Shown: one piece after another, positions 1-64,000 of the stretch | Layout of the letters: every line of letters starts with the position of its first letter | How positions within the stretch are numbered: the stretch's first letter is position 1 | From: an uncultured Chitinophagaceae bacterium | GTDB lineage: Bacteria; Bacteroidota; Bacteroidia; Chitinophagales; Chitinophagaceae | Direction: 5' to 3' | NCBI GenBank assembly: GCA_963845495.1 | Contig: CAWJTH010000202.1 | Location: forward strand, 3,239-67,238 | DNA: 64,000 bases | Translations under genes and position numbers: made by a program | Notes under the pieces: generated by a model | What the model was told of the DNA's origin: nothing | Seen by the model: only the letters and a program-made list of their open reading frames with translations | Databases searched by the model: none

Positions 1-380
1 ATACCACGGTGCGGCGGTATGTGCTTGCTTGGGTAAAGTATTGAAAAGAAGCCGGTTAGCATGCCTGGTATTTGCTCCAACACCCTTGCAGTTTCGGGGC
101 ACCGTTCACAGTTTTTATCGGCCTTTAAACCAAAACCATACAAGAAAAATGTTTTCCAATTATTATCGGTGGTAAGTGCCGATTCCGCTGGTTGAATATC
201 TTGGATGTTAGGTAAGTGTTGGCTGGTCTTCAATACTGCCGCAGCTTCGGTTCGTATTTTTTCGGCATTTTCTTCTAACAGTTTTGCCCAAGGAAATTCA
301 GCCTTGTCTAAAACCGGGTTGCCACTAACTTTAGAAAAGGGTTGAATTAAAAAGCCAATTGCCACCAATACCCTGTTCAT
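1..380 (-). CDS. aspartyl/asparaginyl beta-hydroxylase family protein (N-terminal part, runs off the window start)
   Basis: Manual reverse translation from the ATG at 380-378 gives MNRVLVAIGFLIQPFSKVSGNPVLDKAEFPWAKLLEENAEKIRTEAAAVLK...DNNWKTFFLYGFGLK...GFFSILYPSKHIPPHRG, open to position 1. The FSIL.P..HIPPH.G block resembles the Fe(II)-binding region of LpxO-like Asp/Asn beta-hydroxylases. It is absent from the ORF track because there is no stop in the window. Confidence 0.7.
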   Translation of the reverse strand, partial: MNRVLVAIGFLIQPFSKVSGNPVLDKAEFPWAKLLEENAEKIRTEAAAVLKTSQHLPNIQDIQPAESALTTDNNWKTFFLYGFGLKADKNCERCPETARVLEQIPGMLTGFFSILYPSKHIPPHRG

Positions 381-668
381 TATTTTAAATGTGATAAAGT
401 TTGTTATCGCAGCGCCTATTTTATTTGCCATAACGGTTAATTTTAAATATTGTATTTGTCCAGTCTATCGTTTAATTCAAATTTTCGGGTGCTAATTAAC
501 TATAAAAAATTTAAATTTTAAACAGTTTTGTTAAAAAATATATTTAAATACTCGTCATTATTTAATTTAATGTTTAAATATAATTAATAAAAAAGCCGAA
601 AAACAATAAACGCCAATGGTTTGGGGCTTATCGTTTTCCAGCTATATATGTATTAAATATTGCAAGAA

Positions 669-1136
669 TTATAATCCAGCTTCATATTTTTCTTCCGCCT
701 CCTTTGCTTTTTCAAAATCAAGCACAACTCCATTTATGCAATAACGCAATCCTGTTGGTTTCGGTCCATCTTCAAACACGTGGCCTAAATGCGCTTTGCA
801 ACGGCCACATTGCACTTCGGTACGGCGCATGCCATGCGTATTATCAGGTGTGTAAATAACTGATGATTTTGAAATGGGCTGATAAAAACTTGGCCAACCA
901 CAACCGCTTTCAAATTTGGTATCGCTTTGAAACAATGGATTGCCGCAAGCTGCGCAATAATAGGTGCCAATTTCATTCGACTCTTCAAAAGGGCTGGTGC
1001 CTGGGCGTTCGGTGCCTTTTTGCCGGGCCACATAATATTGTTGTGGTGTCAGTACTTTTTTCCATTCTTCTTCCGGCAACTCAACCTTTCCAGTATCCGT
1101 TTTACTATAAATAGGATTATTATTTTTATTCTCCAT
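669..1136 (-). CDS. msrB: peptide-methionine (R)-S-oxide reductase
   Basis: 155 aa. It has the two CxxC zinc pairs ([21 protein letters not shown]) and the GCGWPSF catalytic block typical of MsrB. Confidence 0.93.
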
Positions 1137-1273
1137 GCAATATTTTTAATTAATAATTACATTGAAAACGATAAAATGTTTAAAGAAAAATAAGTTTTAA
1201 ATAGCATTAAAATTATTTTTTATGGATTATCTTTTTAATTGAATCTCTAAAAGTTACAATTAAAATTGCCATT

Positions 1274-2119
1274 TTGAAAAAGCTTTATTATTTGTTTACT
1301 TTTATAGTTGTTGCTTGCGGAGCAAAACATGCTGAGAAAGATTTTTTTGATGCTGTTGCTGCAAATGACGTACCGCTGGAACAACCAAAACCAACAGAAT
1401 GGCTGTACGAACACCACGAACTTGGACAAACGTTTGATGCGTATAAAAATACGGAACCGCTCAATATTACCACTTATCGAGATGCTATTTTTATAAAGCC
1501 TTTGGGAAATTTTACGCCTCAACAAAACAAAATATTACAATATACCGTTGATTATCTAGCTATATTTTTTCAGACAAAAGCCATGCTATTACCAACAAGT
1601 TCCGATAGCATCATTCCCAATACAGCCAGGCGGATGCGTACTGGCGGCAACGAACAATTGTTAGCCTCTTACATTTTAAACCCTATTTTAAAAAATAGTT
1701 TTCCCAAGCACGGTGTTGTGTACATGGCCATCACCGCAAAAGATTTATACCCAAGCCCTGATTGGAACTTTGTTTTTGGATTGGCTTCTTACGAGGATAA
1801 ATTGGGCGTTTCGTCTATTAAAAGGCTGAATAGTAATGTAAAAGACTCGGGCGATTACCGCATTTGTTTACGAAGATTGATCCAGGTTGCTTCGCACGAA
1901 ATCGGGCACATGTTTTCTTTACACCATTGCATACACGCCAAATGTGTAATGAACGGTAGCAATACTTTGCCGGAAACCGACGGGCAACCCAATAGACTTT
2001 GCTCAGAGTGTCTTAAAAAATTGTCGTGGAATTTACAATTCGACAACAAAAAACGGTTGATGTCACTTCGTAATTATTTTTTACAACATCATCTTCAGTT
2101 TGATTATCAAATTAATTAA
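1274..2119 (+). CDS. archaemetzincin-like zinc metallopeptidase (M54-type) with a lipoprotein signal
   Basis: TTG start. N-terminus MKKLYYLFTFIVVAC has a lipobox-like Cys. HEIGHMFSLHHCIHAKCVMNGSNTLPETDGQPNRLCSEC closely matches the archaemetzincin HExxHxxGx3Cx4CxMx17CxxC signature, except S replaces G and one spacer is shorter by one residue. Confidence 0.8.
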   Translation: MKKLYYLFTFIVVACGAKHAEKDFFDAVAANDVPLEQPKPTEWLYEHHELGQTFDAYKNTEPLNITTYRDAIFIKPLGNFTPQQNKILQYTVDYLAIFFQTKAMLLPTSSDSIIPNTARRMRTGGNEQLLASYILNPILKNSFPKHGVVYMAITAKDLYPSPDWNFVFGLASYEDKLGVSSIKRLNSNVKDSGDYRICLRRLIQVASHEIGHMFSLHHCIHAKCVMNGSNTLPETDGQPNRLCSECLKKLSWNLQFDNKKRLMSLRNYFLQHHLQFDYQIN

Positions 2120-2274
2120 TGCTGATTATGAAGTGGTAATTAAATAAAGGTTTTTTAGCTTTGGATGCGAACCTTGATTTTTTTCCAGTATGCTTTTTAA
2201 AATTCCAGCTATAGGTAATTCCAGTAAATATTAAACGGCGTCTTATCTTCACGGCGTTTTTTAAATACGTTTTC

Positions 2275-3240
2275 ATGCAACAATCGTTGTCGAAGGGTTA
2301 TTCAGGCTGGGCGCAAGTGGGTATTTTGGTTGGGCTGGTTTTTGCTGCATTTTTTGTGGCCGGCATTGCTAGCATTATAATTTGGACTGTCATGGCACAC
2401 GGTTCTATTTTTAACATGCAAAACGATATGTTCAAGCCCGAAAACTTGAACGCCATTTTGGTAATGCAATGCGTTTCCACCTTTATTATTTTTTTTCTAC
2501 CTGCCTATTTTTTTGCAAAAATTTGTTACACCAACAGTATGGGCTTTTTAGGGTTTAACGGAAAAATTACCCCTAAACAATTAGGCATTGTTGTACTGTT
2601 GGTAGTTGCAAGCTTACCACTGATTGATGCGTTGGCAACACTAAACAAGATGATTCCACTTTCGAAAAATTTAAGGGCAAGTATGGATGCGGCCGAAAAA
2701 GCTTACAACGACCAAGTTGCTGTGATGGCGCAAATAAAAACTTGGCCGCAGTACTTGGTAAGCCTTTTTGTAATTGCTTTTTTGCCTGCTATTTTTGAAG
2801 AAACTCTTTTCCGCGGAGGTATTCAGCAAATGCTAACCCGTTGGTGGCAAAAGCCTTGGCTGTCTATTTTGTTTACTTCGTTGCTTTTTAGCGCCATCCA
2901 TTTTAGTTGGTACGGCTTCTTTGCACGGGCTGCTTTGGGCGGAGTTTTGGGCTTGGTTTTTTATTACGGGCAAAGTATTTGGTTAAATATTACGCTGCAT
3001 TTTTTAAACAACGGATTTGTGATAACCAGCATGTTTGTGATGTTTAAACAAGGAAAGCCAATTGATATGGAAGATGGTGGAACCGTACCGTTGTGGGCCG
3101 GGGTTATTGGCTTGGTGTTGGTAATTGGTTTAATAAAATGGTTAAAGCAAAGCTCGCCACCAATTGTTGATACGGAATATCCTGATTTTGATTTTGACAA
3201 TCCATTTAAAAAAGATGAAATTGGGCTTAATAAAAGTTAA
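2275..3240 (+). CDS. CPBP family intramembrane glutamic endopeptidase (CAAX protease-like)
   Basis: 321 aa and polytopic. Motifs FEETLFRGGIQ, FSAIHF and HFLNN are the CPBP/Abi family motifs. Confidence 0.85.
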   Translation: MQQSLSKGYSGWAQVGILVGLVFAAFFVAGIASIIIWTVMAHGSIFNMQNDMFKPENLNAILVMQCVSTFIIFFLPAYFFAKICYTNSMGFLGFNGKITPKQLGIVVLLVVASLPLIDALATLNKMIPLSKNLRASMDAAEKAYNDQVAVMAQIKTWPQYLVSLFVIAFLPAIFEETLFRGGIQQMLTRWWQKPWLSILFTSLLFSAIHFSWYGFFARAALGGVLGLVFYYGQSIWLNITLHFLNNGFVITSMFVMFKQGKPIDMEDGGTVPLWAGVIGLVLVIGLIKWLKQSSPPIVDTEYPDFDFDNPFKKDEIGLNKS

Positions 3241-3281
3241 AAAAACTCTTTTATTATTTAGATTTTCATTTACCGTTCAAT

Positions 3282-3494
3282 ATGATGAATAAAAATTGGT
3301 ATCTTATTTACACTACCAACATGTACACCAGTGCTGCTATTGTAAAAGGCAAATTGGAGGGAAACCACATCCCAGTAAAAATGTTGAACAAGCAAGACAG
3401 CATGTATTTGGTTTTTGGGCAGATTGAGTTATACGTGCCGATACATTTAAAAGATGTGGCAGCAAATGTTTTGAATGAAGCGTTAAAAAACTGA
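3282..3494 (+). CDS. small DUF2007-like protein (putative signal-transducing protein)
   Basis: 70-aa ORF in the gap between the CPBP gene and cdsA. The pattern (LIYTTN.Y.A.IVKGKLE...IPV...N...S) resembles DUF2007. Assignment is by eye only. Confidence 0.45.
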   Translation: MMNKNWYLIYTTNMYTSAAIVKGKLEGNHIPVKMLNKQDSMYLVFGQIELYVPIHLKDVAANVLNEALKN

Positions 3495-3638
3495 TGGTGA
3501 GTGGTGAATAGTGAGTGGTGGGTAGGTTCCTCATTATTTATCTTTATCAACCAATAATAACAACGTAATTAAACCAAAAATTGTAGTGGGATATTGAGTT
3601 AACCGATCTACTCACTATTCACCACTCACCACTCACCA
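3495..3638. repeat. intergenic word hairpin (tcacc/ggtga words) filling the spacer up to the cdsA ATG
   Basis: The G/T arm tggtgagtggtgaatagtgagtggtgggtagg (3495-3526) starts right after the upstream stop codon. The C/A arm ctactcactattcaccactcaccactcacca (3608-3638) ends 2 nt before the cdsA ATG. The arms are complementary apart from one bulge. Confidence 0.8.
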
Positions 3639-3640
3639 TT

Positions 3641-4510
3641 ATGGCTTTAAATAAAGAAGTTTTTAGAACCCGGGCGTTAAGCGCCGTGGTATTTGCAATA
3701 GTAATGTTGGCTGGTTTGCTTTGGAACCATTGGAGCTTTTTGTTGCTGTTTAGCATTATCCATTTCGGCTGTTGGTGGGAATATCTTAAAATGATTGAAT
3801 TGATACAACGGGTTAGTTTCCATCGGTTTATAAAATTCGGTTTTATGTTGATGGGCTTTTCCATCATGATATCTTTTTGCGGATTGGCTTATCAAATAAA
3901 GGGTTATGGATTGAGAGAAAACCTTTGTCTGCCGTTGTCTTTAGCAGGGTTTATTTTATTGGTGATCGGCATCTTCCAAAAAAATATTTTTAAGCTGAAA
4001 GCCTTTGGTGCAGCGGCTTTGGGCTGGCTATATATTTCTTTAAGCTGGGGAATGATGCTTGGCTTGCGGCAAGATTGGATGACGTTTCAAGGAACGCACT
4101 TACTGTTTGATTTTGGCCGATATTTTCCAATCGCCTTAATCGTATCTATTTGGATAAATGATACCATGGCTTATATCGTTGGTAGCTTTATCGGCAAAAC
4201 GCCCTTTTCAAAAATTTCACCCAAAAAAACATGGGAAGGCACCATTGGCGGTGCGCTGCTTTGCGTGCTGGTTATGAGTTTGGCTACACATTTTGGGTTT
4301 AAATTTAGTTGGGGTTTATCAATAGGCATCCCGTTAATTGCTGCCGTTATCGGCACATTGGGCGATTTATTGGAAAGTAAAATAAAACGCATGGCCAATG
4401 TAAAAGATAGCGGCAACATGATGCCAGGCCATGGTGGTTTTTTGGATAGATTCGATAGTTTGCTGTTGGCGACACCGTTTGTATGGGTTTTGGTGCAATT
4501 GGTTGCTTAA
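3641..4510 (+). CDS. cdsA: phosphatidate cytidylyltransferase
   Basis: 289 aa and polytopic. It has the C-terminal CdsA signature KTWEGTIGG ... GDLLESKIKRMANVKDSGNMMPGHGGFLDRFDS. Confidence 0.9.
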   Translation: MALNKEVFRTRALSAVVFAIVMLAGLLWNHWSFLLLFSIIHFGCWWEYLKMIELIQRVSFHRFIKFGFMLMGFSIMISFCGLAYQIKGYGLRENLCLPLSLAGFILLVIGIFQKNIFKLKAFGAAALGWLYISLSWGMMLGLRQDWMTFQGTHLLFDFGRYFPIALIVSIWINDTMAYIVGSFIGKTPFSKISPKKTWEGTIGGALLCVLVMSLATHFGFKFSWGLSIGIPLIAAVIGTLGDLLESKIKRMANVKDSGNMMPGHGGFLDRFDSLLLATPFVWVLVQLVA

Positions 4511-4540
4511 AAAAATACATAACTTTACAAAAATTTATTT

Positions 4541-4768
4541 ATGACACTTCAAAATACTTATGAAGTAAATGCTGCAGGTCAATTAATAATAGATTTACCA
4601 AAAGAATTACAAGGCAAAAAAAAATTGCGGGTTATTTTGGAAGATGTGTCAATGGACCGAAAAACTAAAATGGGATTGATGTCTAAAGCTGCCAATGATC
4701 CTTTATACATCCAGGATATGAAAGAAATAGAAAAGGATTTTTCAGATATAGGTTTAGAGAATGAATAG
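4541..4768 (+). CDS. putative antitoxin of the MazF/PemK module
   Basis: 75-aa acidic-tailed ORF whose stop overlaps the start of the downstream PemK/MazF toxin by 8 nt. This is the usual type II TA arrangement. Confidence 0.6.
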   Translation: MTLQNTYEVNAAGQLIIDLPKELQGKKKLRVILEDVSMDRKTKMGLMSKAANDPLYIQDMKEIEKDFSDIGLENE

Positions 4769-5117
4769 AATTTATAAATGGGAAATATATCATGCAAACT
4801 TAGATCCTGTTGTTGGCTCAGAACAAGGGAAGTCAAGGCCTGTATTAGTTTTTAGTGAAAGTGATATCAACAATCTTATAAATACAGTAAATGTTTTGCC
4901 CTTGACTTCCCGAAAAATTAATCGTAATATTTATCCAAATGAAGTGCTTATAAATGCTGGTTTTTTTGGTCTTAAAAATGAATCAATTGTTTTGTGTCAA
5001 CAAATAAGAACACTTGATAAAACAAGATTAGGATTTAAATATGGAGAGATTACCGACCAAATTATTCGATTAGAAATAACTAAAGCTTTTTGTTTTCAGA
5101 TGGGAATAGATTTTTAG
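4761..5117 (+). CDS. mazF: type II toxin, MazF/PemK family mRNA interferase
   Basis: 118 aa. The N-terminal block IYHANLDPVVGSEQGKSRPVLVFS...VNVLPLTS is the PemK/MazF signature. Confidence 0.85.
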   Translation: MNRIYKWEIYHANLDPVVGSEQGKSRPVLVFSESDINNLINTVNVLPLTSRKINRNIYPNEVLINAGFFGLKNESIVLCQQIRTLDKTRLGFKYGEITDQIIRLEITKAFCFQMGIDF

Positions 5118-5160
5118 TTAGCTTACCACTTATTTTTGCCGTCCATTTATTGTGTTATTT

Positions 5161-5820
5161 ATGACGCTTCACAAAGAAGGCTACGCATCCATTGCTATTG
5201 CCACATTGGTTTTTGGGCTGATAAACGCCGCATCGTTTTGGTTTTTAAGCCCAAACCTGCCTTGGTTGGCCGGATTGATTTTTTTGGCCAGCTTTGTTTG
5301 CTGGTGCATTGTGGTTTGGTTTTTTCGCGTACCAAACCGTATGCATACGCTTCATAATGAAAAAATAGTGGCACCTGCCGACGGCAAGGTGGTGGTAATG
5401 GAAGAAATTACCGATGTGGAATATTTTAAAGACCGCCGATTGCAGATCAGTATTTTTATGAGCCCGCTAAATGTGCATTTGCAACGCAACGCGGTTGATG
5501 GGCAAGTGGTTTACAGTCAATACCATAAAGGCAAATATCTAGTTGCGTGGAACCCTAAATCCTCTACCGAAAATGAGCGCCATAGCGTTGTTTACCGTTT
5601 GCCAAATGGAAAAGAAATTTTAGTAAAGCAAATTGCAGGCGCTTTGGCTAAAAGAATCGTGAATTTCTTAAAAGTTGGCACCGCCGTAAAACAAGGCGAT
5701 GAGATGGGCTTTATAAAATTTGGTAGCCGGGTGGATTTATTGCTGCCGATTGGAACCAAAATAAACGTAAAATTGAACGAGATTGTTACCGGTGGCGTTA
5801 CGGTAATTGCCGAATGGTAA
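5161..5820 (+). CDS. psd: phosphatidylserine decarboxylase proenzyme
   Basis: The ATG at 5161 lies inside track ORF 5152-5820. It has two N-terminal TM helices and the C-terminal self-cleavage region GFIKFGSRVDLLLP typical of short-type Psd. Confidence 0.9.
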   Translation: MTLHKEGYASIAIATLVFGLINAASFWFLSPNLPWLAGLIFLASFVCWCIVVWFFRVPNRMHTLHNEKIVAPADGKVVVMEEITDVEYFKDRRLQISIFMSPLNVHLQRNAVDGQVVYSQYHKGKYLVAWNPKSSTENERHSVVYRLPNGKEILVKQIAGALAKRIVNFLKVGTAVKQGDEMGFIKFGSRVDLLLPIGTKINVKLNEIVTGGVTVIAEW

Positions 5821-5849
5821 TTGCCACAGATTTATAGATTAGAAAGAAT

Positions 5850-6090
5850 ATTGCCACAGATTCACAGATAAAGCACAGAAGTAAAAAAAAGGATTATTCG
5901 TTTGATGTCACGGATTTACAGAAAGCACAGAGATAAATTAACAGTGCAAAATCTGTGAATCTGTAGCAATAGTTATCAGCGGGGATTCTGTTTTGGTACC
6001 ACAGATTCACAGATAAAGCACAGAAATATCAAGATTCACAGAAAGCACAGAGATAAATTAACAGTGAAAAATCTGTGAATCTGTGGCAAT
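5850..6090. repeat. two tandem hairpin elements (cacagat words) between convergent psd and yihY
   Basis: Copy A spans about 5850-5970 and copy B about 5997-6090. Each begins ccacagattcacagataaagcacagaa and ends aaatctgtgaatctgt(a/g)gcaat, so the termini are inverted repeats. The internal cacagaaagcacagagataaattaacagtg block is shared. Confidence 0.8.
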
Positions 6091-6098
6091 ATAAAAGT

Positions 6099-7121
6099 TT
6101 AACTCCCCACTTTGCGGTTGGTGGGGAGTTCTTTTTTGGCCAATTTTTCCTTTTCTGCTGCATCAACCACTATCTTTTTTTCTTTTGTTTCTTGGTCGGT
6201 CAATGCGCCTTCGTTTAGTACTTCTACCTGATCGAACCAAACAGAGTATTGATTAGGGTAAATTAATTTACCTGTAAGTTTTGCATAAGCCCGTGTAAAT
6301 TCAGCACCAAAATAAAGGATGATGGCAGAATAATAAACCCACGTTAGAATGATAATGATAGAGCCTGCCGCACCATAAGTATTGGCAATTTTGGCGTGGC
6401 CTAAATAAAAACTGATGCCAAATTTGCCAAGCATAAAAAGCACCGCAGTGGTTATCGAGCCAACAGCAACATCTTTCCAACTAATTTTTGCATCGGGCAG
6501 CATCCTGAAAATCAATGAAAAAAGTAACGTAGTGATGCCCAGCGTCAACAATATGTTCACCACATAAATTACGTAAAATGCAATGCCAGGCAAGTGATTA
6601 GTGAGGTAGTTACTAAATGCATCGATTACGGTGTTTATCACCAAAGAAACCAACAACAAAAAGCCCATGCTTAAAATCATCGAAAAACTCAATAATCTAT
6701 TCAATAAAAATTTTCCAAAACCAGTGGAAGGCTTTGCTTTTAAACGCCAAATGGTATTGATGGAATCTTGAATTTCGGTAAAAACCCCGGTGGCTGCAAA
6801 AATTAACGAAGCCACACCTATAATAGAAGCCCAGCCAAAGGATGGCGAAATTGTTGCACTTTTTATAATGTCCTGTATTTGTAACGCCGCATCGCTTCCT
6901 ACGAAACCTTTTATTTGGCCATAAACGGAACCCTGTACGGCATCTTTACCAAAAAAAATATCTGATACATAAATAACAATCATTAAAATAGGAGCCAAGG
7001 AGAAAACAGTGTAATATGCCAATGCTGCACTCATTTTAAACACTTTGTCGTTGGAAGAATCAACCGCTGCAGTTTTAAAAATTTTTAAATATGATTTGAT
7101 TCCTATCTTCATAATTATCAT
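6099..7121 (-). CDS. YihY/BrkB (ribonuclease BN-like) family membrane protein
   Basis: 340 aa and polytopic. The N-terminal AALAYYTVFSLAPILMIV block is typical of the YihY family. Confidence 0.85.
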   Translation of the reverse strand: MIIMKIGIKSYLKIFKTAAVDSSNDKVFKMSAALAYYTVFSLAPILMIVIYVSDIFFGKDAVQGSVYGQIKGFVGSDAALQIQDIIKSATISPSFGWASIIGVASLIFAATGVFTEIQDSINTIWRLKAKPSTGFGKFLLNRLLSFSMILSMGFLLLVSLVINTVIDAFSNYLTNHLPGIAFYVIYVVNILLTLGITTLLFSLIFRMLPDAKISWKDVAVGSITTAVLFMLGKFGISFYLGHAKIANTYGAAGSIIIILTWVYYSAIILYFGAEFTRAYAKLTGKLIYPNQYSVWFDQVEVLNEGALTDQETKEKKIVVDAAEKEKLAKKELPTNRKVGS

Positions 7122-7444
7122 TTTAGTTTATCATTATCCAAATGCCGGGTAGCATCTCGGATGTTCTTTTTTTCAAAGTTTTTTTGCAATGCCTCCGTTA
7201 AATTGGTTCCTGTTTGGTTGGCTATTGCAAAAACCACCCATAAAATATCTGCCAATTCATCGGGCAAATTTTTTCCAAGGTCGTTTTTTTTGAAAGATTG
7301 GTCGCCGTAGGTGCGTGCCATAATGCGAGCCAATTCGCCCACTTCCTCGGTAAGGATGGCCATATTAGTCAATTCACTAAAATATCGTACCCCAACGGTG
7401 GTTATCCACTCATCAACGTTTACTTGTGCTTGTTCGATTGTCAT
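7118..7444 (-). CDS. MazG-like nucleotide pyrophosphohydrolase
   Basis: The ATG at 7444 (MTIEQAQVNVDEWI) lies inside the track ORF. The EEVGELARI ... ELADILWVVFAIANQTG motif pair is MazG-type. The stop overlaps the yihY start by 4 nt. Confidence 0.8.
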   Translation of the reverse strand: MTIEQAQVNVDEWITTVGVRYFSELTNMAILTEEVGELARIMARTYGDQSFKKNDLGKNLPDELADILWVVFAIANQTGTNLTEALQKNFEKKNIRDATRHLDNDKLK

Positions 7445-7475
7445 AACAAAAGTTTCAAAAAAACAGTAAAAATAA

Positions 7476-7540
7476 AAATTCCAAATTCCAACCACTCAAA
7501 GCTAATTTTTGCATTTGAATGTTGTTGGAATTTGGAATTT
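7476..7540. repeat. perfect 17-bp stem hairpin (ccaaattcc words)
   Basis: aaattccaaattccaac (7476-7492) and gttggaatttggaattt (7524-7540) are exact reverse complements. They lie between the PfkB stop and the MazG-like start. Confidence 0.85.
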
Positions 7541-7556
7541 CTTTTTGGTATTTGGC

Positions 7557-8480
7557 TTAAGCCAATTCAATATCAAATTGAACTAAATTTACAAACTGCC
7601 GGATGCGGGCATCAATGTCAGCCTTGGTAATTTCTTGCAAACGCTGCGGCCCAAATTTTTCAACACAAAAACTGGCCATGGCACTGCCTACAATAATTGC
7701 CCTTTTCATGTTTTCAAAACTTATATCGCCCGATTTTGCCAAATAACCAATAAAACCACCGGCAAATGTATCGCCAGCACCAGTTGGGTCAAATACTTCT
7801 TCCAATGGCAAGGCCGGAGCAAAAAATACTTGCTGTTCATGAAAAAGTAGTGCGCCGTGTTCACCTTTTTTGATGATCAAAAATTTGGGACCCATCGCTA
7901 TAATTTTTTGCGCTGCCTTCACCAAAGAAAACTCTCCGCTTAACTGACGGGCTTCACTATCGTTTACCATCAACACATCTACCTTACTTAAAACAATTTT
8001 CAAATCATCCAAAGCAATATCCATCCAAAGGTTCATCGTGTCTAACACAATCAATTTTGGGCGGGTTTTCATTTGTTCAATTACAGAAATTTGTACGCTC
8101 GGGGTTAAATTACCCAGCATCAAAAAGTCGGCGCCTTGGTAACTATCCGGAACGACGGGCTTAAAATCGGCCAACACGTTTAGGTCGGTAACCAATGTAT
8201 CACGGGTGTTCATGTCCAAGTGATATTTGCCGCTCCAAAAAAATGAAGGCCTATCTTTCACCATTTCCACGCCATCCATTTCTGCACCGCGGCTTTTAAG
8301 GTCTTCTAATATGGAATCCTCAAAATCGTTACCCACTACACCAACCATTTGTACGGGCTTTACAAAGTTGGATGCAGCATAAGCTATATAAATATTTGCC
8401 CCACCAACAATTTTATCGATTTTCCCAAATGGGGTTTCAATGGCATCAAAGGCCATAGAGCCAACGGTAACTACTGACAT
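7557..8480 (-). CDS. PfkB family carbohydrate/nucleoside kinase
   Basis: Likely start MSVVTVGS at 8480. The C-terminal DPTGAGDTFAGGFIGYLA block is the ribokinase/PfkB ATP-binding signature. Confidence 0.85.
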   Translation of the reverse strand: MSVVTVGSMAFDAIETPFGKIDKIVGGANIYIAYAASNFVKPVQMVGVVGNDFEDSILEDLKSRGAEMDGVEMVKDRPSFFWSGKYHLDMNTRDTLVTDLNVLADFKPVVPDSYQGADFLMLGNLTPSVQISVIEQMKTRPKLIVLDTMNLWMDIALDDLKIVLSKVDVLMVNDSEARQLSGEFSLVKAAQKIIAMGPKFLIIKKGEHGALLFHEQQVFFAPALPLEEVFDPTGAGDTFAGGFIGYLAKSGDISFENMKRAIIVGSAMASFCVEKFGPQRLQEITKADIDARIRQFVNLVQFDIELA

Positions 8481-8576
8481 AAGTTTAAGGAAGTTAATTT
8501 TCGGTCGCAAACTTAATGAATTTAAGGCAAATTGCCCCTGTAATGCAATGTTTACGAAACATTTGGCAGGTAAACT

Positions 8577-9566
8577 TTACGGAAATTTCCTGAAATAACT
8601 GTAACGCAAAATGCTTTCCAAAAATAGCAACAGCAAAGCGGCTATTAACCAAGGTTGAAAATGTTCGGTACGTTTATGGAAAGTGCTACTTTCAATTTTT
8701 GATTTTTCCAAACGGTCGATAGAAGCATAAATTTCACCAAGCTTCTGGCGGTCAGTGGCTCTATAATATTGGCCGTTTGTTTCTTTGGCAATTTGCTTTA
8801 GCAGATCTTCATCAATCGTCACTTTTTCTTGTTGCGTAACTTTGCCAAGCGGTGTTTCCATATCAATAGGTGCATAACCCTGCGTACCAACGCCAATTGT
8901 GTACACCCGAATGCCAAACGTTTTGGCAAGTTCTTTGGCGGTTTGTGGATCGATCAATCCACCATTGTCCACGCCATCGGTTAATAAAATGATGACTTTA
9001 CTTTTGGCGGTGCTATTTTTAAGCCTGTCAACGCCGGTGGCCAAGCCGCTACCAAGCGAAGTTCCATCCTTCAAAACGCCGCTTCTTGCGCCAGCCAATT
9101 GGTTTTGTAACATGGCTTTATCGGTTGTTAGCGGACTAAGCGTAAAACTTTCACCGCTAAAAATGACCAGCCCGATACGGTCGCCCTTGCGTTGCGCAAT
9201 AAAGTTGCTTGCCATTTCGCGGGATGCATCTAAACGGGTGGGCGTTAAATCTTTAGCGGCCATGCTTCCGCTTACATCTAAACAAAGCACAATGTCAATG
9301 CCTTGGCCGTCGGTTATCTCAATGTCGTTTTTCTCCTGCGGGCGGGCAAGCGCAACAATGCAACAGCCAAAGGCCAATAAACGTAATATTAAAGGAATAT
9401 TCCGTAACCGTACTTTCCATGTTTTTTCAATCGGCAACATCTGCACGTCAGAAAAAAGCAAGGTGGAAGTACTATTGGTTTCTTTGCTTTTTACATACCA
9501 ATAAATAAACGGCAACACCACTAGTGCTGCAAGTAAAAAGGGATATGCGAACGTAAAAGGAAACAT
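8577..9566 (-). CDS. batA: VWA domain protein, BatA-like (aerotolerance operon)
   Basis: ATG at 9566 (MFPFTFAYPFLL). It has an N-terminal TM, a VWA MIDAS block DIVLCLDVSGSM, a C-terminal TM, and sits in operon context with MoxR and DUF58. Confidence 0.85.
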   Translation of the reverse strand: MFPFTFAYPFLLAALVVLPFIYWYVKSKETNSTSTLLFSDVQMLPIEKTWKVRLRNIPLILRLLAFGCCIVALARPQEKNDIEITDGQGIDIVLCLDVSGSMAAKDLTPTRLDASREMASNFIAQRKGDRIGLVIFSGESFTLSPLTTDKAMLQNQLAGARSGVLKDGTSLGSGLATGVDRLKNSTAKSKVIILLTDGVDNGGLIDPQTAKELAKTFGIRVYTIGVGTQGYAPIDMETPLGKVTQQEKVTIDEDLLKQIAKETNGQYYRATDRQKLGEIYASIDRLEKSKIESSTFHKRTEHFQPWLIAALLLLFLESILRYSYFRKFP

Positions 9567-9594
9567 TTTTAGTGTCAATAGTCAATGGTCAATA

Positions 9595-9780
9595 GTGAAA
9601 CGTGAGACGTGAAATGTGAGACGTGAAATGTGAGACGTGAAACGTGAAACGTGAGACGTGAGACGTGAAATGTGAGGCATGAATCGTGAATCGTGAAATG
9701 TGAATCGTGAGGCATGAAACGTAAGTGAGTCGTTGCGGAATTAGTGAACCCGCTCACGACTCACGTCTGACGATTCACGA
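9595..9780. repeat. long tandem gtgaNNc word array plus short complementary arm
   Basis: Positions 9595-9735 are made almost entirely of cgtgagacgtgaaatgtgaga-type units. The opposing arm cgctcacgactcacgtctgacgattcacga (9752-9780) overlaps the stop of the upstream gene. Track ORF 9575-9757 is a translation of this repeat. Confidence 0.8.
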
Positions 9781-10668
9781 TTTTATTTGTCGGGGCATGT
9801 ATTGTCTGTTTGCTTCGCCACGATTTATTGTTTCAATTGCATCTTTAATAATAGCTAAACTGCTTCGCCATTCTGTTTTTGGCGGATTATATTTAGCAAA
9901 TTTTGCAGCATCTGCCAGCCTAATTGTATTGGCAAATTGGTAAAACAATTCATGGTTTAAAATTGGTTTTGCTTGCAAAATCAATTCATCGCCGGTTTGC
10001 TGCAAACTACGCCAGTTGCGGCTTTCGGCTAAATAACGGCGATAAATATCTATAAGTTGTGTAAAAAAAATGGCCGGTTTTTGTGTCGAAATTTTAGTTT
10101 CCAATTCGCTTAATGCCTGCATGGCATTATCAAAAGGGTTGCCCACCGGAACAAATTGTTTTTTTATTTCTTTTGTAATCTTTGTTTTTTTAATGAAACG
10201 ATAGACCCCAACAATTGAAAGAACCGCAATTAAACCAATGCCTAAAATGTAGGGCCATTGCGGCACTGGCGGTACCTCAATAATATCTTTGATGTCGTGG
10301 TAATCTTTTAACGAATCAACGTTTACGGGTTGCACATCAATGATAAACGAATTGGTGTGAACGGTGGCTTTTGCACCCATAATTTTTAATTCGGGAAATA
10401 CAAACTGGCCCGAATCGTAACTGGTAATGGTGATATTTTGTACCAAGGTGTCGCCATTGCGTTGTGGTTGGCTGCGGCTCCAAATGTCAAAATGCGGTAT
10501 GGAATCGGGGATAATAAATGCATCGTTGTTGCTTGGCGCAATGGAAATCAATTGTACGTGGATAGGCTCCGCAGTGCGGATGGAGGACCTATCGGGTGTG
10601 GCGTTTTGCTGTGCGTTGGCAAAGTGAAAAGTAAAAAGTAAAAAGGATAAAGTAAAAAACCGCATCAT
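9775..10668 (-). CDS. hypothetical signal-peptide/TM protein of the MoxR-DUF58-BatA operon
   Basis: Likely start MMRFFTLSFLLFTFHFANAQ at 10668 (a signal peptide). It has a central TM helix (ILGIGLIAVLSIVGVY). Its position between DUF58 and batA matches Bat operons. No family was recognised with certainty. Confidence 0.6.
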   Translation of the reverse strand: MMRFFTLSFLLFTFHFANAQQNATPDRSSIRTAEPIHVQLISIAPSNNDAFIIPDSIPHFDIWSRSQPQRNGDTLVQNITITSYDSGQFVFPELKIMGAKATVHTNSFIIDVQPVNVDSLKDYHDIKDIIEVPPVPQWPYILGIGLIAVLSIVGVYRFIKKTKITKEIKKQFVPVGNPFDNAMQALSELETKISTQKPAIFFTQLIDIYRRYLAESRNWRSLQQTGDELILQAKPILNHELFYQFANTIRLADAAKFAKYNPPKTEWRSSLAIIKDAIETINRGEANRQYMPRQIKS

Positions 10669-10793
10669 TTTACCTGCGCCAAAATAAAAGCGTTTCAAGG
10701 TTTGACTTATCGTATTAAATTGTGTTTTATCTAAAATCATCATTTTTTCAATCATTAGCACATTAGCTAATCAGCACATTGTCACATTTATTT

Positions 10794-11663
10794 TCATCGT
10801 CCCCTGCTCAAAAAAAACCGTTGTAAGGGTTGCACAAAATCTTCGTCTGTTTTAAATTCCAAGCTTTCGGCGCCTGCTTTTTTAATCGTTTGTTTTAATT
10901 GTGCCCATTGGTGTAGCTGGCGGTTTTTATAAAATTGCCGATGGTGTTTGTTGCTGCTATCGATCCAAAAAACTTTACCCGTTTCGGCATCCATCAGCGG
11001 CAATAAACCTACAGATGGCAGCTGCGTTTCCATTTCGTCGAAAATGCGGATGCACACCAAATCATGCTTGATAGAGGTAACTTTCATCGGTTTTTCAAAA
11101 CCTACATCGGCAAAATCACTGCACAAAAAGGCGATTGATTTTTGGTGAACGGTATGGTTAAAAAAATGTAAGGCTGCTTCAATATGTGTGCCTGGGTTTT
11201 GCGGTTCAATGGTAAGCATGGTGCGGACAATATACAATACATGATCGCGGCCTTTTTTTGGGGCGATGTATTTTTCAACCCGATCGCTAAAAAAGATGGC
11301 GCCCACTTTATCGTTGTTGTTAATGGCACTGAAAGCCAGTACTGCACTTATTTCCGTAATTAACTGCTGTTTTGTGCGCTGCTTGGTGCCAATTAAATTG
11401 CTGGCGCTAATGTCGATTAACAGCATTACGGTCAGTTCCCTTTCTTCTTCAAACAATTTGCTAAAAGGATGACCAAAACGGGCACTCGTATTCCAATCGA
11501 TGAAGCGGATGTCATCGCCATGGGCATATTCCCGAACTTCCTTAAAAGTCATGCCGCGGCCTTTAAAAGCAGAATGGTACTCGCCGCTAAAAATATTTGC
11601 GGAAAGCCGTTTGCTTTTAATTTCCAAAGCCCGGACCTGGGATAATATTTCTTGAATAGTCAT
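10794..11663 (-). CDS. DUF58 domain protein (MoxR partner)
   Basis: 289 aa. The block GEYHSAFKGRGMTFKEVREYAHGDDIRFIDWN is the conserved DUF58 motif. It lies downstream of the MoxR ATPase. Confidence 0.85.
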   Translation of the reverse strand: MTIQEILSQVRALEIKSKRLSANIFSGEYHSAFKGRGMTFKEVREYAHGDDIRFIDWNTSARFGHPFSKLFEEERELTVMLLIDISASNLIGTKQRTKQQLITEISAVLAFSAINNNDKVGAIFFSDRVEKYIAPKKGRDHVLYIVRTMLTIEPQNPGTHIEAALHFFNHTVHQKSIAFLCSDFADVGFEKPMKVTSIKHDLVCIRIFDEMETQLPSVGLLPLMDAETGKVFWIDSSNKHHRQFYKNRQLHQWAQLKQTIKKAGAESLEFKTDEDFVQPLQRFFLSRGR

Positions 11664-11669
11664 AAAAGA

Positions 11670-11935
11670 GATGGCGGATGGCAGTTGATGGATGGCAGAA
11701 TTGGAATTTGGAGGTGCTTATTTTATTTTAATTATTTACTAATGATGACGGTGGGTGGCTGCGATATGAAAATTTAGAAATTCGTTCTGTTATTTTAAAT
11801 CGTTTGTAGCTAATTTGTAATGATTTATTAAACCATTTAAAAGGCGTAAACACTTCTCGAGTAATATGATTTTTTTAAACAAAAAGTAAAGACTATAATT
11901 TCAACTCCGCCATCCGCCAACTACCTACTGCCATC
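11670..11935. repeat. imperfect inverted word arms (gatggc/gccatc) bracketing a 206-bp AT-rich spacer inside the moxR-DUF58 operon
   Basis: gatggcggatggcagttgatggatggcag (11670-11698) starts 7 nt from the DUF58 ATG. ctccgccatccgccaactacctactgccatc (11905-11935) ends 6 nt from the moxR stop. Confidence 0.7.
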
Positions 11936-11940
11936 TTCAC

Positions 11941-12939
11941 CTACGGCACTTGCACTGCTTTCAAAATATCGCTTACTACGTTTTCAACCGTAATATCCTC
12001 AGCTTCAGCCTCATACGATAAGCCAATGCGGTGGCGTAATACATCGTGTGCTATGCTGCGTACATCATCGGGAATAACATAAGCCCGCTTATTTAAAAAT
12101 GCCTGGGCTTTTGCACCCAAGGCCAAATTGATGCTGGCACGGGGCGAACCGCCATAGCTAATTAGGTTGGCCAATTTACTCAGGCCAAAATCTTTTGGTT
12201 TGCGGGTGGCAAAAACAATATCCAGAATATAGTTTTCTATTTTTTCATCCATGTAAATTTTCCGGGTCAGGTTCCGTGCATTTACAATTTCTTCTCCGCT
12301 TACCACTGGTTGGATAACAGGCAAAGCTTCACCAGAAATTTGCTGACGAACGATTTGTTGCTCCTCGATTTTTGATGGGTAACCAACAATCACTTTCATC
12401 ATAAACCTATCTTGTTGCGCCTCGGGCAACGGATAAGTGCCTTCTTGTTCCAACGGGTTTTGGGTAGCCAATACCAAAAATGGATCGTCTAGTTTAAACG
12501 TGTGTTCACCAATGGTTACTTGGCGCTCCTGCATGGCTTCCAACAAGGCGCTTTGCACTTTTGCGGGGGCACGGTTTATTTCGTCGGCCAAAATAAAGTT
12601 GGCGAAAATGGGGCCCCTACGAACCACAAAATCACCTTTTTGTTGGTTGTAGATCATGGTACCAATTACATCGGCAGGCAACAAATCGGGTGTAAACTGT
12701 ATCCGGCTAAAAGCTACGCTAATGGCTTGCGATAAACTTTTGATAGTTAATGTTTTAGCCAAGCCAGGCACACCTTCTAGCAAAATATGGCCGTTGCAAA
12801 GCAAGCCGGTTAGCAAACGGTCTATCATGCTTTGTTGGCCTATAATATGTTTGTGCAATTGGTTATTAATGCGCTCGGTAAAAGAGGAAGCTTGTATAAT
12901 TCGTTCCTGCAATAATTTTATGTCTTCGGCAGATTGCAT
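11941..12939 (-). CDS. moxR: MoxR family AAA+ ATPase
   Basis: 332 aa. Walker A GVPGLAKT, Walker B LADEINRA, and overall MoxR/RavA-like layout. Confidence 0.93.
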   Translation of the reverse strand: MQSAEDIKLLQERIIQASSFTERINNQLHKHIIGQQSMIDRLLTGLLCNGHILLEGVPGLAKTLTIKSLSQAISVAFSRIQFTPDLLPADVIGTMIYNQQKGDFVVRRGPIFANFILADEINRAPAKVQSALLEAMQERQVTIGEHTFKLDDPFLVLATQNPLEQEGTYPLPEAQQDRFMMKVIVGYPSKIEEQQIVRQQISGEALPVIQPVVSGEEIVNARNLTRKIYMDEKIENYILDIVFATRKPKDFGLSKLANLISYGGSPRASINLALGAKAQAFLNKRAYVIPDDVRSIAHDVLRHRIGLSYEAEAEDITVENVVSDILKAVQVP

Positions 12940-12974
12940 GTTTAAAAAAATATTAATCGGGTGAAAATAGGAGA

Positions 12975-13090
12975 AAATTAAAAAATAAAAAGTAAAAATT
13001 AAAAAGTACCTACTTGATTAAAAATATTGTGCTATTTCAATTATCCTTTGACATTTGCAATAGGCTTTTAATTTTTACTTTTTAATTTAA
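12975..13090. repeat. inverted aaaagtaaaaatt word arms in a divergent spacer
   Basis: ataaaaagtaaaaattaaaaagta (about 12985-13008) and cttttaatttttactttttaattt (13065-13088) are near-perfect reverse complements, differing by one A-run length. Confidence 0.7.
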
Positions 13091-13094
13091 TACC

Positions 13095-13424
13095 ATGGAT
13101 ACTTCAATGATAACAACCTCCAACCAATTGGAAGGTTTTACAATAACCAAGCATTTAGGCGTAGTTCGTGGCATCACCGTACGCAGCCGTAGCGTGTTGG
13201 GCAATTTGGCTGGTGTTTTGCAAAGCGCCTTTGGTGGCAAACTTTCTATTTATGTGGAACTCTGCGAAAAGGCTCGTGAAGAAGCTTTTCAATTAATGCA
13301 GCAACATGCAGACCAGCATGGTGCCAATGCCATTATAAACATGCGGTACGATGCCAATGAGGTGATGGATGGCATAACCGAAGTGCTGGCTTATGGAACC
13401 GCGGTAGTGGTGGAGAAAATATGA
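13095..13424 (+). CDS. ybjQ: YbjQ family (UPF0145) protein
   Basis: 109 aa. G...G.V.G..V.S......... and the ANAIINMRYD block are typical of the YbjQ/DUF74 family. Confidence 0.85.
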   Translation: MDTSMITTSNQLEGFTITKHLGVVRGITVRSRSVLGNLAGVLQSAFGGKLSIYVELCEKAREEAFQLMQQHADQHGANAIINMRYDANEVMDGITEVLAYGTAVVVEKI

Positions 13425-13721
13425 TTACTCGAATTTGTTTTTAATTGGGTCTTGCCGGGTATCAAAAATTTTTAGCAATTCAATCATATTTTCCGTTACT
13501 TGATAATAGAGCTTGTTATGCTTTGTTATCAATAACATTCGCGTTTCTCCATCTTTTGATAAACGCCCAATAAAAGGCTGTTTACTTAATGAATCAAGCT
13601 TAAATTATATAATTTCAATAAAATCGCTCGTAACTTTATCGTTCCAATGTTCACGTAGGTAAAAAAGGACACTTAAATAATTTTCCCAAGCTACGGAAGT
13701 CCAAACTATTTCATAAACCAT
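13425..13721 (-). pseudogene. RelE/ParE family toxin with an in-frame TAA
   Basis: Manual translation from the ATG at 13721 (overlapping the antitoxin end) gives MVYEIVWTSVAWENYLSVLFYLREHWNDKVTSDFIEII*FKLDSLSKQPFIGRLSKDGETRMLLITKHNKLYYQVTENMIELLKIFDTRQDPIKNKFE. The internal stop is at 13607-13605. The length (99 codons including both stops) and the YY....I.I..I.D.RQDP ending are RelE/ParE-like. Confidence 0.7.
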
Positions 13722-13951
13722 TCTCTTGTCAGCTTTTTAACTTCTTCATGACTTATTACTTTTCCTTCTTTTGCCTGTTGTTTTGCCAATTTTAATCTTT
13801 CAAGTTGCTCAGGGTTCAATTCGTCCAAAATATCTATTGAATCTTCTTGTAAAATGTCATTTAATAACACATTTATTTCATTCAACTTATAAGGTTCTTC
13901 TACGCTGTCTATTTTTTTGTGGATGCTAGCTTTTAATTCTGATATGTCCAT
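13706..13951 (-). CDS. putative antitoxin (addiction-module component) of the decayed RelE/ParE locus
   Basis: 81 aa from the ATG at 13951. It is acidic and helical, and its stop overlaps the toxin ATG by 16 nt. Confidence 0.55.
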   Translation of the reverse strand: MDISELKASIHKKIDSVEEPYKLNEINVLLNDILQEDSIDILDELNPEQLERLKLAKQQAKEGKVISHEEVKKLTREWFMK

Positions 13952-13986
13952 AATCAATATTTATTTAAAGATACTTGTAAAACTTC

Positions 13987-15669
13987 TCAACTCAAATATT
14001 TCCCCACAATCGGCACCCTTCTGCCAACACCAAACGCTTTTGGCGAAACGCGGATAATGGGACAAAACTGGTTACGCTTGTATTCGTTCAAATTGACCAT
14101 CCTCAAAATGCGATCCACCAATTTAGCCTCGAAACCCATGGCTTTTATCTCGTTCGGGCCTTGGCGGCGTTCAATATATTGGTAAAGGATCGGATCTAAA
14201 ATATCATATTCCGGTAAACTGTCACTGTCTTTTTGGTCGGGCCGAAGTTCGGCGCTGGGTGGTTTGGTAATAATGTTTTCAGGGATGATTTCACCATTTC
14301 GATTAATGTATTTGGCCAGCTCAAACACTTGTAATTTATAGCAATCGCCCAACACACCAAGCCCGCCGGCCATATCGCCGTATAAAGTGCCGTAACCGGT
14401 TGAAAGTTCGCTTTTATTGCTGGTATTCAACAATATATAATTGAATTTATTGGCAATAGCCATTACCAAATTACCACGTATCCTACTTTGTATATTTTCT
14501 TCCGCTACATTAAACGGTAAATCTTTAAAAATGGGTTTTAAGTCCGTTTCAAATTGGTCGAAGATGTTTTTGATGGGTACGATATCGTAAGCGTTATCTA
14601 AGTTTTGGCTTAATTTTTCCGCATCACTTACTGAATGGCCCGTCGAAAACTGGGATGGCATTAAAATAGCACGTACATTTTCTTTACCCAATGCCGCCAC
14701 GGCCAATGCTAAAGTTACAGCGCTGTCTATGCCGCCGCTACTGGCAATAATGGCTTGTTTAAAACCCATTTTACCAAAATAATCTTTTATTCCCAATACC
14801 AAAGCGTCGTATACCTGATCAACGTTCAATAATGCATTCAGCTGGCTGGCATCGGGCGCATGTGCGGGCAATGTTTCTTTAACGGCTGTTGTTCCACCGG
14901 TAACAGACCCGTCTTCATGCAGGTCAAATACTTGCAAGTTTTCATCAAACATGGGCATTTGGCCACAAAGGTTTCCATTTTTGTCGTACACCATCGAAGC
15001 GCCATCAAACACAATTTCGGTTTGGCTGCCAACCGCGTTACAATAAAACATCGGCAGCTTATATTTCTTTACATTGGATAAGATTACTGCTTTGCGGTCG
15101 TCAAAATGCATGTAATCAAAAGGTGAAGCGCTTAAATTCAACATTAAATCGGGCTGTTGGTCCATCAAATAATCCATAGGGCAAATACGGTACAATGGAT
15201 TGTCGCCAACGTTCCAAATGTCTTCGCAAATGGTAACAGCCAATTTTTTTCCCTTAAAATTAATAACGCTCCAGCCATAAGCGGGCTCAAAATAGCGGTA
15301 TTCATCAAATACATCATACGTGGGTAAAAGTGTTTTATGAACCGTTCCCTGCACTTCCTTTTCGTATAAAAAATAGGCCGCGTTAAATAAATCCTTTCCT
15401 TCTTTTATGGGGTTGTGTTCCGGTGCGCCAACCAGCACGGCAATTGTGTCAGCATATTGTTTTATCTCATCGATTGCTTTATTGCAGCGTTGTATAAAAT
15501 CATCAAATTCCAAAAAATCTCTCGGCGGATAACCGCAAATGCACAATTCGCTAAACAAAACCAAATCTGCACCCAAAGATTTTGCCTCTTTTATAGCCGA
15601 AATTATTTTTGCCGTGTTCCCTTCAAAATTCCCAACATGATAGTTCTGTTGTGCCAGTGCTATTTTCAT
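13987..15669 (-). CDS. nadE: glutamine-dependent NAD+ synthetase
   Basis: 560 aa. It has an N-terminal nitrilase/CN-hydrolase domain (FSELCICGYPP) and a C-terminal NAD synthetase domain with the SGGIDS P-loop. Confidence 0.93.
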   Translation of the reverse strand: MKIALAQQNYHVGNFEGNTAKIISAIKEAKSLGADLVLFSELCICGYPPRDFLEFDDFIQRCNKAIDEIKQYADTIAVLVGAPEHNPIKEGKDLFNAAYFLYEKEVQGTVHKTLLPTYDVFDEYRYFEPAYGWSVINFKGKKLAVTICEDIWNVGDNPLYRICPMDYLMDQQPDLMLNLSASPFDYMHFDDRKAVILSNVKKYKLPMFYCNAVGSQTEIVFDGASMVYDKNGNLCGQMPMFDENLQVFDLHEDGSVTGGTTAVKETLPAHAPDASQLNALLNVDQVYDALVLGIKDYFGKMGFKQAIIASSGGIDSAVTLALAVAALGKENVRAILMPSQFSTGHSVSDAEKLSQNLDNAYDIVPIKNIFDQFETDLKPIFKDLPFNVAEENIQSRIRGNLVMAIANKFNYILLNTSNKSELSTGYGTLYGDMAGGLGVLGDCYKLQVFELAKYINRNGEIIPENIITKPPSAELRPDQKDSDSLPEYDILDPILYQYIERRQGPNEIKAMGFEAKLVDRILRMVNLNEYKRNQFCPIIRVSPKAFGVGRRVPIVGKYLS

Positions 15670-15836
15670 GCGGCAAAATTACGATGGAATTTCTTTTGGT
15701 TATTGAATCAATAAGTCGTCGGAGGTCATTTGTAGAAATTTACAAATAGCCTATTCACTTCATCCTTTAAAAGCATAAACGTAGCTTGTTTTCAGTTGTA
15801 TTTTGTAAGAGATATATTTGTATAACAAATTTTTTT

Positions 15837-16868
15837 ATGGAATTAGATAGTGTTAAGCCGCAATTTTTATTGCCTTCTTCCACTGAGACAGGCAAAATAA
15901 ATATTATGCACCTAAAACGGTTCTGGTCAAAATCGGCAGCAAAAAGAGAAGGAAATAAACACCATCATATACCAGACGAATGGGTACTTGATACCACACT
16001 TTTAAGTGCATTGGGCCTGGGAATTGAACAAACAATGCGGTATCTGTATCTAGAAAATCCTGATTTTGATACGTTTGAAGATTGGATATTGGAAATAAAC
16101 GGCCAGTCTATTACGGAAGAAAAAATAGAAAGATTCAACAACCAGATCACCAATAATCCGCCGCAGGCTGCGGGTAACATACAACCCACATTGAACGGGG
16201 AACAGATGGATTTTTGGAATGAGAACGGTTATATCATCCTGCGCAACGCCGTGCCTAAAACCGATTGTGATGCCACCGTTCAATTAATTTGCGATTTTTT
16301 GACAGTTGATATTAACGACCCGGCCACTTGGTACAATCTGCACCCCGCTAAACAAGGCATTATGGTACAATTGTTTCAGCACCCTTTGTTGCAAAAAAAC
16401 CGGGATTCCCCAATTATTAAGGCCGCTTACGAGCAATTATGGCGTAGAAAAGATATTTGGGTAAATACCGATCGGGTAGGTTTTAATCCGCCAGAAACAG
16501 AAACTTATCATTTTTCAGGGCCGCATCTACATTGGGATGTTAGCATTGCGCAGCCCATCCCTTTTGGGTTGCAGGGAATTTTATACCTAACAGATACAAA
16601 AGCCAACCAAGGCGCATTTACATTGGTACCCGGTTTTCAAAACCGCATCGCTGCCTGGATGGATAACTTGCCAACAGGAACCAATCCCAGAACGCAAAAC
16701 ATGCATGCATTGGGTTCAAAACCTATTGCCGCCAATGCCGGCGATTTTATTATATGGCACCATGCATTGCCGCACGGCAGCAGCCCCAACACTTCTATCG
16801 TTCCGCGTTTTGTTCAATACATCAATTATGCTCCTTTAGACCCTGAAATGAAAAGGATTTGGATATAA
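15837..16868 (+). CDS. phytanoyl-CoA dioxygenase (PhyH) family Fe(II)/2OG oxygenase with an extra N-terminal region
   Basis: ATG at 15837 (MELDSVKPQ). The HLHWD ... IIWHHALPHGSSPN pattern fits the PhyH HxD...H facial triad. The first roughly 120 aa were not recognised. Confidence 0.7.
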   Translation: MELDSVKPQFLLPSSTETGKINIMHLKRFWSKSAAKREGNKHHHIPDEWVLDTTLLSALGLGIEQTMRYLYLENPDFDTFEDWILEINGQSITEEKIERFNNQITNNPPQAAGNIQPTLNGEQMDFWNENGYIILRNAVPKTDCDATVQLICDFLTVDINDPATWYNLHPAKQGIMVQLFQHPLLQKNRDSPIIKAAYEQLWRRKDIWVNTDRVGFNPPETETYHFSGPHLHWDVSIAQPIPFGLQGILYLTDTKANQGAFTLVPGFQNRIAAWMDNLPTGTNPRTQNMHALGSKPIAANAGDFIIWHHALPHGSSPNTSIVPRFVQYINYAPLDPEMKRIWI

Positions 16869-17093
16869 ATGGACGTTAATAAAATTTTCCGTTCGAAGAA
16901 TTGCAAATAGGCTAAATGGCATTATCTGCAAAACCATCCATCTATTCTTTACTTTACCGCTAAATGTCCGTTTTATCAAGCTTTGTTTGCAACTCTTTAT
17001 TCTTTTTGATTAATCCACCACCCATCAAATTAATTTGCCCATCCCGCAATTTCAAGTCAACTTTAGCGCAATCAATCTTTTCAATAAAAACTT

Positions 17094-18620
17094 ATGAGAA
17101 AATCCCTTGCCGCATTTGTTGCTTTGTATTGTTGCACCATCAATTTATCTGCCCAGAAATCAGTTGAAATGGCGTTGACCGCCAAGCCTGAAAAGCCCGT
17201 GGTGATGAACCGCATGGTAAATGTCGACTCATCTGTTACCACCAAAAACGAAGTAACCATCAAAGGCATTCGGGTTCCGTACACCGCCACCGCTGGCACG
17301 TTGCCGGTTTGGGATGAAGACGGCAAGGCCATCGCCTCCGTTTTTTATACTTATTACGAACGCACCGATGTAAAAGACCGGGCATCGCGGCCACTGGTTA
17401 TTTCTTTCAACGGTGGTCCAGGAACACCGTCTGTTTGGATGGAAATCGGTTACACCGGGCCTCGCATTTTAAATATCGATGAGGAAGGTTACCCAATTCA
17501 ACCGTACGGTGTGCACGAAAACCAGAATTCGATTTTAGATGTGGCTGATATCGTGTACGTGGATCCGGTAAACACAGGTTTTTCACGTCCGGTAAATAAA
17601 GATGTACCCACTAAAACTTTTTACGGTGTAAATGCCGACATAAAATATTTGGCTGAATGGCTAAACACATTTGTAACCCGCAAAAACCGCTGGGCTTCAC
17701 CAAAATATTTAATCGGCGAAAGTTATGGTACCACAAGGGTTTCGGGCTTAGCGCTGGAATTACAAAACGCTCAATGGATGTATTTAAACGGTGTGATTTT
17801 GGTTTCACCAACCGAATTGGGGATCGAAAGAAATGGGCCTGTTGCTGAAGCATTGATGTTGCCATATTATTCGGCTACGGCTTGGTACCACAAGGCATTG
17901 GGCGCCGATTTGTTGCAAAAAGATTTGACCGATATGTTGCCCGAAGTGGAAGATTTTACTATCAACCAATTGATACCGGCCATGGCAAAAGGTAGCAATT
18001 TGCCCGATGACCAAAAGCAACAAATTGCAGCCAAAATGGCCAAATATTGCGGCTTGTCTGAAAAAACAATTTTGCAACATAATTTAGATATTGAGCCAGA
18101 CTTTTTTTGGAAAGAATTGCTGCGTGACAAGGGTTTTACCATTGGCCGCTTAGATTCGCGTTATCGCGGTATCGACAAGCAATCGGCCGGCGAAGGCCCT
18201 GATTACAATGCCGAATTAACGGCTTGGCTGCATGCGTTTACGCCGGCCATCAATATTTATTTGCGGGAGGATTTAAATTTTAAGACTGATTTAAAATACA
18301 ATATGTTCGGCAATGTGTGGCCTTGGGATAACACGCATAACCAAACGGGCGAAAACCTGCGTCAAGCAATGGCGCAAAACCCTTATTTACATTTAATGGT
18401 ACAATCTGGTTATTACGATGGTGCCTGCGATTATTTCAATGCCAAATACAGCATGTGGCAATTGGATCCGAGCGGTAAATTAAAAGATAGGATGACTTGG
18501 AAAGGTTTCCGTAGCGGCCACATGATGTACCTACGCAAAAACGATTTGGTAAACGCTAACGAGCAGCTTCGGGAATTTATAAAAACTTCATTTAAGGCGG
18601 GTGAGCCGGCCAAGTTTTAG
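17094..18620 (+). CDS. S10 family serine carboxypeptidase, secreted
   Basis: 508 aa with a signal peptide. It has ISFNGGPGTPSVW and the catalytic-serine block GESYGTTRV characteristic of peptidase S10. Confidence 0.85.
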   Translation: MRKSLAAFVALYCCTINLSAQKSVEMALTAKPEKPVVMNRMVNVDSSVTTKNEVTIKGIRVPYTATAGTLPVWDEDGKAIASVFYTYYERTDVKDRASRPLVISFNGGPGTPSVWMEIGYTGPRILNIDEEGYPIQPYGVHENQNSILDVADIVYVDPVNTGFSRPVNKDVPTKTFYGVNADIKYLAEWLNTFVTRKNRWASPKYLIGESYGTTRVSGLALELQNAQWMYLNGVILVSPTELGIERNGPVAEALMLPYYSATAWYHKALGADLLQKDLTDMLPEVEDFTINQLIPAMAKGSNLPDDQKQQIAAKMAKYCGLSEKTILQHNLDIEPDFFWKELLRDKGFTIGRLDSRYRGIDKQSAGEGPDYNAELTAWLHAFTPAINIYLREDLNFKTDLKYNMFGNVWPWDNTHNQTGENLRQAMAQNPYLHLMVQSGYYDGACDYFNAKYSMWQLDPSGKLKDRMTWKGFRSGHMMYLRKNDLVNANEQLREFIKTSFKAGEPAKF

Positions 18621-18627
18621 TTGGGCC

Positions 18628-18821
18628 GTGTCAGACGCCTTTGTATTTTGGGCGTCTGACACATGGACGTGGATGAATATTTGCCTAGAAGGATGGAAAC
18701 ACGGATGGGACAGATCGAAGGGATTTTCACGGATTTATTGTTTGGATGATTTAATCCTATCCAAGCAATAAATCCGTTTTTTTCTGTTCCATCTGTTCCA
18801 TCCGTGTTTCCATCCTTCTAG
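18628..18821. repeat. composite repeat: 12-bp stem hairpin plus 137-bp nested cacggat palindrome (copy 1)
   Basis: gtgtcagacgcc tttgtattttg ggcgtctgacac spans 18628-18662. ctagaaggatggaaacacggatgggacagat (18685-18715) pairs with atctgttccatccgtgtttccatccttctag (18791-18821) with 1 mismatch. An inner cacggatttattg/caataaatccgt stem is nested inside. Confidence 0.85.
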
Positions 18822-19880
18822 TTACCGATCCTGCATTTCCACATTTTCAAAATAAATTTTATAAAATTTTCGGCCGTCGCTTTCCACGCCTTGCTGAATC
18901 AATTCGCGGTTACCGTGAATGTAAACATGGAAGTTTTTATCCAATTTCAACACATTCTTAAACATTTTAGCTTGCTTTTTTACTGCTTGCCCATTAATTT
19001 CAAATTGGTCATCTAATTCAATTCCATTCTTTTCTCTATATTTTTCATCAAAATCTTGAAAAGATTCGATGAGATTGGCATGATGGAAAACTTCGTTCTC
19101 AAATTCTGATTTTTCGAATTGCTCGTGGGTTTTAAAATATTCGACAGAGCGGTTTAGCAAGTCAATCTGGTCGGTTTTGGTGAGGCTAAATTCTTCCGAA
19201 ACTTGTTGTGTTACAAAATTTTTGGTGATGGCCATCATATCTTTTGTAAAATGATAAGCATCGCTGCAAGGTTTTATTTGCAAGAACAATTCTTTCCAAT
19301 ATTGCGCTTCTTGTTGTTTGTTCGATTTGTCGATGACACAAACTTTATAGCCGTTTTCCTTGTCGGTGTTCAAAATAATGCATCCTTTATCTAACTTGTC
19401 GATGTTGATGCCGTCTTCAAATTTGATGGAAAATTCGCCCGACTCGTTACCTACTTTTAAAAAAGATTGCTTGTTTTCCGATTTAAAAATACCGATGGCA
19501 TCCATTGGTTGGTCATCAATACCCAAATTAGAAAAATAGGCTACAAATACATCGCCCGGTTTTATATTGGGATGAGTGGAAACTTCATATAAGTGTTTGG
19601 CAATATCAACCGAAGTTGGCTGCAACGTGTTATGATCCTCAAAAACCTGCGAAGCAAAATGAAAAAGCGGGTTCAAATTAAAATCGCCGTTGCTAAAAGT
19701 AAAATTGTAAAATTCTGCGGTGGCAAAAGGCGGAATAAAAAATTTAAATAGCAATTCTTTGGTATTATCTTCCTCAATATCCATCAAATTGGTAGAAAGG
19801 TATATTTCTTCGCCATTCGTTTTGTTGCCTACGTGATGCAGGGCAACCTGTTCTAATTTGGCCGCGGTAAAATCGAGCAT
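18822..19880 (-). CDS. nucleoid-associated protein (NdpA/YejK-like)
   Basis: 352 aa. The N-terminal L.QVALHHVGNK..GEEIYLS block and the overall size match the Bacteroidota NdpA-like family. Assignment is by recognition only. Confidence 0.75.
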   Translation of the reverse strand: MLDFTAAKLEQVALHHVGNKTNGEEIYLSTNLMDIEEDNTKELLFKFFIPPFATAEFYNFTFSNGDFNLNPLFHFASQVFEDHNTLQPTSVDIAKHLYEVSTHPNIKPGDVFVAYFSNLGIDDQPMDAIGIFKSENKQSFLKVGNESGEFSIKFEDGINIDKLDKGCIILNTDKENGYKVCVIDKSNKQQEAQYWKELFLQIKPCSDAYHFTKDMMAITKNFVTQQVSEEFSLTKTDQIDLLNRSVEYFKTHEQFEKSEFENEVFHHANLIESFQDFDEKYREKNGIELDDQFEINGQAVKKQAKMFKNVLKLDKNFHVYIHGNRELIQQGVESDGRKFYKIYFENVEMQDR

Positions 19881-19916
19881 GGTAAAAAGTTGGCGGCAAA
19901 AATATGAAGCTCGAAC

Positions 19917-20114
19917 GTGTCAGCCACCTTTGTATTTTGGGCGTCGGACACATGGCCTGTTTAGGGCGTGTTAGAAGCCCAGCAAAGATGGGAACGCGGA
20001 TGACACAGATTTGACGGAAAAGAATAGATTTAAAACCTTGCGGCTTTGAAAATAAGCTAGCCAATAATAAATCCGTGCAAATCCTTCTGATCCGTGTCAT
20101 CCGTGTTCCCATCC
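19917..20114. repeat. composite repeat, degenerate copy 2, same orientation as 18628-18821
   Basis: gtgtcagccacctttgtattttgggcgtcggacacatgg (19917-19955) matches copy 1 with substitutions. It is followed by gatgggaacgcggatgacacagat ... gatccgtgtcatccgtgttcccatcc imperfect palindrome arms. Track ORF 19774-20112 is a translation artefact of it. Confidence 0.75.
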
Positions 20115-20142
20115 AATCTTAGCCAAGTATCTTTGCCAGCTA

Positions 20143-21330
20143 ATGCGAAAAATCATTAACGATCCCGTTTATGGGTTTATTACCATCGATAAACCAATTA
20201 TCCAGCACGTGGTGGCGCACCCGTTTTACCAGCGGCTTCGCCGCATTCACCAAATGGCATTGGCAAGTATGGTTTATCCGGGTGCCGTACATACAAGGCT
20301 GCATCACAGTTTGGGTGCATACCATTTAATGTGTTTGGCATTAACAGAGCTAAAAAGAAAAGGTAACGATATAACCGAAGAAGAAGATACCGCCGCAAAA
20401 ATTGCCATCTTGCTGCACGATGCAGGCCACGGCCCATACAGCCATGCATTGGAAGGAACATTGTTGCAAAACGTTCATCATGAATCGATTAGCTTGCAAA
20501 TCATGCATCAGCTAAACCAAGAAATGGACGGTCAATTGCAAATGGCCATCGATATTTTTACAGATAACTATCCAAAAAAATATCTACATCAATTAATAAG
20601 TGGCCAATTGGATGTGGACCGTATGGATTATTTAACAAGAGACAGCTTTTTTACCGGCGTAAGCGAAGGCGTAATTGGTTACGACCGCATTATTAGCATG
20701 CTTACCGTGCACAATGGGCAATTAATGGTGGAAGAAAAAGCCATTTATTCCATCGAAAAGTTTTTGGTGGCACGTCGATTGATGTACTGGCAAGTGTACT
20801 TGCACAAAACGGTGCTGGTGGCAGAGCAAATGTTGGTGCGCACAATTAGGCGGGCTAAAGAAATAAATGCAGAGGCCCAAGGTTCTTTGGGTTATTTTTT
20901 ACAGCATGCCAATTTAGATTTGGCTTCGCCAGAATTGTTGCAGAAGTTTTGTCAATTAGATGATGTGGATGTGATGATGGCCATTAAAAATTGGCAACAC
21001 CACCCAGATATTGTACTCGCAACGCTTTGTAACGGGTTGTTAAACAGGAAGTTATTTAAAATAAAATTTTACAACGAGGCAGTAAATGCTGAATTGTTGG
21101 AACAAAGGAAAGAAGAATTGAAAGCCACTTATGGTTTGGATGATGAATCAGTAAATTATTTTGTATTTACCGGCGAAGTGAAAAACACTACTTACGACAG
21201 CACCGATGAACGCATCAATATTTTATTTAAGGATAAAACAGTGAAAGATATTTCTGAAGTGGACAATGCTTTGATTTTGAAAGGGCTAGCAGCCACAGCT
21301 AGGAAATTCTATATTTGCTCAATTAGATAA
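20143..21330 (+). CDS. HD domain phosphohydrolase (dNTP triphosphohydrolase-like)
   Basis: 395 aa. Motifs RLHHSLGAYHL, LLHDAGHGPYSH and DVDRMDYLTRD are the HD-superfamily SAMHD1/YdhJ-like motifs. Confidence 0.85.
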   Translation: MRKIINDPVYGFITIDKPIIQHVVAHPFYQRLRRIHQMALASMVYPGAVHTRLHHSLGAYHLMCLALTELKRKGNDITEEEDTAAKIAILLHDAGHGPYSHALEGTLLQNVHHESISLQIMHQLNQEMDGQLQMAIDIFTDNYPKKYLHQLISGQLDVDRMDYLTRDSFFTGVSEGVIGYDRIISMLTVHNGQLMVEEKAIYSIEKFLVARRLMYWQVYLHKTVLVAEQMLVRTIRRAKEINAEAQGSLGYFLQHANLDLASPELLQKFCQLDDVDVMMAIKNWQHHPDIVLATLCNGLLNRKLFKIKFYNEAVNAELLEQRKEELKATYGLDDESVNYFVFTGEVKNTTYDSTDERINILFKDKTVKDISEVDNALILKGLAATARKFYICSIR

Positions 21331-21336
21331 AAGCGG

Positions 21337-21420
21337 TGAGCTATTAGCTGTTAGCTTTGAGCTATCAAAATAGATAGTTTTATCAAGGCTCAAAGCTCAT
21401 AGCTCACAGCTCAAAGCTCA
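21337..21420. repeat. intergenic word hairpin (agctNNgagct words)
   Basis: gtgagctattagctgttagctttgagctatc (21337-21366) and ggctcaaagctcatagctcacagctcaaagctca (21387-21420) are imperfectly complementary. They occupy most of the HD-lpxD spacer, from 7 nt after the stop to 5 nt before the ATG. Confidence 0.75.
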
Positions 21421-21424
21421 ATTT

Positions 21425-22477
21425 ATGACATTCACCGCAGCACAAATAGCCATGATGATTGGCGGACAGGTAGAGGGAAATATGGACGCCGCTGTTGGCT
21501 CCTTTGGGAAGATTGAAGAGGCGCATGCTGGACAATTATCGTTTTTGGCTAACCCAAAATACGAAGAATTTTTATATACCACCAAGGCTAGCGTGGTAAT
21601 CGTTAACCAAAGTTTGGAACTAAAACAGATGGTGTCCACTTCCATCATAAGGGTGCCAGATGCTTATTCGGCTTTTGCCGCTTTGCTTGAAAAATACCAA
21701 CAGCTTCAAACACAACAACTTACGGGCATTGAGCAGCCTTCGCATATTGATACCAGTGCCAAACTAGGGGAAAATGTTTTTATTGGCGCATTTGCATATA
21801 TCAGTAAAAATGTAAGCATCGGCAATAATGTAAAAATTTTCCCACAGGTTTTTTTGGGTGAAAACGTGATGGTTGATGATGACTGTATTTTAATGCCTGG
21901 CGTAAAAGTTTACCACGATTGTGTTCTCGGTAAAAGCGTAACTATCCATTCTAACGCAGTAATTGGCAGCGATGGGTTTGGTTTTGCTCCGCAAACAGAC
22001 GGTAGCTATAAAAAAATTCCACAGATTGGAAATGTAATATTAGAAGATAATGTTGAAATTGGTAGCAATGCTTCCATCGACAGGGCTACAATGGGCAGCA
22101 CCATTATTAGAAGCGGTGCAAAAATTGATAATCTGGTGCAAATAGCCCATAATGTTGAAGTGGGCAGCCATACCGTTATTGCTGCGCAAGCCGGCATTAG
22201 TGGCAGCACAAAGGTTGGAAGTAATGCTATGATTGGCGGCCAAGCTGGCGTAGTTGGGCACCTAATAATTGCTGATGGCGCTAAAGTTGCAGCACAAAGT
22301 GGCGTATCTAAGTCAATAAAAGCCGGAAAAGCAGTAACTGGCTCGCCGGCTTATGATAATTTATTGGCACTTCGCAGCCAAGCAGCAACCCGCAGGTTAC
22401 CAGAACTGGAAAAGAAAGTGTTGGCTTTGGAAAAGATAATTGTAGAGTTGAAGGAAGCGTTCGTTGTTAAATCATAA
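21425..22477 (+). CDS. lpxD: UDP-3-O-acylglucosamine N-acyltransferase
   Basis: 350 aa. It has the N-terminal LpxD domain (L.FL.N.KY), long hexapeptide-repeat left-handed beta-helix repeats and a C-terminal helix. Confidence 0.9.
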
Positions 22478-22820
22478 GCAATTTTCATTTGGTTGTAACA
22501 ATTGGAAAGCCAAAACCGCACAATTTTCCAAGCTTAAAAATTTTTTTAAAAAGAAATTATTTTTGCCAATAGAGCAAAAGCATGGGCCTTTGTGAGCCAT
22601 AATTAATGGTATTGTTAAGTGAATGATGCCGTGGAAAACCATTGTTCAACGGAGCTCCTCGATGCCTCAGGATAAACTTTGCCACAAATGCTCCTACATT
22701 GCTTCCAAAGCTGGTCACCAAAAAACCTTTTGTACCCATACTTTTGCAACAATAAACAATTAGAAATTTTTATCTAAGAATGGTGTAATTATTCACCATT
22801 CACTATTTACCATTCACGAT

Positions 22821-25800
22821 ATGGACTACGATTTCAGGAAAATTGAGCAGGCTTGGCAAGAAAAATGGAAGGCAACCCAAGCTTACAAAACCACCAACGA
22901 CACCACAAAACCAAAGTGTTATGTGCTGGATATGTTTCCTTACCCAAGTGGTGCGGGACTGCATGTGGGTCATCCGTTGGGCTACATTTCAAGCGATATT
23001 TATAGCCGATATAAAAGGCTGAAAGGTTTTAACGTGCTGCACCCCATGGGTTATGATGCTTTTGGTTTGCCGGCCGAACAATATGCCATTGAAAAAGGTG
23101 TGCATCCTGCCGTTTCAACCGAAGAAAATATTGCCAATTTCCGCAAGCAGTTAGACAATATTGGCTTCAGCTACGATTGGGACCGTGAAGTTCGTACCAG
23201 CGAAGCCAGCTATTATAAATGGACGCAATGGATTTTTCTGCAATTGTTCCATAGCTTTTTTAATCGTATCGATAACCGGGCCGAACATTTGTCGGTATTG
23301 ATCGAATCGTTTGAAAATGAAGGAAGTTTGGTACATGAGATTCCAAATACGAAATACGAAATACGAGAAACGGGCAAAAACTCTTTTACCGCCGAAGAAT
23401 GGAATGGCTTCGACGAAAAAACCAAACACGATATTTTAATGGAATACCGCCTGGCGTTTTGTGGCTATGGCGAAGTGAATTGGTGCGAAGCACTGGGCAC
23501 CGTTTTGGCCAACGACGAAGTGGTGAACGGCGTAAGCGAACGTGGCGGTTATCCGGTAGAAAAAAAACGCCTCCGCCAATGGTATTTGCGCATTACCGAA
23601 TATGCTGATCGCTTGCTGAAAGGTTTAGAAACCGTTGATTTTAGCGAGGCAATGAAAGAAATGCAAAGCAATTGGATCGGAAAAAGTTATGGGGCGGAAA
23701 TTGAGTTCAACCTCACCCCCGGCCCCTCTCCACAAGTGGCGAGGGGTGCCTCTGTGCAAGTGTCATCACAGTCGGAAAATCCGGGTTCAAAAAATTCAGT
23801 CGTTCCTAAGTATTCAATCGTATCTATTAAGCAGTTCGAGCTAGCAAGAGAAAATAGAAAAGGTCATACAGAGGCAGAAGCAATTTTATGGAAAGAATTA
23901 CGTGGAAATAACTTGGGTGAAAAATTTAGGCGCCAACACCCAATTGATGCCTATATCGTCGATTTTGTTTCTCTTCAAAACAAATTGATAATTGAAATTG
24001 ATGGCGGTTATCATGAAACGGAAGACCAAAAAATTTATGACGATGCCCGTAGCAGTGTGTTAAATCAAATTGGTTTTAAAGTAATCCGATTTACTAACGA
24101 AGAGGTGATCAATCACACAAAAGAAACAATAAAAAGAATAAAAGAAGCACTCGCGGAAGAACAGCAAGAAGCCACAAATATTCACGAACCCGCAATTGGC
24201 AAACAGTCAGCCAGCTTCACAGAGGCACCCCTCGCCACGAGTGGAGAGGGGACGGGGGTGAGGTCTTTAGTCGTTTACACAACCCGCCCCGACACCATTT
24301 TTGGTGTTGATTTTATGGTTATTGCGCCGGAACTGGATTGGATTCCAAGCATTGTTTCGGAAGCACAAAAAGAAGAAGTTGAAAATTATATTGCTTACGT
24401 AAAAAGCCGTAGCGAACGGGAGCGCCAAGCGGAGAAAAAGATAAGTGGTTGTTTTACAGGTGCTTATGCCATCAATCCGTTTAACGGAAAAGAAATTCCG
24501 ATTTGGATAAGCGAATATGTTTTAGCTGGTTATGGCACAGGTGCTATTATGGCCGTGCCTTGCGGCGATGACCGTGATTTTAAGTTTGCGCAGCATTTCA
24601 ATATTCCCATCACTAATATTTTGGGCGATGCGTTTAATGGAAATGAAGCTAATCCAACTAAAGATGCGAAGCTAACTAATAGTGGTTTTTTAGACGGCGT
24701 GGTAATGCGGGATGCCATCCAAATTGTAAATGCCAAGCTGGAAGAAATGGGCATTGGCAAGGCCAAAGTAAATTACCGGATGCGGGATGCGGCGTTTAGC
24801 AGGCAGCGCTATTGGGGCGAGCCATTCCCGATTGTTTGGAAAAACGGTATTGCTTATGCATTGGATGAAAGCGAATTGCCACTGGAACTGCCCAAAGTAG
24901 ATGGTTATGGCCCGGGACCAGATGGCGAAGGTCCGCTAGCAAATATTTTAGAATGGACGGCACAAAACTTGGAAACGAACACCATGCCTGGTTATGCCGG
25001 TTCATCGTGGTACTTTTTAAGGTATATGGATCCGCACAACGACCAAGTTTTTTGCGACCGCAAAGCCAGCGATTATTGGAACCAAGTAGATATTTACATC
25101 GGCGGCACCGAACATGCCGTTGGCCATTTATTGTATAGTCGCTTGTGGACCAAGGTTTTATACGATCTTGGGTTTATTGGTTTTGATGAACCGTTCAAGA
25201 AATTGGTGAACCAAGGGATGATTCAGGGAAGTTCGAGGTTTGTGTATAGAATTGTTGGAACCAATCAGTTTGTTTCCGCCGGCAAAAAAAATGAATACAA
25301 CGTAACCCCTTTGCACGTAGACGTGAATCTTGTTGATGGCTATGAACTTGATATTGAAGCATTTAAAAAATGGAAACCAGAATTTGCCGATGCTGAGTTT
25401 GTATTTGAAGACGGTACTCTTTCTTTTTCTTGCACTATTGGTACCGCAAAAGATATGAAATATATCTGCGGCTCTGAGGTTGAAAAAATGAGTAAAAGGT
25501 ATTACAACACTGTTAATCCTAACGATATATGTGAAAAATACGGTGCTGATACTTTCCGCATGTACGAAATGTTCTTGGGGCCGGTGGAAGCGTCTAAACC
25601 TTGGGAAACCAAAGGCATTGAAGGCGTTCATCGTTTTCTTAAAAAATTGTGGCGCTTATTTTTTACGGATACTACTTTTTCAAATGGAAAAGCAGTGCAA
25701 GGCAAACCAGTTTGGAACGACCAACCCGCTACACCGCAAGAATTGAAAGTGTTGCACAAAACTATCCGCAAAATTGATGATGACACGGAAAAATTCAGTT

Positions 25801-26195
25801 ACAATACAGCCGTAAGCGCTTTTATGGTTTGCGTAAACGAATTAACGGATTTGAAATGCAATAAAAAATCGGTGTTGGAACAATTGCTGGTGTTATTGTC
25901 GCCTTATGCGCCGCATGTAACGGAAGAATTATGGCATCAGTTGGGCAACACAACCAGTATTTTAGATGCAGCTTATCCGGTGTTCGAACAAAAATATGTG
26001 GTGGAGTCGTCCAAAGAATATCCAGTTAGCATCAATGGTAAATTAAGAACCACTATGGATTTTGCCCTTGATGCAATGGAGGCGGATGTAAAAAGCGAAG
26101 TATTGACCAACGAAATTGTGCAAAAATGGTTGGAAGGCAAAGAGCCGAAGAAAATTGTTTTTGTAAAAGGAAAAATGATAAATGTGGTGGTGTAA
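22821..26195 (+). CDS. leuS: leucine--tRNA ligase carrying a 185-codon in-frame insertion
   Basis: 1124 aa. Motifs: HVGHPLGY (HIGH), NWIGKS, TTRPDTIFG (editing-site Thr-rich motif), KMSKRYYN (KMSKS). Residues about 297-482 have no counterpart in LeuRS and form the cassette listed separately. Confidence 0.95.
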   Translation: MDYDFRKIEQAWQEKWKATQAYKTTNDTTKPKCYVLDMFPYPSGAGLHVGHPLGYISSDIYSRYKRLKGFNVLHPMGYDAFGLPAEQYAIEKGVHPAVSTEENIANFRKQLDNIGFSYDWDREVRTSEASYYKWTQWIFLQLFHSFFNRIDNRAEHLSVLIESFENEGSLVHEIPNTKYEIRETGKNSFTAEEWNGFDEKTKHDILMEYRLAFCGYGEVNWCEALGTVLANDEVVNGVSERGGYPVEKKRLRQWYLRITEYADRLLKGLETVDFSEAMKEMQSNWIGKSYGAEIEFNLTPGPSPQVARGASVQVSSQSENPGSKNSVVPKYSIVSIKQFELARENRKGHTEAEAILWKELRGNNLGEKFRRQHPIDAYIVDFVSLQNKLIIEIDGGYHETEDQKIYDDARSSVLNQIGFKVIRFTNEEVINHTKETIKRIKEALAEEQQEATNIHEPAIGKQSASFTEAPLATSGEGTGVRSLVVYTTRPDTIFGVDFMVIAPELDWIPSIVSEAQKEEVENYIAYVKSRSERERQAEKKISGCFTGAYAINPFNGKEIPIWISEYVLAGYGTGAIMAVPCGDDRDFKFAQHFNIPITNILGDAFNGNEANPTKDAKLTNSGFLDGVVMRDAIQIVNAKLEEMGIGKAKVNYRMRDAAFSRQRYWGEPFPIVWKNGIAYALDESELPLELPKVDGYGPGPDGEGPLANILEWTAQNLETNTMPGYAGSSWYFLRYMDPHNDQVFCDRKASDYWNQVDIYIGGTEHAVGHLLYSRLWTKVLYDLGFIGFDEPFKKLVNQGMIQGSSRFVYRIVGTNQFVSAGKKNEYNVTPLHVDVNLVDGYELDIEAFKKWKPEFADAEFVFEDGTLSFSCTIGTAKDMKYICGSEVEKMSKRYYNTVNPNDICEKYGADTFRMYEMFLGPVEASKPWETKGIEGVHRFLKKLWRLFFTDTTFSNGKAVQGKPVWNDQPATPQELKVLHKTIRKIDDDTEKFSYNTAVSAFMVCVNELTDLKCNKKSVLEQLLVLLSPYAPHVTEELWHQLGNTTSILDAAYPVFEQKYVVESSKEYPVSINGKLRTTMDFALDAMEADVKSEVLTNEIVQKWLEGKEPKKIVFVKGKMINVVV
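23710..24264 (+). mobile_element. 555-bp in-frame cassette: DUF559 (Vsr-like) endonuclease domain flanked by hairpin-forming terminal inverted repeats
   Basis: Left arm acctcacccccggcccctctccacaagtggcgaggggtgcctctg (23710-23754). Right arm cagaggcacccctcgccacgagtggagaggggacgggggtgaggt (24220-24264) is its reverse complement with 3 differences. The core encodes ARENRKGHTEAEAILWKELRGNNLGEKFRRQHPIDAYIVDFVSLQNKLIIEIDGGYHETEDQKIYDDARSSVLNQIGFKVIRFTNEEV, a DUF559 signature. There is no stop and no ATG codon inside. Confidence 0.8.
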
Positions 26196-26371
26196 AAAAT
26201 AAGAACGTGGACAATTCCATAGAAATAAATATTTACAAAGAAGCAAGTTTTTCTAAAAAGGAAGAGCCATTTGCAATACTGTGTGAAGGAAACTTAAGAA
26301 AAGAAATGGTTGTCACAAGAAGATGATATTTGGGACGAATGGGTTATTGAGCAAATGAAAACGAAAAATCT

Positions 26372-27238
26372 ATGACTGAACAAGATTTCAACCAACATCT
26401 GCAACACCTTGTAAATGAGGCGCTAAGGGAGGATATCGGTGATGGTGATCATAGCACATTGAGCTGCATTCCGTCAGGCAAAATGGGGAAAGCCGTATTG
26501 AAAATTAAACAAGACGGCTTGCTGGCAGGCGTGCAAGCAGCGTACCAAATATTCCATTTGGTTGAGCCATCCGCAAAAATGACCATCTACAAAAATGATG
26601 GCGAAGCCATGGTTTTTGGTGAAGTAGCTTTTGATGTAGAAGCATCCATTCAAACAATTTTATCATGCGAAAGATTGGTTTTAAACACTATGCAACGCAT
26701 GAGTGGCATTGCAACGCTTACCAAAACGTATGTTGATAAACTAGCTGGCTATCATACTAAAATTTTGGATACCCGTAAAACCACCCCCAATTTTAGGCTG
26801 CTGGAAAAAGCAGCGGTTAAAATTGGCGGCGCAGTCAATCACCGTTTTGCATTGTATGATATGATTATGTTGAAAGATAATCACATTGACTATTGTGGCG
26901 GCATTGAGCCAGCCATTGAAAAAGCATGGCAATACGTGCAGGAGAAAAAGCCAGGACTAAAAATTGAGGTGGAAACCAGAAATTTGGCAGATGTAAGAAA
27001 GGTGATAAATGTTGGCAAAGGCAAAGTATTTCGTATTATGTTGGATAATTTTACGCCAGCACAATTAAAAGAAGCATTACAACTAGTTGATAATCAATTT
27101 GAAACAGAAGCAAGTGGGGGAATTAACCTCTATACGATCCAAAGCTTTGCTGAAACAGGCGTAGATTATGTAAGCGTGGGTGCGCTTATCCATCAAGCAA
27201 AAAGCTTAGATTTAAGTTTGAAGGCGGTGATTTTGTGA
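26372..27238 (+). CDS. nadC: nicotinate-nucleotide diphosphorylase (carboxylating)
   Basis: 288 aa. The blocks DTRKTTPNFRLLEKAAVKIGG..NHRF.LYD and MLDNF are QPRTase motifs. Confidence 0.92.
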   Translation: MTEQDFNQHLQHLVNEALREDIGDGDHSTLSCIPSGKMGKAVLKIKQDGLLAGVQAAYQIFHLVEPSAKMTIYKNDGEAMVFGEVAFDVEASIQTILSCERLVLNTMQRMSGIATLTKTYVDKLAGYHTKILDTRKTTPNFRLLEKAAVKIGGAVNHRFALYDMIMLKDNHIDYCGGIEPAIEKAWQYVQEKKPGLKIEVETRNLADVRKVINVGKGKVFRIMLDNFTPAQLKEALQLVDNQFETEASGGINLYTIQSFAETGVDYVSVGALIHQAKSLDLSLKAVIL

Positions 27239-27343
27239 TAAATTACAGACCTCAAATAACGGACGACAGAAGCGCAGTTCAAAAGCAAGTAAAAGCAACT
27301 TTATTTTTTTTATCTAACTACTAATATCTAAGTACTATTGGTT

Positions 27344-27688
27344 ATGGCTAAAAATAAGAATATTGGTTTGGGTGGTTTGGTTTATAGCACCGACCCAAAT
27401 TTCAAAATAGAATCGGACGAGACGCCACAGGAAACGCTTGCACCTGCCCAACAAATTTTAAGAATCAAACTAGAAACCAAGCACCGTGCGGGTAAAACCG
27501 TTACTGCTATTTATGGTTTTGTAGGAACCGAGGAGGATTTGGAAAAACTAGGCAAACAATTAAAAAACCATTGTGGAACCGGCGGTAGCGCAAAAGACAG
27601 AGAAATAATCGTTCAAGGCGACCATCGGGAAAAGGTATTGCAATGGCTTATAAAAAATGGTTTTTCTAAAACCAAAAGAATGGGCTAA
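27344..27688 (+). CDS. yciH: translation initiation factor SUI1/YciH family
   Basis: ATG at 27344 (MAKNKNIGLGGLVYSTD). The LRIKLETKHRAGKTVT.I.GF ... LKNHCGTGGSAKD...IVQGDHREKV pattern is SUI1-like. Confidence 0.85.
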   Translation: MAKNKNIGLGGLVYSTDPNFKIESDETPQETLAPAQQILRIKLETKHRAGKTVTAIYGFVGTEEDLEKLGKQLKNHCGTGGSAKDREIIVQGDHREKVLQWLIKNGFSKTKRMG

Positions 27689-27699
27689 TATGCATAATC

Positions 27700-27921
27700 A
27701 TGCTGCATACGCAAGCTTTTTATACTTTTTTATCTTTTATGCTAGCTCCGTCTGCGGCCGCAACCGGTTACGGCTTTTTTACTTGGTACCAAGCTGAACA
27801 AAATGGCGATGAACGGGCCATTCGCCGGGGAAAATTTTTAGTAATGTTCGGTTTTATTGGCTTAGCCATTTTTGGCATCGTTACTTATTTCACTTATTTA
27901 TTTATTACTCATTCATTTTAA
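27700..27921 (+). CDS. small two-TM membrane protein, unknown function
   Basis: 73-aa ORF with two hydrophobic helices separated by a basic loop. It is followed 3 nt later by a similar ORF and then a terminator. Confidence 0.45.
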   Translation: MLHTQAFYTFLSFMLAPSAAATGYGFFTWYQAEQNGDERAIRRGKFLVMFGFIGLAIFGIVTYFTYLFITHSF

Positions 27922-27924
27922 TAT

Positions 27925-28125
27925 ATGTTTGGATTGTTTCTTATTATTTGGGTGCCTATTCTTTTAGGCATTATCGTTTTCATCCCATCTTTTATTAAAT
28001 GGCAGCGGGGTCGTGCAGAAAAAGACCAACTTTCTATGCAAACAGGGCGTACTTTATCGCTTATCAGCTTCACCGTTGTAGTTGTACTCCTAATAATTTG
28101 GTGGGCAATATCAAACCCAACCTAA
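27925..28125 (+). CDS. small two-TM membrane protein, unknown function
   Basis: 66-aa ORF with the same TM, basic loop (KWQRGRAEKD), TM layout as the preceding ORF. Confidence 0.45.
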   Translation: MFGLFLIIWVPILLGIIVFIPSFIKWQRGRAEKDQLSMQTGRTLSLISFTVVVVLLIIWWAISNPT

Positions 28126-28133
28126 ATAAAACA

Positions 28134-28159
28134 AAAGATCCTGCAAGCGCAGGATCTTT
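28134..28159 (+). terminator. stem-loop terminator candidate
   Basis: aaagatcctgc aagc gcaggatcttt is an 11-bp perfect stem with a 4-nt loop, 9 nt after the stop at 28125. The T-tail is short. Confidence 0.6.
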
Positions 28160-28412
28160 GGGAGTTTCTCATAGAATAAATAAGTTTCGGCCGTTTATTA
28201 TTTAAAACTTGCTGCTTTACAAAAGCTAATGCAAGTATATTTTTGCTTTGTTTTAACAAAAGTAGAAATATTTCTGTAATAATAATTTTGTTACGTTAAA
28301 ACGGATTACTATTTAGTACCTAATCTAAAAAAAAATTTATATCTCCTAAAACTGAAAAATCATAGGTTATTAAATATCAATGTATTACAAAATATTTGTT
28401 GAAGTAATTACA

Positions 28413-28428
28413 ACGCAATCGATTGCGT
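28413..28428. promoter_or_regulatory. 16-bp perfect palindrome acgcaatcgattgcgt, candidate operator
   Basis: Exact dyad symmetry in the 670-bp AT-rich spacer upstream of rny. No function can be assigned from sequence. Confidence 0.3.
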
Positions 28429-28797
28429 AAATAAATATATTTTCGTTAAAAAATTTGAAAAGGTTTGCACTTCTACTATTTAAATGGAAAAGCTTATCAG
28501 ATATTATTTAAATAACAAATAGAAAAATATTTATAAAAAATATTGTGGAATTTAAGGCGTAAAATTGGGTGAAAAACTTTTTTCATTAGTTTGTTAAGTC
28601 ATTATTCTCCAAAATATTGTAAAAGCATGCTTACGTTTTTCAAAGTATTTTATTGGCGCCAAAACATTCCCGTTACATTCCAATTTCCCTATGGTGCTTT
28701 TTTGTATTTTCGCCCACTTACATCCAAACATGCAAATTTATTTTTATGGGCATAAAGTGGATTCACAAGATTATAGAACTATTTAAAAATCAAATCA

Positions 28798-30384
28798 ATG
28801 GATGCGACAGCATTGTCAATTATTTTAGGGGTCGTGGGGGTGGCCGTAGGTATAATTATTGGTAAGGTCATTTTTGCAAAAGATACAAGAAAACAGGTGG
28901 AGGAAGCGGAAAAAAAATTGCAAGACGCCGAACACCAAGCGCAACGCATTAATGCAGACGCCATAAGCAAAGCGGAAAGCTTAAAAAGGGAAAAGTTGTT
29001 GGAGGCAAAGGAAAAATTTGTCCAGATGCAGGCCGATCACGACAAACAAGTAAATGAACGCAACCGCAAAATTGCTGAATCGGAAGCTAAGGCACGAAGT
29101 TTAGAGCAAAGTATGGTTGCAAAAAACACCAACCTCGACAAACAAATAAAAGAAAATGAGGCGATTAAAGAAACGCTGAACAAACAAGTAGAAGTAGTAA
29201 ACCAAAAACGTAGCGAATTAGAAAAACATCAAGAAGAACATATTCGCCGGTTGGAAAAAATTGCGGGTTTAACTTCTGACGAAGCAAAAGCGCAATTGGT
29301 GGAAACACTTACCGCGGGTGCACATGCGCAAGCTTTGGGCATGCAACAAGAAATTATTGACAATGCCAAACAAACAGCTAACAAAGAAGCACGCAAAATA
29401 ATCATTCAAACCATCCAGCGTACTGCTTCTGAGCAGGCTATTGAAAATGCCATCACCGTTTTTCAATTGGAAAGCGATGAGATAAAAGGACAAATTATTG
29501 GCCGGGAAGGTCGTAACATCCGTGCTTTGGAAGCCGCAACCGGTGTTGATTTAATTGTGGATGATACACCTGAGGCTATCGTACTTTCCTCTTTCGATCC
29601 CCTTCGCCGTGAAATTGCCCGACTTAGCTTGCAGCGTTTGGTAAGCGATGGCCGCATCCATCCAGCCCGTATCGAAGAAGTGGTTGAAAAAACACGCCGC
29701 CAAATTGAAGACCAAATTTTAGAGATTGGTGAGCGTACAGTAATAGAATTGGGTATCCATGGTTTACATAAAGATTTGGTACGCATCGTTGGTAAAATGC
29801 GTTTTCGCAGTTCTTATGGCCAAAACTTGTTGATGCACAGCCGCGAGGTAGCCAACATGTGCGGCATTATGGCCAGTGAAATGGGTTTAAACCCTAAATT
29901 AGCCAAACGTGCGGGTTTATTGCACGATATTGGTAAAGTACCGGATGAGGAAACAGAATTGAGCCATGCATTGTTGGGCGCAAAATTGGCAGAAAAATAT
30001 GGTGAACACCCAAGCGTGGTAAATGCCATTGGTGCCCACCACGATGAAATGGAAATGCAATATGTTATTAGCCCAATCGTTCAGGCTTGCGATAGTATCA
30101 GCGGCGCAAGGCCAGGTGCACGCAGGGAAATAATGCAACAATATCTGCAGCGGATTAAAGACTTGGAATCCTTAGCTATGGGCTATCCCGGTGTTGAAAA
30201 ATCTTACGCCATCCAAGCCGGCCGTGAACTTCGGGTGATTGTGGAAGCCGACAAGGTAACGGATGGCGACAGCGATAAACTAAGCTTCGAAATTGCCCAA
30301 AAAATCCAGACAGAAATGACATATCCGGGTCAAATAAAAGTGACCGTTATCCGCGAAAAAAGAGCGGTAAACGTGGCGAGATAA
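28798..30384 (+). CDS. rny: ribonuclease Y
   Basis: 528 aa. It has an N-terminal TM helix, a long coiled-coil, a KH domain ([13 protein letters not shown]) and an HD domain (LLHDIGK...GAHHDE). Confidence 0.93.
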
Positions 30385-30420
30385 ATTATTGAGACAATTT
30401 TATCTACCTATTTTAAAATA

Positions 30421-30452
30421 AAAAGCGACCGATTGCCGGTCGCTTTTATTTT
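30421..30452 (+). terminator. rho-independent terminator of rny
   Basis: gcgaccg attgc cggtcgc stem (30425-30443) flanked by an A-run and a ttttatttt tail. Confidence 0.8.
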
Positions 30453-30485
30453 GTAATTAATGCCTGTTCAGATTTAAACAAATAA

Positions 30486-30510
30486 AAAACCAGCCACAAA
30501 GACTGGTTTC
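30486..30510 (-). terminator. rho-independent terminator of typA
   Basis: On the minus strand this reads aaccag tctttgtgg ctggtt followed by ttttatt. It lies 65 nt downstream of the typA stop. Confidence 0.65.
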
Positions 30511-30574
30511 TATTAATAATCTGACGAATTCTACATTTTGAACATACTCACGACTGACGATTCACGCCTCATGA

Positions 30575-32382
30575 TTATGCCATTGCACCAACTGATTTAG
30601 ATTCCCTTTTGCGGGTTTCTTCATCCAAGTTGTTTTTGCGTAGGCGGATTGCTTTAGGCGTTACTTCGATGCACTCATCACCTTGGATATACTCCATACA
30701 TTCTTCCAAAGTCATTTGGATTTTAGGCGTAATGCGAACGCTATCATCGCTACCGCTTGCACGGTGGTTAGTTAGTTTTTTAGGTTCAGTAGCATTTACT
30801 ACCAAATCGCCTGGTTTAATATGTTCGGCTATAATTTGGCCGGTGTAAACTTCTTCACCAGGTTCAATAAAGAAAGAACCGCGGTCTTGTAATTTATCGA
30901 TTGAATATGCAGTTGTGGTTGCGCCATTCTTGGAGATTAACACACCGTTGCTACGGCCAGGAATTGGGCCTTTCCAAGGTTTGTATTCGTTAAAACGGTG
31001 CGCCATTACAGCTTCGCCGGCAGTGTTGGTAAGCATTTGCGAACGCATACCAATCAATCCACGTGAAGGGATTTCAAATTCCAGATGTTGCATTTCGCCT
31101 TTGCTTTCCATTACCAACATTTCGCCTTTGCGTTGCGTAGCAAGGTCAATAGCTTTTCCGCTGAATTCGGCAGGAACATCGATTACCAATGTTTCATAAG
31201 GCTCGCATTTTTTACCGTCGATTACTTTTATAATAACCTGCGGTTGGCCAACGGTCAATTCAAAACCTTCGCGACGCATGGTTTCAACCAAAACGCCCAG
31301 GTGCAAAATACCACGTCCAAATACCAAGAAGCTATCAGCGCTATCCGTATCTTCAACACGCATAGCTAGGTTCTTTTCAGTTTCCTTCATCAAACGGTCA
31401 CGCAAGTGGCGGCTGGTAACAAACTTACCTTCCTTACCAAAAAATGGTGAGTTGTTGATGCTGAACAGCATATTCATGGTTGGTTCATCAACGTGTGTAA
31501 TTGGCAAAGCTTCAGGATTTTCAAAATCGGCAATGGTATCGCCAATATCAAAACCTTCCAATCCAACAACAGCGCAAATATCACCGCCAAAACTTCGGTA
31601 GCTTTCTTTTTGCCCATACCCTCAAAAGTATATAGTTCTTTTATTTTGATCCTTTTTATTTTGCCGTCGGCCTGCATCAAAGCAACTGTTTGGCCTTCTT
31701 TAATTGAACCGCGGGTAATCCTTCCCACGGCAATACGGCCAAGGAAAGAAGAATAGTCCAAAGAGGTAATTTGCAATTGCAAGTTTCCTTCAGGCACCAC
31801 ATATTCAGGCACGTATTTCAAAATACCATCCATTAACGGAGTAATATCTTCGGAAGGCGTTAGGCTATCGTTAAACCAACCGTTTTTGCCGCTACCATAA
31901 AAAGTGGGGAAATTTAATTGTTCCTCGGTAGCATCCAAGTTGAAGAACAATTCAAAAACCGCGTCGTGTACTTCATCGGGGCGGCAGTTCGGCTTGTCTA
32001 CTTTATTGATGATTACGATTGGTTTTAAGTTCAATTGCAAAGCTTTTTGCAACACAAAACGGGTTTGTGGCATTGGTCCTTCAAAAGCATCTACCAACAA
32101 TAAAACGCCGTCGGCCATTTTCAAAACCCTTTCTACCTCGCCGCCAAAGTCACTGTGACCTGGGGTATCTATTACATTGATTTTGAAGCCTTTATATTCA
32201 ACCGAAATATTTTTGCTGAGAATGGTAATACCACGTTCCCTTTCAAGATCGTTGTTGTCCATAATCAACTCACCGGTTTCCTGGTTGTCACGAAATACCT
32301 TCGTGGCATGTAAAATTTTATCTACCAATGTTGTTTTGCCATGGTCAACGTGAGCGATAATGGCGATGTTGCGAATATTCAT
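30575..32382 (-). pseudogene. typA: translational GTPase TypA/BipA interrupted by an apparent 1-nt deletion (or a sequencing error)
   Basis: Track ORF 31474-32382 holds the GTPase domain (AHVDHGKTT, DTPGH, NKVD). ORF 30575-31561 holds the C-terminal domains. Re-reading around 31580-31600 gives ...KKKATEVLA then, one frame over, GDICAVVGLEGFDIGDTIADFENP. The total of 1808 nt equals 3n-1. Confidence 0.88.
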
Positions 32383-32524
32383 AAATTGTACTTTTTACCT
32401 TTTGCCTATACAAAAACACCCAAGTATTGGGATAGGTTTGCAGCAAAAGGCATGGAATTGTTTTTTGAGGCTGCAAAGGTAAGGATTTATAGCGGGATGG
32501 CCTTGTGAAATTTAGGTGAACTGA

Positions 32525-33709
32525 TTAGTGAAAATAATAAGGCAAATAATAAGGACTGGCGGCAAACATTTTGGGACTGGGCGGCAATTGATAAACACGT
32601 GGTTGATAACCATTTATAATATAACTATGGCGGTAGAAATCTTTACTCCAAAATGCGCCTTGCTTAGAATATAGCGCTATTTTACCCGGCTCCATTTCAT
32701 CGGGCAGAACATTAGAAAGGGAAGGTGACAATACTTTTATGGCGGCAATATCCGATAATTTAAGGTTGCCTAAATCCAATATGTTGGTTGGTTTTTCATC
32801 TACAAAAAAAACAAATTTATAACCTCTGGCATGCGCAGTGGGTATTTGTTTAATGTCAGCTACTTCATCCATTTTAAAACCAGTAAAATATTTTGCCAAA
32901 AAAGCTTCTAAACTCACCGATTTCACTAGTTCTGAATCGCCCAAGCAATCAAACGATTGCATGGCATTTTTATAAGCATTAGATACATAAATGCTATCAA
33001 ACTTTTTTGCGGCAGACATATTACCAAGCATAGTTGTTTGATAAAATGGGTCAAAATATGCTATCCAATTATCGATTTTTTTATTTTTCATGATAGTATC
33101 TTCACCCATGCCAATTGTAATCTCTTTTGAAATGGCAGCAGCAGGCTCAAAAGCTGAATCTAACAAGACTTCAACAGAAATGGCAGGTACAATCTTCTCT
33201 TTTATAGGAACATTTAAACGTAAGATGGCAGAATTTTCAAAATAAAGTGGGCTGATCTTAAATTCACCGTTTTCAACTGGTAACACAAATTCTTTGGAAC
33301 CAACAGATAGTGAGTATATTGTAGCATTTAAGGTTTTGATATTCGGCGGATATAAAATGCGGCCGTTTATCTGAAAAAACCGCGGTTCTACGGCAAAGTA
33401 TAGTGTATAATCCCCAGTTGGCATGCTTGATGGTAAAACAAGTTTTGCTTTTGTATAACCATCAATCATTGGCCAGCGCATCTGCCAAATGCCATCGCCA
33501 TTGTTCTCTTTCATCACCAATGCCAAGGTTGCCGGTGGTAAGTTTTTTTCACCAAGTGTGTAAGTACCAATAAAGCTTAATGTATCTTTCGCCTGAAAAC
33601 GGTCGTTATTGAGCAGTATTTTCAATTTTGCTTTTTGGGCATTTGTAACTTGTAAGCAAAACAACGATAATGCAATGGAAAGATAGGAGAGGAAATGAAT
33701 TCGCTTCAT
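32525..33709 (-). CDS. secreted hypothetical protein, tandem paralog 1
   Basis: Likely start MKRIHFLSYLSIALSLFCLQVTNAQ (a signal peptide). It is collinear with the upstream paralog. No recognised family. Confidence 0.6.
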   Translation of the reverse strand: MKRIHFLSYLSIALSLFCLQVTNAQKAKLKILLNNDRFQAKDTLSFIGTYTLGEKNLPPATLALVMKENNGDGIWQMRWPMIDGYTKAKLVLPSSMPTGDYTLYFAVEPRFFQINGRILYPPNIKTLNATIYSLSVGSKEFVLPVENGEFKISPLYFENSAILRLNVPIKEKIVPAISVEVLLDSAFEPAAAISKEITIGMGEDTIMKNKKIDNWIAYFDPFYQTTMLGNMSAAKKFDSIYVSNAYKNAMQSFDCLGDSELVKSVSLEAFLAKYFTGFKMDEVADIKQIPTAHARGYKFVFFVDEKPTNILDLGNLKLSDIAAIKVLSPSLSNVLPDEMEPGKIALYSKQGAFWSKDFYRHSYIINGYQPRVYQLPPSPKMFAASPYYLPYYFH

Positions 33710-33780
33710 TAGTAACAAGCAATTTTTTAGGTAGGCCAATGAACTGGAAAATTAATTCGGGAAGATGGTCGTTTAGTAAA

Positions 33781-34950
33781 TCAATACAAATAATAGGGAC
33801 TACTGGCAAACATTTTTGGACTTGACGGAAGCTGGTAAACCGGTGGTTGGTAACCGTTTATAATGTATTTGTAACGATAATAGTCCTGTCCCCAAAACGG
33901 ACCCTTTTTTGTAAAGAGGGCAATAATGCAACTTGCTATTTTGGATGGAGCGGTAACCGAAGCAATTGGCGGCAATATTTTTATGGTGGCAATATCAGAC
34001 AATTTAATATTGCCTAAAGTTGAAAAAGTTGCTTGGTTTCCATCTAGGTAAAAGATAAAGTCGTACCCTTTTGAATGTGCTGTAGGAACTTGTTCTTCGT
34101 CATAAGCTGGGTTCATTTTAAATCCGGGATAATGTTTGGTTAAAAAAGCTTCCAGGCTGCTCGATTTCATCAATGCCGAATCTCCAAGACAATCAAATTT
34201 TTGAAGTGTGTTTTTAAATGATGTTGGCACATAAATACTGTCGAATTTTTGCGCCGCAGGCAAGTTGCCCAATATAGTTGCTTGGTAAAATGGATCAAAA
34301 TAAGCCATCCAATTATCTACCTTTTTGTTTTCCATGATGCTTTGTTGACCCATACCGATGGTTATTTCCTTTGAAATGGCCGCTGCAGGTTCAAATGCTG
34401 AATCGAGCCAAGCTTCAATGGCAATAGCCGGCAATTTTTTCTTTTGCTCATCAATATCCAATTCTAGAACGGCTGTATTTTCAAACAAAAACTTATCTAT
34501 TTTAAACCTGTCGTTCTCAACAGAGATGTCTAGTTCTTTAAGTTTAGTAAACGGTGAATAAATAGTTCCGGTTAATTTTTTAACGCCTGGGGGATATAAA
34601 ACCTGGCCGTTAACTTGAAAAAAACGTGCCTGTACGGCAAAATATAAGGTATAATTACCCCGCTTTATGTCTGGCGGAAAAATTAGCGACCCTTCCGCAT
34701 GACCATTAAGCATAGGCCACCGCATCTGCCAAATACCATCCCCGTTATTTTCCTTCATTACCAAGGCTAACGTTGCCGGCGGCAATTTTTTCTCGCCCAA
34801 TAAATATGTAGCCACAAAATCCAGGGTATCGTTCAGTTTCAAACGGTCGTTGCTAATTTGTATGACCAGTCTAGATTTTTGGGCACTTGCCGTAGCGTAA
34901 AAAATAAGTAAGAATAAGGCAAGATTAATATATGGGAAGCGGAAATGCAT
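33781..34950 (-). CDS. secreted hypothetical protein, tandem paralog 2
   Basis: Likely start MHFRFPYINLALFLLIFYATASAQ. It shares blocks such as KLPPATLALVMKENNGDGIWQMRWPM and LDSAFEPAAAISKEITIGMG with paralog 1. Confidence 0.6.
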   Translation of the reverse strand: MHFRFPYINLALFLLIFYATASAQKSRLVIQISNDRLKLNDTLDFVATYLLGEKKLPPATLALVMKENNGDGIWQMRWPMLNGHAEGSLIFPPDIKRGNYTLYFAVQARFFQVNGQVLYPPGVKKLTGTIYSPFTKLKELDISVENDRFKIDKFLFENTAVLELDIDEQKKKLPAIAIEAWLDSAFEPAAAISKEITIGMGQQSIMENKKVDNWMAYFDPFYQATILGNLPAAQKFDSIYVPTSFKNTLQKFDCLGDSALMKSSSLEAFLTKHYPGFKMNPAYDEEQVPTAHSKGYDFIFYLDGNQATFSTLGNIKLSDIATIKILPPIASVTAPSKIASCIIALFTKKGPFWGQDYYRYKYIINGYQPPVYQLPSSPKMFASSPYYLY

Positions 34951-35200
34951 TGAAAATGATTTGGTAAGGTGTAAGCGAATTTGCGACAAAAAGCAATTTT
35001 AACCAAAGATGATGTGTAAAGATTTGACATACAATTTTTGAAGAATGGCAAACAACCACATTTCTTTTTTTTGATTACACGAAATAACAATATTGTAAAA
35101 AAACAAATGGAAGCGAAAAGTATTTAAATAATTAGCAATATTAGAACAAGGTTTTTGCCTATTTTTATGGTTCATCCGTTCCTAAACAAAAACAAATCAT

Positions 35201-35350
35201 ATGTCGTTATTAAACAATCATTTAAAAGGGAAAGATAAAAAAAAGGCAACAGGTAAACCAGGGTTTGCCGCCAATCCTAAAGTAAAAGTAAATACCAAAG
35301 CGGCGCATGCGGCACCAAAACAAACAGGCGGCTCGCAACGTGGATCGTAA
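35201..35350 (+). CDS. 49-aa lysine-rich small protein (below the ORF-track cutoff)
   Basis: Manual translation gives MSLLNNHLKGKDKKKATGKPGFAANPKVKVNTKAAHAAPKQTGGSQRGS. It is followed 14 nt later by a strong terminator, and no larger ORF competes in this 480-bp gap. Confidence 0.5.
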   Translation: MSLLNNHLKGKDKKKATGKPGFAANPKVKVNTKAAHAAPKQTGGSQRGS

Positions 35351-35363
35351 AATTGAATTATTA

Positions 35364-35398
35364 AAAAACTGCAAACCCTAAAAGTTTGCAGTTTTTTT
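35364..35398 (+). terminator. rho-independent terminator
   Basis: aaactgcaaac cctaaaa gtttgcagttt is an 11-bp stem followed by a T-run (tttttt). Confidence 0.85.
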
Positions 35399-35483
35399 GG
35401 AAATGCTTTTCGGCTAACTTATATATTATTTTTGGTATAACAACAGTGGCAGAGAAAGAATAGCGATAGTTGGTAAAAAAGAT

Positions 35484-35875
35484 TCACCAAGACTCTACTA
35501 ATAATTTTTCTATTTCGGTAAAATGATTATCGTTAGTTGCAAATATAGTATCATGTTCAAGTGCAACAGCTGCAATCCCAATATCGTTTTCTGGGATCAT
35601 TTTACCCTTTGTTTTCAAGTCTGCTTTTATCTTTCCATAAACATTAGCAGTCGTCTCATTAATATAGGTAATGGAACATTGGCTCAAAAAATCTAAAATC
35701 TTCTGTTTGTTTTTGGCCTGTGGTGTAGAGTTGTACGCACCATAAAATAATTCCCCAACTACAATGGATGAAACATAGGTTGTTAGGAAAGAATCAAGTT
35801 TTCGGCTATTGAAATATTACCATTCAACAAATGAATAACTATATTGGTATCTAAAAAGCGGCTACCAGTTTTCAT
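35484..35875 (-). pseudogene. vapC: PIN-domain VapC toxin with a frameshift
   Basis: From the ATG at 35875 the reading is MKTGSRFLDTNIVIHLLNGNISIAENLILS*. One frame over it continues KLDSFLTTYVSSIVVGELFYGAYNSTPQAKNKQKILDFLSQCSITYINETTANVYGKIKADLKTKGKMIPENDIGIAAVALEHDTIFATNDNHFTEIEKLLVESW. The 392 nt equal 3n-1. The shift fits a missing A in the gccgaaaac run (plus-strand T-run 35799-35802). Confidence 0.75.
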
Positions 35876-36095
35876 TATCAATCTTTTCACATCCATCTTC
35901 AATTGCGTCAATCATTTCCTTTGCATCTTCTTGAGAAATTATTCCCACAAAATCTCTAAAACTCCTTTTATTAGTCATTGTAGAAGTTTTGGAATACAAT
36001 AAATTCCCCAATTGAAACATTGTTTGTTCGTCTTCCAATTGGAGGTATTCTTGAATAAATTTTATTTTTCGCGACGGAACATCAATGGTATTCAT
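35862..36095 (-). CDS. putative antitoxin of the decayed VapC locus
   Basis: 77-aa ORF whose last 14 nt overlap the vapC ATG. Confidence 0.55.
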   Translation of the reverse strand: MNTIDVPSRKIKFIQEYLQLEDEQTMFQLGNLLYSKTSTMTNKRSFRDFVGIISQEDAKEMIDAIEDGCEKIDNENW

Positions 36096-36140
36096 AACAT
36101 TTTGTTTAAAAGCGAATTTACCACTTTTCTTTAAAATCTT

Positions 36141-39100
36141 TTATCCTTCCAATTCCATCTTCAAAAACCTTGCGGTATGACTTACTTTATTGTTAATCAT
36201 TTCTTCCGGCGTTCCTTCAAATAAAATTTCGCCGCCACCATCGCCGCCTTCCAAGCCAAGGTCAATAATATGATCAGCAACTTTTATCACATCCATATTG
36301 TGTTCAATAACCAAAACAGAATTGCCGCGATCAACCAACTTATTTACCACTTCTAATAAATGTTGGATGTCCTGAAAATGTAATCCTGTTGTTGGTTCGT
36401 CTAAAATATAAAACGTTTTGCCGGTGTCTTTTTTACCTAATTCTGTACTCAATTTCACACGCTGTGCTTCGCCACCACTAAGTGTCACGGAACTTTGGCC
36501 AAGGGTAATGTAGCCCAAACCAACATCTTGCAGCACCTTTATTTTTCTGTACATCCAAGGTATGGCCTGAAAAAATTCCACGGCATCGTCCACCGTCATG
36601 TCCAACACATCGCTGATGCTTTTGCCTTTGTAGCGTATTTCCAGCGTTTCGCGGTTGTAGCGTTTGCCTTGGCATTTTTCGCACGGCACGTAAACATCAG
36701 GCAAAAAATTCATTTCAATTACCCGCATGCCGCCGCCTTCGCATACATCGCAACGGCCGCCTTTTACGTTAAAAGAAAAACGGCCAGGCAAATAACCCCT
36801 AATTTTTGCTTCAGGAACGGAAGCGAATAATTGCCTTATCTCTGTAAAAAATCCACAATAAGTAGCTGGATTACTGCGTGGTGTGCGGCCAATCGGGCTT
36901 TGGTCAATCTCAATTACTTTATCAATAAAATCCAAGCCTTTGATGCGCTTGTAAGGCATTGCCACCATTTTGCTAGCCAAAAAACTATGGCGACTTAAAA
37001 TGGGATAAAGTGTTTCGTTTATTAATGTTGACTTGCCGCTGCCGCTTACGCCAGTTACCACAATCAATTGCCCTAAAGGAAATTTTACCGAAACATTTTT
37101 AAGCGTATTTCCCGTGGCACCTTGCAATTCTAAAAATTTGCCATTGCCTTTGCGGCGTTCTTTGGGTATTTCAATTTTCTTTTCGCCATTTAAATATTGG
37201 GCGGTTTCACTATGCGTAGCCAACACTTCGGCGGGTGTTCCCATGGCTACAATATTGCCGCCATGGCGGCCGGCTTTGGGGCCGATATCCACCAAAAAAT
37301 CAGACGCCATCATGATGTCTTTGTCGTGTTCCACCACTAAAACACTATTGCCGATGTCGCGTAAATGGCGCAACGCATCAATCAACCGCTGGTTGTCGCG
37401 TTGGTGCAAACCAATGGAAGGTTCATCTAAAATATAGGTGATGCCCTGCAGTTGTGAACCAATTTGTGTAGCCAAGCGAATCCGCTGGCTTTCGCCACCA
37501 CTCAGTGTTTTAGAAGAACGGTCGATGGTGAGATAATTCAACCCAACATCCAACAAAAATTGTAGGCGTTCCCTAATTTCCTTCAATACATCTTTCGAAA
37601 TCAGTAATTGTTTTTTGCTGATACGATCCTCGATGCCATCGAACCAACGCATTAGTTTATCAAGGTTTAGGTGGCTGAGTTCCGCAATATTTTTTCCATC
37701 TACCATAAAATAAAGGCTTTCTTTTTTAAGCCTTGCGCCTTGGCACGATGGGCAAGTTTGCAAAGACATAAAACCCTCAGCCCAATCGCGGATGGCATCG
37801 CTGTTGCTGCCATTGAACCAGCGTTTTACCATATTTATCACACCCTCAAACTCGTCAGTCGTGAATCGTGAGTCGTGAGTTGGGCCGCTGCTATCTGGTG
37901 AATTGCTTACCACTGACGCCTCACCACTTACCAAATCCCCCATCATTTCCAAATCATTTTCATCCGGCGTTTCTTTACCGTAAAAAATAATATTTTTTTG
38001 CGCTTCCGTTAATTCGCTAATTGGTTTTGAAAGGTTGAATTTATTTTTTCTAGCCAATGCTTCTACTTGCTTAAAAATCCAAGCTTCGCGTTTTTCGCCC
38101 AGCGGCGCAATGCCACCGTCGTTTATGCTAACAGATGGATCGGGGATAACCGACGCCATATCAATTTGGTAAACTGTTCCTAAGCCTTTACAAACTGGGC
38201 AAGCACCATAAGGGCTGTTAAATGAAAACGAATTGGGCGAAGGCTCGTCGTAACTGATGCCGGTGTCTTCGCACATTAAGGCTTTGGAATATTGAACCAG
38301 CAAAGACGACGGACGATTGACGACGGACGACTTGCCACCCGTGGTCTTTCGTCCGTCGTCAATCGTCGGTTCTACCTGGATCTGCATGATATCCTTTCCC
38401 AACTTTAACGCTTGTTGCACGCTCTGGCTTAAGCGCAGCTTCATATCTGGCGTTGCGGGCAGGCGGTCAACCACCAATTCAATGTCGTGAATTTTATATC
38501 GGTCGACCTGCATTTTAGGCACCAAGTCTTTAATTTCACCATCAATCCGCACTTTTAAATAACCTTTTTTGCGTAGGTCTTCAAATAGTTCGCGGTAGTG
38601 GCCTTTTCTGCCCCTAATTATAGGTGCTAAAATGGATAATTTGCCATTTGCAAAGCGGCTGAAAATATTTTCGACGATTTCTTCTTCGCTCCATTTTACC
38701 ATTTTTTTACCTGTATTGTAACTTATGGCATCGCTGCCACGAGCGTACAACAAACGCATAAAATCGTAAATTTCGGTGATGGTGCCAACGGTGCTACGCG
38801 GATTTTTATTGGTGGTTTTTTGTTCGATGGAAATAACAGGCGAAAGGCCGGTTATTTTATCTACATCGGGCCGTTCCATATCGCCCATAAATTGGCGGGC
38901 ATAAGCGCTGAAGCTTTCCATGTAGCGGCGCTGGCCTTCGTTGTAAATGGTATCGAAAGCCAAAGATGATTTACCGCTTCCGCTAACACCTGTAAAAACC
39001 ACCAGTTTATTTTTGGGTATGGAAATGTCGATGTTTTTGAGGTTGTGTTCGCGGGCACCAAAAACTTCGATCACCTCACCCTCCGGCTCCCTCTCCACAA

Positions 39101-39182
39101 GTGGCGAGGGAGTGCCCCTATTTGAGCTTTGATTAATTTTTTTGGGCTTTACCGTTGTTTTTTCAATTGTTTCCTTTGCCAT
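36141..39182 (-). CDS. uvrA: excinuclease ABC subunit A with three repeat-derived in-frame extensions or insertions
   Basis: 1013 aa. Motifs: GAREHNLKNI, two ABC modules (GVSGSGKSS twice, LSGGE twice), zinc modules CPVCKGLG, CPSCQG, CDVCEGGG, CEKCQG. The extra segments coincide with repeat DNA, listed separately. Confidence 0.95.
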   Translation of the reverse strand: MAKETIEKTTVKPKKINQSSNRGTPSPLVEREPEGEVIEVFGAREHNLKNIDISIPKNKLVVFTGVSGSGKSSLAFDTIYNEGQRRYMESFSAYARQFMGDMERPDVDKITGLSPVISIEQKTTNKNPRSTVGTITEIYDFMRLLYARGSDAISYNTGKKMVKWSEEEIVENIFSRFANGKLSILAPIIRGRKGHYRELFEDLRKKGYLKVRIDGEIKDLVPKMQVDRYKIHDIELVVDRLPATPDMKLRLSQSVQQALKLGKDIMQIQVEPTIDDGRKTTGGKSSVVNRPSSLLVQYSKALMCEDTGISYDEPSPNSFSFNSPYGACPVCKGLGTVYQIDMASVIPDPSVSINDGGIAPLGEKREAWIFKQVEALARKNKFNLSKPISELTEAQKNIIFYGKETPDENDLEMMGDLVSGEASVVSNSPDSSGPTHDSRFTTDEFEGVINMVKRWFNGSNSDAIRDWAEGFMSLQTCPSCQGARLKKESLYFMVDGKNIAELSHLNLDKLMRWFDGIEDRISKKQLLISKDVLKEIRERLQFLLDVGLNYLTIDRSSKTLSGGESQRIRLATQIGSQLQGITYILDEPSIGLHQRDNQRLIDALRHLRDIGNSVLVVEHDKDIMMASDFLVDIGPKAGRHGGNIVAMGTPAEVLATHSETAQYLNGEKKIEIPKERRKGNGKFLELQGATGNTLKNVSVKFPLGQLIVVTGVSGSGKSTLINETLYPILSRHSFLASKMVAMPYKRIKGLDFIDKVIEIDQSPIGRTPRSNPATYCGFFTEIRQLFASVPEAKIRGYLPGRFSFNVKGGRCDVCEGGGMRVIEMNFLPDVYVPCEKCQGKRYNRETLEIRYKGKSISDVLDMTVDDAVEFFQAIPWMYRKIKVLQDVGLGYITLGQSSVTLSGGEAQRVKLSTELGKKDTGKTFYILDEPTTGLHFQDIQHLLEVVNKLVDRGNSVLVIEHNMDVIKVADHIIDLGLEGGDGGGEILFEGTPEEMINNKVSHTARFLKMELEG
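37856..37932. repeat. word-repeat pair inside the uvrA coding sequence
   Basis: G/T arm cagtcgtgaatcgtgagtcgtgagttgg (37856-37883) and C/A arm gcttaccactgacgcctcaccacttacc (37905-37932) use the same tcacg/tcacc words as the intergenic hairpins. Complementarity is imperfect. They encode ...SGEASVVSNSPDSSGPTHDSRFTTDE just before the conserved FEGVI block. Confidence 0.65.
38312..38367. repeat. perfect 19-bp stem hairpin inside the uvrA coding sequence
   Basis: gacgattgacgacggacga (38312-38330) and tcgtccgtcgtcaatcgtc (38349-38367) are exact reverse complements with an 18-nt loop. The hairpin is translated in frame as IDDGRKTTGGKSSVVNRP. Confidence 0.85.
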
Positions 39183-39399
39183 ATTTGTTTCTTGCGGAAT
39201 ATCGAAAATACAAACAAGTAGTGGAAGGAAAGGTTTTATGCGAAAAAAATTAGTTTTTCTTGATTAAGATGGCATCATGTTATTTAAAATTCATTTATAG
39301 AGCGATTTAAAAAAGCAAACGGAAACCTTAAATGAAATAAATGAGCCTTTATAGGGGCACTCCCTCGCCACTTGTGGAGAGGGAGCCGGAGGGTGAGGT
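39073..39399. mobile_element. 327-bp nuclease-less member of the leuS-cassette repeat family, spanning the uvrA start
   Basis: acctcaccctccggctccctctccacaagtggcgagggagtgcccctat (39073-39121) and ataggggcactccctcgccacttgtggagagggagccggagggtgaggt (39351-39399) are perfect 49-bp reverse complements, about 85 percent similar by eye to the leuS cassette arms. The 229-bp AT-rich core contains the uvrA ATG at 39182. Confidence 0.8.
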
Positions 39400-39400
39400 T

Positions 39401-40159
39401 TTACTCCCTTTGTATCATTTCAAACAACTGCACTACGGCATCTTTCCGTTGTGGCGAAACGGGCAATTCATCGTTGTTGTCCATTACCACATAACCGCCT
39501 TCGCTGCGGCTATATTTTTTTAGGAACGCTGGATTGATTAAGTGCGATTGATGGATGCGTAAAAATCCCCGCTTGCTTAAAATTTTCTCCACTTCTTTCA
39601 AGGTGCGGCAAATAAGTAGGTTTTCTTTGGTGTTCAAGATAAAATGCGTGTAATTATCTTGGCTTTGGCAGCGGATAATATTTTGGATGGGAATAAATTG
39701 GTAACCATCGGTTGTGGGTAAAGCTACTTTTTGGGAAGTAGCGTTAGCCATTTGGTAAGCTTGGAAAAAATTATCAAACTGGTCTTTTTGCAAAACCTGT
39801 TGTTGTTTTTGCTCCCAAGTGCCGATAGCAGCTAACAATTCAGCGTCTTCAACAGGTTTTAAGCAATAGCTGATAGCGCTATATTTAAAAGCTTCCACCG
39901 CATATTGGTTGTATGCAGTTACAAACACAATATCAAAATGGAACGGGTACAATTTGGTCAACAGTTCAAAACCGCTGAGCCGAGGCATTTCAATATCCAA
40001 AAAAAGCAGGTTGAATTGCAGTTTGGGAATTTCGGCCAAAGCAATTTGGCTATCGTTAAAAACGGCCACCACTTCAATATCGCGGCGTAATTTTTTCAAT
40101 TGCAATTGCAGGGTTTCTGTGGCGAGTTTTTCATCATCCACCAATACAACTTTTATCAT
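39401..40159 (-). CDS. LytR/AlgR family response regulator (REC + LytTR)
   Basis: 252 aa. It has an N-terminal receiver (VLVDDE ... LLFLDIEMP) and a C-terminal LytTR DNA-binding domain (FLRIHQSHLIN). Confidence 0.9.
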   Translation of the reverse strand: MIKVVLVDDEKLATETLQLQLKKLRRDIEVVAVFNDSQIALAEIPKLQFNLLFLDIEMPRLSGFELLTKLYPFHFDIVFVTAYNQYAVEAFKYSAISYCLKPVEDAELLAAIGTWEQKQQQVLQKDQFDNFFQAYQMANATSQKVALPTTDGYQFIPIQNIIRCQSQDNYTHFILNTKENLLICRTLKEVEKILSKRGFLRIHQSHLINPAFLKKYSRSEGGYVVMDNNDELPVSPQRKDAVVQLFEMIQRE

Positions 40160-40176
40160 AAGTTAGTTATTTTTAA

Positions 40177-40292
40177 GGGTTAGTGGGTAGTGGTAAGTAG
40201 CCAGTAGGCTTACAAGTGAGTAGTGGTTAAACAATCTCGAGAGGGTAAATATTTCGGCCTGCTAGCCATTTTCTACTCCCCACTTGCCAGCC
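40177..40292. repeat. intergenic word hairpin between the kinase and the regulator
   Basis: The G/T arm gggttagtgggtagtggtaagtagccagtaggcttacaagtgagtagtgg opposes the C/A arm ctactccccacttgccagcc, which ends at the kinase stop codon. Complementarity is imperfect. Confidence 0.65.
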
Positions 40293-42347
40293 TCAGGTTT
40301 CCATCAAAATATTTACGGTGGTGCCGGTTGGGTTTCTGTCTAAATCTTCATTGTCTTTAATTGCTACGGAAAGTTTGCCGGCATTTACTTGGTTATAAAG
40401 ATCGATGCGTTCATCTGTTATTTTTATGCCGTAGCTTTCCATTTTATTCATTTTGTTTTCTTTATAAATAGCTGCTGCTTTTCTGCCAACACCGTTATCA
40501 ATAATCTGTATCAACACATGGCCGTTGATTTTCCTTATTTCGATGGCGCATTTTTTATCTGTGGTATCGCTATTGGCCAAGCCGTGCCAAATAGCATTTT
40601 CTACAAACGGTTGCAATAATAACGGCGGAATATGGATATTTTGTGGCACCACGTTTTCATCCACATGAATATGGTAATGAAAAGATTGGTCGAAACGCAA
40701 ACTTTCAATATCAAGATAAAGGTTTAAGGCATCTAATTCTTGTTGTAAGGTAATAGTTTCGTGGCTGGTATAATCAAGGATGAGACGCAACAACCGAGAA
40801 AATTTGTTGAGATAAAAAGCGGCGGTGTCGTTATCGTTTTTGAGGATAAAATATTTAATGCTGTTGAGGCTGTTGAACAAAAAATGGGGATTCATACGGC
40901 TGCGCAAGGCAAGCATTCTTGTTTCGCTAATTTGCCTTTCGTACGAAGAGCGGGTTTCTTGTAATTTTACTTCTTCCATTTCTTTTGCCTGTTGTTTCAT
41001 TTGTTTGGTTCGTTCCAATACTTTTTGCTCCAGCTTTTGGTTGTTTTCTATCATCAATTGTTCGTTCAATTTCATTTGTTCAATCAATTGTGCATTCGAT
41101 TTGTCTTTTTCTTCCCGCATTTCTTTTATACGTATGCCAAGTGCAAAAGCGAAAAAAAAGCACTCGCACAAAATGCCCATATCGTACCAGTTGGTATCGC
41201 TTAAACGTAAAATATATCCGGTAAAACCAACATCGCCCCTAATAATAGACATAATCGAAAATGCTAAAAAAAGTCCTGAACCGGCTATAAAATACGTTTT
41301 TATTGTACTTTTTATTTTTATGGCTACCGTTATAATGATTGTTAAACTAATAACTATTAATATATAGTGTAAAACAATGTTTAGCAAGCTTCTATATTTA
41401 AACGTTGGCCAATTGTAACTTACAAACCACTGTAGCAAACTATAAGCCCATAAACTATAAGCCAGCCATTTTAAAAACAGATATAAGCGCTTGTATTGGG
41501 TTTTCAACCCCAATAATGTGTTGGTGAAAATGAGGTAAGCACCTATTGCTGAAAGTACCAAAGGCTCGTCCAGCGTAAACACCAGCAATGGATTGCGTAG
41601 CGTAATAGAACCTACCAGCGTGTTTGATTCCAATTCAAAAAAACTGCATAATAATTGCAGCGCTAGGTAAAAAGCATAAATACCATACAATTGTTGTTTG
41701 CTTGTTGTGTACATGAACAAGAAAAACGACAACATTAAAAACATGGCACCTAAAAAAAAGATCATCAGGTATTCGTGTGTATCGGTAAGCGGCTCGTTGT
41801 CTTTATAAAATTTATAGTACGCCTCCGGCGAAAAAATGGCAGCTCGCATGTTTGGCTTCCCGCTTAAAAAACCTTGCATGTTTACCTGCACAAAAGCCTT
41901 GGTGTTTTTTTTTATGGCCAACGGCAAAAAGCCTTCACCGTCGTTACCAAAACGGTGGTTAATGGGAATATAGTTGCCGGTTTGTTGGATGGTTTTTTTG
42001 CCTGTTGCACTGTCGGTAATAATAAGTGTGGTGATGCCGTTTCCTTTGTTTCTAAAGTAAAAGGCGGTGTCTACACCGAAATCATTTTTTATTTCAAAAG
42101 AAATATGTCCAACTCCTTTATTGTCAAGTATTTCCCCATTTTTTAAATCTATTTTGTTGTGAAGTGTAGAAAAATTGACCATACTTTTTTGCCCTTGGCC
42201 AAAAGCACCAAAGAAAATGGTTAGAAAAAAGATAATATAACTTATCCTGTGTATGATGGCAGTCTGTTTTAAGGATTGGGCATAGTTAAGCTTTTGAAGA
42301 GATTTGGGTATAGTTGTTAGCCATGCAATCAATAAAAGCGGTTGCAT
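40293..42347 (-). CDS. sensor histidine kinase, LytS/YehU type, with 7TM-DISM-like N-terminal region
   Basis: 684 aa. It has a signal/TM, an extracellular region, seven predicted TM helices, a coiled-coil and the His_kinase block RSRMNPHFLFNSLNSI plus a GHKL ATPase C-terminus. Confidence 0.85.
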   Translation of the reverse strand: MQPLLLIAWLTTIPKSLQKLNYAQSLKQTAIIHRISYIIFFLTIFFGAFGQGQKSMVNFSTLHNKIDLKNGEILDNKGVGHISFEIKNDFGVDTAFYFRNKGNGITTLIITDSATGKKTIQQTGNYIPINHRFGNDGEGFLPLAIKKNTKAFVQVNMQGFLSGKPNMRAAIFSPEAYYKFYKDNEPLTDTHEYLMIFFLGAMFLMLSFFLFMYTTSKQQLYGIYAFYLALQLLCSFFELESNTLVGSITLRNPLLVFTLDEPLVLSAIGAYLIFTNTLLGLKTQYKRLYLFLKWLAYSLWAYSLLQWFVSYNWPTFKYRSLLNIVLHYILIVISLTIIITVAIKIKSTIKTYFIAGSGLFLAFSIMSIIRGDVGFTGYILRLSDTNWYDMGILCECFFFAFALGIRIKEMREEKDKSNAQLIEQMKLNEQLMIENNQKLEQKVLERTKQMKQQAKEMEEVKLQETRSSYERQISETRMLALRSRMNPHFLFNSLNSIKYFILKNDNDTAAFYLNKFSRLLRLILDYTSHETITLQQELDALNLYLDIESLRFDQSFHYHIHVDENVVPQNIHIPPLLLQPFVENAIWHGLANSDTTDKKCAIEIRKINGHVLIQIIDNGVGRKAAAIYKENKMNKMESYGIKITDERIDLYNQVNAGKLSVAIKDNEDLDRNPTGTTVNILMET

Positions 42348-42625
42348 TTGTTTGCTTGTTCTATAAAAATGAATTTAAGTCTAAGGTCATATAAACTTAA
42401 TTTTTTTATTTAATAATTACATTCCGAATGTAGCAAAGCCCCTAAATGATGGAGCAGTTCTAAATATTTGGTTAGCATGTTTACTTCTGTTGTTTGCATA
42501 TTGCTGTTTTAATAAAAATTTCTTGCCAGCGCAATGTTTTATTTCCGCCTAAATTCTTCGCCTGTTCCAATGTTAAGGTCATACAGCCAAAACATTGCAG
42601 TTACGTCTTATCTTTGAAGCCATTT

Positions 42626-43657
42626 ATGGAACAATTGCTGGAACAAATAAATGCGCTGCGTCAAGAGATTGCAAGCGCCAAAACCGAGGATAGCACTGCA
42701 TTGGAAACTTTCCGCATTAAATACCTTGGTACAAAAGGTTTGGTAAAAAGCTTGATGGGCGAAATGAAAAATGTGCCTGTTGAACAAAAAAAAGAATTCG
42801 GCCAGTTACTAAACGAGTTCAAACAATTTGCTGAAAACAAGTTTGAGGAACTAAGCCAATCCATTGCCGGCGGCACAGAAACGGCGACAGATAAAATTGA
42901 TTATACTTTGCCTGGAACGCCGTTGCCACTGGGCAGCCGGCACCCCATTAGCATTGTGCGCAACCAAATTGTTTCTATCTTCCGCCGGCTTGGTTTTGCC
43001 GTAGCCGAAGGGCCGGAAATTGAGGATGATTGGCACAACTTTGGCGCATTAAACTTGCCCGAAGACCACCCTGCCCGTGATATGCAGGATACATTTTATA
43101 TTAACAATGATCCCGCTTGGGTGTTGCGTACGCATACCAGCAGCGTGCAGGTGCGAGAAATGCAAAAAGGCAAATTGCCTATCCGCATGATTATGCCTGG
43201 CCGTGTGTACCGCAACGAAACCATCAGTGCAAGGGCGCATTGCTTTTTTCATCAAATTGAAGGTTTGTATATTGCCGAAAATGTAAGTTTTGCCGACTTG
43301 AAACAAACGCTTTACTTTTTTGTACAGGAATTGTTTGGCAACACTGTAAAAATCCGTTTTCGCCCCAGCTATTTTCCTTTTACCGAGCCTAGCGCCGAAA
43401 TGGACATCACCTGTCTAATTTGTGGCGGCACGGGCTGTAATGTGTGCAAACATACCGGCTGGGTTGAAATTTTGGGTTGTGGCATGGTACATCCAAATGT
43501 GTTGACGAATTGCGGCATCGACGCAAATAAATATACCGGGTTTGCCTTTGGCATGGGCATGGAACGCATTACCATGTTGAAATACCAGATAAAAGATTTG
43601 CGGCTTTTCTCGCAGAACGATGTGCGGTTTTTGAAGCAGTTTACAAATGCGGTATAA
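42626..43657 (+). CDS. pheS: phenylalanine--tRNA ligase alpha subunit
   Basis: ATG at 42626 (MEQLLEQINALRQEI). Class II motifs: HPARDMQDTFY, LRTHTS, FRPSYFPFTEPS, GFAFGMGMERI. Confidence 0.93.
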   Translation: MEQLLEQINALRQEIASAKTEDSTALETFRIKYLGTKGLVKSLMGEMKNVPVEQKKEFGQLLNEFKQFAENKFEELSQSIAGGTETATDKIDYTLPGTPLPLGSRHPISIVRNQIVSIFRRLGFAVAEGPEIEDDWHNFGALNLPEDHPARDMQDTFYINNDPAWVLRTHTSSVQVREMQKGKLPIRMIMPGRVYRNETISARAHCFFHQIEGLYIAENVSFADLKQTLYFFVQELFGNTVKIRFRPSYFPFTEPSAEMDITCLICGGTGCNVCKHTGWVEILGCGMVHPNVLTNCGIDANKYTGFAFGMGMERITMLKYQIKDLRLFSQNDVRFLKQFTNAV

Positions 43658-43711
43658 TTTGGTAATTAAGTAATTGGATAAAGAAATTTGTAAATTTGAT
43701 AAAACTTTTTT

Positions 43712-43948
43712 ATGCCCAATATTGAATTAAGAAATAAAATCCTGCACGAAGTTTCAACACTTCCAGAAGATGCATTGGTTAAGCTTGATGATTTTATCAA
43801 TGATTTAAATAAAAAAGGAAATGAGCAGGTAAATCCAATAATGCAGCTAGCTGGCATTTGGAATAATATGGACACAGAAAGTTTAGATTTTTTAACAACA
43901 CAATTATCGGAAAGGCGCAGTAACAACCGAAGAAATAACCATGAGTGA
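43712..43948 (+). CDS. antitoxin (DUF2281-like) of the VapC module
   Basis: 78 aa. Its stop overlaps the PIN toxin ATG by 8 nt. Confidence 0.6.
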   Translation: MPNIELRNKILHEVSTLPEDALVKLDDFINDLNKKGNEQVNPIMQLAGIWNNMDTESLDFLTTQLSERRSNNRRNNHE

Positions 43949-44363
43949 TTATCTTTTTGATACAGATATTATTTCTTACTTTTTGAAGGGTAATGAAATG
44001 GTTATCAAGAATATGGCTGCGTATTTAAAACGCTTTAATTCCAATTCACTTAAAATTAGTTTAATAACTTATTATGAGATTTTAAGTGGCTTGCGCCTTA
44101 AAAAGGCAAGTAGCCAATTATCAAAATTTATGGCAAATAAATCCATGTTCGAAATTTTGGTCCTCACAGAAAAAACAATCGACGCTTCTGCAAATTTTTA
44201 TGCCGAAACCAAACAACTTGGCAAATCGGTTGATGATATTGATTTGTTAATTGCCGGAGTTGCGAAAGCGAATGGTTTGATTTTAGTAACAAATAATGAA
44301 AAGCATTTTGGGCAAATACCATCTTTTGTTTCGCAAAACTGGTCAACTAATTTCTATTTTTAA
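43941..44363 (+). CDS. vapC: type II toxin VapC (PIN domain), intact
   Basis: 140 aa. YLFDTDIISYFLKG (first acidic residues), ITYYEIL, D.DLLIAGVA and LVTNNEKHF are the PIN-domain acidic quartet positions. Confidence 0.85.
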   Translation: MSDYLFDTDIISYFLKGNEMVIKNMAAYLKRFNSNSLKISLITYYEILSGLRLKKASSQLSKFMANKSMFEILVLTEKTIDASANFYAETKQLGKSVDDIDLLIAGVAKANGLILVTNNEKHFGQIPSFVSQNWSTNFYF

Positions 44364-44389
44364 GGCATGCCTATTCCCCATTTTCAACA

Positions 44390-45373
44390 ATGATCCTCAT
44401 TACCGGCGGTACCGGCTTACTTGGCCAACAACTAATTGCACATTTGCACCAAAAAGGCATTCAAGACATTGTTGCTCCATACCGAAGTTCAATTCCCATT
44501 GGTTTTGAACAAAAAGCCCGTTGGGTAAAAGGCGATATTTTGGATGTTATTTTTTTGGAAGAAATAATGCGAGGCATTACGGAAGTATATCATTGCGCTG
44601 GTTATGTTTCTTTTAGCCCAAAACATAAGGCAGAATTATATCAAGTAAATGTTGATGGAACCGCAAATGTAGTAAATGCTAGTTTGGATGCCGGCGTACG
44701 AAAACTGGTACATGTAAGCAGCGTAGCGGCATTGGGCCGCTACCACCAAGGCAAGGTTATTTCCGAAAAAATGGAATGGACCGAAAAATCGAATAATAGC
44801 GAATACGGCAAAACAAAATACTTGGGCGAGATGGAAGTGTGGCGTGGCATTGGCGAAGGGTTGGATGCGGTCATCGTAAACCCAACTATTATTATAAGCC
44901 AATATGGCGATTGGACAAAAGGCTCGATGGCCATTTTCAAAAATATTTACAATGGTTTTCCTTGGTATAGCACGGGCAGTGCAGGCTTTGTAAGTGCATT
45001 AGATGTTGCCGAAGCCATGTACCAATTAATGCAAAGCGATATTTCTGCGCAGCGTTTTATTGTAAACGCCGAAAACAAAACATTTAAAGATTTATTTTTT
45101 ATGATTGCCGATGCCTTTGGCAAAAAAAGACCATCAAAAGCCGTAACGCCTTTTTTAGCGGCCATTGTTTGGCGAGTAGAGAAAATAAAAAGTTTCTTCA
45201 CCAAAAAAGATCCGATGGTAACAAAAGAAACGGCGGATTCGGCTCTGTCAACCGTGCAATTTGACAATACGGCCTTGCTGAAAGCCTTGCCCAGCTTTAC
45301 TTACACGCCCATACAAAAAAGCGTGGAAGAAATTTGCAAGCAATTGAAAGCGAAAACCGTGAATAGTGAATAG
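44390..45373 (+). CDS. NAD-dependent epimerase/dehydratase family (extended SDR)
   Basis: 327 aa. It has the Rossmann motif ILITGGTGLLG and a YGKTK catalytic YxxxK. Confidence 0.85.
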   Translation: MILITGGTGLLGQQLIAHLHQKGIQDIVAPYRSSIPIGFEQKARWVKGDILDVIFLEEIMRGITEVYHCAGYVSFSPKHKAELYQVNVDGTANVVNASLDAGVRKLVHVSSVAALGRYHQGKVISEKMEWTEKSNNSEYGKTKYLGEMEVWRGIGEGLDAVIVNPTIIISQYGDWTKGSMAIFKNIYNGFPWYSTGSAGFVSALDVAEAMYQLMQSDISAQRFIVNAENKTFKDLFFMIADAFGKKRPSKAVTPFLAAIVWRVEKIKSFFTKKDPMVTKETADSALSTVQFDNTALLKALPSFTYTPIQKSVEEICKQLKAKTVNSE

Positions 45374-45506
45374 TGAGTGGTGAATAAGTTTCAGATAGTA
45401 ATTATTTCCTGATAATTACAAGAATTAAAAACAAAAAAATTAATCAGTTACAGGGAAAGCTCAAATTTAGTGAGCCAACTCACGACTGACCACTCACGAT
45501 TCACGC
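45359..45506. repeat. word hairpin between convergent genes, with arms overlapping both gene ends
   Basis: gtgaatagtgaatagtgagtggtgaata (45359-45386) supplies the last codons (VNSE, stop) of the SDR gene. ctcacgactgaccactcacgattcacgc (45479-45506) overlaps the stop and last codon of lpxD-2. Confidence 0.75.
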
Positions 45507-46448
45507 TTCCATTACCTTTTTCCAAAGCTCCGGAATGCGTTTTATCCAAACCAATTCTTTGCGTTTTATGCCAGCTTCTTCGGCCGGAAAGCCCATATAA
45601 ACCTTGCCGCCTTCGATGCTTTTGGTTACTGCGGTTTGGCCCATAATTACAGCATTGTCGCCAATGCTCAATGTTTTATTTACACCAACTTGTCCCCAAA
45701 TAGTTACACCGTCGCCCACGGTTGTGGCACCTGCAATGCCCACTTGCGAAGCAATAATGCAGTTGCGGCCAATCACCACATCGTGGCCCAACTGGATTAA
45801 ATTATCCAGCTTCGTTCCCTGCATAATCCTGGTGTCGTTTGTTACGCCTTTGTCGATGCAACAATTGGCACCAATTTCCACATCGTCTTCAATTACCACG
45901 CGGCCGCAACTGGCCATTTTTTTATACCAATTCTCCCGGTTTTTTTTGGTGTTGTAATAAAAAGCATCGGCCCCAATTACAGTACCAGCATGTATTGTAA
46001 CGTTATTGCCAATTACACAATCGCTGTAAATGGTAACGTTTGGATGAATGACACAACCATTGCCAATCACTACATTTTCGCCAATAAATGCATTGGGCGC
46101 AATATGTGTTCCATGGCCGATAATGGCTGTTTCTGCCAGCATTTTTGTAGCTGGTTTTAACGGTCTAAAATGTTGCACAATTTTTAAATAACCTTCAAAC
46201 GGTTGTTCCATGAAAAGCAAGGTTTTGCCTGGCGGAACGGTAACATCTTTTGAATTAATAATGATGAATTTGGCAGGGCTGTTCAAGCAAGTTCCATAAT
46301 ATTTTGGGTGATCCACAAATACCATATCATTATGCTGCACTTTATGTATTTCGTTGATGCCCGGAACCGGTGCATTGGCATCACCAATTATTTCTGCCCC
46401 AATTAATTGCGCAATCGTGCTGGCTGTTGTGCCTTCAGGAAAAATCAT
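45501..46448 (-). CDS. lpxD: UDP-3-O-acylglucosamine N-acyltransferase, second paralog
   Basis: 315 aa. It has the LpxD-type N-terminal domain followed by hexapeptide repeats, and is shorter than the copy at 21425. Confidence 0.8.
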   Translation of the reverse strand: MIFPEGTTASTIAQLIGAEIIGDANAPVPGINEIHKVQHNDMVFVDHPKYYGTCLNSPAKFIIINSKDVTVPPGKTLLFMEQPFEGYLKIVQHFRPLKPATKMLAETAIIGHGTHIAPNAFIGENVVIGNGCVIHPNVTIYSDCVIGNNVTIHAGTVIGADAFYYNTKKNRENWYKKMASCGRVVIEDDVEIGANCCIDKGVTNDTRIMQGTKLDNLIQLGHDVVIGRNCIIASQVGIAGATTVGDGVTIWGQVGVNKTLSIGDNAVIMGQTAVTKSIEGGKVYMGFPAEEAGIKRKELVWIKRIPELWKKVMEA

Positions 46449-46550
46449 CTGTTCAATTTTTTACAAATGTAGCGCAAGCGGCAATTTGGCCATTAAGTCA
46501 TTTGGTCATCAAAGCATTGAAAATTTATTCAATAGGCCAATTGGATTGTT

Positions 46551-46677
46551 TTATTTCTCGTCCTTTTATTTCTTGTCCTTGTTTTCTTGCCCTTCTGGTT
46601 CTTGTTTTCTTGCCTCCTTGCCTCCTTGTTTCTTGTCTCCTTGTTTTCTTGCCTTCTTGTAGCCTCGTCCTCTTGTC
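46551..46677. repeat. about 125-nt strand-asymmetric C/T/G tract, almost free of A on the plus strand
   Basis: It is built from cttg(t/c) words. The 16-mer t(c/t)cttgttttcttgcc occurs three times. Track ORFs 46354-46772 are translations of this tract. Confidence 0.8.
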
Positions 46678-46725
46678 TCTTTATTCCTATATTTTCAATA
46701 TTTATTGAAAATATAGGAATAAAGA
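46678..46725. repeat. perfect 23-bp inverted repeat with a 2-nt spacer
   Basis: tctttattcctatattttcaata tt tattgaaaatataggaataaaga, 30 nt upstream of the ATG at 46756. Confidence 0.9.
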
Positions 46726-46755
46726 CTTTATCTTGCAGCCTTAAATCAATCGATC

Positions 46756-47514
46756 ATGAACCGCCATTTTGATAAAGCATTATTGTACGACGATAATTGT
46801 CCGCTTTGCGTAGCATATACCAGTGCCTTCGTAAAAACAGGAATGTTGGACGCCGATAAAAGGATTTCATTTTCACAAATAAATACTGCCGATTATGCCA
46901 TTGATTATAATAAAGCAAGGCACGAAATACCGCTGGTTGATTTTAAAAATGGCGAGATAAAATATGGTGTTGATGCCTTGGCAGAAATTTTAAACCAGCG
47001 GTTTTGTTTTGTAAAACCGATACTAAAAATCGGTTTCATTAATTTGTTTTTTAGAAAATTATATCGCGTCATTTCTTACAACCGAAAAATAATTGTGGCA
47101 AAACCAAGTACCCCAAAAACATGCTTCGATTGTTCGCCGGATTATAGTGTTCGGCACCGTTTTTATCTTGCTCTTTTCACTTGGCTATCTACCAATTTTT
47201 TACTGGCAAATGCAGTGGCAGAAAGCTTACAAAAAGTATCAGCAGGGTTTAAGCCGTGGTGGTTTTTTTGCTGGATGTTGGTTGCTATTTCAATGATGAT
47301 AAACAAAACAAAAAAACAAGCATTGGATATTGCTGTGCATACAGGTATAATTATGATGGTTGCAACAATTATTTATGCGTTGTTATTGCAATTTTTTTCA
47401 ATTGTTATTCACATTTCACTTAATTTTTTATTTAGTGATTTTATTACCTTCTTTGCTTTGGATGATGTGGCAAACAAAGCGCCGCATTACTTTTCACCGC
47501 CAACAACATGCTAG
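46756..47514 (+). CDS. thiol-disulfide oxidoreductase DCC family (DUF393) with a membrane C-terminal half
   Basis: 252 aa. The N-terminal LYDDNCPLC motif is the DCC-family CxxC. The C-terminal half is hydrophobic. Confidence 0.7.
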   Translation: MNRHFDKALLYDDNCPLCVAYTSAFVKTGMLDADKRISFSQINTADYAIDYNKARHEIPLVDFKNGEIKYGVDALAEILNQRFCFVKPILKIGFINLFFRKLYRVISYNRKIIVAKPSTPKTCFDCSPDYSVRHRFYLALFTWLSTNFLLANAVAESLQKVSAGFKPWWFFCWMLVAISMMINKTKKQALDIAVHTGIIMMVATIIYALLLQFFSIVIHISLNFLFSDFITFFALDDVANKAPHYFSPPTTC

Positions 47515-47761
47515 CTGAAACGTAGTATTGGCAATGGTTTCAGGTATTCGAAGCTGTATGAGGGGCATAGTTTTAGCATTCGTTTTTCCGCAAAATATTA
47601 TCCGTTTTTTTGTAAATAAAAAAGCACTATTTGAGAAACACACAATTAAATTGAAAAAATGTGAATAAAATAATTGCATGATTTTTTTTTAATCGAATAA
47701 ATGTTTTTTAATATTGTGGAGGGAAATTTATTCCCAGGTACTTACTAACCCATTTATATAA

Positions 47762-47790
47762 ATATCCCCCCGCAAAAAACGGGGGGATAT
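47762..47790. terminator. orphan GC-rich stem-loop
   Basis: atatccccccg caaaaaa cggggggatat is an 11-bp perfect stem. It lies 248 nt past the nearest upstream stop and 170 nt before the next start. Confidence 0.6.
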
Positions 47791-47959
47791 TGTTTGTTAA
47801 AAGTTTACAAAAGCAAGCGTTAGGGTGGCAAGCTTTGCAGACAAACGGCTTCCTTTTTCGTGTGTTTTCCGATCCAAAAAACGTGGCTTTATTGAATGTT
47901 TTTTATCTTCATTCCCTTCACTATTTTATAATCATTTTTGTACCATTTTTTTGATTGAT

Positions 47960-48562
47960 ATGCCACAACATTCTTACTTCGTTATTTACAAACCTTACCA
48001 AGTAATGTCGCAATTTTCCCCTTCGGGTGATAAAAAAACATTAAAAGATTATTTTGATGTGCCGAAAGATGTGTACCCTGTTGGGCGGTTAGATTTTGAT
48101 AGCGAAGGCTTATTGATTTTAACCAACGACACGTCATTAAACCATCAATTGTTGCATCCCCAAAACGAACACGAAAGGGAATATTGGGCACAGGTAGATT
48201 ATGCTGTTTTACCATCATCCATCCAACAAATACAACAAGGTGTTGCCATCAATATCGATGGAAAAATGTACCAAACAAAGCCATGCCAAGCATCCCTTAT
48301 TTTGCCCGAACCGCAAGTGCCAGATCGGTTTCCACCCATCCGTTTTAGAAAAGAAATACCAACCACATGGCTACAATTAATTTTAAAGGAGGGGAAAAAT
48401 AGACAGGTAAGAAAAATGACCGCTGCAATCGGGCACCCAACTTTGCGGTTAATCCGTTACAGAATAGAACAAATAAAATTGGGCACCATGCAACCCAGCG
48501 ATATGATTGAAATGGATGAATCAACCATTAAAAAAGCATTATTTAAAAATGGAAAACGATAA
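47960..48562 (+). CDS. pseudouridine synthase, RsuA/RluE family (no S4 domain)
   Basis: ATG at 47960 (MPQHSYFVIYKP). The catalytic block is VGRLDFDSEGLLILTND. The C-terminal GKNRQVRKM motif is present. Confidence 0.85.
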   Translation: MPQHSYFVIYKPYQVMSQFSPSGDKKTLKDYFDVPKDVYPVGRLDFDSEGLLILTNDTSLNHQLLHPQNEHEREYWAQVDYAVLPSSIQQIQQGVAINIDGKMYQTKPCQASLILPEPQVPDRFPPIRFRKEIPTTWLQLILKEGKNRQVRKMTAAIGHPTLRLIRYRIEQIKLGTMQPSDMIEMDESTIKKALFKNGKR

Positions 48563-48989
48563 TTATCAAAAAGACGGATTTATTATTTCAACCGATAAGT
48601 CTTTGCTGGATATAAATTACATCCATCATTATTTGTCGACGGAAAGTTATTGGGCGCAAGGCATACCTTACGAAACCGTTAAACGCTCCATCGAGAATTC
48701 TTTTTGTTTTGGTATGTATAAAAATGGAAAACAAATTGGTTTTGCGAGGGTAATTACAGATTTTGCCACTTTTGCGTGGCTCTGCGATGTGTTTGTGAAT
48801 GAAGATTTCAGAGGATTAAGCTTGGGGAAATGGTTGATGGAAACAATCCACAGCCATCCAACATTGCAAGGTTTTCGGGCGTGGATGTTGGGTACAAAAG
48901 ACGCCCACGGATTGTATGCCCAATTTGGTTACGGCCCGCTTCCCGAACCGCATCGGATAATGCGGAGGACCGGAAAAATTCCAAAATAA
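48549..48989 (+). CDS. GNAT family N-acetyltransferase
   Basis: Likely start MENDNYQKDG. It has a V..DFRG.GLGKWLM acetyl-CoA binding motif. Confidence 0.8.
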   Translation: MENDNYQKDGFIISTDKSLLDINYIHHYLSTESYWAQGIPYETVKRSIENSFCFGMYKNGKQIGFARVITDFATFAWLCDVFVNEDFRGLSLGKWLMETIHSHPTLQGFRAWMLGTKDAHGLYAQFGYGPLPEPHRIMRRTGKIPK

Positions 48990-49134
48990 AAAAAATCCAA
49001 ATCCCAACAAATTAGACATTCACCTGATTATTCTAACTTTTATGTACGATGATTTTAAAGTGGAAATTTTAAAATAGACTCGCAAGTCCCACTAGTTGAA
49101 ATTTGGAATTTTCCCTTTTGGAATTTGTACATCC

Positions 49135-49142
49135 TACATTTG
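49135..49142 (+). promoter_or_regulatory. candidate Bacteroidota -7 box (TAnnTTTG)
   Basis: tacatttg lies 20 nt upstream of the kbl ATG. A TTTG occurs at 49117-49120, but the spacing is shorter than the classical -33/-7 distance. Confidence 0.3.
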
Positions 49143-49161
49143 CAGCAATTAAACGCATCGT

Positions 49162-50349
49162 ATGAATTCTAATTTTTCAGAGCGCATCGGAAAAGAATTA
49201 GCGGAAATTGAAGCCGCTGGGTTATATAAAAAAGAACGCATCATTACCAGCGAGCAAGGCCCCGAAATTGTAGTGAACGGCAAAACGGTATTAAACTTTT
49301 GCGCCAATAATTATCTTGGCCTTTCATCGCACCCAAAAGTAATAGAGGCTGCGCACGAAGCCATTAATACGCATGGTTATGGCATGAGCAGCGTTCGGTT
49401 TATTTGCGGCACGCAAGACATCCACAAACAATTGGAAGCGAAGCTTGCCACTTTTTTGGGTACGGAAGACACCATTTTATATGCAGCCGCTTTTGATGCC
49501 AACGGCGGCGTTTTTGAACCTTTGTTTGGTGAACAAGATGCGATCATCAGCGATGCGTTGAACCATGCCTCAATTATAGATGGAGTAAGGCTTTGCAAGG
49601 CGCAACGTTATCGCTACGAGCATAATAATATGGCTGATTTGGAAGCGAAATTGAAAGAAACACAAAACCTGCGCAACCGCATAATTGTTACAGACGGTTC
49701 GTTTAGTATGGACGGAACCATTGCGCAGTTGGATAAAATTTGCGACCTCGCTGATAAATACGACGCAATTGTAATGATTGACGAATGCCACAGCAGCGGC
49801 TTTTTGGGCAAGAACGGCCGCGGCACGCATGAATATCGTGGGGTTATGGGCCGCATCGACATCATCACCGGAACACTTGGCAAAGCATTGGGCGGCGCTA
49901 GCGGCGGTTTTACATCAGGCAAAAAAGAAGTGATTGAAATGTTGCGCCAGCGCAGTAGGCCTTATCTTTTTTCAAACACCGTGGCGCCAAGTATTGTGGG
50001 TGCCAGCATTGCCGTGTTGGATATGCTAACCGAAACAACCGAATTACGTGATCAGCTTGAAATAAACACCAAATATTTTAGGGAGCAAATGACTAACGCC
50101 GGGTTCGACATAAAACCCGGCGACCACCCGATTGTACCGATTATGCTGTACGATGCAGTGGTGGCGCAAACTTTTGCTGCCAAATTGTTGGAAGAAAGCG
50201 TGTATGTCATCGGGTTTTTCTTTCCCGTTGTGGCAAAGGGTCTTGCCCGCATCAGGGTGCAATTAAGTGCCGCACACACCCGCGAACATTTAGACAAAGC
50301 CATTGCCGCATTTACAAAAGTGGGCAAGGAATTGGGTGTGTTACAGTAA
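49162..50349 (+). CDS. kbl: glycine C-acetyltransferase (2-amino-3-ketobutyrate CoA ligase)
   Basis: 395 aa. It looks like an alpha-oxoamine synthase fold with the PLP-lysine region TGTLGKALGG, and has a Kbl-like N-terminus (L.EI...GLYK.ER.I.S.QG). Confidence 0.9.
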   Translation: MNSNFSERIGKELAEIEAAGLYKKERIITSEQGPEIVVNGKTVLNFCANNYLGLSSHPKVIEAAHEAINTHGYGMSSVRFICGTQDIHKQLEAKLATFLGTEDTILYAAAFDANGGVFEPLFGEQDAIISDALNHASIIDGVRLCKAQRYRYEHNNMADLEAKLKETQNLRNRIIVTDGSFSMDGTIAQLDKICDLADKYDAIVMIDECHSSGFLGKNGRGTHEYRGVMGRIDIITGTLGKALGGASGGFTSGKKEVIEMLRQRSRPYLFSNTVAPSIVGASIAVLDMLTETTELRDQLEINTKYFREQMTNAGFDIKPGDHPIVPIMLYDAVVAQTFAAKLLEESVYVIGFFFPVVAKGLARIRVQLSAAHTREHLDKAIAAFTKVGKELGVLQ

Positions 50350-50390
50350 TTACCCTTAATTTTATTTCAAACAAAACCACCCAAAACTAT

Positions 50391-51434
50391 ATGCAAGAAA
50401 ACTTGCCCGAAACCGAACAACCGATAAACGAAGAAAGCTGTGCAAATTGTGGAAGCCATGCCGTTTTAAAAGATTATCCAACCAAACTTTGCGCTGATTG
50501 CAGACAAGCTTTTATTAAGTTTCCGATTCCCAAATGGATACTTGGATTTGCTGGTGGCATTTTATTAATCGTGTTATATTCCATGATTAAACTGCCCGCA
50601 AATCTTGCATTGGGAATACATTTTGAGAAAGGTAAAAAAGCGATGGCCGAAAACAAGTATTTAACCGCCGAAAGCGAATTGGCGAAAGTGGTAGACAAAG
50701 CACCAAATTATACAGAAGCTAAGTGTTTATTGGCCATAGCTGCATTTCATAACCAAGATTTTTTTGTCGAAAATGAAATGTTTCAGCAATTAAAAGGCGT
50801 TGATCTTAAAGACGATGCATTACTTGCTAGTGCGAACGAAGTAATAAAAGAAATGGACGGATATATACCTTCCGACTCAATGAATTTGTTGTTAGCTAAA
50901 TATAATAACAATAGCGACAGCATTCCGGATGCTATATTAGAAAAATTTATTAGTGCATACCCAAGCGAACTTTATCCTGTACAATTATACGCCAGCTCAC
51001 TATTTAATAGAAATGTGTATAAAAAATCGGATAGCTTGGCGCAAATCGCACTTACCATGGAGCCAGACTTTATGCCAGCAATTTCTTTGAGGGCTGGTAC
51101 ACTCCGATATTTAAAACAATACGATTCTGCCATTTATTTCAACAATTTATTGCTGGCGCAAAATGTGGAGTCGGTTTATGCAATTTCATCAAAAGCAAGA
51201 ACCTTGTTGATGCAAAAGAAAGATGCCGAGGCATTAAAAACCGCATTGGAGGCGCAAAAGTTGAAACAATCCGACGGATATAATTTAGCTACGTTAGCAA
51301 TTATTTATCACCTAACCGGAAAGTTAAAAGAGCGTGATGCTATTGTTTCGCAAACGCAAAACGATTCGTTGGCTATCCCGTACATGAAATACGCCAATGA
51401 AGTTATTTCAGGCAAACAAAAATTTAGAGACTAA
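50391..51434 (+). CDS. hypothetical protein: zinc-ribbon, TM helix, TPR-like repeats
   Basis: 347 aa. It has N-terminal CANCGS...CADC, one TM helix (ILGFAGGILLIVLYSMI), then helical repeat sequence. Confidence 0.55.
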   Translation: MQENLPETEQPINEESCANCGSHAVLKDYPTKLCADCRQAFIKFPIPKWILGFAGGILLIVLYSMIKLPANLALGIHFEKGKKAMAENKYLTAESELAKVVDKAPNYTEAKCLLAIAAFHNQDFFVENEMFQQLKGVDLKDDALLASANEVIKEMDGYIPSDSMNLLLAKYNNNSDSIPDAILEKFISAYPSELYPVQLYASSLFNRNVYKKSDSLAQIALTMEPDFMPAISLRAGTLRYLKQYDSAIYFNNLLLAQNVESVYAISSKARTLLMQKKDAEALKTALEAQKLKQSDGYNLATLAIIYHLTGKLKERDAIVSQTQNDSLAIPYMKYANEVISGKQKFRD

Positions 51435-51449
51435 AAAAAATATCCGTAC

Positions 51450-51983
51450 ATGTTTTTTATACCAGGCATCCTTATCACTATTGTTACTTTCCCCGGCGTT
51501 ATTGTGCACGAGCTTGCGCACCAATTGTTTTGCCGGTTGTATAAAGTTCCCGTTTTTCAAGTAGTTTATTTTCGAACCAAAAATCCTGTAGGTTATGTTT
51601 TGCACGAAGCAGTGCAAAATAAGTGGCACGGCATGATGATTAGCGTTGGCCCTTTTATTGTGAACACTTTGTTGGGTGCCATTATTGCTTTACCAGCCTC
51701 GTTGCCGGTATTTGTTTTTGATAATGCCGGGCCGATTGATTATTTATTGATTTATCTAGGCGTTTCAATTGCCATGCACGCATTTCCCAGTACTGGCGAT
51801 GCCAATGTAATTTGGCGACAAATAAATGAAGAGAATACGCCCTTGTTGGTAAAAATTATCGGCTACCCGATAGTTGGTTTAATACACATCGTGTCTCTCG
51901 GCAAGTTTTTTTGGTTGGATGCTTTATATGGTGTTGGCGTAGCAATAGGTATTCCGAAGCTTATTATTGCGTTGATGGCTTAG
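51450..51983 (+). CDS. membrane zincin-like protein (HExxH; DUF3267-like)
   Basis: 177 aa. VIVHELAHQLF is embedded in a polytopic membrane protein. Family assignment is tentative. Confidence 0.55.
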   Translation: MFFIPGILITIVTFPGVIVHELAHQLFCRLYKVPVFQVVYFRTKNPVGYVLHEAVQNKWHGMMISVGPFIVNTLLGAIIALPASLPVFVFDNAGPIDYLLIYLGVSIAMHAFPSTGDANVIWRQINEENTPLLVKIIGYPIVGLIHIVSLGKFFWLDALYGVGVAIGIPKLIIALMA

Positions 51984-52043
51984 AATTTTACTGAAATTTG
52001 CCATGCTAACCGCAATCTAATTTAATCTGGTTCAACTAATATT

Positions 52044-52863
52044 ATGAATATCCGTTCCTTGTGTTTTGTAGCTTGTGCCTTTTGCCTTGCATCTCTTTCT
52101 TCCTGCACCAACAACCCTACCACGCTCGACAATAGTTTTAAAAAGTATTTCGATGATAATAAAGTGAATGGTTGTTTTGGCCTGTGGGATAATCTGGACA
52201 ATCATTTTACTATTTATAATATGCCTCGTTTCCGCGATTCGGCTTATTTACCAGCTTCAACTTTTAAGGTGGTAAATGCGTTGATTGCACTTGGCACCGG
52301 CAGGATTTTTAGCGATACCGTTGTGCTAAAATGGGACGGCATTACCCGCTCAAGGCCGGAATGGAACAAAGACATGGACATGCGTGAAGCTTTCCAAGGT
52401 TAGCAATGTTGGTTATTTTCAGCAAGTGGCCCGCCGCATTGGAAAAGATACCATGCAAATGATGCTGGACAGTATTAAATATGGCACCAGAAAAATAACA
52501 ACTAGGGTCGATTCTTTTTGGTTGGATAACTCGCTGAAAATTACTGCCGATGAGCAATTGGGCTTAATGAAAAGATTGTATTTCAAGCAATTACCTTTTC
52601 AACGCCGCGAACAGGATATTGTTAAAAGTATGATGCTGAAAGAAAATAATGCGAACTACAAGCTAAGCTATAAAACTGGTTGGGGCTTTTTGCCCGACGG
52701 CCAATCGCTTGGTTGGATTGTTGGCTGGATCGAAGAAAATGCGCACGTTTATTTTTTCGTACTTAATTGCACAGGGGCGCATGACGCTGATATGACCACC
52801 ATCCGCATGAATATTTTAAAAGGCATTTTAACGCAAATGGGATTTTTTCAGGGAAAGAAGTGA
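52044..52863 (+). pseudogene. class D (OXA-type) beta-lactamase with an apparent 1-nt insertion (or a sequencing error)
   Basis: Track ORFs 52044-52403 and 52384-52863 join as ...ASTFKVVNAL (STFK) ...DMREAF/KVSNVGYFQQVARRIG (SxV) ...KYG... FWLDNSLKITADEQ ...YKTGWG (KTG). The 820 nt equal 3n+1. The extra base fits the cc at 52394-52395. Confidence 0.85.
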
Positions 52864-52866
52864 GCC

Positions 52867-53276
52867 GGTACTAAGTATTTAGATGTTAGTACTTAGACAG
52901 ACCAAGATCAACTTTGAAAGACGATTAGCAATAGAAAAGATTTTTAAAAGAAGAAGAGATAAAAGACATTTAAACAGACCTAAAGGATATTTAGCTTTTT
53001 GTTTTTTATTGAAAGCGTTTACTTTGGCTATAAAAACATTCTTGCAATGTTGCAGTATATAATTCTTATATTTTTTATCGTAAGTCCTTTTGTAATCGAT
53101 TTAACAATATCAATATTTAAGAAGCCTAAAAAACAAATTGTTGTTAAGGATGAAAAAAATAGTTTTTGGGTGGATGGCATAATGCGTGTTTTTGAAATTA
53201 TTGGAGGACGTTATTATTAATGGGCAAAAAAACTCGGTTCTGTCTAACTACTAAATACTAACATCTAAATACTTAA
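52867..53276. repeat. inverted tagta/ttaga word arms bracketing about 340 bp with a small ORF
   Basis: ggtactaagtatttagatgttagtacttagacag (52867-52900) and ctgtctaactactaaatactaacatctaaatacttaa (53240-53276) share a 19-nt perfect complementary core. The right arm ends at the batB-like ATG. Confidence 0.75.
53047..53220 (+). CDS. possible 57-aa single-TM protein inside the repeat-bracketed spacer
   Basis: ATG at 53047 within track ORF 52999-53220 (MLQYIILIFFIVSPFVIDLTISIF...). There is no other support. Confidence 0.25.
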   Translation: MLQYIILIFFIVSPFVIDLTISIFKKPKKQIVVKDEKNSFWVDGIMRVFEIIGGRYY

Positions 53277-54956
53277 ATGTTCCAAGCAGAAGACACATAT
53301 CAATTCCTTTGGTTATTGCTCATCATTCCAATTGCCTTATTGGTTTGGTTGGCCATCCGTTGGAAAAATACTACCCTCAAAAAAATGGGCGATGGTCATT
53401 TAATACGCCAATTATTTAAGGGGTATTCTCCACAAAAATTTTTGCTGAAAGCGTTGTTGCCATTGATTGCCATGGCTTTATTGGCAGTTGCTTTGGTTAA
53501 TTACCGCAAAGCGGATGATTCGGAAAAAATAAAACTGAACGGTACCGATTTAATCATTGCTTTGGATGTAAGCAATAGCATGTTGGCAAAAGATGTGCAG
53601 CCTAACCGCCTAGAAAAAGCAAAGCTATTGATCGGCAAATTGATTGACCGATTAAACGGGAACCGTGTTGGGTTAGTTGTTTTTGCCGGCAATGCTTACC
53701 CGCAAATGCCATTGACCACAGATGCGAGTGCGGCGAAATTATTCCTCGGCAGCATTTCTCCTGATTTAGTGCCAACACAAGGTACCAACATCAGCGAGGC
53801 CTTATTGTTGGCCGACCGCATGATGAACACGCAGGAAAAAAAATATAAATCAATCCTGCTCATCAGCGATGGCGAAGACCACGACGAAGACGCCGATGCC
53901 ACTGCCAAACAATTGAAAGAACACGGCGTCGTCATCAATACAATCGGCATCGGTTCGCCAGACGGAGCACAATTGTATGACCCTAATACCAACGATGTAA
54001 AACGCGACGCGGAGGGCAACGTGGTTGTAAGTAAGCTAAATGAAAAAGCGTTGCAAGATTTGGCGGCTGCAACCGGCGGTACTTATCAATTGTTAGGCGA
54101 AACTGAAACGGCTGTTAAAAATACCCTTGCCGAATTAGATAATATGGACAAAAAGGCTATTACAGATACTACATTCACTAATTATACTACTTATTTTTAT
54201 TGGTTTGTCTTGGTTGCCATGGTATTATTAATCATTGAATTATTGATGCCGGAAAAAAAGAAAAATGCCACGCCAGCAAAAGTTAAACCTGCCAAAAAAG
54301 CAATAGCTGCCATGCTGCTACTATTTGCTACCACGGCTTTTTCTCAGAAAGAAAATGACGCCATCCGCAAAGGAAACGATGCTTATAAAAAGCAACAATT
54401 TGATGTGGCTTCGAAAGATTATGCCGAGGCATTAAAAGAAAATAACAATAACCCAACAGCTAATTTTAACCTTGGCAATACTTGGTTTAAAGCTGGCAAG
54501 TACGATACCGCAGCGCAGCAATACGATGCGCTAGCCAACAATGCACACGATAAAAGCTTGCAAGCCAAAAGCTATTATAACAAAGGCGTTTCGCTGATAA
54601 AAGATAAAAAACTTAAAGAAGCTATTGATGCCTTCAAACAATCGTTAAAAGTTGATCCGAGCGACGAAGACAGCCGCCAAAACCTGCAAAAAGCATTGAA
54701 AGAATTGCAAAAAAAACAACCGCCACCACCACAAAACAAGCAAGATAAAAAGAAACAGGACGAAAAAAAACCACCACCACCAAAAGAAGATAAAAAGAAA
54801 AAGGACAACGGCGAACAACCACCGCCCCAAAGTAAATTGAACAAAAAGGAAGCAGAACAAAAATTACAAGCGCTTCGCGAAGAAGAAAAAAAGCTAAAAC
54901 AGAAAATGGATCAGCAAAAGCAACCGGCCAATAGAAGAACGGATAAAGATTGGTAG
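53277..54956 (+). CDS. BatB/BatC-like VWA + TPR protein with a Lys/Pro-rich tail
   Basis: 559 aa. It has N-terminal TMs, VWA MIDAS DLIIALDVSNSM, a central TM, TPR repeats (NFNLGNTWFKAGKYDTAAQQY, YYNKGVSLIKDKKLKEAIDAF) and a KKQPPPP/KKPPPP low-complexity end. Confidence 0.8.
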   Translation: MFQAEDTYQFLWLLLIIPIALLVWLAIRWKNTTLKKMGDGHLIRQLFKGYSPQKFLLKALLPLIAMALLAVALVNYRKADDSEKIKLNGTDLIIALDVSNSMLAKDVQPNRLEKAKLLIGKLIDRLNGNRVGLVVFAGNAYPQMPLTTDASAAKLFLGSISPDLVPTQGTNISEALLLADRMMNTQEKKYKSILLISDGEDHDEDADATAKQLKEHGVVINTIGIGSPDGAQLYDPNTNDVKRDAEGNVVVSKLNEKALQDLAAATGGTYQLLGETETAVKNTLAELDNMDKKAITDTTFTNYTTYFYWFVLVAMVLLIIELLMPEKKKNATPAKVKPAKKAIAAMLLLFATTAFSQKENDAIRKGNDAYKKQQFDVASKDYAEALKENNNNPTANFNLGNTWFKAGKYDTAAQQYDALANNAHDKSLQAKSYYNKGVSLIKDKKLKEAIDAFKQSLKVDPSDEDSRQNLQKALKELQKKQPPPPQNKQDKKKQDEKKPPPPKEDKKKKDNGEQPPPQSKLNKKEAEQKLQALREEEKKLKQKMDQQKQPANRRTDKDW

Positions 54957-55119
54957 GGGTAAATTCCAATAAAGAAATCCAAATTCCAACATAATGGTGT
55001 TGGCTTATTTAGCCAAGCAGCAAATTATGGAAAGTTTGGATTTTTATTTTAGGGAAGCGCCTGGAACATTGTTTAAACATGTTGTTTATTGGGATTTGGG
55101 ATTTTTAATTTGGATTTTT

Positions 55120-55755
55120 ATGAAGAAAGCTTTCAAATGGCTTTTTGCTATTTCAGTTACTTTTGGCATTGTACTTTTTGCCTGTTACCATTTTGTAGCA
55201 TCTGCCGCAAAACCTTACCTGTACAACGTTGTGGCCGATATACCTATGCATAAGGTTGGTTTGTTGTTGGGTACTTCTAAAGATTTGCCCGATGGTCGTC
55301 CCAATCCATTTTTTAAAAATAGGATCGAAGCTGCAATAGCATTATACAAAGCCGGCAAAATTAAATATATCATCGCCAGCGGCGACAATAGCGTGGTTGG
55401 TTACAACGAACCGAAAGACATGAAAGATGCCTTGGTGCAGCAAGGAGTTCCTGATTCGGCAGTGATTTTAGATTACGCAGGATTCAGGACATTCGATTCT
55501 ATTTTGCGCTGCAAGGACATTTTTGGCCAAACTGATTTTACCATCATTTCTCAACTATTCCACAACGAACGGGCTTTGTTTATTGCACAAAAAAATGGTA
55601 TTGATGCGGTTGCCTTCAATGCCATGGATATAAGCAAACACGATAGTTTTAGAATCCATGCCCGGGAAGTGTTGGCCCGTACAAAAGCTGTATTGGATGT
55701 GTATGTTTTAAATACTAAACCCAAATTTGGTGGCGATAAAATAAATTTACCATAA
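55120..55755 (+). CDS. SanA/YdcF (DUF218) family protein
   Basis: ATG at 55120 (MKKAFKWLFAISV). It has a TM anchor and DUF218-type blocks VGLLLGTS and YIIASGDN. Confidence 0.8.
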   Translation: MKKAFKWLFAISVTFGIVLFACYHFVASAAKPYLYNVVADIPMHKVGLLLGTSKDLPDGRPNPFFKNRIEAAIALYKAGKIKYIIASGDNSVVGYNEPKDMKDALVQQGVPDSAVILDYAGFRTFDSILRCKDIFGQTDFTIISQLFHNERALFIAQKNGIDAVAFNAMDISKHDSFRIHAREVLARTKAVLDVYVLNTKPKFGGDKINLP

Positions 55756-55852
55756 AAGCAAGGTGACGGATGACAGTTGACAGGCATGAAAACACAACCA
55801 GCCTTTGTTTTACGACTGTCAATCTGCGTAACTGTCATCTGCCAACTGCGGT

Positions 55853-56245
55853 TTACGGCACAGGAACCGTTTCCACCACCATTTCGTTACCAGCTTTGTC
55901 GTAATAAACGCAGGTCATTTTCTGCATATCCAATATCCATTTTTCAACGCCAGCTTCGGCTGATTGTTTACAAAAGGTAAGATAATCAGTTTGGCCTTTT
56001 TGGTGGATAACTAAGGCTTGCTTTAGTTTTTCTACTGATCCTTTAGCGGCAATTTCCATTGGTTCCCATTTCGCGTTGGCCGAAATAGAGAATCTGTTTG
56101 CACCAAAATATTGAATCTGTCCGTCTGCCACAAAATGCTCGTAGCTTGTTACGCCCAATTTTATTAAGTCTTGCACATAAGCGGGAAAATCGGCACCGCT
56201 TTTTACTTTTGCGTGCGCCGCCCTAACTGCATCCAATGTAAACAT
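55853..56245 (-). CDS. DUF1398 family protein
   Basis: 130 aa. The N-terminal K.G.DFPAYVQDLIKLGV..YE..V.DG pattern is typical of DUF1398. Confidence 0.7.
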   Translation of the reverse strand: MFTLDAVRAAHAKVKSGADFPAYVQDLIKLGVTSYEHFVADGQIQYFGANRFSISANAKWEPMEIAAKGSVEKLKQALVIHQKGQTDYLTFCKQSAEAGVEKWILDMQKMTCVYYDKAGNEMVVETVPVP

Positions 56246-56310
56246 GTTTTTATATTTTTATTTGATGCAAAGATGACTGGCTGCAAACCCGCAAAATTGT
56301 ATAAAATCGT

Positions 56311-57069
56311 TTATTTCAAAAAACGGTTTGGTGTTTCGTTGGTAAACTTTTTAAAGTCTTTTATAAAATGCGACTGGTCGAAAAAGGTGGCTGCATAACC
56401 TAGCTCCGTTAGGTTCTTTGTACGGCTCAATTCTTCCAACACATATTTAAACCTTACAATTGATGCATATTTTTTGGGCGTAGTGCCAACTATTTTTCTG
56501 AACTTTTTTTCAAGCGGGCTTTGGCTGGTACATAATTCTTTAGCTAAATCGGTAATGCGAAGCATGCCGTTTTTATTGTGGATGTGTTGAACAGCGTGCT
56601 GTACCAGTCTGTCAATCTCCTTTTCTTTAAACTGGTTTATTAAAAAATCTTCAACAACAGCAATCCTTTCTGTATCAGCGCTTGCTTCGAAAAGCCTGTT
56701 TTCAACTTCGTCTAAAGCTGATTTTTTGAACAAATATTCCAATGAAATGCTTTGCGCAAATAATTCGTTTACAGGCAATTGTAGAAATTGATAGGCACCC
56801 ATTTCGGTAAAATAAATCAAAACGCTGCCTGTGTTTTTTACGTTTTTAAAAATCCTGAAACTATCTAAAATGCCGGTGATACCTTGATTTGACAAAACGA
56901 TTGCTTCGTCTTTTTCGTAAAATGAAAGACCGCCGACATATTGAAAGCCAATAACAATGGATGTATCTGGCGATATGGTGTAGGTTTGTTCCACACTGGT
57001 TTCTGAGCATACAAAATATTTAATGTATGGCTTTAGAAATTCGCATGGAGGATACTTTTCAAATTTCAT
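56311..57069 (-). CDS. AraC family transcriptional regulator
   Basis: 252 aa. It has the C-terminal double HTH (ITDLAKELCTSQSPLEKKFRKIVGTTPKKY ... LGYATFFDQSHFIKDFKKFTN). Confidence 0.85.
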   Translation of the reverse strand: MKFEKYPPCEFLKPYIKYFVCSETSVEQTYTISPDTSIVIGFQYVGGLSFYEKDEAIVLSNQGITGILDSFRIFKNVKNTGSVLIYFTEMGAYQFLQLPVNELFAQSISLEYLFKKSALDEVENRLFEASADTERIAVVEDFLINQFKEKEIDRLVQHAVQHIHNKNGMLRITDLAKELCTSQSPLEKKFRKIVGTTPKKYASIVRFKYVLEELSRTKNLTELGYAATFFDQSHFIKDFKKFTNETPNRFLK

Positions 57070-57501
57070 TTACATGCTTTAAATACTAAAATTTGTTTTA
57101 ATAATTGGCAAGATATTACATTTATGACACTTTAAAACAAGGGATGAAAGACAAACTTATGCGCCTTGAATAGGCAATAGTACCCAGTAAACTGCCATAA
57201 TAATAAGTAAAAATTCAAAACTAAAAAGTAAAAATCTGTTGGGTGAATTGGAGCTGCGGATTGCCTCATCCGGCCTTTCGAACTACGCTACCAACCTTTC
57301 GGTTGCCTTCGCCTAAAAGAGAAGGACAGTGGCTATGTGTTCTTTTAACAGCCCGATAAGGCCTCCAAAAAAATGCAATAATTTTATTGTTTGCAATAAA
57401 ACTGTTACCAAATTTGATTATTTTTATAAAAACATAGGATTTATCTGCATAAAATTACATTTCCAGTTAAAAATATAATTTCAAACATTTAATTTTAGGG
57501 C

Positions 57502-57888
57502 ATGAACAGTGCTATAACTTCTGGAGTGGAGATAACGGTAGAAACTTTCTACCAACCCGAGTACAGCAACCCGCTGTTGCACGAGTTTATGTTTGCCTAC
57601 CGTATTGTTATTGAAAACCATAATGCTTTTACTGTTCAGCTTTTGAGCCGCCACTGGTATATTTTTGATAGCAACGGCGAATACCGTGAAGTGGAAGGCG
57701 AAGGCGTGGTTGGTCAACAGCCTGTTTTAATGAACGGCCAAAAATACCAGTATGTAAGCGGGTGCCAGCTTAAAACGGAAATGGGTACCATGCATGGCAC
57801 TTTTGATATGGTGAACCTTTCGAACCACAAAAACTTTGTAGTAAAGATCCCCCGTTTTCAGTTAGTTGCGCCAATGAAAAACAATTGA
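57502..57888 (+). CDS. apaG: ApaG protein
   Basis: 128 aa. F.FAY.I.IEN......QLLSRHW.I.D.NG....V.G.GVVG.QP is the ApaG/DUF525 signature. Confidence 0.9.
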   Translation: MNSAITSGVEITVETFYQPEYSNPLLHEFMFAYRIVIENHNAFTVQLLSRHWYIFDSNGEYREVEGEGVVGQQPVLMNGQKYQYVSGCQLKTEMGTMHGTFDMVNLSNHKNFVVKIPRFQLVAPMKNN

Positions 57889-57900
57889 TACATAAATTAT

Positions 57901-57942
57901 AAAATGAGAGCCACAGATTTTATTTGCGGCTCTCATTTTTTG
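57901..57942 (+). terminator. rho-independent terminator of apaG
   Basis: aaaatgagagcc ... ggctctcatttt has a 12-bp stem and a T-run. Confidence 0.8.
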
Positions 57943-58150
57943 GTTTGTAATTTTAAAACATAAGATATCCACATATTTTGAATAGCTAAAGTGCTGTTTT
58001 GTAAGGGCTGATATGCGGCCCCAACCATAAATATATACAGCATCGATTTTGATGCAACTAATTTTCCAAAAGAAAAATCATTCTCCGTTATTTTTGTTTC
58101 AACCTCAACAAAAGATTAGTTTAACGACGCTTCCAAACTATTCCCAACCA

Positions 58151-59386
58151 ATGCAACAAAAACAATATGGTGTTTTTTCGCTCCCTGTAATTGTGGGAGC
58201 GCTGGGCTTTTTTGTAGATATTTATGATTTGCTGTTGTTCAATATTGTGCGCCGTTCCAGCTTTGCTGATTTGCATGTGCCTGAGGCAGAACTTAAACAT
58301 ATTGGCGAAAACATTATAAGTTGGCAAATGTTGGGGCTCACCATCGGCGGTATTTTATGGGGTATGTTGGGCGATAAAAAAGGCAGGAAAAGTGTTTTGT
58401 TCGGCTCTATTTTATTGTATTCCGCGGCTACTGTAGCCAATGGTTTTGTAAAAACGGTGGATCAATACACTTGGCTGCGCTTTATTGCGGGACTTGGTTT
58501 AGCAGGCGAATTGGGTGCCAGCATCACGCTAATTACAGAAATGTTGCCCAAAGAAAAACGTGGTATTGGCTCCGCCATTATTGCCACCAGTGGTGTTTTT
58601 GGCACTATTGCAGCCTATTTGGTGTATTATTTAAGTCATGAAGATTGGCGGCTTTGCTACTTTATTGGCGGCGGAATGGGTATTGCCTTATTGTTTTTGC
58701 GTGTGGGCGTTTTAGAAAGCGGCATGTACGATAACACCAAACAAGCCCATGTAAAAATGGGCAGTTTTTGGATGATGCTAAATAACCGTGAACGCTTTTT
58801 TCGTTACCTGCGGGCTATTTTAATTGGCTTGCCGGTTTGGTATGTTATCGGTATTTTAATCAGTTTTTCTGACGAATTTGCCAAACAGTTCGGCATCACT
58901 GGTTTTGATCAGCCCAAAGCTTTGATGTTGCAATATGTGGCATTATTGTTTGGCGACATGGGTGCAGGCTTGTTCAGCAATTACATTAAAAGCAGAAAAA
59001 AAACCTTGTATGTGTATTACGCTATCCTTACATTTTTCTTCGTTTTATTTTTTGCGCTAAAAGGTGGCGGCAATGCGTTTAATATGTATTTATTGTGTAT
59101 GGGTTTGGGTTTTGGCTCTGGCATTTCGGTATTGTACATTACTATGGGTGCCGAGCAATTCGGTACCAATTTAAGAGCCACCGCTGCCATTTCTATCCCC
59201 AATTTAGTTCGTGGTTTTTTGCCGCTGATGTTGTTGTTGTTCCAATTTTTAAGAAGTAAAACGGCAATGGATAATTATACGTTTGGTGCATTTATTACCG
59301 GTGTTATAGTAATTGTGGTGGGTTTTATTTCCGTTATTTATACCAAGGAGACTTTTGGGAAAGAAATGAATTTTGTGGAAGAATAA
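58151..59386 (+). CDS. MFS transporter
   Basis: ATG at 58151 (MQQKQYGVFSL). It has 12 predicted TMs and MFS motif A GMLGDKKGRKSV. Confidence 0.85.
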   Translation: MQQKQYGVFSLPVIVGALGFFVDIYDLLLFNIVRRSSFADLHVPEAELKHIGENIISWQMLGLTIGGILWGMLGDKKGRKSVLFGSILLYSAATVANGFVKTVDQYTWLRFIAGLGLAGELGASITLITEMLPKEKRGIGSAIIATSGVFGTIAAYLVYYLSHEDWRLCYFIGGGMGIALLFLRVGVLESGMYDNTKQAHVKMGSFWMMLNNRERFFRYLRAILIGLPVWYVIGILISFSDEFAKQFGITGFDQPKALMLQYVALLFGDMGAGLFSNYIKSRKKTLYVYYAILTFFFVLFFALKGGGNAFNMYLLCMGLGFGSGISVLYITMGAEQFGTNLRATAAISIPNLVRGFLPLMLLLFQFLRSKTAMDNYTFGAFITGVIVIVVGFISVIYTKETFGKEMNFVEE

Positions 59387-59404
59387 GTTTGTTTAAAAAC
59401 AAAA

Positions 59405-59428
59405 AAACCGCCGCAAAAGCGGCGGTTT
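59405..59428. terminator. bidirectional terminator between convergent genes
   Basis: aaaccgccgc aaaa gcggcggttt is flanked by an A-run and a T-run. Confidence 0.85.
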
Positions 59429-59448
59429 TTTATAGAGATAATAAAAGA

Positions 59449-59931
59449 TTAAAACTTAATTGCTACTCCTAATTTTAGTAAAGAAGCTCCTGCTCCAATT
59501 TCAGCAAACCCTCCAATGTTATCACTAAAATAGTAACGTGCACCCACATGAGCTTGCAAAAACGCCCCACTTGAAACATAATTGCCATAAGTAACATAAC
59601 CAAGTCCAAGTCCTGCATACGGATCAAACTTTTTGTCCTGTACATTTAATAGTTCAGCGAAGTGGTAGGAGCCCCTTATCGCAAAATAACTAAAATTAAA
59701 ACTTGATCCTAATACAGAATAATGCATAAAGTCTGCACCAACGCCTGCGCTAATAGCGTCTGTAAATCCGTGTTCAAATGAGCCTCCAAAACTTGTACCG
59801 CTATAACTTCCTGCAAACCCCACGCCTAGATTTAATAGGTTGTCTCCATTTTTGTAGGCTTGTGCAGATGCGCTTGTGTTCGTCATTAACAATGCTACTG
59901 GAATAGCCAGTGCGAAAAGTAATTTTTTCAT
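59449..59931 (-). CDS. small outer-membrane beta-barrel protein
   Basis: Likely start MKKLLFALAIPVALLMTNTSASAQ (a signal peptide). It has alternating aromatic/Gly beta-strand pattern and a C-terminal ...GVAIKF. Confidence 0.7.
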   Translation of the reverse strand: MKKLLFALAIPVALLMTNTSASAQAYKNGDNLLNLGVGFAGSYSGTSFGGSFEHGFTDAISAGVGADFMHYSVLGSSFNFSYFAIRGSYHFAELLNVQDKKFDPYAGLGLGYVTYGNYVSSGAFLQAHVGARYYFSDNIGGFAEIGAGASLLKLGVAIKF

Positions 59932-60057
59932 TTTGTGTTTTTTTAGGTGCCGCAAAAGTAATAGGATTTAAAAACTAGCAAAATTTCTACTAAAAATTTC
60001 AAATGCGGGTTAGTATTTTACTACAATTGGTGAGAATTATGCAATGGATTAAAAGGT

Positions 60058-61098
60058 TTAATCACCTTTTGGCTTGTAACCTACTTCATTAAAAAGCTCT
60101 TTGGCATCTTTTTGCATCAATTGGTCAAGCGTTGTTTTGTTGTTTTTTGCCATCCAATTATTGATAATTTGCCAACCTACAAATAAACCGATATAACCTG
60201 GCGAAGCCTCGCCCAAGGCTTGGGTTTTTGGCCCATCGGCAATGTAATCTTTGTTCATCGAAGGCTCGATGCTGAACAACAAATTATTCTGCACAAAGAA
60301 ATTCCAGATGGAAGCTTCATGTTGTCGGCAGCCATCCAGCTGCGATTTTGTATAACCTATTTTTAAGGTGTCGTTAGTGTAAGGCATCAGTTTATCCAAC
60401 ACATACAAACGTTTACCTTTTTCAATCATTTCTTCTATCAGCGGCCTGCCTTCGGCTTTGTATGGAAATAGATCGTCTATTATATTTTTTATGGTATTTA
60501 CCGGAATGGTAGCGGGTGTAAAGCGGGCTGTTTGATAAAGGAAAACTTGCCCGCTTTGTAAGCCCACATTATATTCTGGCGCATTGGCACCCAAATGTAA
60601 TTGTAAGCCGATAGCTGGGCCAGCTTGTGTCATTACATCGCCGTAAGACGAAATGCTGCCGTTAAAATAAGCATCCATCGGCCCAATAAACGTGATAATT
60701 TTATGGGGCAACTGATAATTTGGGAAGTAATATTTTACGAATTGGAAACTTTGTTTGATGTCTTTTTCATACTTGCTAAAATCTCCGAATAATTGTTCCG
60801 TGGTTTGTAGCATCGGTTTATAAGACGCATAAAACCCTTTGATATAAACGGCAGAACTATCATCTAATTTTTGCAAGCCAAGAATATTACTAAAAAAATC
60901 GGATGCGAATTGCGGATATTTTATGGCCAATTTTTGCAAACCTTCCTGCAAATGGGTGGTATCAAGTGCAAAAAAGTCTTTCTCAAAATGTTGCACCTGT
61001 ACATCTATTTTAATGTTGGAAACATCAGGGATATTTTTTTTATCGCCGCAGGAAAATAGGCTGACGGAAATGATGCAAAATGCAATTAAATATTTCAT
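60058..61098 (-). CDS. gldB: GldB-like gliding motility lipoprotein (DUF2268-type)
   Basis: 346 aa. It has lipobox VSLFSCG. The start pattern (I.V...HFEKDFF.LD) and size resemble GldB. Assignment is by recognition only. Confidence 0.55.
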   Translation of the reverse strand: MKYLIAFCIISVSLFSCGDKKNIPDVSNIKIDVQVQHFEKDFFALDTTHLQEGLQKLAIKYPQFASDFFSNILGLQKLDDSSAVYIKGFYASYKPMLQTTEQLFGDFSKYEKDIKQSFQFVKYYFPNYQLPHKIITFIGPMDAYFNGSISSYGDVMTQAGPAIGLQLHLGANAPEYNVGLQSGQVFLYQTARFTPATIPVNTIKNIIDDLFPYKAEGRPLIEEMIEKGKRLYVLDKLMPYTNDTLKIGYTKSQLDGCRQHEASIWNFFVQNNLLFSIEPSMNKDYIADGPKTQALGEASPGYIGLFVGWQIINNWMAKNNKTTLDQLMQKDAKELFNEVGYKPKGD

Positions 61099-61156
61099 GT
61101 TGTAAATGAACGATTCGCTTGCAATATTATTTTAAAGAAGCTATAAAATATTGTGT

Positions 61157-61275
61157 CTCGCAGAAAACGGAGAAAACGCAGAAATAAATTTTAAAAAGCA
61201 TTTAAATTAACTTTAAATGCTTTTTAAATTAAAAAATAAAATTCTTTATTCTGCGTTTTCTCCGTTTTCTGCGAG
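61157..61275. repeat. nested perfect hairpins (27-bp outer stem, 14-bp inner stem)
   Basis: ctcgcagaaaacggagaaaacgcagaa (61157-61183) is the exact reverse complement of ttctgcgttttctccgttttctgcgag (61249-61275). The inner stem is aaaaagcatttaaa ttaac tttaaatgcttttt (61194-61226). Confidence 0.9.
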
Positions 61276-61280
61276 CCATA

Positions 61281-61994
61281 TTATTTCTGATTTATCGGTG
61301 TTTCAATAATTAAAAAATGCGATAAATTATTGCAATGAATAACAACATTTTCCGTGTTCCAAATTCCTATTCCATCTTTTGCATTTAATTCATTTTCATT
61401 CACCGAAATTCCGCCTTCCATTACATAAATAAACAGGCATTTATTGGTATTTTTAAAAGCATAATTAATATCGCTTCCTGCATCAAAATATCCTAGTGAT
61501 AATTTTGCATTTTGATTGACCCAGCAATGCTCCAAGCCTTCTTCGCCCGAAATAATAGTTTGTAATTTATTTTTTCTTTTAGCCTTTGGAAAACTACGCA
61601 TTTGGTAACGAGGCGTAATATTTTGCAATTTTGGTTGGATCCAAATCTGTAAAAAGTTTACTTCGTCTTCGCCAATATTGTATTCTTCGTGCAGCAAACC
61701 CTTGCCAGCACTCATTATTTGCACCCCGCCTTCGCTAACGGTGGTGCTATACCCCATCGAATCTTTATGGTTCATAGTGCCTTGCAGCATGATGGAAATA
61801 ATTTCCATGTTTACGTGTGGATGAATACCAAAGCCTTTTCCTTGTTCCAATAAATCATCATTAAAAGCAACCAAAGTGCCAAAAGCAGATTTTGTTGGAT
61901 CGTAATAATCACTGAAACTAAAACAGAATTTACTTTTTAACCAACCAATATCTTTTGTGCCCCTTTCGCCAGCGGGAAATAATTTTGTTTGCAT
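61281..61994 (-). CDS. pirin family protein
   Basis: 237 aa. It has a bicupin with GFGIHPHVNMEIISIMLQG (pirin metal-binding His pair). Confidence 0.88.
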   Translation of the reverse strand: MQTKLFPAGERGTKDIGWLKSKFCFSFSDYYDPTKSAFGTLVAFNDDLLEQGKGFGIHPHVNMEIISIMLQGTMNHKDSMGYSTTVSEGGVQIMSAGKGLLHEEYNIGEDEVNFLQIWIQPKLQNITPRYQMRSFPKAKRKNKLQTIISGEEGLEHCWVNQNAKLSLGYFDAGSDINYAFKNTNKCLFIYVMEGGISVNENELNAKDGIGIWNTENVVIHCNNLSHFLIIETPINQK

Positions 61995-62076
61995 AAAATA
62001 GTACTTTAGTATTTAGATGTTAGTATTTAGACTCGGAAAAACTAACGACTAAACGATTACATAGTTTTATTTTTTT

Positions 62077-62284
62077 GAACCACAAAGGCTCGAAGTAAAA
62101 GAAGAAGCACGAAGGAAATAAGGAATAATAAATACAAAATAAAGAATAAAAAAATGCAATGCTAGTTAGAAAAAATACTTATAAAAATCATTACTTCTTT
62201 TTTTATTACTAATCAGCAGAATCACATAAATCATAGTTCAGACAACCTTTGTGCTTCTTCTTTTCCTTTGTGTCTTCGTGGTTC
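62077..62284. repeat. imperfect 39-bp inverted arms (cacgaag/cacaaagg words) around an AT-rich loop
   Basis: The arms are gaaccacaaaggctcgaagtaaaagaagaagcacgaagg (62077-62115) and cctttgtgcttcttcttttcctttgtgtcttcgtggttc (62246-62284). Confidence 0.75.
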
Positions 62285-62293
62285 AATTTTTTC

Positions 62294-62911
62294 TCATTTA
62301 AATACCAACTCATTTGCTAAATCAATTTCATCTTTAATAATAGTGTGGCCCATATTGTTATAAATTTTTTCGGTTACAATTGCGTTCATATTTTTTAATA
62401 TTTCGGCACTTGCTTTTACCCGCTCAACCGGAATGTGGGCATCTGGATTACTTGAGCCAACAAAAATAGGTGTGCCGTTAAAATCGCCGTTGTAGTTTTC
62501 CATATAAATTTTATCGCCAATTAACCCGCCGGAAAAAGCTGCTACGCCACCCCATTTTTTTGCATTGCGGGTTACAAATTCAAGCGATAAACATGCCCCC
62601 TGTGAAAAACCTGTGAAGTAAATACTTTCTGTTGAAATGCCTTGTTTCATAATGTCATCCACCAATTCATTTGTTAAATCCAATGCTGAGGAAAGCCACG
62701 GTTCATTTTGCTTCGGCGGTGCCAAAAATGAATACGGATACCAAGAGTAACCAGTTGCCTGTGGCGCAAACAAGGCAAAATCCTTAACATTCAAATGATT
62801 GGCCAATGACAAAATATCTTCCGCATTTGCACCGCGGCCATGCAGCATAATTAACGCTTTTGTTGCGTCGCCTAGTTTTTTTCCAGCCGTTATTATATTT
62901 TTCTTGTGCAT
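62294..62911 (-). CDS. alpha/beta hydrolase, phospholipase/carboxylesterase family (MhqD-like)
   Basis: Likely start MHKKNIITAGKK. It has the nucleophile elbow GFSQGA and a C-terminal H in GHTI. Confidence 0.8.
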   Translation of the reverse strand: MHKKNIITAGKKLGDATKALIMLHGRGANAEDILSLANHLNVKDFALFAPQATGYSWYPYSFLAPPKQNEPWLSSALDLTNELVDDIMKQGISTESIYFTGFSQGACLSLEFVTRNAKKWGGVAAFSGGLIGDKIYMENYNGDFNGTPIFVGSSNPDAHIPVERVKASAEILKNMNAIVTEKIYNNMGHTIIKDEIDLANELVFK

Positions 62912-62986
62912 TGTTTTAGCGTAAATTGTTTTGAATAAATGTGTAACCAAAACCCAATATTTAGTCTTTGTACTAAATACTAAATA

Positions 62987-63931
62987 CTAAATACTTGGAC
63001 TTAACACAGGCAACGCTTTTGTAATTCTTTCCCTTGACGGCTCGTATTGTGTTGGCAACATTAAATGAGTGCCCAATTCAGCAACTGGTTCGTCTTTATC
63101 AAATCCCGGATTGTCCGTGGCCAATTCAAACAACACGCCACCCGGTTCGCGGAAGTACAACGAATAAAAATAATCGCGGTCAATTTTAGGGGTGATGTGT
63201 AAACCTTTGCTAGCCACTTTTTCACGGTATTCCATTAAAATATCATCGTTGGCAACCCTAAAAGCCACGTGGTGGTTGGTGCCTGCTGAATTGCGACCGG
63301 GTGCCAAATTGGGTTCTTCTAATATATCTACAATCGATGCATTTTCAATGGCATCGGTAATAAAACGGTAACGGTTTCCTTCTTGTTTCAACAAGCGGTA
63401 ACCAAAAATATCGGTTAAAATAGCCGCTGTTGGGGCAACTTTTCTAAGCGTTAAAGTAATGCTGTGAAAACCTTTTGTGGCAACATCAGCCTTTACTTCA
63501 GCCGTTTCCCATGGTTTCCGGTTATCGGCAAAGCTCGGTTCAATTAAATCAAGCTTTAGGCCGTCCGGGTCTTGAAATGATAAAAATGTTTCGCCGAACT
63601 TTTCATCGATTTCTCCGTGACGGACACCAAATTGGTCGAACCTGTTTTTCCAAAATTCCAAACTATCTACGGGAACGGAGTAACCAATATCAGTGGCCAT
63701 TCCAGAACCGGTGTGCCCTTGCGGAATTCTGCCCCATGGAAAAAATGTGAGTATAGTTCCAGGTGTTCCTGTTTCGTTGCCAAAATAAAAATGATAGGTG
63801 CTGGGATCGTCAAAATTCACTGTTTTTTTCACCATCCTTAACCCAAGCACTTTGGTATAAAATGCAAGGTTTTTGTTCGGGTCGCTGGCAATCGCCGTAA
63901 TGTGGTGGATGCCTAATATTTTGTTTTCCAT
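62987..63931 (-). CDS. VOC-family ring-cleaving dioxygenase (MhqO/YkcA-like)
   Basis: 314 aa. ILGIHHITAIASDPNKNLAFYTKVLGLRMVKKTVNFDDPSTYHFYFGNETGTPGTILTFFPW is very close to the Bacillus MhqO/MhqE-type N-terminus as I recall it. Confidence 0.88.
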   Translation of the reverse strand: MENKILGIHHITAIASDPNKNLAFYTKVLGLRMVKKTVNFDDPSTYHFYFGNETGTPGTILTFFPWGRIPQGHTGSGMATDIGYSVPVDSLEFWKNRFDQFGVRHGEIDEKFGETFLSFQDPDGLKLDLIEPSFADNRKPWETAEVKADVATKGFHSITLTLRKVAPTAAILTDIFGYRLLKQEGNRYRFITDAIENASIVDILEEPNLAPGRNSAGTNHHVAFRVANDDILMEYREKVASKGLHITPKIDRDYFYSLYFREPGGVLFELATDNPGFDKDEPVAELGTHLMLPTQYEPSRERITKALPVLSPSI

Positions 63932-64000
63932 AAAATAAAGTTTAATTGATTTTGTGAGTTATTACAATTTTCAATAAAAGTCTAAGTACTAACATCTAAC

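Follow-up and report, generated by a model that had tools for sequence, protein, structure and literature searches.

Along a 64,000-nt stretch of DNA from an uncultured, soil-type Chitinophagaceae bacterium (hereafter the window), spacers between genes carry hairpins whose arms are iterations of a short word, and the question is whether these are terminators, miniature mobile elements or some form of punctuation acting on RNA. The initial annotation had counted at least 17 such loci and ascribed them to one design; its interpretation as a whole is partly supported. The explanation that we favour, with moderate confidence, is that the loci are STRR-like and intervening-sequence-like elements, i.e., heptamer-armed hairpins found throughout the genome, with arms that evolve in concert and form putative RNase III-type RNA stems.

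The basic anatomy is simple: an inverted pair of short tandem arrays, with a unit of 7 nt (sometimes 8–9), encloses a unique AT-rich loop. The element typically starts at a stop codon and ends just ahead of the next start, with the G-rich, C-poor arm first whichever strand is read. Inverted-repeat and tandem-repeat scans recovered strong inverted repeats with tandem-word arms at 13 of the 17 loci (Table 1), but two others are weak (40182–40284, 75%; 48972–49126, 74–83%) and two are not hairpins (22790–22817, and 62005–62033 with 62963–62991). The two arrays of the last locus probably do not form one hairpin. Folding 16 window spans as RNA gave z ≤ −4 for 12 of them on one strand or both. The words, first described as 5–8 nt long, are essentially heptamers with some units of 8–9 nt, while the contact of arms with stop and start codons, including an array that encodes the end of the SDR protein, was read correctly at the outset. 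The spacer ahead of batA is a putative case of a single arm enlarged via slippage. Two copies of a separate REP-like hairpin precede loci of this kind, at ∼18627–18666 before 18685–18821 and at ∼19916–19955 before 19987–20113.

Table 1. Repeat-armed loci and related arrays in the window (fold z as reported for each span).
Feature	Position	Strand	Arms and loop	Fold z	Setting
TGGTGAG/GTGAATA hairpin	3483..3650	.	perfect 22-nt arms 3495-3516 and 3610-3631 (100%); loop 93 nt	-6.4/-4.3	from TGA 3492-3494 of conserved 70-aa ORF to 2 nt short of cdsA ATG (3641)
CACAGAT hairpin, composite	5848..6097	.	outer arms 5848-5869/6071-6092 perfect (22 nt, 100%); two inner unit copies, 5849-5876/5944-5971 and 5988-6014/6071-6097	-9.2	convergent psd/yihY spacer
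AAATTCC hairpin	7470..7546	.	7470-7495/7521-7546, 26 nt, 88% complementary; loop 25 nt	-7/-9.7	overlaps end of ORF 7118-7495
GTGAAAC spacer	9574..9782	.	18 units, 128 nt (9595-9722), opposite 30-nt complementary arm (9753-9782)		hypothetical gene/batA; adjoins batA start
Unpaired period-8 array (CATTAGCA)	10753..10788	.			fills 32-nt DUF58/hypothetical gene spacer; past stop, sense strand G-rich
GATGGCR hairpin	11669..11936	.	40-nt arms, ~80% complementary; loop 188 nt		moxR->DUF58; from moxR stop to 5 nt short of DUF58 start
Probable S23p 3'-end remnant	11802..11882	-	translation LFKKIILLEKCLRLLNGLINHYKLATN		within loop of 11669-11936
AAAGTAAAAATT hairpin	12982..13088	.	12982-13004/13066-13088, 23 nt, 96%		divergent moxR/ybjQ spacer; ends 6 nt upstream of ATG 13095
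CACGGAT-type hairpin	18685..18821	.	18685-18747/18759-18821, 63 nt, 84%; loop 11 nt	-14.7	
CACGGAT/CACAGAT hairpin	19987..20113	.	19987-20032/20068-20113, 46 nt, 76%		
GAGCTNT hairpin	21332..21418	.	21332-21362/21388-21418, 31 nt, 81%		occupies 94-nt spacer upstream of lpxD (ATG 21425)
Unpaired ATTCACC array	22790..22817	+	4 units	-2.6/-1.0	ends 3 nt short of leuS ATG; sense strand C-rich and G-poor
Weak GTGGGTA-type inverted repeat	40182..40284	.	28 nt, 75%	-3.2/-0.9	histidine kinase/LytTR regulator spacer
GTGAATA hairpin	45359..45504	.	29-nt arms		convergent SDR/lpxD2 spacer; left array encodes final 4 SDR codons and stop (VNSE*)
Weak AAATTCC-type inverted repeat	48972..49126	.	74-93% over 14-27 nt	-1.7/-1.9	
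TAGTAYTTAGATGT hairpin	52872..53275	.	52872-52896/53251-53275, 25 nt, 96%; loop 354 nt		ends 1 nt upstream of ATG 53277; ~20 near-identical arm copies at other genome sites
9-nt-word (CGCAGAAAA) hairpin	61146..61286	.	61146-61183/61249-61286, 38 nt, 92% complementary	-13/-17	
CACGAAG-type irregular hairpin	62075..62286	.	62075-62115/62246-62286, 41 nt, 85%; loop 130 nt		
Two same-dialect arrays	62005..62991	.	62005-62033 and 62963-62991, 79% complementary, 929 nt apart		flank carboxylesterase gene and 62075..62286 hairpin; obey polarity rule

The pattern extends beyond the window, to the whole genome and the family. With crude gene calls (ORFs of at least 90 aa, longest start chosen) the genome has 3,543 spacers, 812 of which hold an inverted repeat scoring at least 14, vs 23 in dinucleotide shuffles; arms of at least 20 nt with a period-7/8 autocorrelation of at least 0.6 number 270 vs 12. 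Such periodic arms occur in 301 of the 812 strong-repeat spacers, and removal of a REP-like family leaves about 282 heptamer-type hairpins (∼8% of spacers) where ∼12 are expected by chance. These hairpins take up most of the spacer, with a median of 74%. To say that most spacers are so occupied was thus too strong, and in the window itself the count is 7 of 48 by strict and about 14–17 by loose standards. Period 7 is the dominant tandem-repeat period, with 1,473 arrays, 72% of them in the non-coding 16% of the genome. The periodic arms, ∼70% A+T, use 108 canonical words; the impression of a private word at every locus is right only locally, and across the genome the arms group into about 10 large dialect clusters.

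Orientation and pairing are strongly biased. The 5′ arm has more G than C in 234 hairpins and less in 39, irrespective of gene orientation, which bears out the observation that the G/T-rich arm comes first, and unpaired arrays show the same polarity both past stops (303:72) and ahead of starts (177:52). Half of the 5′ arms carry stops in all three frames (21% of 3′ arms), while 62% of 3′ arms lack ATG, GTG and TTG (26% of 5′ arms). An argument from the leader of the downstream gene is not the whole reason for this polarity, since it is no stronger in divergent (22:7) than in convergent spacers (52:14). In spacers with two arrays, both use the same word in inverted orientation in 179 cases and in direct orientation in 12, and the order of units is mirrored between arms, exceeding what a common pool of units would produce.

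Both arms also change together, and the sites turn over. Orthologous spacers of same-genus genomes show the architecture built from other words or lack it altogether, so these are dynamic rather than static features, and the two arms do co-vary, as the covariation check called for. At the moxR–DUF58 site the match between arms is 0.72 within a genome vs 0.23 across genomes.

The same architecture brackets every gene in this genome for S23p, the 23S rRNA intervening-sequence protein: all 16 lie within heptamer arms, 14 of them co-directional with both flanking genes, which the arms mostly adjoin. The cargo-bearing form of the hairpin elements is this S23p cassette. It is not the leuS/uvrA elements, which had been put forward as the cargo-bearing extreme; their arms of 47–49 nt belong to a separate dispersed GC-rich family (29 BLAST matches) with no heptamer periodicity. 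At the moxR–DUF58 site 13 other Chitinophagaceae have an S23p cassette where the present genome has a hairpin without cargo, probably the cassette minus its gene. Its loop probably keeps a remnant of the S23p 3′ end: among 7,834 ORFs the top nine matches were the S23p proteins specific to this site, with a single-hit score only marginally above shuffles. Among the 17 window loci only this one has a probable remnant, the 16 cassettes lying elsewhere in the genome, and in 240 loops of 60–450 nt (120 periodic, 120 non-periodic) no other remnant was found. Most loops are too short for one. S23p copy number correlates with the density of period-7 arrays (rho about 0.5, phylogeny ignored) and with that of no other period. 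The genome encodes RNase III; the 23S gene is absent from this assembly.

Could all this be a mutational by-product? Arrays would arise through replication slippage and gain inverted partners when templated copying switches strands or runs through a quasi-palindrome. Selection would merely filter orientation near gene ends, so that stop-rich arrays persist behind genes and start-free ones in front of them, S23p genes would tolerate or prefer array sites, and the stems would have no RNA function. We consider this unlikely, though it is the strongest of the alternatives. An RNA-level signature was sought in sense-strand mismatches of the periodic class and none was found (G:U vs A:C, 150:138), whereas ordinary hairpins do show one (150:102, p=0.003). 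Also in line with a by-product are the polarity of the unpaired arrays, arms that far outgrow their partners (9595–9722 against 30 nt), arrays in genomes with no detected S23p gene, and the patchy presence of the hairpins at orthologous spacers. However, arms kept ∼450 nt apart by an S23p gene remain complementary as the word drifts across genera, and templated correction over such a distance is hard to imagine. Old S23p paralogues (median amino-acid identity 33%) still have near-perfect arms, and the 15 to 1 excess of inverted over direct same-word pairs likewise speaks against a pure by-product.

That the hairpins serve this lineage as transcription terminators or attenuators, with stems only incidentally repeat-built, seems very improbable to us. 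In its favour, they are associated ∼2.4 times more with gene 3′ than with 5′ ends, are present in 10.9% of spacers between convergent genes, about 8.4% of those between co-directional genes and 3.7% of those between divergent genes, and mostly begin directly past a stop codon (54% within 5 nt). Yet an intrinsic terminator has a short GC-rich stem, a loop of 3–8 nt and a U-tract, and here the arms are AT-rich, loops have a median length of 49 nt and just 13% of stems run into a T-rich tail; because such tails are few, these are not canonical terminators. Furthermore, many hairpins separate closely linked genes of an operon and finish at the next start codon, 24 sit in divergent spacers, and co-directional S23p genes are bracketed by the arms. 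The initial view that they are more than ordinary terminators is upheld.

We give very little credence to MITEs or REP-like non-autonomous copies, moved by a transposase that reads terminal repeats; the initial suggestion of a miniature-element family is not supported in this sense. Such elements are also small, intergenic and hairpin-forming, and the dialect clusters, the arm AGTATTTAGATGTTAGTAYTTAGAC with about 20 near-identical copies, and S23p cassettes that vary in presence at orthologous sites would fit. But 162 of 181 periodic hairpins have loops with no second genomic copy, which argues that they are not MITE copies; there is no conserved whole-element sequence, the dialects share no terminal sequence, and no target-site duplications were noticed in comparisons that did not search for them systematically. 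True dispersed families of the same genome look different: one has 47-nt arms rich in GC, another is the TTCAGTGTTTC... REP-like hairpin, and of the non-periodic hairpins 61 of 175 have loops that are repeated. Equally improbable is that the arrays are bound by a regulator which recognises a specific RNA or DNA sequence, arm complementarity being secondary. They do adjoin start codons in a fixed orientation, and such a role has been proposed for TAACTGA repeats ahead of start codons in Beggiatoaceae (PMC4679880), but more than 100 different words leave no single recognition sequence, TAACTGA arrays were not found in the genome, and the preference for inverted same-word pairs would go unexplained.

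The heptamer-armed hairpin elements thus have to be placed among known repeats, and the arrays belong to the STRR/long-SSR kind. Like the STRRs of heterocystous cyanobacteria they are dispersed, abundant and mostly intergenic tandem heptanucleotides that can form hairpins between co-transcribed genes; for those between hupS and hupL, roles in transcript stability or translational coupling have been proposed (PMC2670836), and the same roles are conceivable here. The present host differs in being a member of the Bacteroidota, with Chitinophagaceae as nearest relatives. The canonical STRR1–3 words CCCCAGT, TTGGTCA and CAACAGT form 0, 1 and 0 dimers in this genome, so the STRR consensus words are not those used here. 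HIP1, with 18 occurrences only, is not enriched. Polarity, abutment on stops and starts, and association with S23p are shown here and did not turn up in the papers covered, PMC2670836 among them. According to the account of Mrazek 2007 in PMC4679880, intergenic DNA is enriched in heptamer long SSRs, for which slippage is the suggested source; in this genome arrays of that class (units of 5–11 nt) far outnumber those of neighbouring periods and concentrate outside genes. The Xanthomonas GGGAATC repeat forms 70–75 convergent inverted pairs (PMC4692102), but the present elements have many words instead of one, are AT-rich rather than G-quadruplex-forming, and cover whole spacers from stop to start.

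The architecture is also that of the stem of S23p-type 23S rRNA intervening sequences (Coxiella, Leptospira and others), which have terminal inverted repeats, a long stem and an optional S23p ORF. In Coxiella the stem contains tandem GACAGAT heptamers, strain-variable in number, and RNase III cuts within it (PMC4990558), a published precedent for the RNA processing that the initial annotation had suggested; the S23p cassettes of our organism's relatives use related words (GATGACAG). The difference is that the present loci lie between protein-coding genes rather than in an rRNA helix (25 or 45), and that most have no ORF (the known S23p family is PF05635).

How might such an element work? Arms would grow and shrink by 7-nt slippage, and either templated correction or selection for pairing would preserve their complementarity. 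In a polycistronic RNA the 20–60-bp AU-rich stem would seal off the spacer or its cargo and bring the flanking stop and start together, and, by analogy with the intervening sequences, it may be a substrate for RNase III. Cleavage would leave the upstream mRNA with a stop-rich tail, and the downstream mRNA with a leader that is G-poor, free of start codons and unstructured. In Bacteroidota, Shine-Dalgarno sites are rarely used, and a leader of this kind would fit the way translation is initiated there. More broadly, a design common to cyanobacterial STRR repeats and rRNA intervening sequences suggests a common origin for both.

Hairpins whose arms are tandem 7-nt (in some cases 8-9-nt) words, referred to below as heptamer hairpins or the periodic class, are found in intergenic spacers throughout this genome (5.75 Mb in 232 contigs, 38.8% G+C). 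Period 7 dominates the tandem repeats, with 1,473 arrays against 471 for period 14 and 205 for period 21, and the non-coding DNA, 16% of the genome, holds 72% of the period-7 arrays; 728 of the 2,273 period-7/8 arrays lie mainly in coding sequence. Spacers with an inverted repeat scoring 14 or more number 812 of 3,543 compared with 23 in shuffles, and 270 arms of at least 20 nt reach a period-7/8 autocorrelation of 0.6 or more compared with 12 for shuffled arms. The working definition yields 301 periodic hairpins, or 282 after removal of 19 that belong to a fixed-sequence REP-like family, and the pattern extends well past the window. That family, TTCAGTGTTTCTGTGCCTCAGTGGCAAA with a 7-nt loop, is distinct from the REP-like 40-nt hairpin of the window; its 19 copies got through the periodicity filter by accident and are to be counted apart from the word hairpins.

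The typical hairpin has arms of 27 nt, a complementarity of 0.90 and a loop of 49 nt (medians), and covers a median of 74% of its spacer. In 54% of cases no more than 5 nt separate its start from a stop codon, and in 30% it overlaps the end of a gene. Convergent spacers are occupied most often (10.9%), followed by co-directional (approximately 8.4%) and divergent ones (3.7%). The arms fall into approximately 10 large dialects and 65 singletons; one arm sequence, with window members at 52872 and 62005, exists in approximately 20 near-identical copies.

The gene content of the window is typical of Bacteroidota (moxR-DUF58-batA, two lpxD paralogues, psd, cdsA, leuS, uvrA and a LytTR two-component pair), and the nearest orthologues of DUF58 in a species-level genome collection are from Chitinophagaceae metagenome-assembled genomes, at no more than 71% amino-acid identity. 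The arms listed in the initial annotation were recovered at nearly all loci by inverted- and tandem-repeat scans; two loci are weak and two are not hairpins (see table). The repeat unit is 7 nt at most window loci and 8-9 nt at a few, and 12 of the 16 listed spans fold as RNA at least 4 SD more stably than dinucleotide shuffles. The claim that most spacers are occupied was too generous: strict criteria give 7 of the 48 window spacers and looser ones approximately 14-17, a third.

Coordinates of features discussed in the text (window positions unless a contig, C, is named)
Feature	Position	Strand	Description
Weak locus	40182-40284
Weak locus	48972-49126
Non-hairpin	22790-22817		single array
Non-hairpin	62005/62963		array pair 929 nt apart across carboxylesterase gene
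Period-8 array with palindrome	46599-46725		divergent lpxD2/46756 spacer; 10 units, TTCTTGTC, running directly into palindrome
Palindrome	46678-46700/46703-46725		perfect 23-nt, 2-nt loop
Coding heptamer arrays	37852-37880, 38305-38331		in uvrA
Coding heptamer array	10621-10658		in hypothetical gene 9775-10761
Probable S23p remnant	11802-11882	minus	loop translation LFKKIILLEKCLRLLNGLINHYKLATN
leuS insert	23710-24264		in-frame, 555 bp, 47-nt GC-rich inverted arms
uvrA-side element	39073-39399		perfect 49-nt inverted arms, 229 nt enclosed; same GC-rich family as leuS insert
REP-like 40-nt hairpin	~18627-18666, ~19916-19955		CGTGTCAGACGCC...GGGCGTCTGACACATGG
Second fixed-sequence family	C197:17044-17104		example copy
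70-aa ORF	3282-3494		between CPBP protease gene and cdsA
Full hairpin, 354-nt loop	52864-53276
S23p cassettes	C211:17827-18300, C211:19181-19678		successive spacers of one three-gene operon

Where a spacer contains two separated arrays, the same word is inverted in 179 cases and direct in 12, with different words in 142. This excess of inverted same-word pairs indicates that arms originate, or are retained, in pairs. Variant units also follow a mirrored order in the two arms beyond what their shared pool of units would give, with p <= 0.05 in 13 of the 28 elements that have at least five units. The tendency for a G/T-rich arm to come first turned out to hold strongly: G exceeds C in the 5' arm of 234 hairpins, and C exceeds G in that of 39, whichever way the neighbouring genes point. 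The arms are 70% A+T, with C at 8.5% in the 5' arm and G at 9% in the 3' arm. Arrays without a partner, read in the sense direction, are G>C by 303:72 after stops and G<C by 177:52 before starts. As a consequence of this polarity, stop triplets occupy all three frames in 50% of stop-proximal arms compared with 21% of the other arms, and 62% of start-proximal arms lack ATG, GTG and TTG compared with 26% of the others. In other Chitinophagaceae, 751 spacers from 80 loci contained 28 such hairpins, with a polarity of 24:4.

The mismatches within the stems tell something about selection on pairing. In the periodic class, G:U and A:C mismatches on the sense strand stand at 150:138, with no preference for G:U, whereas ordinary non-periodic hairpins show 150:102 (p = 0.003). 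The periodic class thus carries no wobble signature of RNA-pairing selection, and since this result speaks against strong selection of that kind, a purely mutational origin of the arrays, with filtering for orientation, remains a serious rival. Canonical terminators were rejected, as had been anticipated, because the loops are long, the stems AT-rich and a T-rich tail follows in only 13%; nor did the window give any Rfam match. The suggestion of a MITE-like family fails because 162 of the 181 loops of at least 35 nt have no second genomic copy; among non-periodic inverted-repeat loops, 61 of 175 do have one. As weak evidence against promoters in the co-directional loops, the Bacteroidota -7 motif TAnnTTTG occurs in just 4 of 146 of them; it is present in divergent ones and discriminates poorly in this genome.

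The inserts at leuS and uvrA had been taken as possible cargo-bearing forms of the hairpins. They belong instead to a separate dispersed family (29 BLAST matches) with GC-rich, non-periodic arms of 47-49 nt. The leuS insert contributes a DUF559 domain, residues 342-444 of a 1,124-aa product; the other element is located between uvrA and the gene for the LytTR regulator, and its left arm extends into the first part of the uvrA ORF. The REP-like 40-nt hairpin has 14 genomic copies, and both of its copies in the window adjoin a heptamer hairpin.

We read the periodic loci as hairpin elements resembling the short tandemly repeated repetitive (STRR) hairpins of cyanobacteria and rRNA intervening sequences. 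In same-genus genomes, whose coding DNA is 70-78% identical, these spacers are not static: the architecture recurs at orthologous sites, the sequence differs and presence is patchy. Between the 70-aa ORF and cdsA the studied genome has GTGAGTG; TTGGCAG hairpins stand there in two genomes, a left array of GGTGAAT alone in another, and nothing in one more. Between the hypothetical gene and batA, TCACGNN is replaced by TTGCCNN in one genome and nothing in two; between moxR and DUF58, GATGGCR corresponds to GGTGAAT in one genome and to a 32-nt spacer in another; and between the convergent SDR and lpxD2 genes, GTGAATA corresponds to CAAATGT in one genome. At the spacer with the 354-nt loop, G-rich arrays following the stop are all that three genomes show. 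In three congeners the spacer orthologous to this loop holds a small ORF (e.g. MAGYIILGVILLIGALVIW...) and a GC-rich hairpin, neither of which was seen in the window. The 70-aa ORF itself (MNKNWYLIYTT...) is conserved in five same-genus genomes, has no Pfam match and in one congener is flanked on either side by hairpins of the same word.

Arms of this kind also enclose genes. All 16 genes for S23p, the 23S rRNA intervening-sequence protein (PF05635), are bracketed by period-7/8 inverted arms, with a different word for each cassette. Fourteen of the 16 are co-directional with both neighbours, the arms lie mostly -9 to +22 nt from the flanking genes, and the left arm is G>C in 13, balanced in 2 and G<C in 1. 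The paralogues must be old, given a median amino-acid identity of 33%, yet certain arms still pair perfectly across 38 nt. Three cassettes are missing at orthologous sites in most of the same-genus genomes compared. In two same-genus genomes the orthologous sites lack both cassettes of the C211 operon; in a third genome, one of the two sites holds a larger insert.

The site between moxR and DUF58, adjacent in 77 Chitinophagaceae loci, presents several states side by side. The spacer is shorter than 40 nt in 36 loci and 40-276 nt but armless in 26; an S23p cassette is present in 13, with clear periodic arms in 11, and arms only in 2. The arms-only state is also that of the studied genome and one congener. 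Here the loop translation matches the C-terminal helix of the S23p proteins specific to this site, which took the top 9 places among 7,834 ORFs, each single score being barely above shuffled peptides; this stretch of sequence is probably an S23p remnant. Two profiles found no such remnant in other loops. Because repeat registers make alignments non-homologous, concerted change was assessed with a self-versus-cross complementarity matrix rather than a per-column covariation count. Over 15 genomes at this site, the normalised arm match was 0.72 within a genome and 0.23 across genomes, related genomes having similar words that follow the pattern G[AT]TG[ATG]C[AG]G; the arms have therefore changed in concert though approximately 450 nt apart, bearing out the expectation that they vary together. 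In a set of 27 relatives, the density of period-7 arrays is correlated with the number of S23p copies (Spearman 0.48-0.50, p ~0.01, uncorrected for phylogeny) and that of other-period arrays is not (0.11); relatives in which no S23p gene turned up still have some period-7 arrays. Cargo-less hairpins may descend from S23p cassettes, or S23p genes may have settled in pre-existing hairpins; at one locus, moxR-DUF58, the former is probable.

Heptanucleotide repeats, both STRRs and long simple sequence repeats (SSRs), have been catalogued since 1990 and, to our knowledge, their origin and role are not agreed; we likewise know of no function for the S23p protein of rRNA intervening sequences. Cyanobacterial 7-bp STRR hairpins lie between the co-transcribed hupS and hupL, where transcript stabilisation or translation coupling has been proposed (PMC2670836). 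Long SSRs in many bacteria are most often built of heptamers, for which polymerase slippage has been proposed, according to the summary of Mrazek (2007) in PMC4679880, and 70-75 convergent pairs of heptamers occur in Xanthomonas (PMC4692102). A terminal stem of 28 bp closes the Coxiella intervening sequence and is cut internally by RNase III; the 5' region carries tandem GACAGAT heptamers in strain-variable number (PMC4990558). Our literature search found no paper connecting these four. In the studied genome RNase III is encoded and a 23S gene was not found in the assembly. A cyanobacterial origin, which the heptamers might suggest, was rejected: the cyanobacterial octamer HIP1 has just 18 occurrences, and the nearest relatives are Chitinophagaceae.

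Returning to the reading of the loci as intervening-sequence-like elements, the arms would evolve by 7-nt slippage with complementarity kept in concert. With a stem reaching from stop to start codon, the spacer or S23p gene would be looped out within a polycistronic RNA and, by analogy with Coxiella, the stem may be a substrate of RNase III. After cleavage, the upstream message would end in a tail rich in stops, and the downstream one would begin with a leader poor in G and free of start codons. Shine-Dalgarno sites are rarely used in Bacteroidota, and such a leader fits this habit. The broadest form of the idea is that heptamer hairpins, with or without S23p, make up a single, widely distributed class of 'intercistronic intervening sequences' that insulate themselves, inserted exactly between stop and start and removed from the RNA through an RNase III-type stem, as happens to the intervening sequences of rRNA; this extension by analogy we hold only tentatively, and consider rather unlikely. 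If true, the class would account jointly for the heptanucleotide excess of many bacteria, for the STRRs of cyanobacteria and for how S23p-type rRNA intervening sequences arose, and S23p would be the element's own factor.

This genome gives the heptanucleotide-repeat and S23p problems a common, testable frame: a precise architecture in which a stop codon is followed by the G-rich arm, then by the loop or an S23p gene, then by the C-rich arm and finally by the start codon of the next gene, together with a strict polarity rule, concerted evolution of the arms, and empty, S23p-bearing and cargo-less states of the moxR-DUF58 site across 77 genomes. In practice the hairpins break assemblies, mislead start-codon calls and occasionally add codons to proteins. 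If the stems are processed, operon punctuation in Bacteroidota would have a common layer that annotations do not show.

Follow-up and report, generated by a model that had tools for sequence, protein, structure and literature searches.

The leucyl-tRNA synthetase gene (leuS) in the 64-kb stretch of DNA that we analysed (the window) carries an in-frame cassette that encodes a DUF559 nuclease between hairpin terminal inverted repeats (TIRs). We consider it probable that this cassette represents one copy of a composite selfish element, which survives because it is translated along with its host gene. The best reading of the leuS insert is a mobile or formerly mobile nuclease cassette, for which we infer a mode of movement below. 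The following features make up the locus.

22821..26195, + strand: host gene leuS, encoding leucyl-tRNA synthetase; 1124 aa including the insert, 939 aa once it is removed
23710..24264, + strand: whole cassette; 555 bp = 185 codons, in frame, stop-free
23710..23756, + strand: left arm; outer motif ACCTCACCCCC, spacer GG, hairpin CCCCTCTCCAC-AA-GTGGCGAGGGG (23723-23746), inner TGCCTCTGTG
23835..24152, + strand: DUF559/Vsr-like nuclease core; insert residues 42-147
24218..24264, + strand: right arm; reverse complement of the left arm with 3 differences; hairpin CCCCTCGCCAC-GA-GTGGAGAGGGG (24228-24251), outer motif GGGGGTGAGGT

The leuS cassette and its nuclease

The leuS gene is one uninterrupted ORF of 1124 aa, insert included. 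ORF and frame analysis confirmed the preliminary description of a 555-bp, 185-codon, stop-free insert whose deletion (23710-24264) leaves the frame intact. Taking out the 185 codons yields a 939-aa LeuRS in which the match to the PF13603 editing-domain model becomes contiguous (profile positions 2-184). The cassette supplies neither a start nor a stop codon, with zero in-frame stops and zero in-frame Met codons. The earlier statement that it lacks ATG holds for the reading frame and fails for the cassette overall, which contains six ATG trinucleotides, all out of frame. The insertion point had been placed in the linker entering the editing domain. Instead, it falls about 14 residues into the PF13603 model, in the loop that connects the strands 'AEIEF' and 'VYTTRPDT', and the junction residues are N/LTPG ... 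GVRS/LVV (slashes mark the junctions). An assembly chimera at these junctions appears implausible, because 55 independent metagenomic contigs share the in-frame architecture. A second, insert-free leuS may be present in the same genome beyond the 64-kb window.

The inverted-repeat arms reported to bound the insert were confirmed (23710-23756 and 24218-24264). Each is 47 nt long, and the two are 94% complementary, differing at 3/47 positions. The 30-nt arm core gave 0 matches in 100 shuffles of the window. Translation of the left arm gives (N)LTPGPSPQVARGASV and that of the right arm TEAPLATSGEGTGVR, and AlphaFold modeled these arm-encoded ends of the insert with pLDDT values of ~46-65. The arms had also been described as folding on themselves. 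Each does contain a hairpin, but one interrupted by a T/C mismatch and of modest stability as DNA (-8 to -10 kcal/mol, z about -1 to -1.9). An RNA fold favors arm-arm pairing instead, with a predicted long-range helix of 47 bp (z=-7.2).

The proposed DUF559/Vsr-like module was verified by a near full-length match to Pfam DUF559 (PF04480; E=7.6e-33, 113 bits against a cut-off of 20.6, profile positions 4-108 of 109). DUF559 is the sole domain encoded in the cassette, and Pfam detected no known transposase family there. The nuclease core matches PDB entry 3hrl by sequence (E=1e-22), and its AlphaFold model has pLDDT values of 86-98 (10-residue block means). Foldseek aligned this model to 3hrl (TM 0.90) and to 3r3p (TM 0.80, probability 1.0), and Vsr (1vsr) was also matched. 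3r3p is the catalytic domain of the homing endonuclease I-Bth0305I (EDxHD), whose fold is common to the DUF559 core. All residues that are invariant in the family alignment are kept in the window copy. They include D84, E95, D97, and H101, which are candidate active-site residues, and the domain is presumably active as a nuclease. Across 85/85 copies, E56, W60, R74, Q75, I82, D84, F85, R126, and N129 are invariant; all nine lie outside the peptide pattern that was used to find the loci. Over the core, no other compared copy shares more than 65% identity with the window copy. The preliminary description mentioned neither the I-Bth0305I-type (EDxHD) fold, nor wide recurrence, nor the arms as an independent repeat family.

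In-frame copies in other genes and the distribution among LeuRS orthologs

We compared 80 metagenomic loci that hold the closest DUF559 relatives and were found by a DUF559 peptide pattern with context ignored. The nuclease sits in one open frame within a host protein at 55 of the 80; N-terminal fusions (8/80) and positions between complete co-directional genes (17/80) account for the remaining loci. At each of the 55 intragenic copies the frame is maintained across both junctions, and out-of-frame disruption of a gene by the cassette was seen at 0 of the 80 loci. Contigs L001-L003 and L037 were unusable for the frame test, as neighboring genes (BacA, FtsX, and leuS itself) are split by apparent assembly frameshifts. 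The hosts include LeuRS (at two sites), ValRS, IleRS, RecG, RecQ, AroC, IspF, MM-CoA mutase, Glf, a ligase, and others. The insert splits the Pfam models of its hosts, with AroC, MM-CoA mutase, and Glf each matched in 2 stretches.

Flanking inverted repeats of a single architecture were present at no fewer than 36 of the 80 DUF559 loci. Each arm consists of CCTCACCCC, a 3-4 nt spacer, and then a GC hairpin. The 76 arms contain 32 distinct 5' stem sequences, yet 59 of the 76 retain a perfect stem run of at least 7 bp. Thus, the arm hairpins covary. DUF559 is the sole recurrent coding cargo between such arms at the loci examined here. The RecG copies have mostly lost detectable inverted repeats.

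Conservation of the frame suggests that the 185 residues are translated and retained in the mature LeuRS. The preliminary description had raised removal at the RNA or protein level as an alternative. Such removal might proceed by excision at an arm-arm RNA helix followed by ligation or by an unrecognized form of protein splicing. The predicted pairing of the arms in the mRNA would suit the first route. RNA excision, however, requires neither a kept frame nor stop-free reading, yet every intragenic copy is in frame. A group I or group II intron was ruled out with Rfam covariance models, which matched no intron or ribozyme at E<=1 in 22500-26500. An intein was ruled out as well: Pfam matched no Hint or intein domain, and the junctions (N/L ... 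RS/L) lack the first Cys/Ser/Thr, the terminal His-Asn, and the Cys/Ser/Thr at +1. Junction residues also vary between copies. We regard removal of the insert as very improbable.

The LeuRS orthologs closest to the window protein (73-79% identity) lack the insert, and PF04480 is found in 2 of the 120 best LeuRS matches. An exact look-up found no record identical to the window LeuRS, whose similarities point to a member of the Chitinophagaceae. Loops at the insertion site are empty in orthologs P0121 ('AEIDFAIKGQDQKLRVYTTRPDT') and P0213. At that site, one ortholog has an in-frame remnant of the arms that lacks the nuclease. LeuRS relatives that do carry the segment have the inverted repeats too. 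These comparisons bear out that the segment is not an old lineage-specific LeuRS domain. The junctions of the LeuRS inserts vary between genomes, falling 3 to 51 nt from the TTRPDT codons, a spread that does not fit a single precise homing site.

Conserved nuclease residues would also be found if hosts had recruited DUF559, for instance for repair or defence, and had deliberately tethered it to housekeeping enzymes. PADLOC gave weak matches to defence models (DpdF, 1.5e-7; methyl-directed REase, 8e-5), but these are confined to the common nuclease core, and PADLOC and NCBIfam together returned generic nuclease-core matches only. A domain kept for the benefit of the host is hard to reconcile with hosts as functionally unrelated as aminoacyl-tRNA synthetases, helicases, IspF, AroC, a mutase, and a ligase, with patchy presence among close relatives, or with an insert bounded by the arms of a repeat element. 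We give this explanation almost no credence.

A neighbor-joining tree of the nuclease copies, which is based on ~95 residues and weakly resolved, placed the LeuRS site-1 copies in several separate groups. The window copy falls together with site-2 and MCM copies, and a single LeuRS with two inserts (L042, L043) does not have them as nearest relatives of one another. The same tree contains host-specific clades on long branches (RecG, IspF, RecQ, AroC, and a large LeuRS site-1 clade). Core identity among the compared copies does not exceed about 73%, near-identical copies being absent, and no recent transposition was seen among them. Direct repeats indicative of a target-site duplication were not found flanking the leuS copy, a second copy beside uvrA (described below), or 36 other loci, and no target motif common to the insertion sites was found.

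The window copy may be an immobile relic. A relic would have entered LeuRS and other hosts long ago, passed on by vertical descent only, been lost from many lineages by exact deletions, and been kept because deletion from an essential gene is hard, with a nuclease that no longer drives anything. The host-specific clades and their long branches, the lack of near-identical copies, the decay of the repeats around RecG copies, and the three differences between the window arms are all in keeping with such a history. A mere spacer, however, need only fold, and the residues outside the search pattern are invariant in every copy despite low core identity. The polyphyly of LeuRS site-1 copies and their mixing with site-2 and MCM copies, the junctions that shift from genome to genome, and the closest LeuRS relatives that lack the insert also argue against a relic. 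We consider an immobile relic unlikely, while giving it real weight.

The comparative data favor the earlier proposal of a selfish nuclease element that survives by read-through translation in the manner of Rickettsia palindromic elements (RPEs). The preliminary description named four conditions under which its finding would fail; each was run or approximated here, and no refutation resulted. We propose that this selfish element is a promoter-less gene for a DUF559 endonuclease (Vsr/EDxHD superfamily) between two ~47-nt TIRs, each composed of CCTCACCCC and a GC hairpin. The cassette would be transcribed and translated as part of LeuRS. Its GC-rich arms, stop-free in the frame used, would encode disordered linkers rich in Pro, Gly, and Ser, and the nuclease domain would be attached to a surface loop where the CP1 editing domain begins, while LeuRS stays functional. 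The host gene is presumably essential, and therefore the element could be lost only through a precise deletion that keeps the frame. If the two hairpins recombined with each other, 505 bp would be lost and the frame would shift. Spread would most likely begin when the DUF559 nuclease breaks or nicks DNA. Such a lesion could lead to homing-like copying into element-free alleles and, rarely, to jumps into new sites that tolerate the element. The arms would serve as cis sites that exist also as nuclease-free, MITE-like derivatives.

The in-frame copies explain annotations such as 'DUF559' or 'very-short-patch-repair endonuclease' inside housekeeping genes, along with peptides such as PSPxxERG and GEGxGVR. 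They also mark natural sites in LeuRS, ValRS, RecG, AroC, and other proteins that tolerate a folded core of ~120 aa flanked by natural linkers (a 185-aa insert with its linkers in the window copy), which is useful for protein engineering.

Arm copies without a nuclease

The window contains a second element of the same arm family.

39073..39399, no strand assigned (.): nuclease-free element of 327 bp; arms 39073-39119 and 39352-39399; AT-rich core

This pair is a further copy of the arms, and the preliminary description had made its finding depend on other arm copies in the genome. The element is placed between uvrA and the stop codon of a LytTR regulator gene, and the start of the longest uvrA ORF falls within it. 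Copies of the arms alone were found in several phyla and on viral contigs, and some lie inside ORFs. We detected no DUF559 by tblastn at 78 arm-only loci (33 genome stretches and 45 viral stretches). When checked for partner arms, the 33 genome matches proved to be mostly single arms or short palindromes without DUF559. One locus (L149) holds arm-only units of ~120 nt.

An arm-like repeat is also present in Escherichia coli. At the K-12 locus, it adjoins and overlaps the end of ycjD, an annotated DUF559 gene. Its design is CCCCTCGCCCC-TCT-GGGGAGAGGG, then TTA, then GGGTGAGG, with the same outer motif and GC hairpin. The repeat is found in 5426/5426 E. coli genomes at a median of 18 copies per genome, whereas ycjD is found in 3378 of the 5426 (62%). 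Strains that lack ycjD have a different gene island upstream of fabI, and hence offer no clean empty site. Because the arm-only loci lack detectable DUF559 and the repeat is in all E. coli genomes while ycjD is not, the arms may not depend on DUF559.

The arms might themselves be the mobile unit, akin to Box C or to MITEs, and be moved by another enzyme of the host or of a transposon with DUF559 as a mere passenger. In favor of this view, arm-only copies are far more widespread than those that carry DUF559, the core of the window's uvrA copy is different, and the E. coli repeat is in every genome whereas ycjD is in 62%. Against it, DUF559 is the only recurrent coding cargo seen here between such arms, with covarying arms around it in divergent lineages, and its pairing with the arms recurs in E. 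coli. No known transposase family was found in the cassette either. We think it quite improbable that the nuclease is a passenger. A broader version of the selfish-element reading is possible, and we put it forward tentatively: DUF559 and the CCTCACCCC-hairpin repeats, including the E. coli ycjD repeat, might form an undescribed, pan-bacterial mobile class in which the nuclease moves or maintains the repeats and which, in Bacteroidota, lives in essential genes by permanent translation as a tethered domain, without RNA or protein splicing. The finding may also hint at which enzyme underlies an enterobacterial repeat that has long lacked an explanation.

Comparison with known systems

In the literature that we searched, neither DUF559 flanked by hairpin TIRs nor DUF559 inserted in frame is described, in agreement with the preliminary description, which knew of no system of this kind. 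The cassette resembles TIR transposons and MITEs in having 47-nt TIRs and more than one copy, the second lying in the same 64-kb window. A DDE or HUH transposon was rejected, as no target-site duplication and no known transposase family were found, and only DUF559 is encoded. The REP/REPIN-RAYT systems share hairpin repeats that flank a nuclease gene in inverted orientation and many enzyme-free repeat copies in the genome. RAYT, however, is an HUH Y1 enzyme (IS200/IS605-like) and REPs are extragenic, whereas the window element has a PD-(D/E)xK/Vsr enzyme and lies inside coding sequence.

The repeat beside ycjD has the arm design of the window cassette and likewise adjoins a DUF559 gene. It is intergenic, in contrast to the in-frame, intragenic cassette in the window, and we know of no in-frame nuclease insertion in E. 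coli. We take this GC-rich repeat to be the 'Box C' family (Bergler 1992; Bachellier 1999). Delihas's RU-3, which we considered for the same repeat, is the wrong assignment, as RU-3 is a BIME/REP sequence.

RPEs (Ogata et al. 2000, as cited in PMC3184786 and PMC2229807) are palindromic repeats that lie in frame within protein genes and keep the frame, and the nuclease-free arm copies are alike in this respect. RPEs have no gene and no known enzyme of their own, whereas the palindrome in the window encloses a complete nuclease domain. RPE hosts are Rickettsia rather than Bacteroidota, and we take the sequences to be unrelated.

Inteins with homing endonucleases are also sporadic, host-translated carriers of a selfish nuclease in frame in conserved housekeeping proteins. 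They lack DNA inverted repeats, whereas the window insert has them and apparently stays in the mature protein. Like homing genes, the insert is present sporadically with empty sites (118/120 best LeuRS relatives lack PF04480); unlike them, it resides in neither an intron, an intein, nor a free-standing gene.

The Vsr-like EDxHD homing endonucleases, such as I-Bth0305I (PMC3239194) and those of 'fractured genes' (PMC2677866), share the fold and similar catalytic residues with the window nuclease and are likewise selfish residents of conserved genes. Known members lie in group I introns or split inteins or break the host gene into two polypeptides, and they have their own start codon, a regulatory hairpin, and an N-terminal DNA-binding region. 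An extra DNA-binding region gives I-Bth0305I its specificity (PMC3239194). The window nuclease, in contrast, is a bare core of ~105 aa, without that DNA-binding region, joined in frame through repeat-encoded linkers. If our reading is correct, it would give DUF559, a very large family without an assigned function, a concrete and checkable role, and selfish nucleases in essential genes would have, besides introns and inteins, a third way of life in which they stay in the protein.

An in-frame nuclease cassette in the LeuRS editing domain

The leuS gene in the window carries an in-frame insert bounded by inverted repeats (arms).

22821-26195, + strand: leucyl-tRNA synthetase gene (leuS), a single ORF of 1124 aa
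23710-24264 (in-frame reading 23712-24266), + strand: insert of 185 extra codons between '...GAEIEFN' and 'LVVYTTRPDT...'
23710-23756 and 24218-24264: inverted repeats of the insert, 47 nt each, 94% complementary

In 100 shuffled versions of the window, the 30-nt arm core was never matched by chance. The insert is stop-free in its reading frame. The preliminary description reported not a single ATG, which is true of the reading frame alone; six ATGs are present out of frame. Its DUF559-like module was confirmed as Pfam PF04480 (E=7.6e-33, nearly the full model covered). As predicted, taking the 185 codons out in silico left an intact LeuRS frame, and the editing domain (PF13603) became contiguous over profile positions 2-184. 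The insert therefore lies inside the editing domain, ~14 residues in by the PF13603 match, and not in the linker entering it as first described. Its position is the loop between the domain's first strand and the TTRPDT strand. An Rfam search of 22500-26500 matched no family.

We compared the insert to solved nuclease structures. By sequence, the closest was 3hrl (E=1e-22), and the I-Bth0305I 'mobile intron protein' (3r3p) matched weakly. An AlphaFold model of the insert, built on 37 sequences, had a confident core (10-residue block means of pLDDT 86-98, residues 41-150) and poorly ordered arm-encoded ends (~46-65). Foldseek matched this model to 3hrl (TM 0.90), the I-Bth0305I catalytic domain (TM 0.80, probability 1.0) and next Vsr. 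A PD-(D/E)xK classification groups DUF559 with Vsr and the I-Bth0305I homing endonuclease (PMC3424549); the source papers for the EDxHD/Vsr-like homing endonuclease family are PMC2677866 and PMC3239194. The window copy retains all residues invariant in the family alignment. E56, W60, R74, Q75, I82, D84, F85, R126 and N129, which fall outside the pattern used to scan for relatives, are invariant in 85/85 copies (68 of the 85 embedded or fused); invariance of E95, D97, G98, Y100 and H101 carries no weight because the search pattern fixed them.

Host proteins and reading frame

Presence of the cassette in LeuRS is patchy. We searched for relatives using LeuRS minus the insert, and the best 120 were Chitinophagaceae proteins with 67-79% identity. 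Nearly all align gap-free over the insertion junction. PF04480 occurs in just 2 of these 120, and its absence from the other 118 shows that the insert is not an old lineage-specific domain. The ortholog alignment defined the insertion and revealed the anticipated empty sites, with insert-free loops in the orthologs P0121 ('AEIDFAIKGQDQKLRVYTTRPDT') and P0213 ('AEITFNLKGLSNTLTVYTTRPDT'). LeuRS from a Ferruginibacter MAG retains only an in-frame arm remnant ('DFDLTPSPSPGGEGSRALTLKVYTTRPDT'), and orthologs P0203 and P0219 have DUF559 cassettes in the same loop as the window copy. The DNA of the window, the Ferruginibacter MAG, P0203 and P0219 shares one arm design, but the distance from the junction to the TTRPDT codons varies from 3 to 51 nt. 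The LeuRS loop before TTRPDT is a general insertion hotspot.

P0213 has a separate ~125-aa insertion at residues ~455-580 ('RINEHGCENLF...GGIDFTFYNDELNKNIAVELTS...', ahead of 'QLHVDVNIVDG') that had no Pfam match and may be another nuclease-like insert. Other insertions occupy the TTRPDT loop at three further loci (L001 4395-4570, L002 4080-4230 and L098). They include a low-complexity repeat 'SKLKVEDIESKLKVQS...', 'VVSSQSSGVSKEPANSNTPLTSHVSPLT' and, at L098, tandem arm-derived repeats 'SPLSFENNGVAFAD'.

Among the protein relatives of the insert are fusions with LeuRS, RecG, RNase H, IspF and others. A scan of metagenome contigs for the DUF559 peptide pattern [IV]E[VI]DG[GE]YH, which is blind to genomic context, gave 498 confirmed relatives, and the best 80 of these were taken for context analysis.

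Context of the best 80 DUF559 loci
55 loci: one uninterrupted open frame, nuclease with host sequence on both sides
8 loci: N-terminal fusion (IspF and others)
17 loci: spacer between complete co-directional genes (argG-argC, ilvD-ilvB, others)
0 loci: gene broken out of frame

The embedded hosts are the synthetases LeuRS (two sites), ValRS (same loop, before ATTRPET) and IleRS, together with RecG, RecQ, chorismate synthase, methylmalonyl-CoA mutase, an HsdR-like protein, lipoate/biotin ligase, UDP-galactopyranose mutase and a polysaccharide-synthesis enzyme. Two cassettes occur together in each of two LeuRS genes (L042, 4148-4432 and 5420-5707; L043, 2421-2705 and 3588-3869), one ahead of TTRPDT and the other ahead of ETNTMPGYAGSSWY. 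Synthetases of class Ia seem to be preferred hosts. With 55 in-frame and 0 out-of-frame loci among the best 80, this is not the pattern expected from RNA-level removal. The contexts instead match the expectation for a cassette that is translated through and survives only in frame at permissive sites. The ValRS cassettes (L076, L093, L100) occupy the structurally equivalent loop directly before ATTRPET, and the IleRS cassette (L115) lies between DVWFDSG and FPADFIAEGVDQTRGWF.

Arms with and without a nuclease

Of the 80 loci, at least 36 had significant flanking inverted repeats, with one architecture throughout: an outer (A)CC[TC]CACCCCC, 3-4 nt, and the GC hairpin CCCCTCYCC-loop-GGRGAGGGG. 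The hairpin is kept by covariation, because in 59 of 76 arms the stem is perfectly paired over 7 bp or more, despite 32 distinct 5' stem sequences. Direct reading found the left arm open in 3/3 frames and the right arm in 2/3. The junction peptides PSPxxERG and PLxxxGEGxGVR were seen repeatedly.

The proposed search for further arm copies uncovered a second element in the window, adjoining uvrA.

39073-39399: nuclease-free element with the same arms and an AT-rich non-coding core, filling the space that separates uvrA from a LytTR regulator gene
36141-39182, minus strand: longest uvrA ORF

This ORF starts at an ATG within the element and continues across one arm ('...RGTPSPLVEREPEGEV|IEVFGAREHNLKN'). 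Alternatively, the true uvrA start could be a GTG that spans the outer end of the arm, in which case the element would be purely intergenic.

The window copy's exact hairpin, with its outer motif conserved, occurs in MAGs of Chitinophagaceae, Chloroflexota, Armatimonadia, Fibrobacteraceae, Spirochaetales and beta-proteobacteria. A perfect-stem variant was present in 45 stretches of viral contigs; one contig (L149, 10400-11850) has tandem units of ~335 nt that each enclose an arm-only element of ~120 nt. Searching the arm-only MAG and viral loci by tblastn with the DUF559 core or the insert found no DUF559. Arm-only copies lie in frame within long ORFs at L013, L030, L158 and L159, which suggests RPE-like (Rickettsia palindromic element) translated insertions beyond Bacteroidota. 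These ORFs belong to Chloroflexota, a beta-proteobacterium and phage-like contigs; the beta-proteobacterial one reads in translation as a probable DnaE2-like PHP-domain protein. Tandem arm arrays are also present at L006 and L028, including arm hairpins spaced 47 nt and 111 nt in an Armatimonadia MAG. In one Chitinophagaceae MAG, single arms with no detectable partner arm are joined to a homologous ~70-nt non-coding core (L034 1646-1800, L018 2510-2620) and may be one-ended or decayed elements.

The E. coli K-12 DUF559 gene ycjD terminates within arm-like sequence (protein end ...RRSPSP*), and ~150 nt downstream lies CCCCTCGCCCC-TCT-GGGGAGAGGG-TTA-GGGTGAGGGG. In the K-12 fabI-ycjD-sapF region (L166, 5040-5830), the gene is succeeded by a partial copy of the ycjD 3' end and then by a full arm-like repeat. 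This repeat, probably the 'Box C' family that was originally described close to envM/fabI, is present in 5426/5426 complete E. coli genomes (median 18 copies); ycjD is present in 3378 of the 5426 (62%).

Spread, persistence and known systems

In a neighbor-joining tree of 85 nuclease cores, RecG, IspF, RecQ and AroC each have a clade of their own, as has a large LeuRS site-1 (TTRPDT loop) group. Taken together, site-1 copies are polyphyletic, and the window copy falls in a group that mixes site-1, site-2 and mutase copies. Where one LeuRS has two cassettes (L042, L043), these are not each other's nearest relatives. No recent jump is documented, because no other copy shares more than 65% identity with the window copy.

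The comparisons directly establish the cassette's anatomy, its recurrence, the preservation of frame, the patchy distribution, the covariation of the arms and the conserved nuclease residues. Beyond this, we propose that the cassette is expressed solely as part of its host protein, and that the arms would serve two roles, as linkers in the protein and as cis sites in the DNA. The nuclease would initiate spread. Loss would be blocked because the host is essential and hairpin-hairpin recombination in the window copy would delete 505 bp, causing a frameshift. In an RNA fold the two arms form a long-range helix with each other, which we regard as a side effect of their being inverted repeats. Intein, intron and known-transposase readings were ruled out, as the defining features of each were lacking.

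Our literature search found neither a DUF559 cassette with hairpin inverted repeats nor in-frame DUF559 inserts described. We place the cassette, as the likeliest reading, among selfish nuclease elements, and its way of persisting is unusual for them. Rickettsia palindromic elements are likewise in-frame repeats but carry no enzyme. Inteins also place a nuclease within essential proteins, but are spliced out. EDxHD homing endonucleases share the fold, but reside in introns or split inteins or break the host gene. REPIN/RAYT systems similarly have hairpin repeats around their own enzyme, but that enzyme is different and the repeats are extragenic.

Follow-up and report, generated by a model that had tools for sequence, protein, structure and literature searches.

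Paired hairpin repeats at the uvrA start of an uncultured Chitinophagaceae bacterium: probable composite of an old and a recent copy

The uvrA locus and its inverted repeats

The window, i.e., the whole stretch of DNA analyzed here, comprises 64,000 nucleotides from an uncultured Chitinophagaceae bacterium (GCA_963845495.1, CAWJTH010000202.1:3239-67238). It carries uvrA on the minus strand (36141..39182), encoding a protein of 1,013 amino acids with UvrA_inter, UvrA_DNA-bind, and ABC_tran domains; the translation of the open reading frame (ORF) reads MAKETIEKTTVKPKKINQSSNRGTPSPLVEREPEGEVIEVFGAREHNLKNI. The upstream neighbor, also on the minus strand, is a gene for a LytTR-family response regulator (RR; 39401..40159; PF00072 and PF04397), whose partner histidine kinase is encoded at 40293-42347 (PF06580).

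Two 49-nt sequences at this locus, 39073-39121 and 39351-39399, are reverse complements at 100% and are separated by a spacer of 229 nt. The pattern of the arm core has a chance expectation of 0.00 within the window. The uvrA-side unit (39073..39121) reads 5'-ACCTCACC... on the plus strand and matches the family profile with an E value of 8e-11, and the RR-side unit (39351..39399, minus strand) begins 1 nt past the RR stop codon. Both arms contain the imperfect hairpin CTCCCTC-T-CCAC AA GTGG-C-GAGGGAG, with a 12-bp stem, one T.C mismatch, and a 2-nt loop, at 39087..39112 in the uvrA-side unit and at 39360-39385 in the RR-side unit. A preliminary description of the locus had recorded the exact reverse-complement arms, the shared hairpin, the 1-nt distance to the RR stop codon, and the lack of DUF559 between the arms, and all of these are confirmed. 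Its estimate of ~85% likeness to the arms of a cassette in leuS compares with computed identities of 88% (left arm) and 82% (right arm), and the arms of both loci belong to one repeat family. The leuS cassette is the only other site in the window that bears the hairpin unit, giving four arms in all, and a search for further decayed copies with an nhmmer family profile retrieved these four intact arms alone.

The identity between the two uvrA-locus arms ends exactly where the unit boundaries of the family fall. A longer inverted repeat was rejected because the local alignment score of the inner flanks (21) lies within the range of shuffled sequences (16.9 ± 2.5); the inverted repeat is 49 nt only. 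An ORF search between the arms found neither DUF559 nor any other ORF besides the start of uvrA itself. No target-site duplication is present at the 327-bp interval, whose outer flanks (..TTCGATC on one side and TTTACTCC.. on the other) contain no direct repeat, and an Rfam search of 38500-40000 gave no match at an E value of ≤1. The preliminary description had also remarked that 327 is a multiple of three, which is meaningless for an interval that covers a stop codon, intergenic DNA, and a start codon.

The uvrA start and its flanks in relatives

The segment between the arms consists of three parts. The uvrA ATG (39182-39180) and about the first 20 codons, which encode a Lys-rich extension, occupy 39122..39182 on the minus strand and are followed upstream (39183..39258, minus strand) by the 5' leader with a conserved promoter-like block of ~70 bp (AAAAACTAATTTTTTTCGCATAAAACCTTTCCTTCCACTACTTGTTTGTATTTTCGATATT). 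The remainder (39259..39350) is an AT-rich segment of 92 bp that is specific to the lineage of the window. The uvrA-side arm itself, read on the minus strand, encodes UvrA residues ~21-37, (N)RGTPSPLVEREPEGE(V).

The ATG at 39182, the “MAK...” extension, and the ~70-bp upstream block are kept in L002, L008, L009, and L010, in all of which the RR-side arm is absent. The DNA at 39122-39182 is 80-94% identical to these four relatives, and a five-way alignment of them with the window shows that the upstream block is near-invariant. L084, which has no arm and a different upstream gene, starts with ATG GCG AAA, retains the layout ACCTTT..ACTGTTTGTATTTTC..ATG GCG AAA, and keeps part of the block. The N-terminal extension is therefore found without an inverted-repeat pair in each of these five relatives. 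More widely, nearly all of 120 UvrA orthologues from Chitinophagaceae begin with MAK or MKK, 15 to 70 amino acids ahead of the core IEVxGAREHNLK. By this comparison, the ATG at 39182, the N-terminal extension, and the promoter-like block are ancestral host sequence of uvrA, and the block at 39183-39258 is probably the gene's own promoter rather than sequence borne by an element. It resembles the -33/-7 motifs of Bacteroidota; scans for sigma-70 promoters and intrinsic terminators, with a tool that has no Bacteroidota promoter model, gave nothing informative and no call at the block.

The preliminary description named the ATG at 39182 as the start and the GTG at 39074 as the only alternative. 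The ATG stands, but the GTG is not the only other candidate, as a second in-frame GTG is present at codon V29 (39098-39096). The GTG at 39074 is replaced by GTC, CTG, TTC, or GCC in close relatives and is not a conserved start.

The preliminary description further proposed that the 327 bp are one MITE-like element, i.e., a single inserted non-autonomous derivative of a DUF559 cassette that now gives uvrA its start codon and probably its promoter. Perfect 49-nt terminal inverted repeats of the leuS-cassette family are indeed present, the ATG is situated between them, and there is precedent for a MITE-borne promoter in the Correia element (CREE) of Neisseria, a small element with terminal inverted repeats that lies upstream of uvrB and is able both to provide a promoter and to invert (PMC10969869). 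The comparison with relatives nevertheless contradicts this reading, which is highly improbable: the supposed cargo has orthologous counterparts where the second arm is missing and also in the arm-less L084, and the MAK start is family-wide. Unlike a CREE, the interval has no target-site duplication, and its core is repeated nowhere except in orthologous uvrA 5' regions. The sole part that is polymorphic among relatives is the RR-side arm, with or without the 92-bp segment.

The two arms differ sharply in their distribution. The five-way alignment puts the uvrA-side arm at matching codons in L002, L008, and the window, all of which read through it in an intact ORF, and identifies decayed relics of it in L009 and L010. 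In our reading of the alignment between the window and L002, the inner hairpin of the arm has flipped once, three positions are substituted, and an indel of 6 nt (+6 nt in L002) preserves the uvrA reading frame. These few differences, together with 92% identity of the shared core (39122-39258), suggest that the uvrA-side arm has evolved in place at approximately the local rate. The RR-side arm is found only in the window's own lineage. L002, with an RR 97% identical to that of the window, keeps the ATG, the N-terminal extension, the upstream block, and the uvrA-side arm but has ~250 bp of unrelated sequence in place of the RR-side arm and its tail. L010, in which RR-uvrA synteny is as in the window, has ~75 bp of other sequence at this position, and the arm is also missing past the RR stop codon of L085 and L086 (identities of 95%, 92%, and ~86% for L085, L086, and L010, respectively). 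Judged from five relatives, four of which are short metagenome contigs, the uvrA-side arm is apparently an old in-frame insertion and the RR-side arm a recent acquisition.

An assembly artefact, in the form of a chimeric or fold-back join, was considered since the window belongs to a metagenome-assembled contig and the independent Logan contig L001 breaks within the arm, as expected at a repeat. The same contig, however, shows an identical junction between the RR stop codon and the arm, and orthologues confirm both the uvrA-side arm and the flank on its inner side. Furthermore, a single 229-bp segment supplies both inner flanks, its uvrA-proximal 137 bp are orthologous to relatives, and ordinary reads span a 49-nt repeat. 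An artefact is exceedingly improbable.

Origin of the two copies

We consider it probable that the 327-bp interval is a composite of two separate repeat copies around ancestral uvrA sequence and not one element. The uvrA-side copy would be an old in-frame insertion at the point where the variable N-terminal extension meets the conserved IEVFGAREHNLK core. It would have been inherited vertically as ~16 residues of weakly constrained linker, with decay in some relatives. The RR-side copy would have arrived recently in the lineage of the window, 1 nt past the RR stop codon, possibly together with the 92 AT-rich bp beside it.

The preliminary description took the perfect identity of the arms to point to either a recent event or selection on pairing, and the lack of the RR-side arm in the relative with a 97% identical RR fits the former. 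The identity is most likely due to recent local copying or gene conversion: the RR-side copy may be a local inverted copy of the uvrA-side copy, or the two may have undergone conversion. Alternatively, a third “master” copy elsewhere in the genome may match both arms. The 49/49 identity of an old and a new arm counts against the composite reading in that it requires this extra step of local copying or conversion. The composite reading also has no explanation for the 92-bp AT-rich segment.

Core positions 1-137 match orthologous uvrA 5' regions alone, and positions 138-229, which make up the 92-bp segment, have no match in the window or any fetched locus. Relatives carry unrelated sequence where the window has 39259-39350, and the segment has no similarity to the uvrA-side flank. 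Homology as part of an “arm plus tail” unit was rejected, as the segment is unlike the tails of arms in L039, L073, and L082 and unlike the interior of the leuS cassette. The arm tails of L039 and L073 resemble each other. The segment could be a tail brought by the RR-side unit or a remnant spacer.

Target-site duplications are lacking and the imperfect hairpin is conserved, which argues against DDE cut-and-paste transposition and suggests spread by a hairpin-recognizing route, which might be REP/IS200-like or driven by nuclease and repair. The pair may have side effects, namely, a stem-loop directly past the RR stop codon and, in read-through transcripts only, a 49-bp duplex around the uvrA start.

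Selection of the pair as a device would offer a different account, in which it acts either as an inverton that flips the uvrA promoter and start or, at the RNA level, as a long stem that shields uvrA against read-through from the two-component operon, e.g., through RNase III cutting of the 49-bp duplex. The architecture, with perfect 49-bp inverted repeats around a 229-bp segment that holds the promoter-like block and the ATG, has a structural likeness to invertons, in which inverted repeats flank a promoter-bearing segment, the promoter role here being putative. A hypothetical flip would place an in-frame ATG (plus strand, 39341) before the arm, giving MSLY-RGTPSPLVEREPEGEV-IEVFG, but in AT-rich DNA chance could well place such an ATG at a distance of only a few codons. 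Predicted inversion targets are enriched in DUF559-annotated genes (PMC9881135), and Correia elements are capable of inversion (PMC10969869). Unlike a typical inverton, the uvrA locus has no recombinase or invertase domain within ±10 kb (ORFs at 28.8-47.5 kb), no UvrA variant of the alternative orientation occurs among database matches, and assemblies show one orientation. The region containing the inverted repeat has a predicted folding energy of -151 kcal/mol (z = -12.5), which would fit an RNA device but is a trivial consequence of a perfect inverted repeat. The RR-side arm occurs in one lineage only, and the pair is not conserved. A selected device is accordingly improbable, and most likely no function of the pair is under selection at this locus. 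No evidence of function was found for the arm pair.

The hairpin repeat family and its link to DUF559

The unit consists of an outer module (ACCTCACCC..), followed by an imperfect hairpin (CCCTCTCCAC-NN-GTGGCGAGGG) and then by an inner end (GTGCCYCT...). Among 127 distinct family units, 112 have a closed stem base, CCCCTCTCC/GG(A/C)GAGGGG (background, 1.6%), and 31 of these 112 closed-stem units belong to the subtype with the T.C mismatch. Conservation of the 21-nt module and the hairpin base extends over Bacteroidota, Chloroflexota, Armatimonadota, and Proteobacteria as well as many viral contigs. A genome census gave 71 matches, almost all of them solitary units, in Chloroflexota, Chitinophagaceae, Armatimonadia, and others, and viral contigs contain 202 units in about 1 Mb. 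A metagenome scan with the Bacteroidota-type arm as the query returned two contigs only, and the exact hairpin pattern had no match in viral contigs. The unit belongs to a family of dispersed, REP-like hairpin repeats that is very large and spans several phyla; its members are mostly solitary and can be translated as protein within host genes. The dispersal of units in many genomes is suggestive of mobility, which supports this part of the preliminary description.

The closest comparison is with REP and REPIN sequences and their RAYT transposases (PMC3116915, PMC3337134). Similarities are the short, dispersed, imperfect palindromes that are mostly extragenic and often lie directly past stop codons; their occurrence as singlets, inverted doublets, and arrays; and the placement of a gene between two inverted units (DUF559 here, RAYT genes between REPs). 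Differences are the lack of a 5' GTAG head, the lack, in the fetched sequence, of a RAYT (Y1/HUH) gene beside 252 units or within ±10 kb of the uvrA locus, and the PD-(D/E)XK nuclease DUF559 as the only bracketed ORF type seen here. The uvrA pair also differs from a REPIN in its 229-bp spacer, 137 bp of which are ancestral uvrA sequence, and in the different ages of its copies. REP families are typically lineage-specific, whereas an invariant 21-nt module is common here to several phyla and viral contigs. No recurrent neighbor gene was found near the 252 units: a partner gene such as RAYT was rejected after clustering of 1,556 neighboring ORFs, which yielded ordinary phage genes with ≤5 loci per cluster. 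Rfam at the gathering threshold assigned no family to 12 unit-rich loci, and the searched literature contained nothing relevant on the repeat sequence itself.

The coding units recall the palindromic elements of Rickettsia (RPEs; ~150 bp), which are inserted in frame within genes, and other intragenic MITEs (PMC10969869). Like the RPEs, the uvrA-side unit and the leuS cassette arms are palindromic repeats that interrupt a housekeeping gene without loss of frame and are tolerated as additional peptide. The likeness is one of architecture; the unit is from another phylum and is much shorter (~49 nt), and the uvrA-side insertion lies within a variable, probably disordered N-terminal linker.

The leuS cassette (23710..24264, plus strand; arms at 23710-23756 and 24218-24264) lies in frame in leuS and encodes a DUF559 domain (PF04480; E = 1e-31); it has no target-site duplication. 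The uvrA pair resembles it in having two family units in inverted orientation and arms in common, but the uvrA interval holds no nuclease or DUF559 remnant, and its core has no significant similarity to the cassette interior. Arm-bracketed DUF559 cassettes act as insertable units in several host genes. They are nevertheless a minority architecture among family units. A general linkage was rejected, as in viral contigs only 1/80 DUF559 loci are bracketed by units and only 1/119 unit loci have DUF559; most DUF559 genes are unbracketed, and most units are far from DUF559. The searched literature offered nothing relevant that links DUF559 to inverted repeats or to insertion in frame. To our knowledge, DUF559 is no known transposase.

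DUF559 belongs with the Vsr PD-(D/E)XK nucleases, which include a Vsr-like homing endonuclease group and have members with mismatch recognition or homing nuclease activity (PMC3424549; PMC12907096). The T.C mismatch of the hairpin subtype and the DUF559 domain of the leuS cassette are the points of likeness. A doubtful reading is that the units form an undescribed cross-phylum hairpin superfamily copied in trans by DUF559 (Vsr-like) nucleases that recognize the imperfect hairpin. If so, the RR-side arm would be a fresh trans-mobilized or repair-templated copy, nuclease cassettes could sit in frame in essential genes (leuS, ispF, and rnhA), and the system would parallel the REP/RAYT “REPtron” but with another enzyme fold.

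For the annotation of uvrA, the ATG at 39182 should stand, and no MITE should be called here. The wider interest lies in the repeat family rather than in the uvrA locus. The family, which matches nothing in Rfam or the searched literature, sometimes brackets Vsr-like nuclease genes that lie in frame within housekeeping genes, and it could account for common spurious “PSP..GEGxGVR” peptides in metagenome annotations. If its spreading mechanism is solved, this could bring a new enzyme class into the REP/MITE picture.

Paired arms and the 5' region of uvrA

The two arms at the uvrA locus, hairpin repeats at 39073-39121 (uvrA side) and 39351-39399 (response regulator [RR] side), are exact 49-nt reverse complements with 229 nt between them, as the preliminary description had recognized; no extension of the inverted repeat beyond 49 nt was found. 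The RR-side arm lies 1 nt from the stop codon of the LytTR RR gene (39401-40159, minus strand), and this gene, that of its partner histidine kinase (40293-42347), and uvrA (36141-39182, minus strand) match the earlier account of the neighborhood. Translation of the uvrA open reading frame (ORF) gives MAKETIEKTTVKPKKINQSSNRGTPSPLVEREPEGEVIEVFGAREHNLKNI, of which RGTPSPLVEREPEGE is arm encoded. The hairpin core CCCTCTCCACAAGTGGCGAGGG is present in both uvrA-locus arms and both arms of the 555-bp leuS element at 23710-24264 (chance expectation, 0.00). The uvrA arm shares 88% identity with the left leuS arm and 82% with the right, in keeping with the likeness already claimed. A family-profile search of the 64-kb window returned these four arms only.

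The locus had been described as one 327-bp MITE-like element (39073-39399) that fills the RR-uvrA spacer and donates the UvrA start and promoter. Both proposals are refuted: comparison with relatives identifies a composite in which two REP-like units, one old and translated and the other lineage specific, flank the native 5' region of uvrA, with ancestral sequence between them. Relatives, including one that lacks arms, keep the ATG, the N-terminal extension, and the upstream block, an outcome that the earlier description had itself named as refuting. In BLAST searches of the 229-bp core, positions 1 to 137 (39122-39258) matched solely the orthologous uvrA 5' regions of the four relatives aligned below (92, 94, 88, and 80% identity), and positions 138 to 229 (39259-39350) had no match at all. 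A five-way alignment of the window with four relatives (L002, L008, L009, and L010) revealed a near-invariant block of ~70 bp, AAAAACTAATTTTTTTCGCATAAAACCTTTCCTTCCACTACTTGTTTGTATTTTCGATATT, after which come an A-rich leader and ATG GCA AAG. In L084 (UvrA 80% identical, no arm, and another upstream gene), ACCTTT..ACTGTTTGTATTTTC..ATG GCG AAA is still present. Nearly all of 120 UvrA orthologues start with MAK or MKK and a Lys-rich stretch, 15 to 70 aa before IEVxGAREHNLK. The conserved start is the ATG at 39182, which is older than the arms. The GTG at 39074 (V37) is not the sole alternative, as had been stated, since a second in-frame GTG lies at 39098 (V29). The codon directly preceding IEV in close relatives is GTC, CTG, TTC, or GCC, so the window's GTG at 39074 is a by-product of the arm-terminal ..GT and not a conserved start.

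In the window (39195-39258) and the same four relatives, the block is more conserved than the adjoining coding sequence at 83 to 97% protein identity, which suggests a constrained promoter, operator, or leader element.

Unequal ages of the two arms

The uvrA-side arm occupies an identical codon position and orientation in the window, L002, and L008 (UvrA 89%). In L008 the arm peptide is NGRTSLQLVARKAEDEL and the hairpin has decayed to 9/12 pairs; L009 and L010 retain faint relics. The arms of the window and L002 are set apart, in our reading of the pairwise alignment, by a single flip within the hairpin's inner segment (CTCCCTC-G-CCAC-TT-GTGG-A-GAGGGAG against CTCCCTC-T-CCAC-AA-GTGG-C-GAGGAAG), by three substitutions, and by a 6-nt frame-keeping indel. 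Over 39122-39258, the core that they share, the two loci are 92% identical. The uvrA-side arm has thus evolved in situ at about the local rate with its frame kept, and both features fit translation of a weakly constrained linker. The flip (window 39087-39112 versus L002 2415-2440) affects the mismatch position and loop, leaves the outer arm orientation unchanged, and resembles a micro-inversion bounded by the two 7-bp outer stem halves.

In other Chitinophagaceae, UvrA proteins (P0184, P0192, P0194, P0196, P0197, P0215, and P0224) have palindromic-repeat-like peptides of other sequence (PPKGGDLEGA, SPLRGDFEGA, and similar) at this same position, directly before IEVxGAREHNLK, and in-frame repeats appear to have landed repeatedly at the junction between N-terminal extension and core.

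For the RR-side arm, a graded series of RR orthologues was compared, the organism having been placed in the Chitinophagaceae by its UvrA. L002 (RR 97% identical), in which 310 bp separate RR from uvrA, agrees with the window in its ATG, its N-terminal extension (MAKETIEKTTVKSKKTNESSNRGTPSPQVARKLEGEVEVIEVFG), and its uvrA-side arm; in place of the RR-side arm and 92 AT-rich bp, it has GC-rich hairpin DNA of ~250 bp that is unrelated to them. L010 (UvrA 86%, same RR upstream) has just ~75 bp of other sequence from the RR stop to the shared block, and L085 (RR 95%) and L086 (RR 92%) have no arm past the RR stop, uvrA not being next. The RR-stop/arm junction recurs in L001, an independent Logan contig (RR 100% identical) that ends inside the arm. 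Because of this junction and the absence from L002, L010, L085, and L086, the RR-side arm is real and restricted to the window's own lineage. Each relative has its own hairpin or repeat in the spacer past the RR stop (at L002 2050-2240, GC-rich repeats of the GGCGGA type; at L010 725-790, an 11-bp stem with a large loop), and this site evidently turns over fast.

The arms may alternatively flank an invertible segment at the uvrA start, as in an inverton, and after a hypothetical inversion an in-frame ATG (plus strand 39341) would sit ahead of the arm, but no recombinase was found within ±10 kb of the locus and the pair is not conserved among relatives. The arms cease to match precisely at the unit boundaries. 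Most probably, the RR-side unit either arose from the uvrA-side unit by local copying in inverted orientation or came in from elsewhere and was then homogenized with its neighbor by gene conversion; either would explain the 49/49 identity despite unequal ages. The 92-bp AT-rich segment, which has no homologue, may have come as a tail like those of L039, L073, and L082. The strong fold of the whole region (-151 kcal/mol; z = -12.5) is a trivial consequence of the perfect inverted repeat and would be relevant only to read-through transcripts from the regulator operon.

DUF559 cassettes and other repeats in the window

The leuS element lies in frame within a 1,124-aa LeuRS ORF (leuS 22821-26195) and encodes DUF559 (PF04480; E=1e-31). 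Its homologues include host proteins with an in-frame cassette flanked by arm-encoded PSP..RG and ..GEGxGVR peptides: LeuRS at the window's site (P0271) or a second site (P0241, P0242, and P0250), and fusions ahead of IspF (P0244-P0257) and RNase HI (P0306-P0310). In-frame copies in several host proteins make the arm-DUF559-arm cassette an insertable unit. The two LeuRS sites are used in different Chitinophagaceae, with junction peptides sometimes in tandem copies. Only 1 of 80 phage-borne DUF559 loci (L208) is bracketed by units, and of 119 loci selected by unit, only 1 includes a DUF559 gene; the link between unit and DUF559 is not general. The earlier term for the uvrA pair, a nuclease-less relative of the cassette, is fair as regards the shared arms; the proposed autonomous/non-autonomous relation is putative.

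UvrA has two more lineage-specific insert loops (aa 274-290 and ~418-439; window 38313-38363 and 37866-37931). Within the second loop falls at least part of one copy of a dispersed heptamer repeat of the TCACGAN type, which has three intergenic copies in the window (9745-9782, 30539-30576, and 45471-45508); this loop, too, may be an in-frame insert of repeat origin. Next to a member of this family, 7/14-nt GTGAAAC/GTGAGAC units lie in tandem in ~10 registers (9553-9746). A further repeat-bounded segment, of ~1.3 kb, lies at 18627-20114; a 63-nt inverted repeat (18685-18821) with a second partner at 20063-20114 brackets it, as do 40-nt direct repeats (18627 and 19916), and it has no relation to the arm family. 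Two overlapping minus-strand ORFs (30575-31561 and 31474-32382) make up TypA/BipA, one with the GTPase domain (302 aa) and one with the EFG_C and BipA_C domains (328 aa); the split could reflect a frameshift, sequencing error, or programmed frameshifting.

Spread and architecture of the repeat family

A scan for the hairpin core over one genome per species gave 71 matches, against ~17 by chance (a rough estimate assuming uniform base composition), and ~25 of these had the extended signature CCTCACCCC-N5-7-CCCTCTCCAC-NN-GTGGCGAGGG. Hosts of the latter were Chitinophagaceae and other Bacteroidota, Chloroflexota, Armatimonadia, Spirochaetales, a Chitinispirillaceae MAG, and betaproteobacterial MAGs, and almost all units were solitary, without DUF559 in the fetched 8 kb. 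Architectures ranged from a fully palindromic 48-nt unit (L019) and tandem arrays (L021 5798-5943 and L061 4587-4807) to partnerless arms that carry a common tail of ~80 bp (L039 and L073, both of one MAG), three tandem arm-plus-tail units directly past a stop codon (L082), and a two-ended mini-element of ~130 bp (L083).

Viral contigs scanned with the outer module only (CCTCACCCCCGGCCCCTCKCC) yielded 119 stretches with 202 units in ~1 Mb. The hairpin was closed by GGNGAGGGG in 112 of 127 distinct units (background, 1.6%), the apex being freely variable, and 31 of the 112 had the T.C mismatch of the window's arms. Units were often co-oriented between genes or in alternating +/- arrays; in certain genomes and viral contigs, tight tandem (19- to 47-nt spacing) or regular alternating arrays occur at the L061 and L021 positions and at L188 4342-4608 and L165 10425-11881. 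No recurrent gene neighboring the units and no matching Rfam family were found.

Neither the repeat sequence nor an account of inverted-repeat DUF559 cassettes turned up in our literature search. In one inversion survey, "DUF559 domain-containing protein" figures among the products for which the predicted programmed-inversion targets are enriched. Dispersal across many genomes is a sign of the mobility suggested for the arm family. This family, which seems to be a variant, so far undescribed, within the REP/MITE kind, crosses phyla, is open to translation by read-through, and in some cases flanks genes for Vsr-like nucleases.
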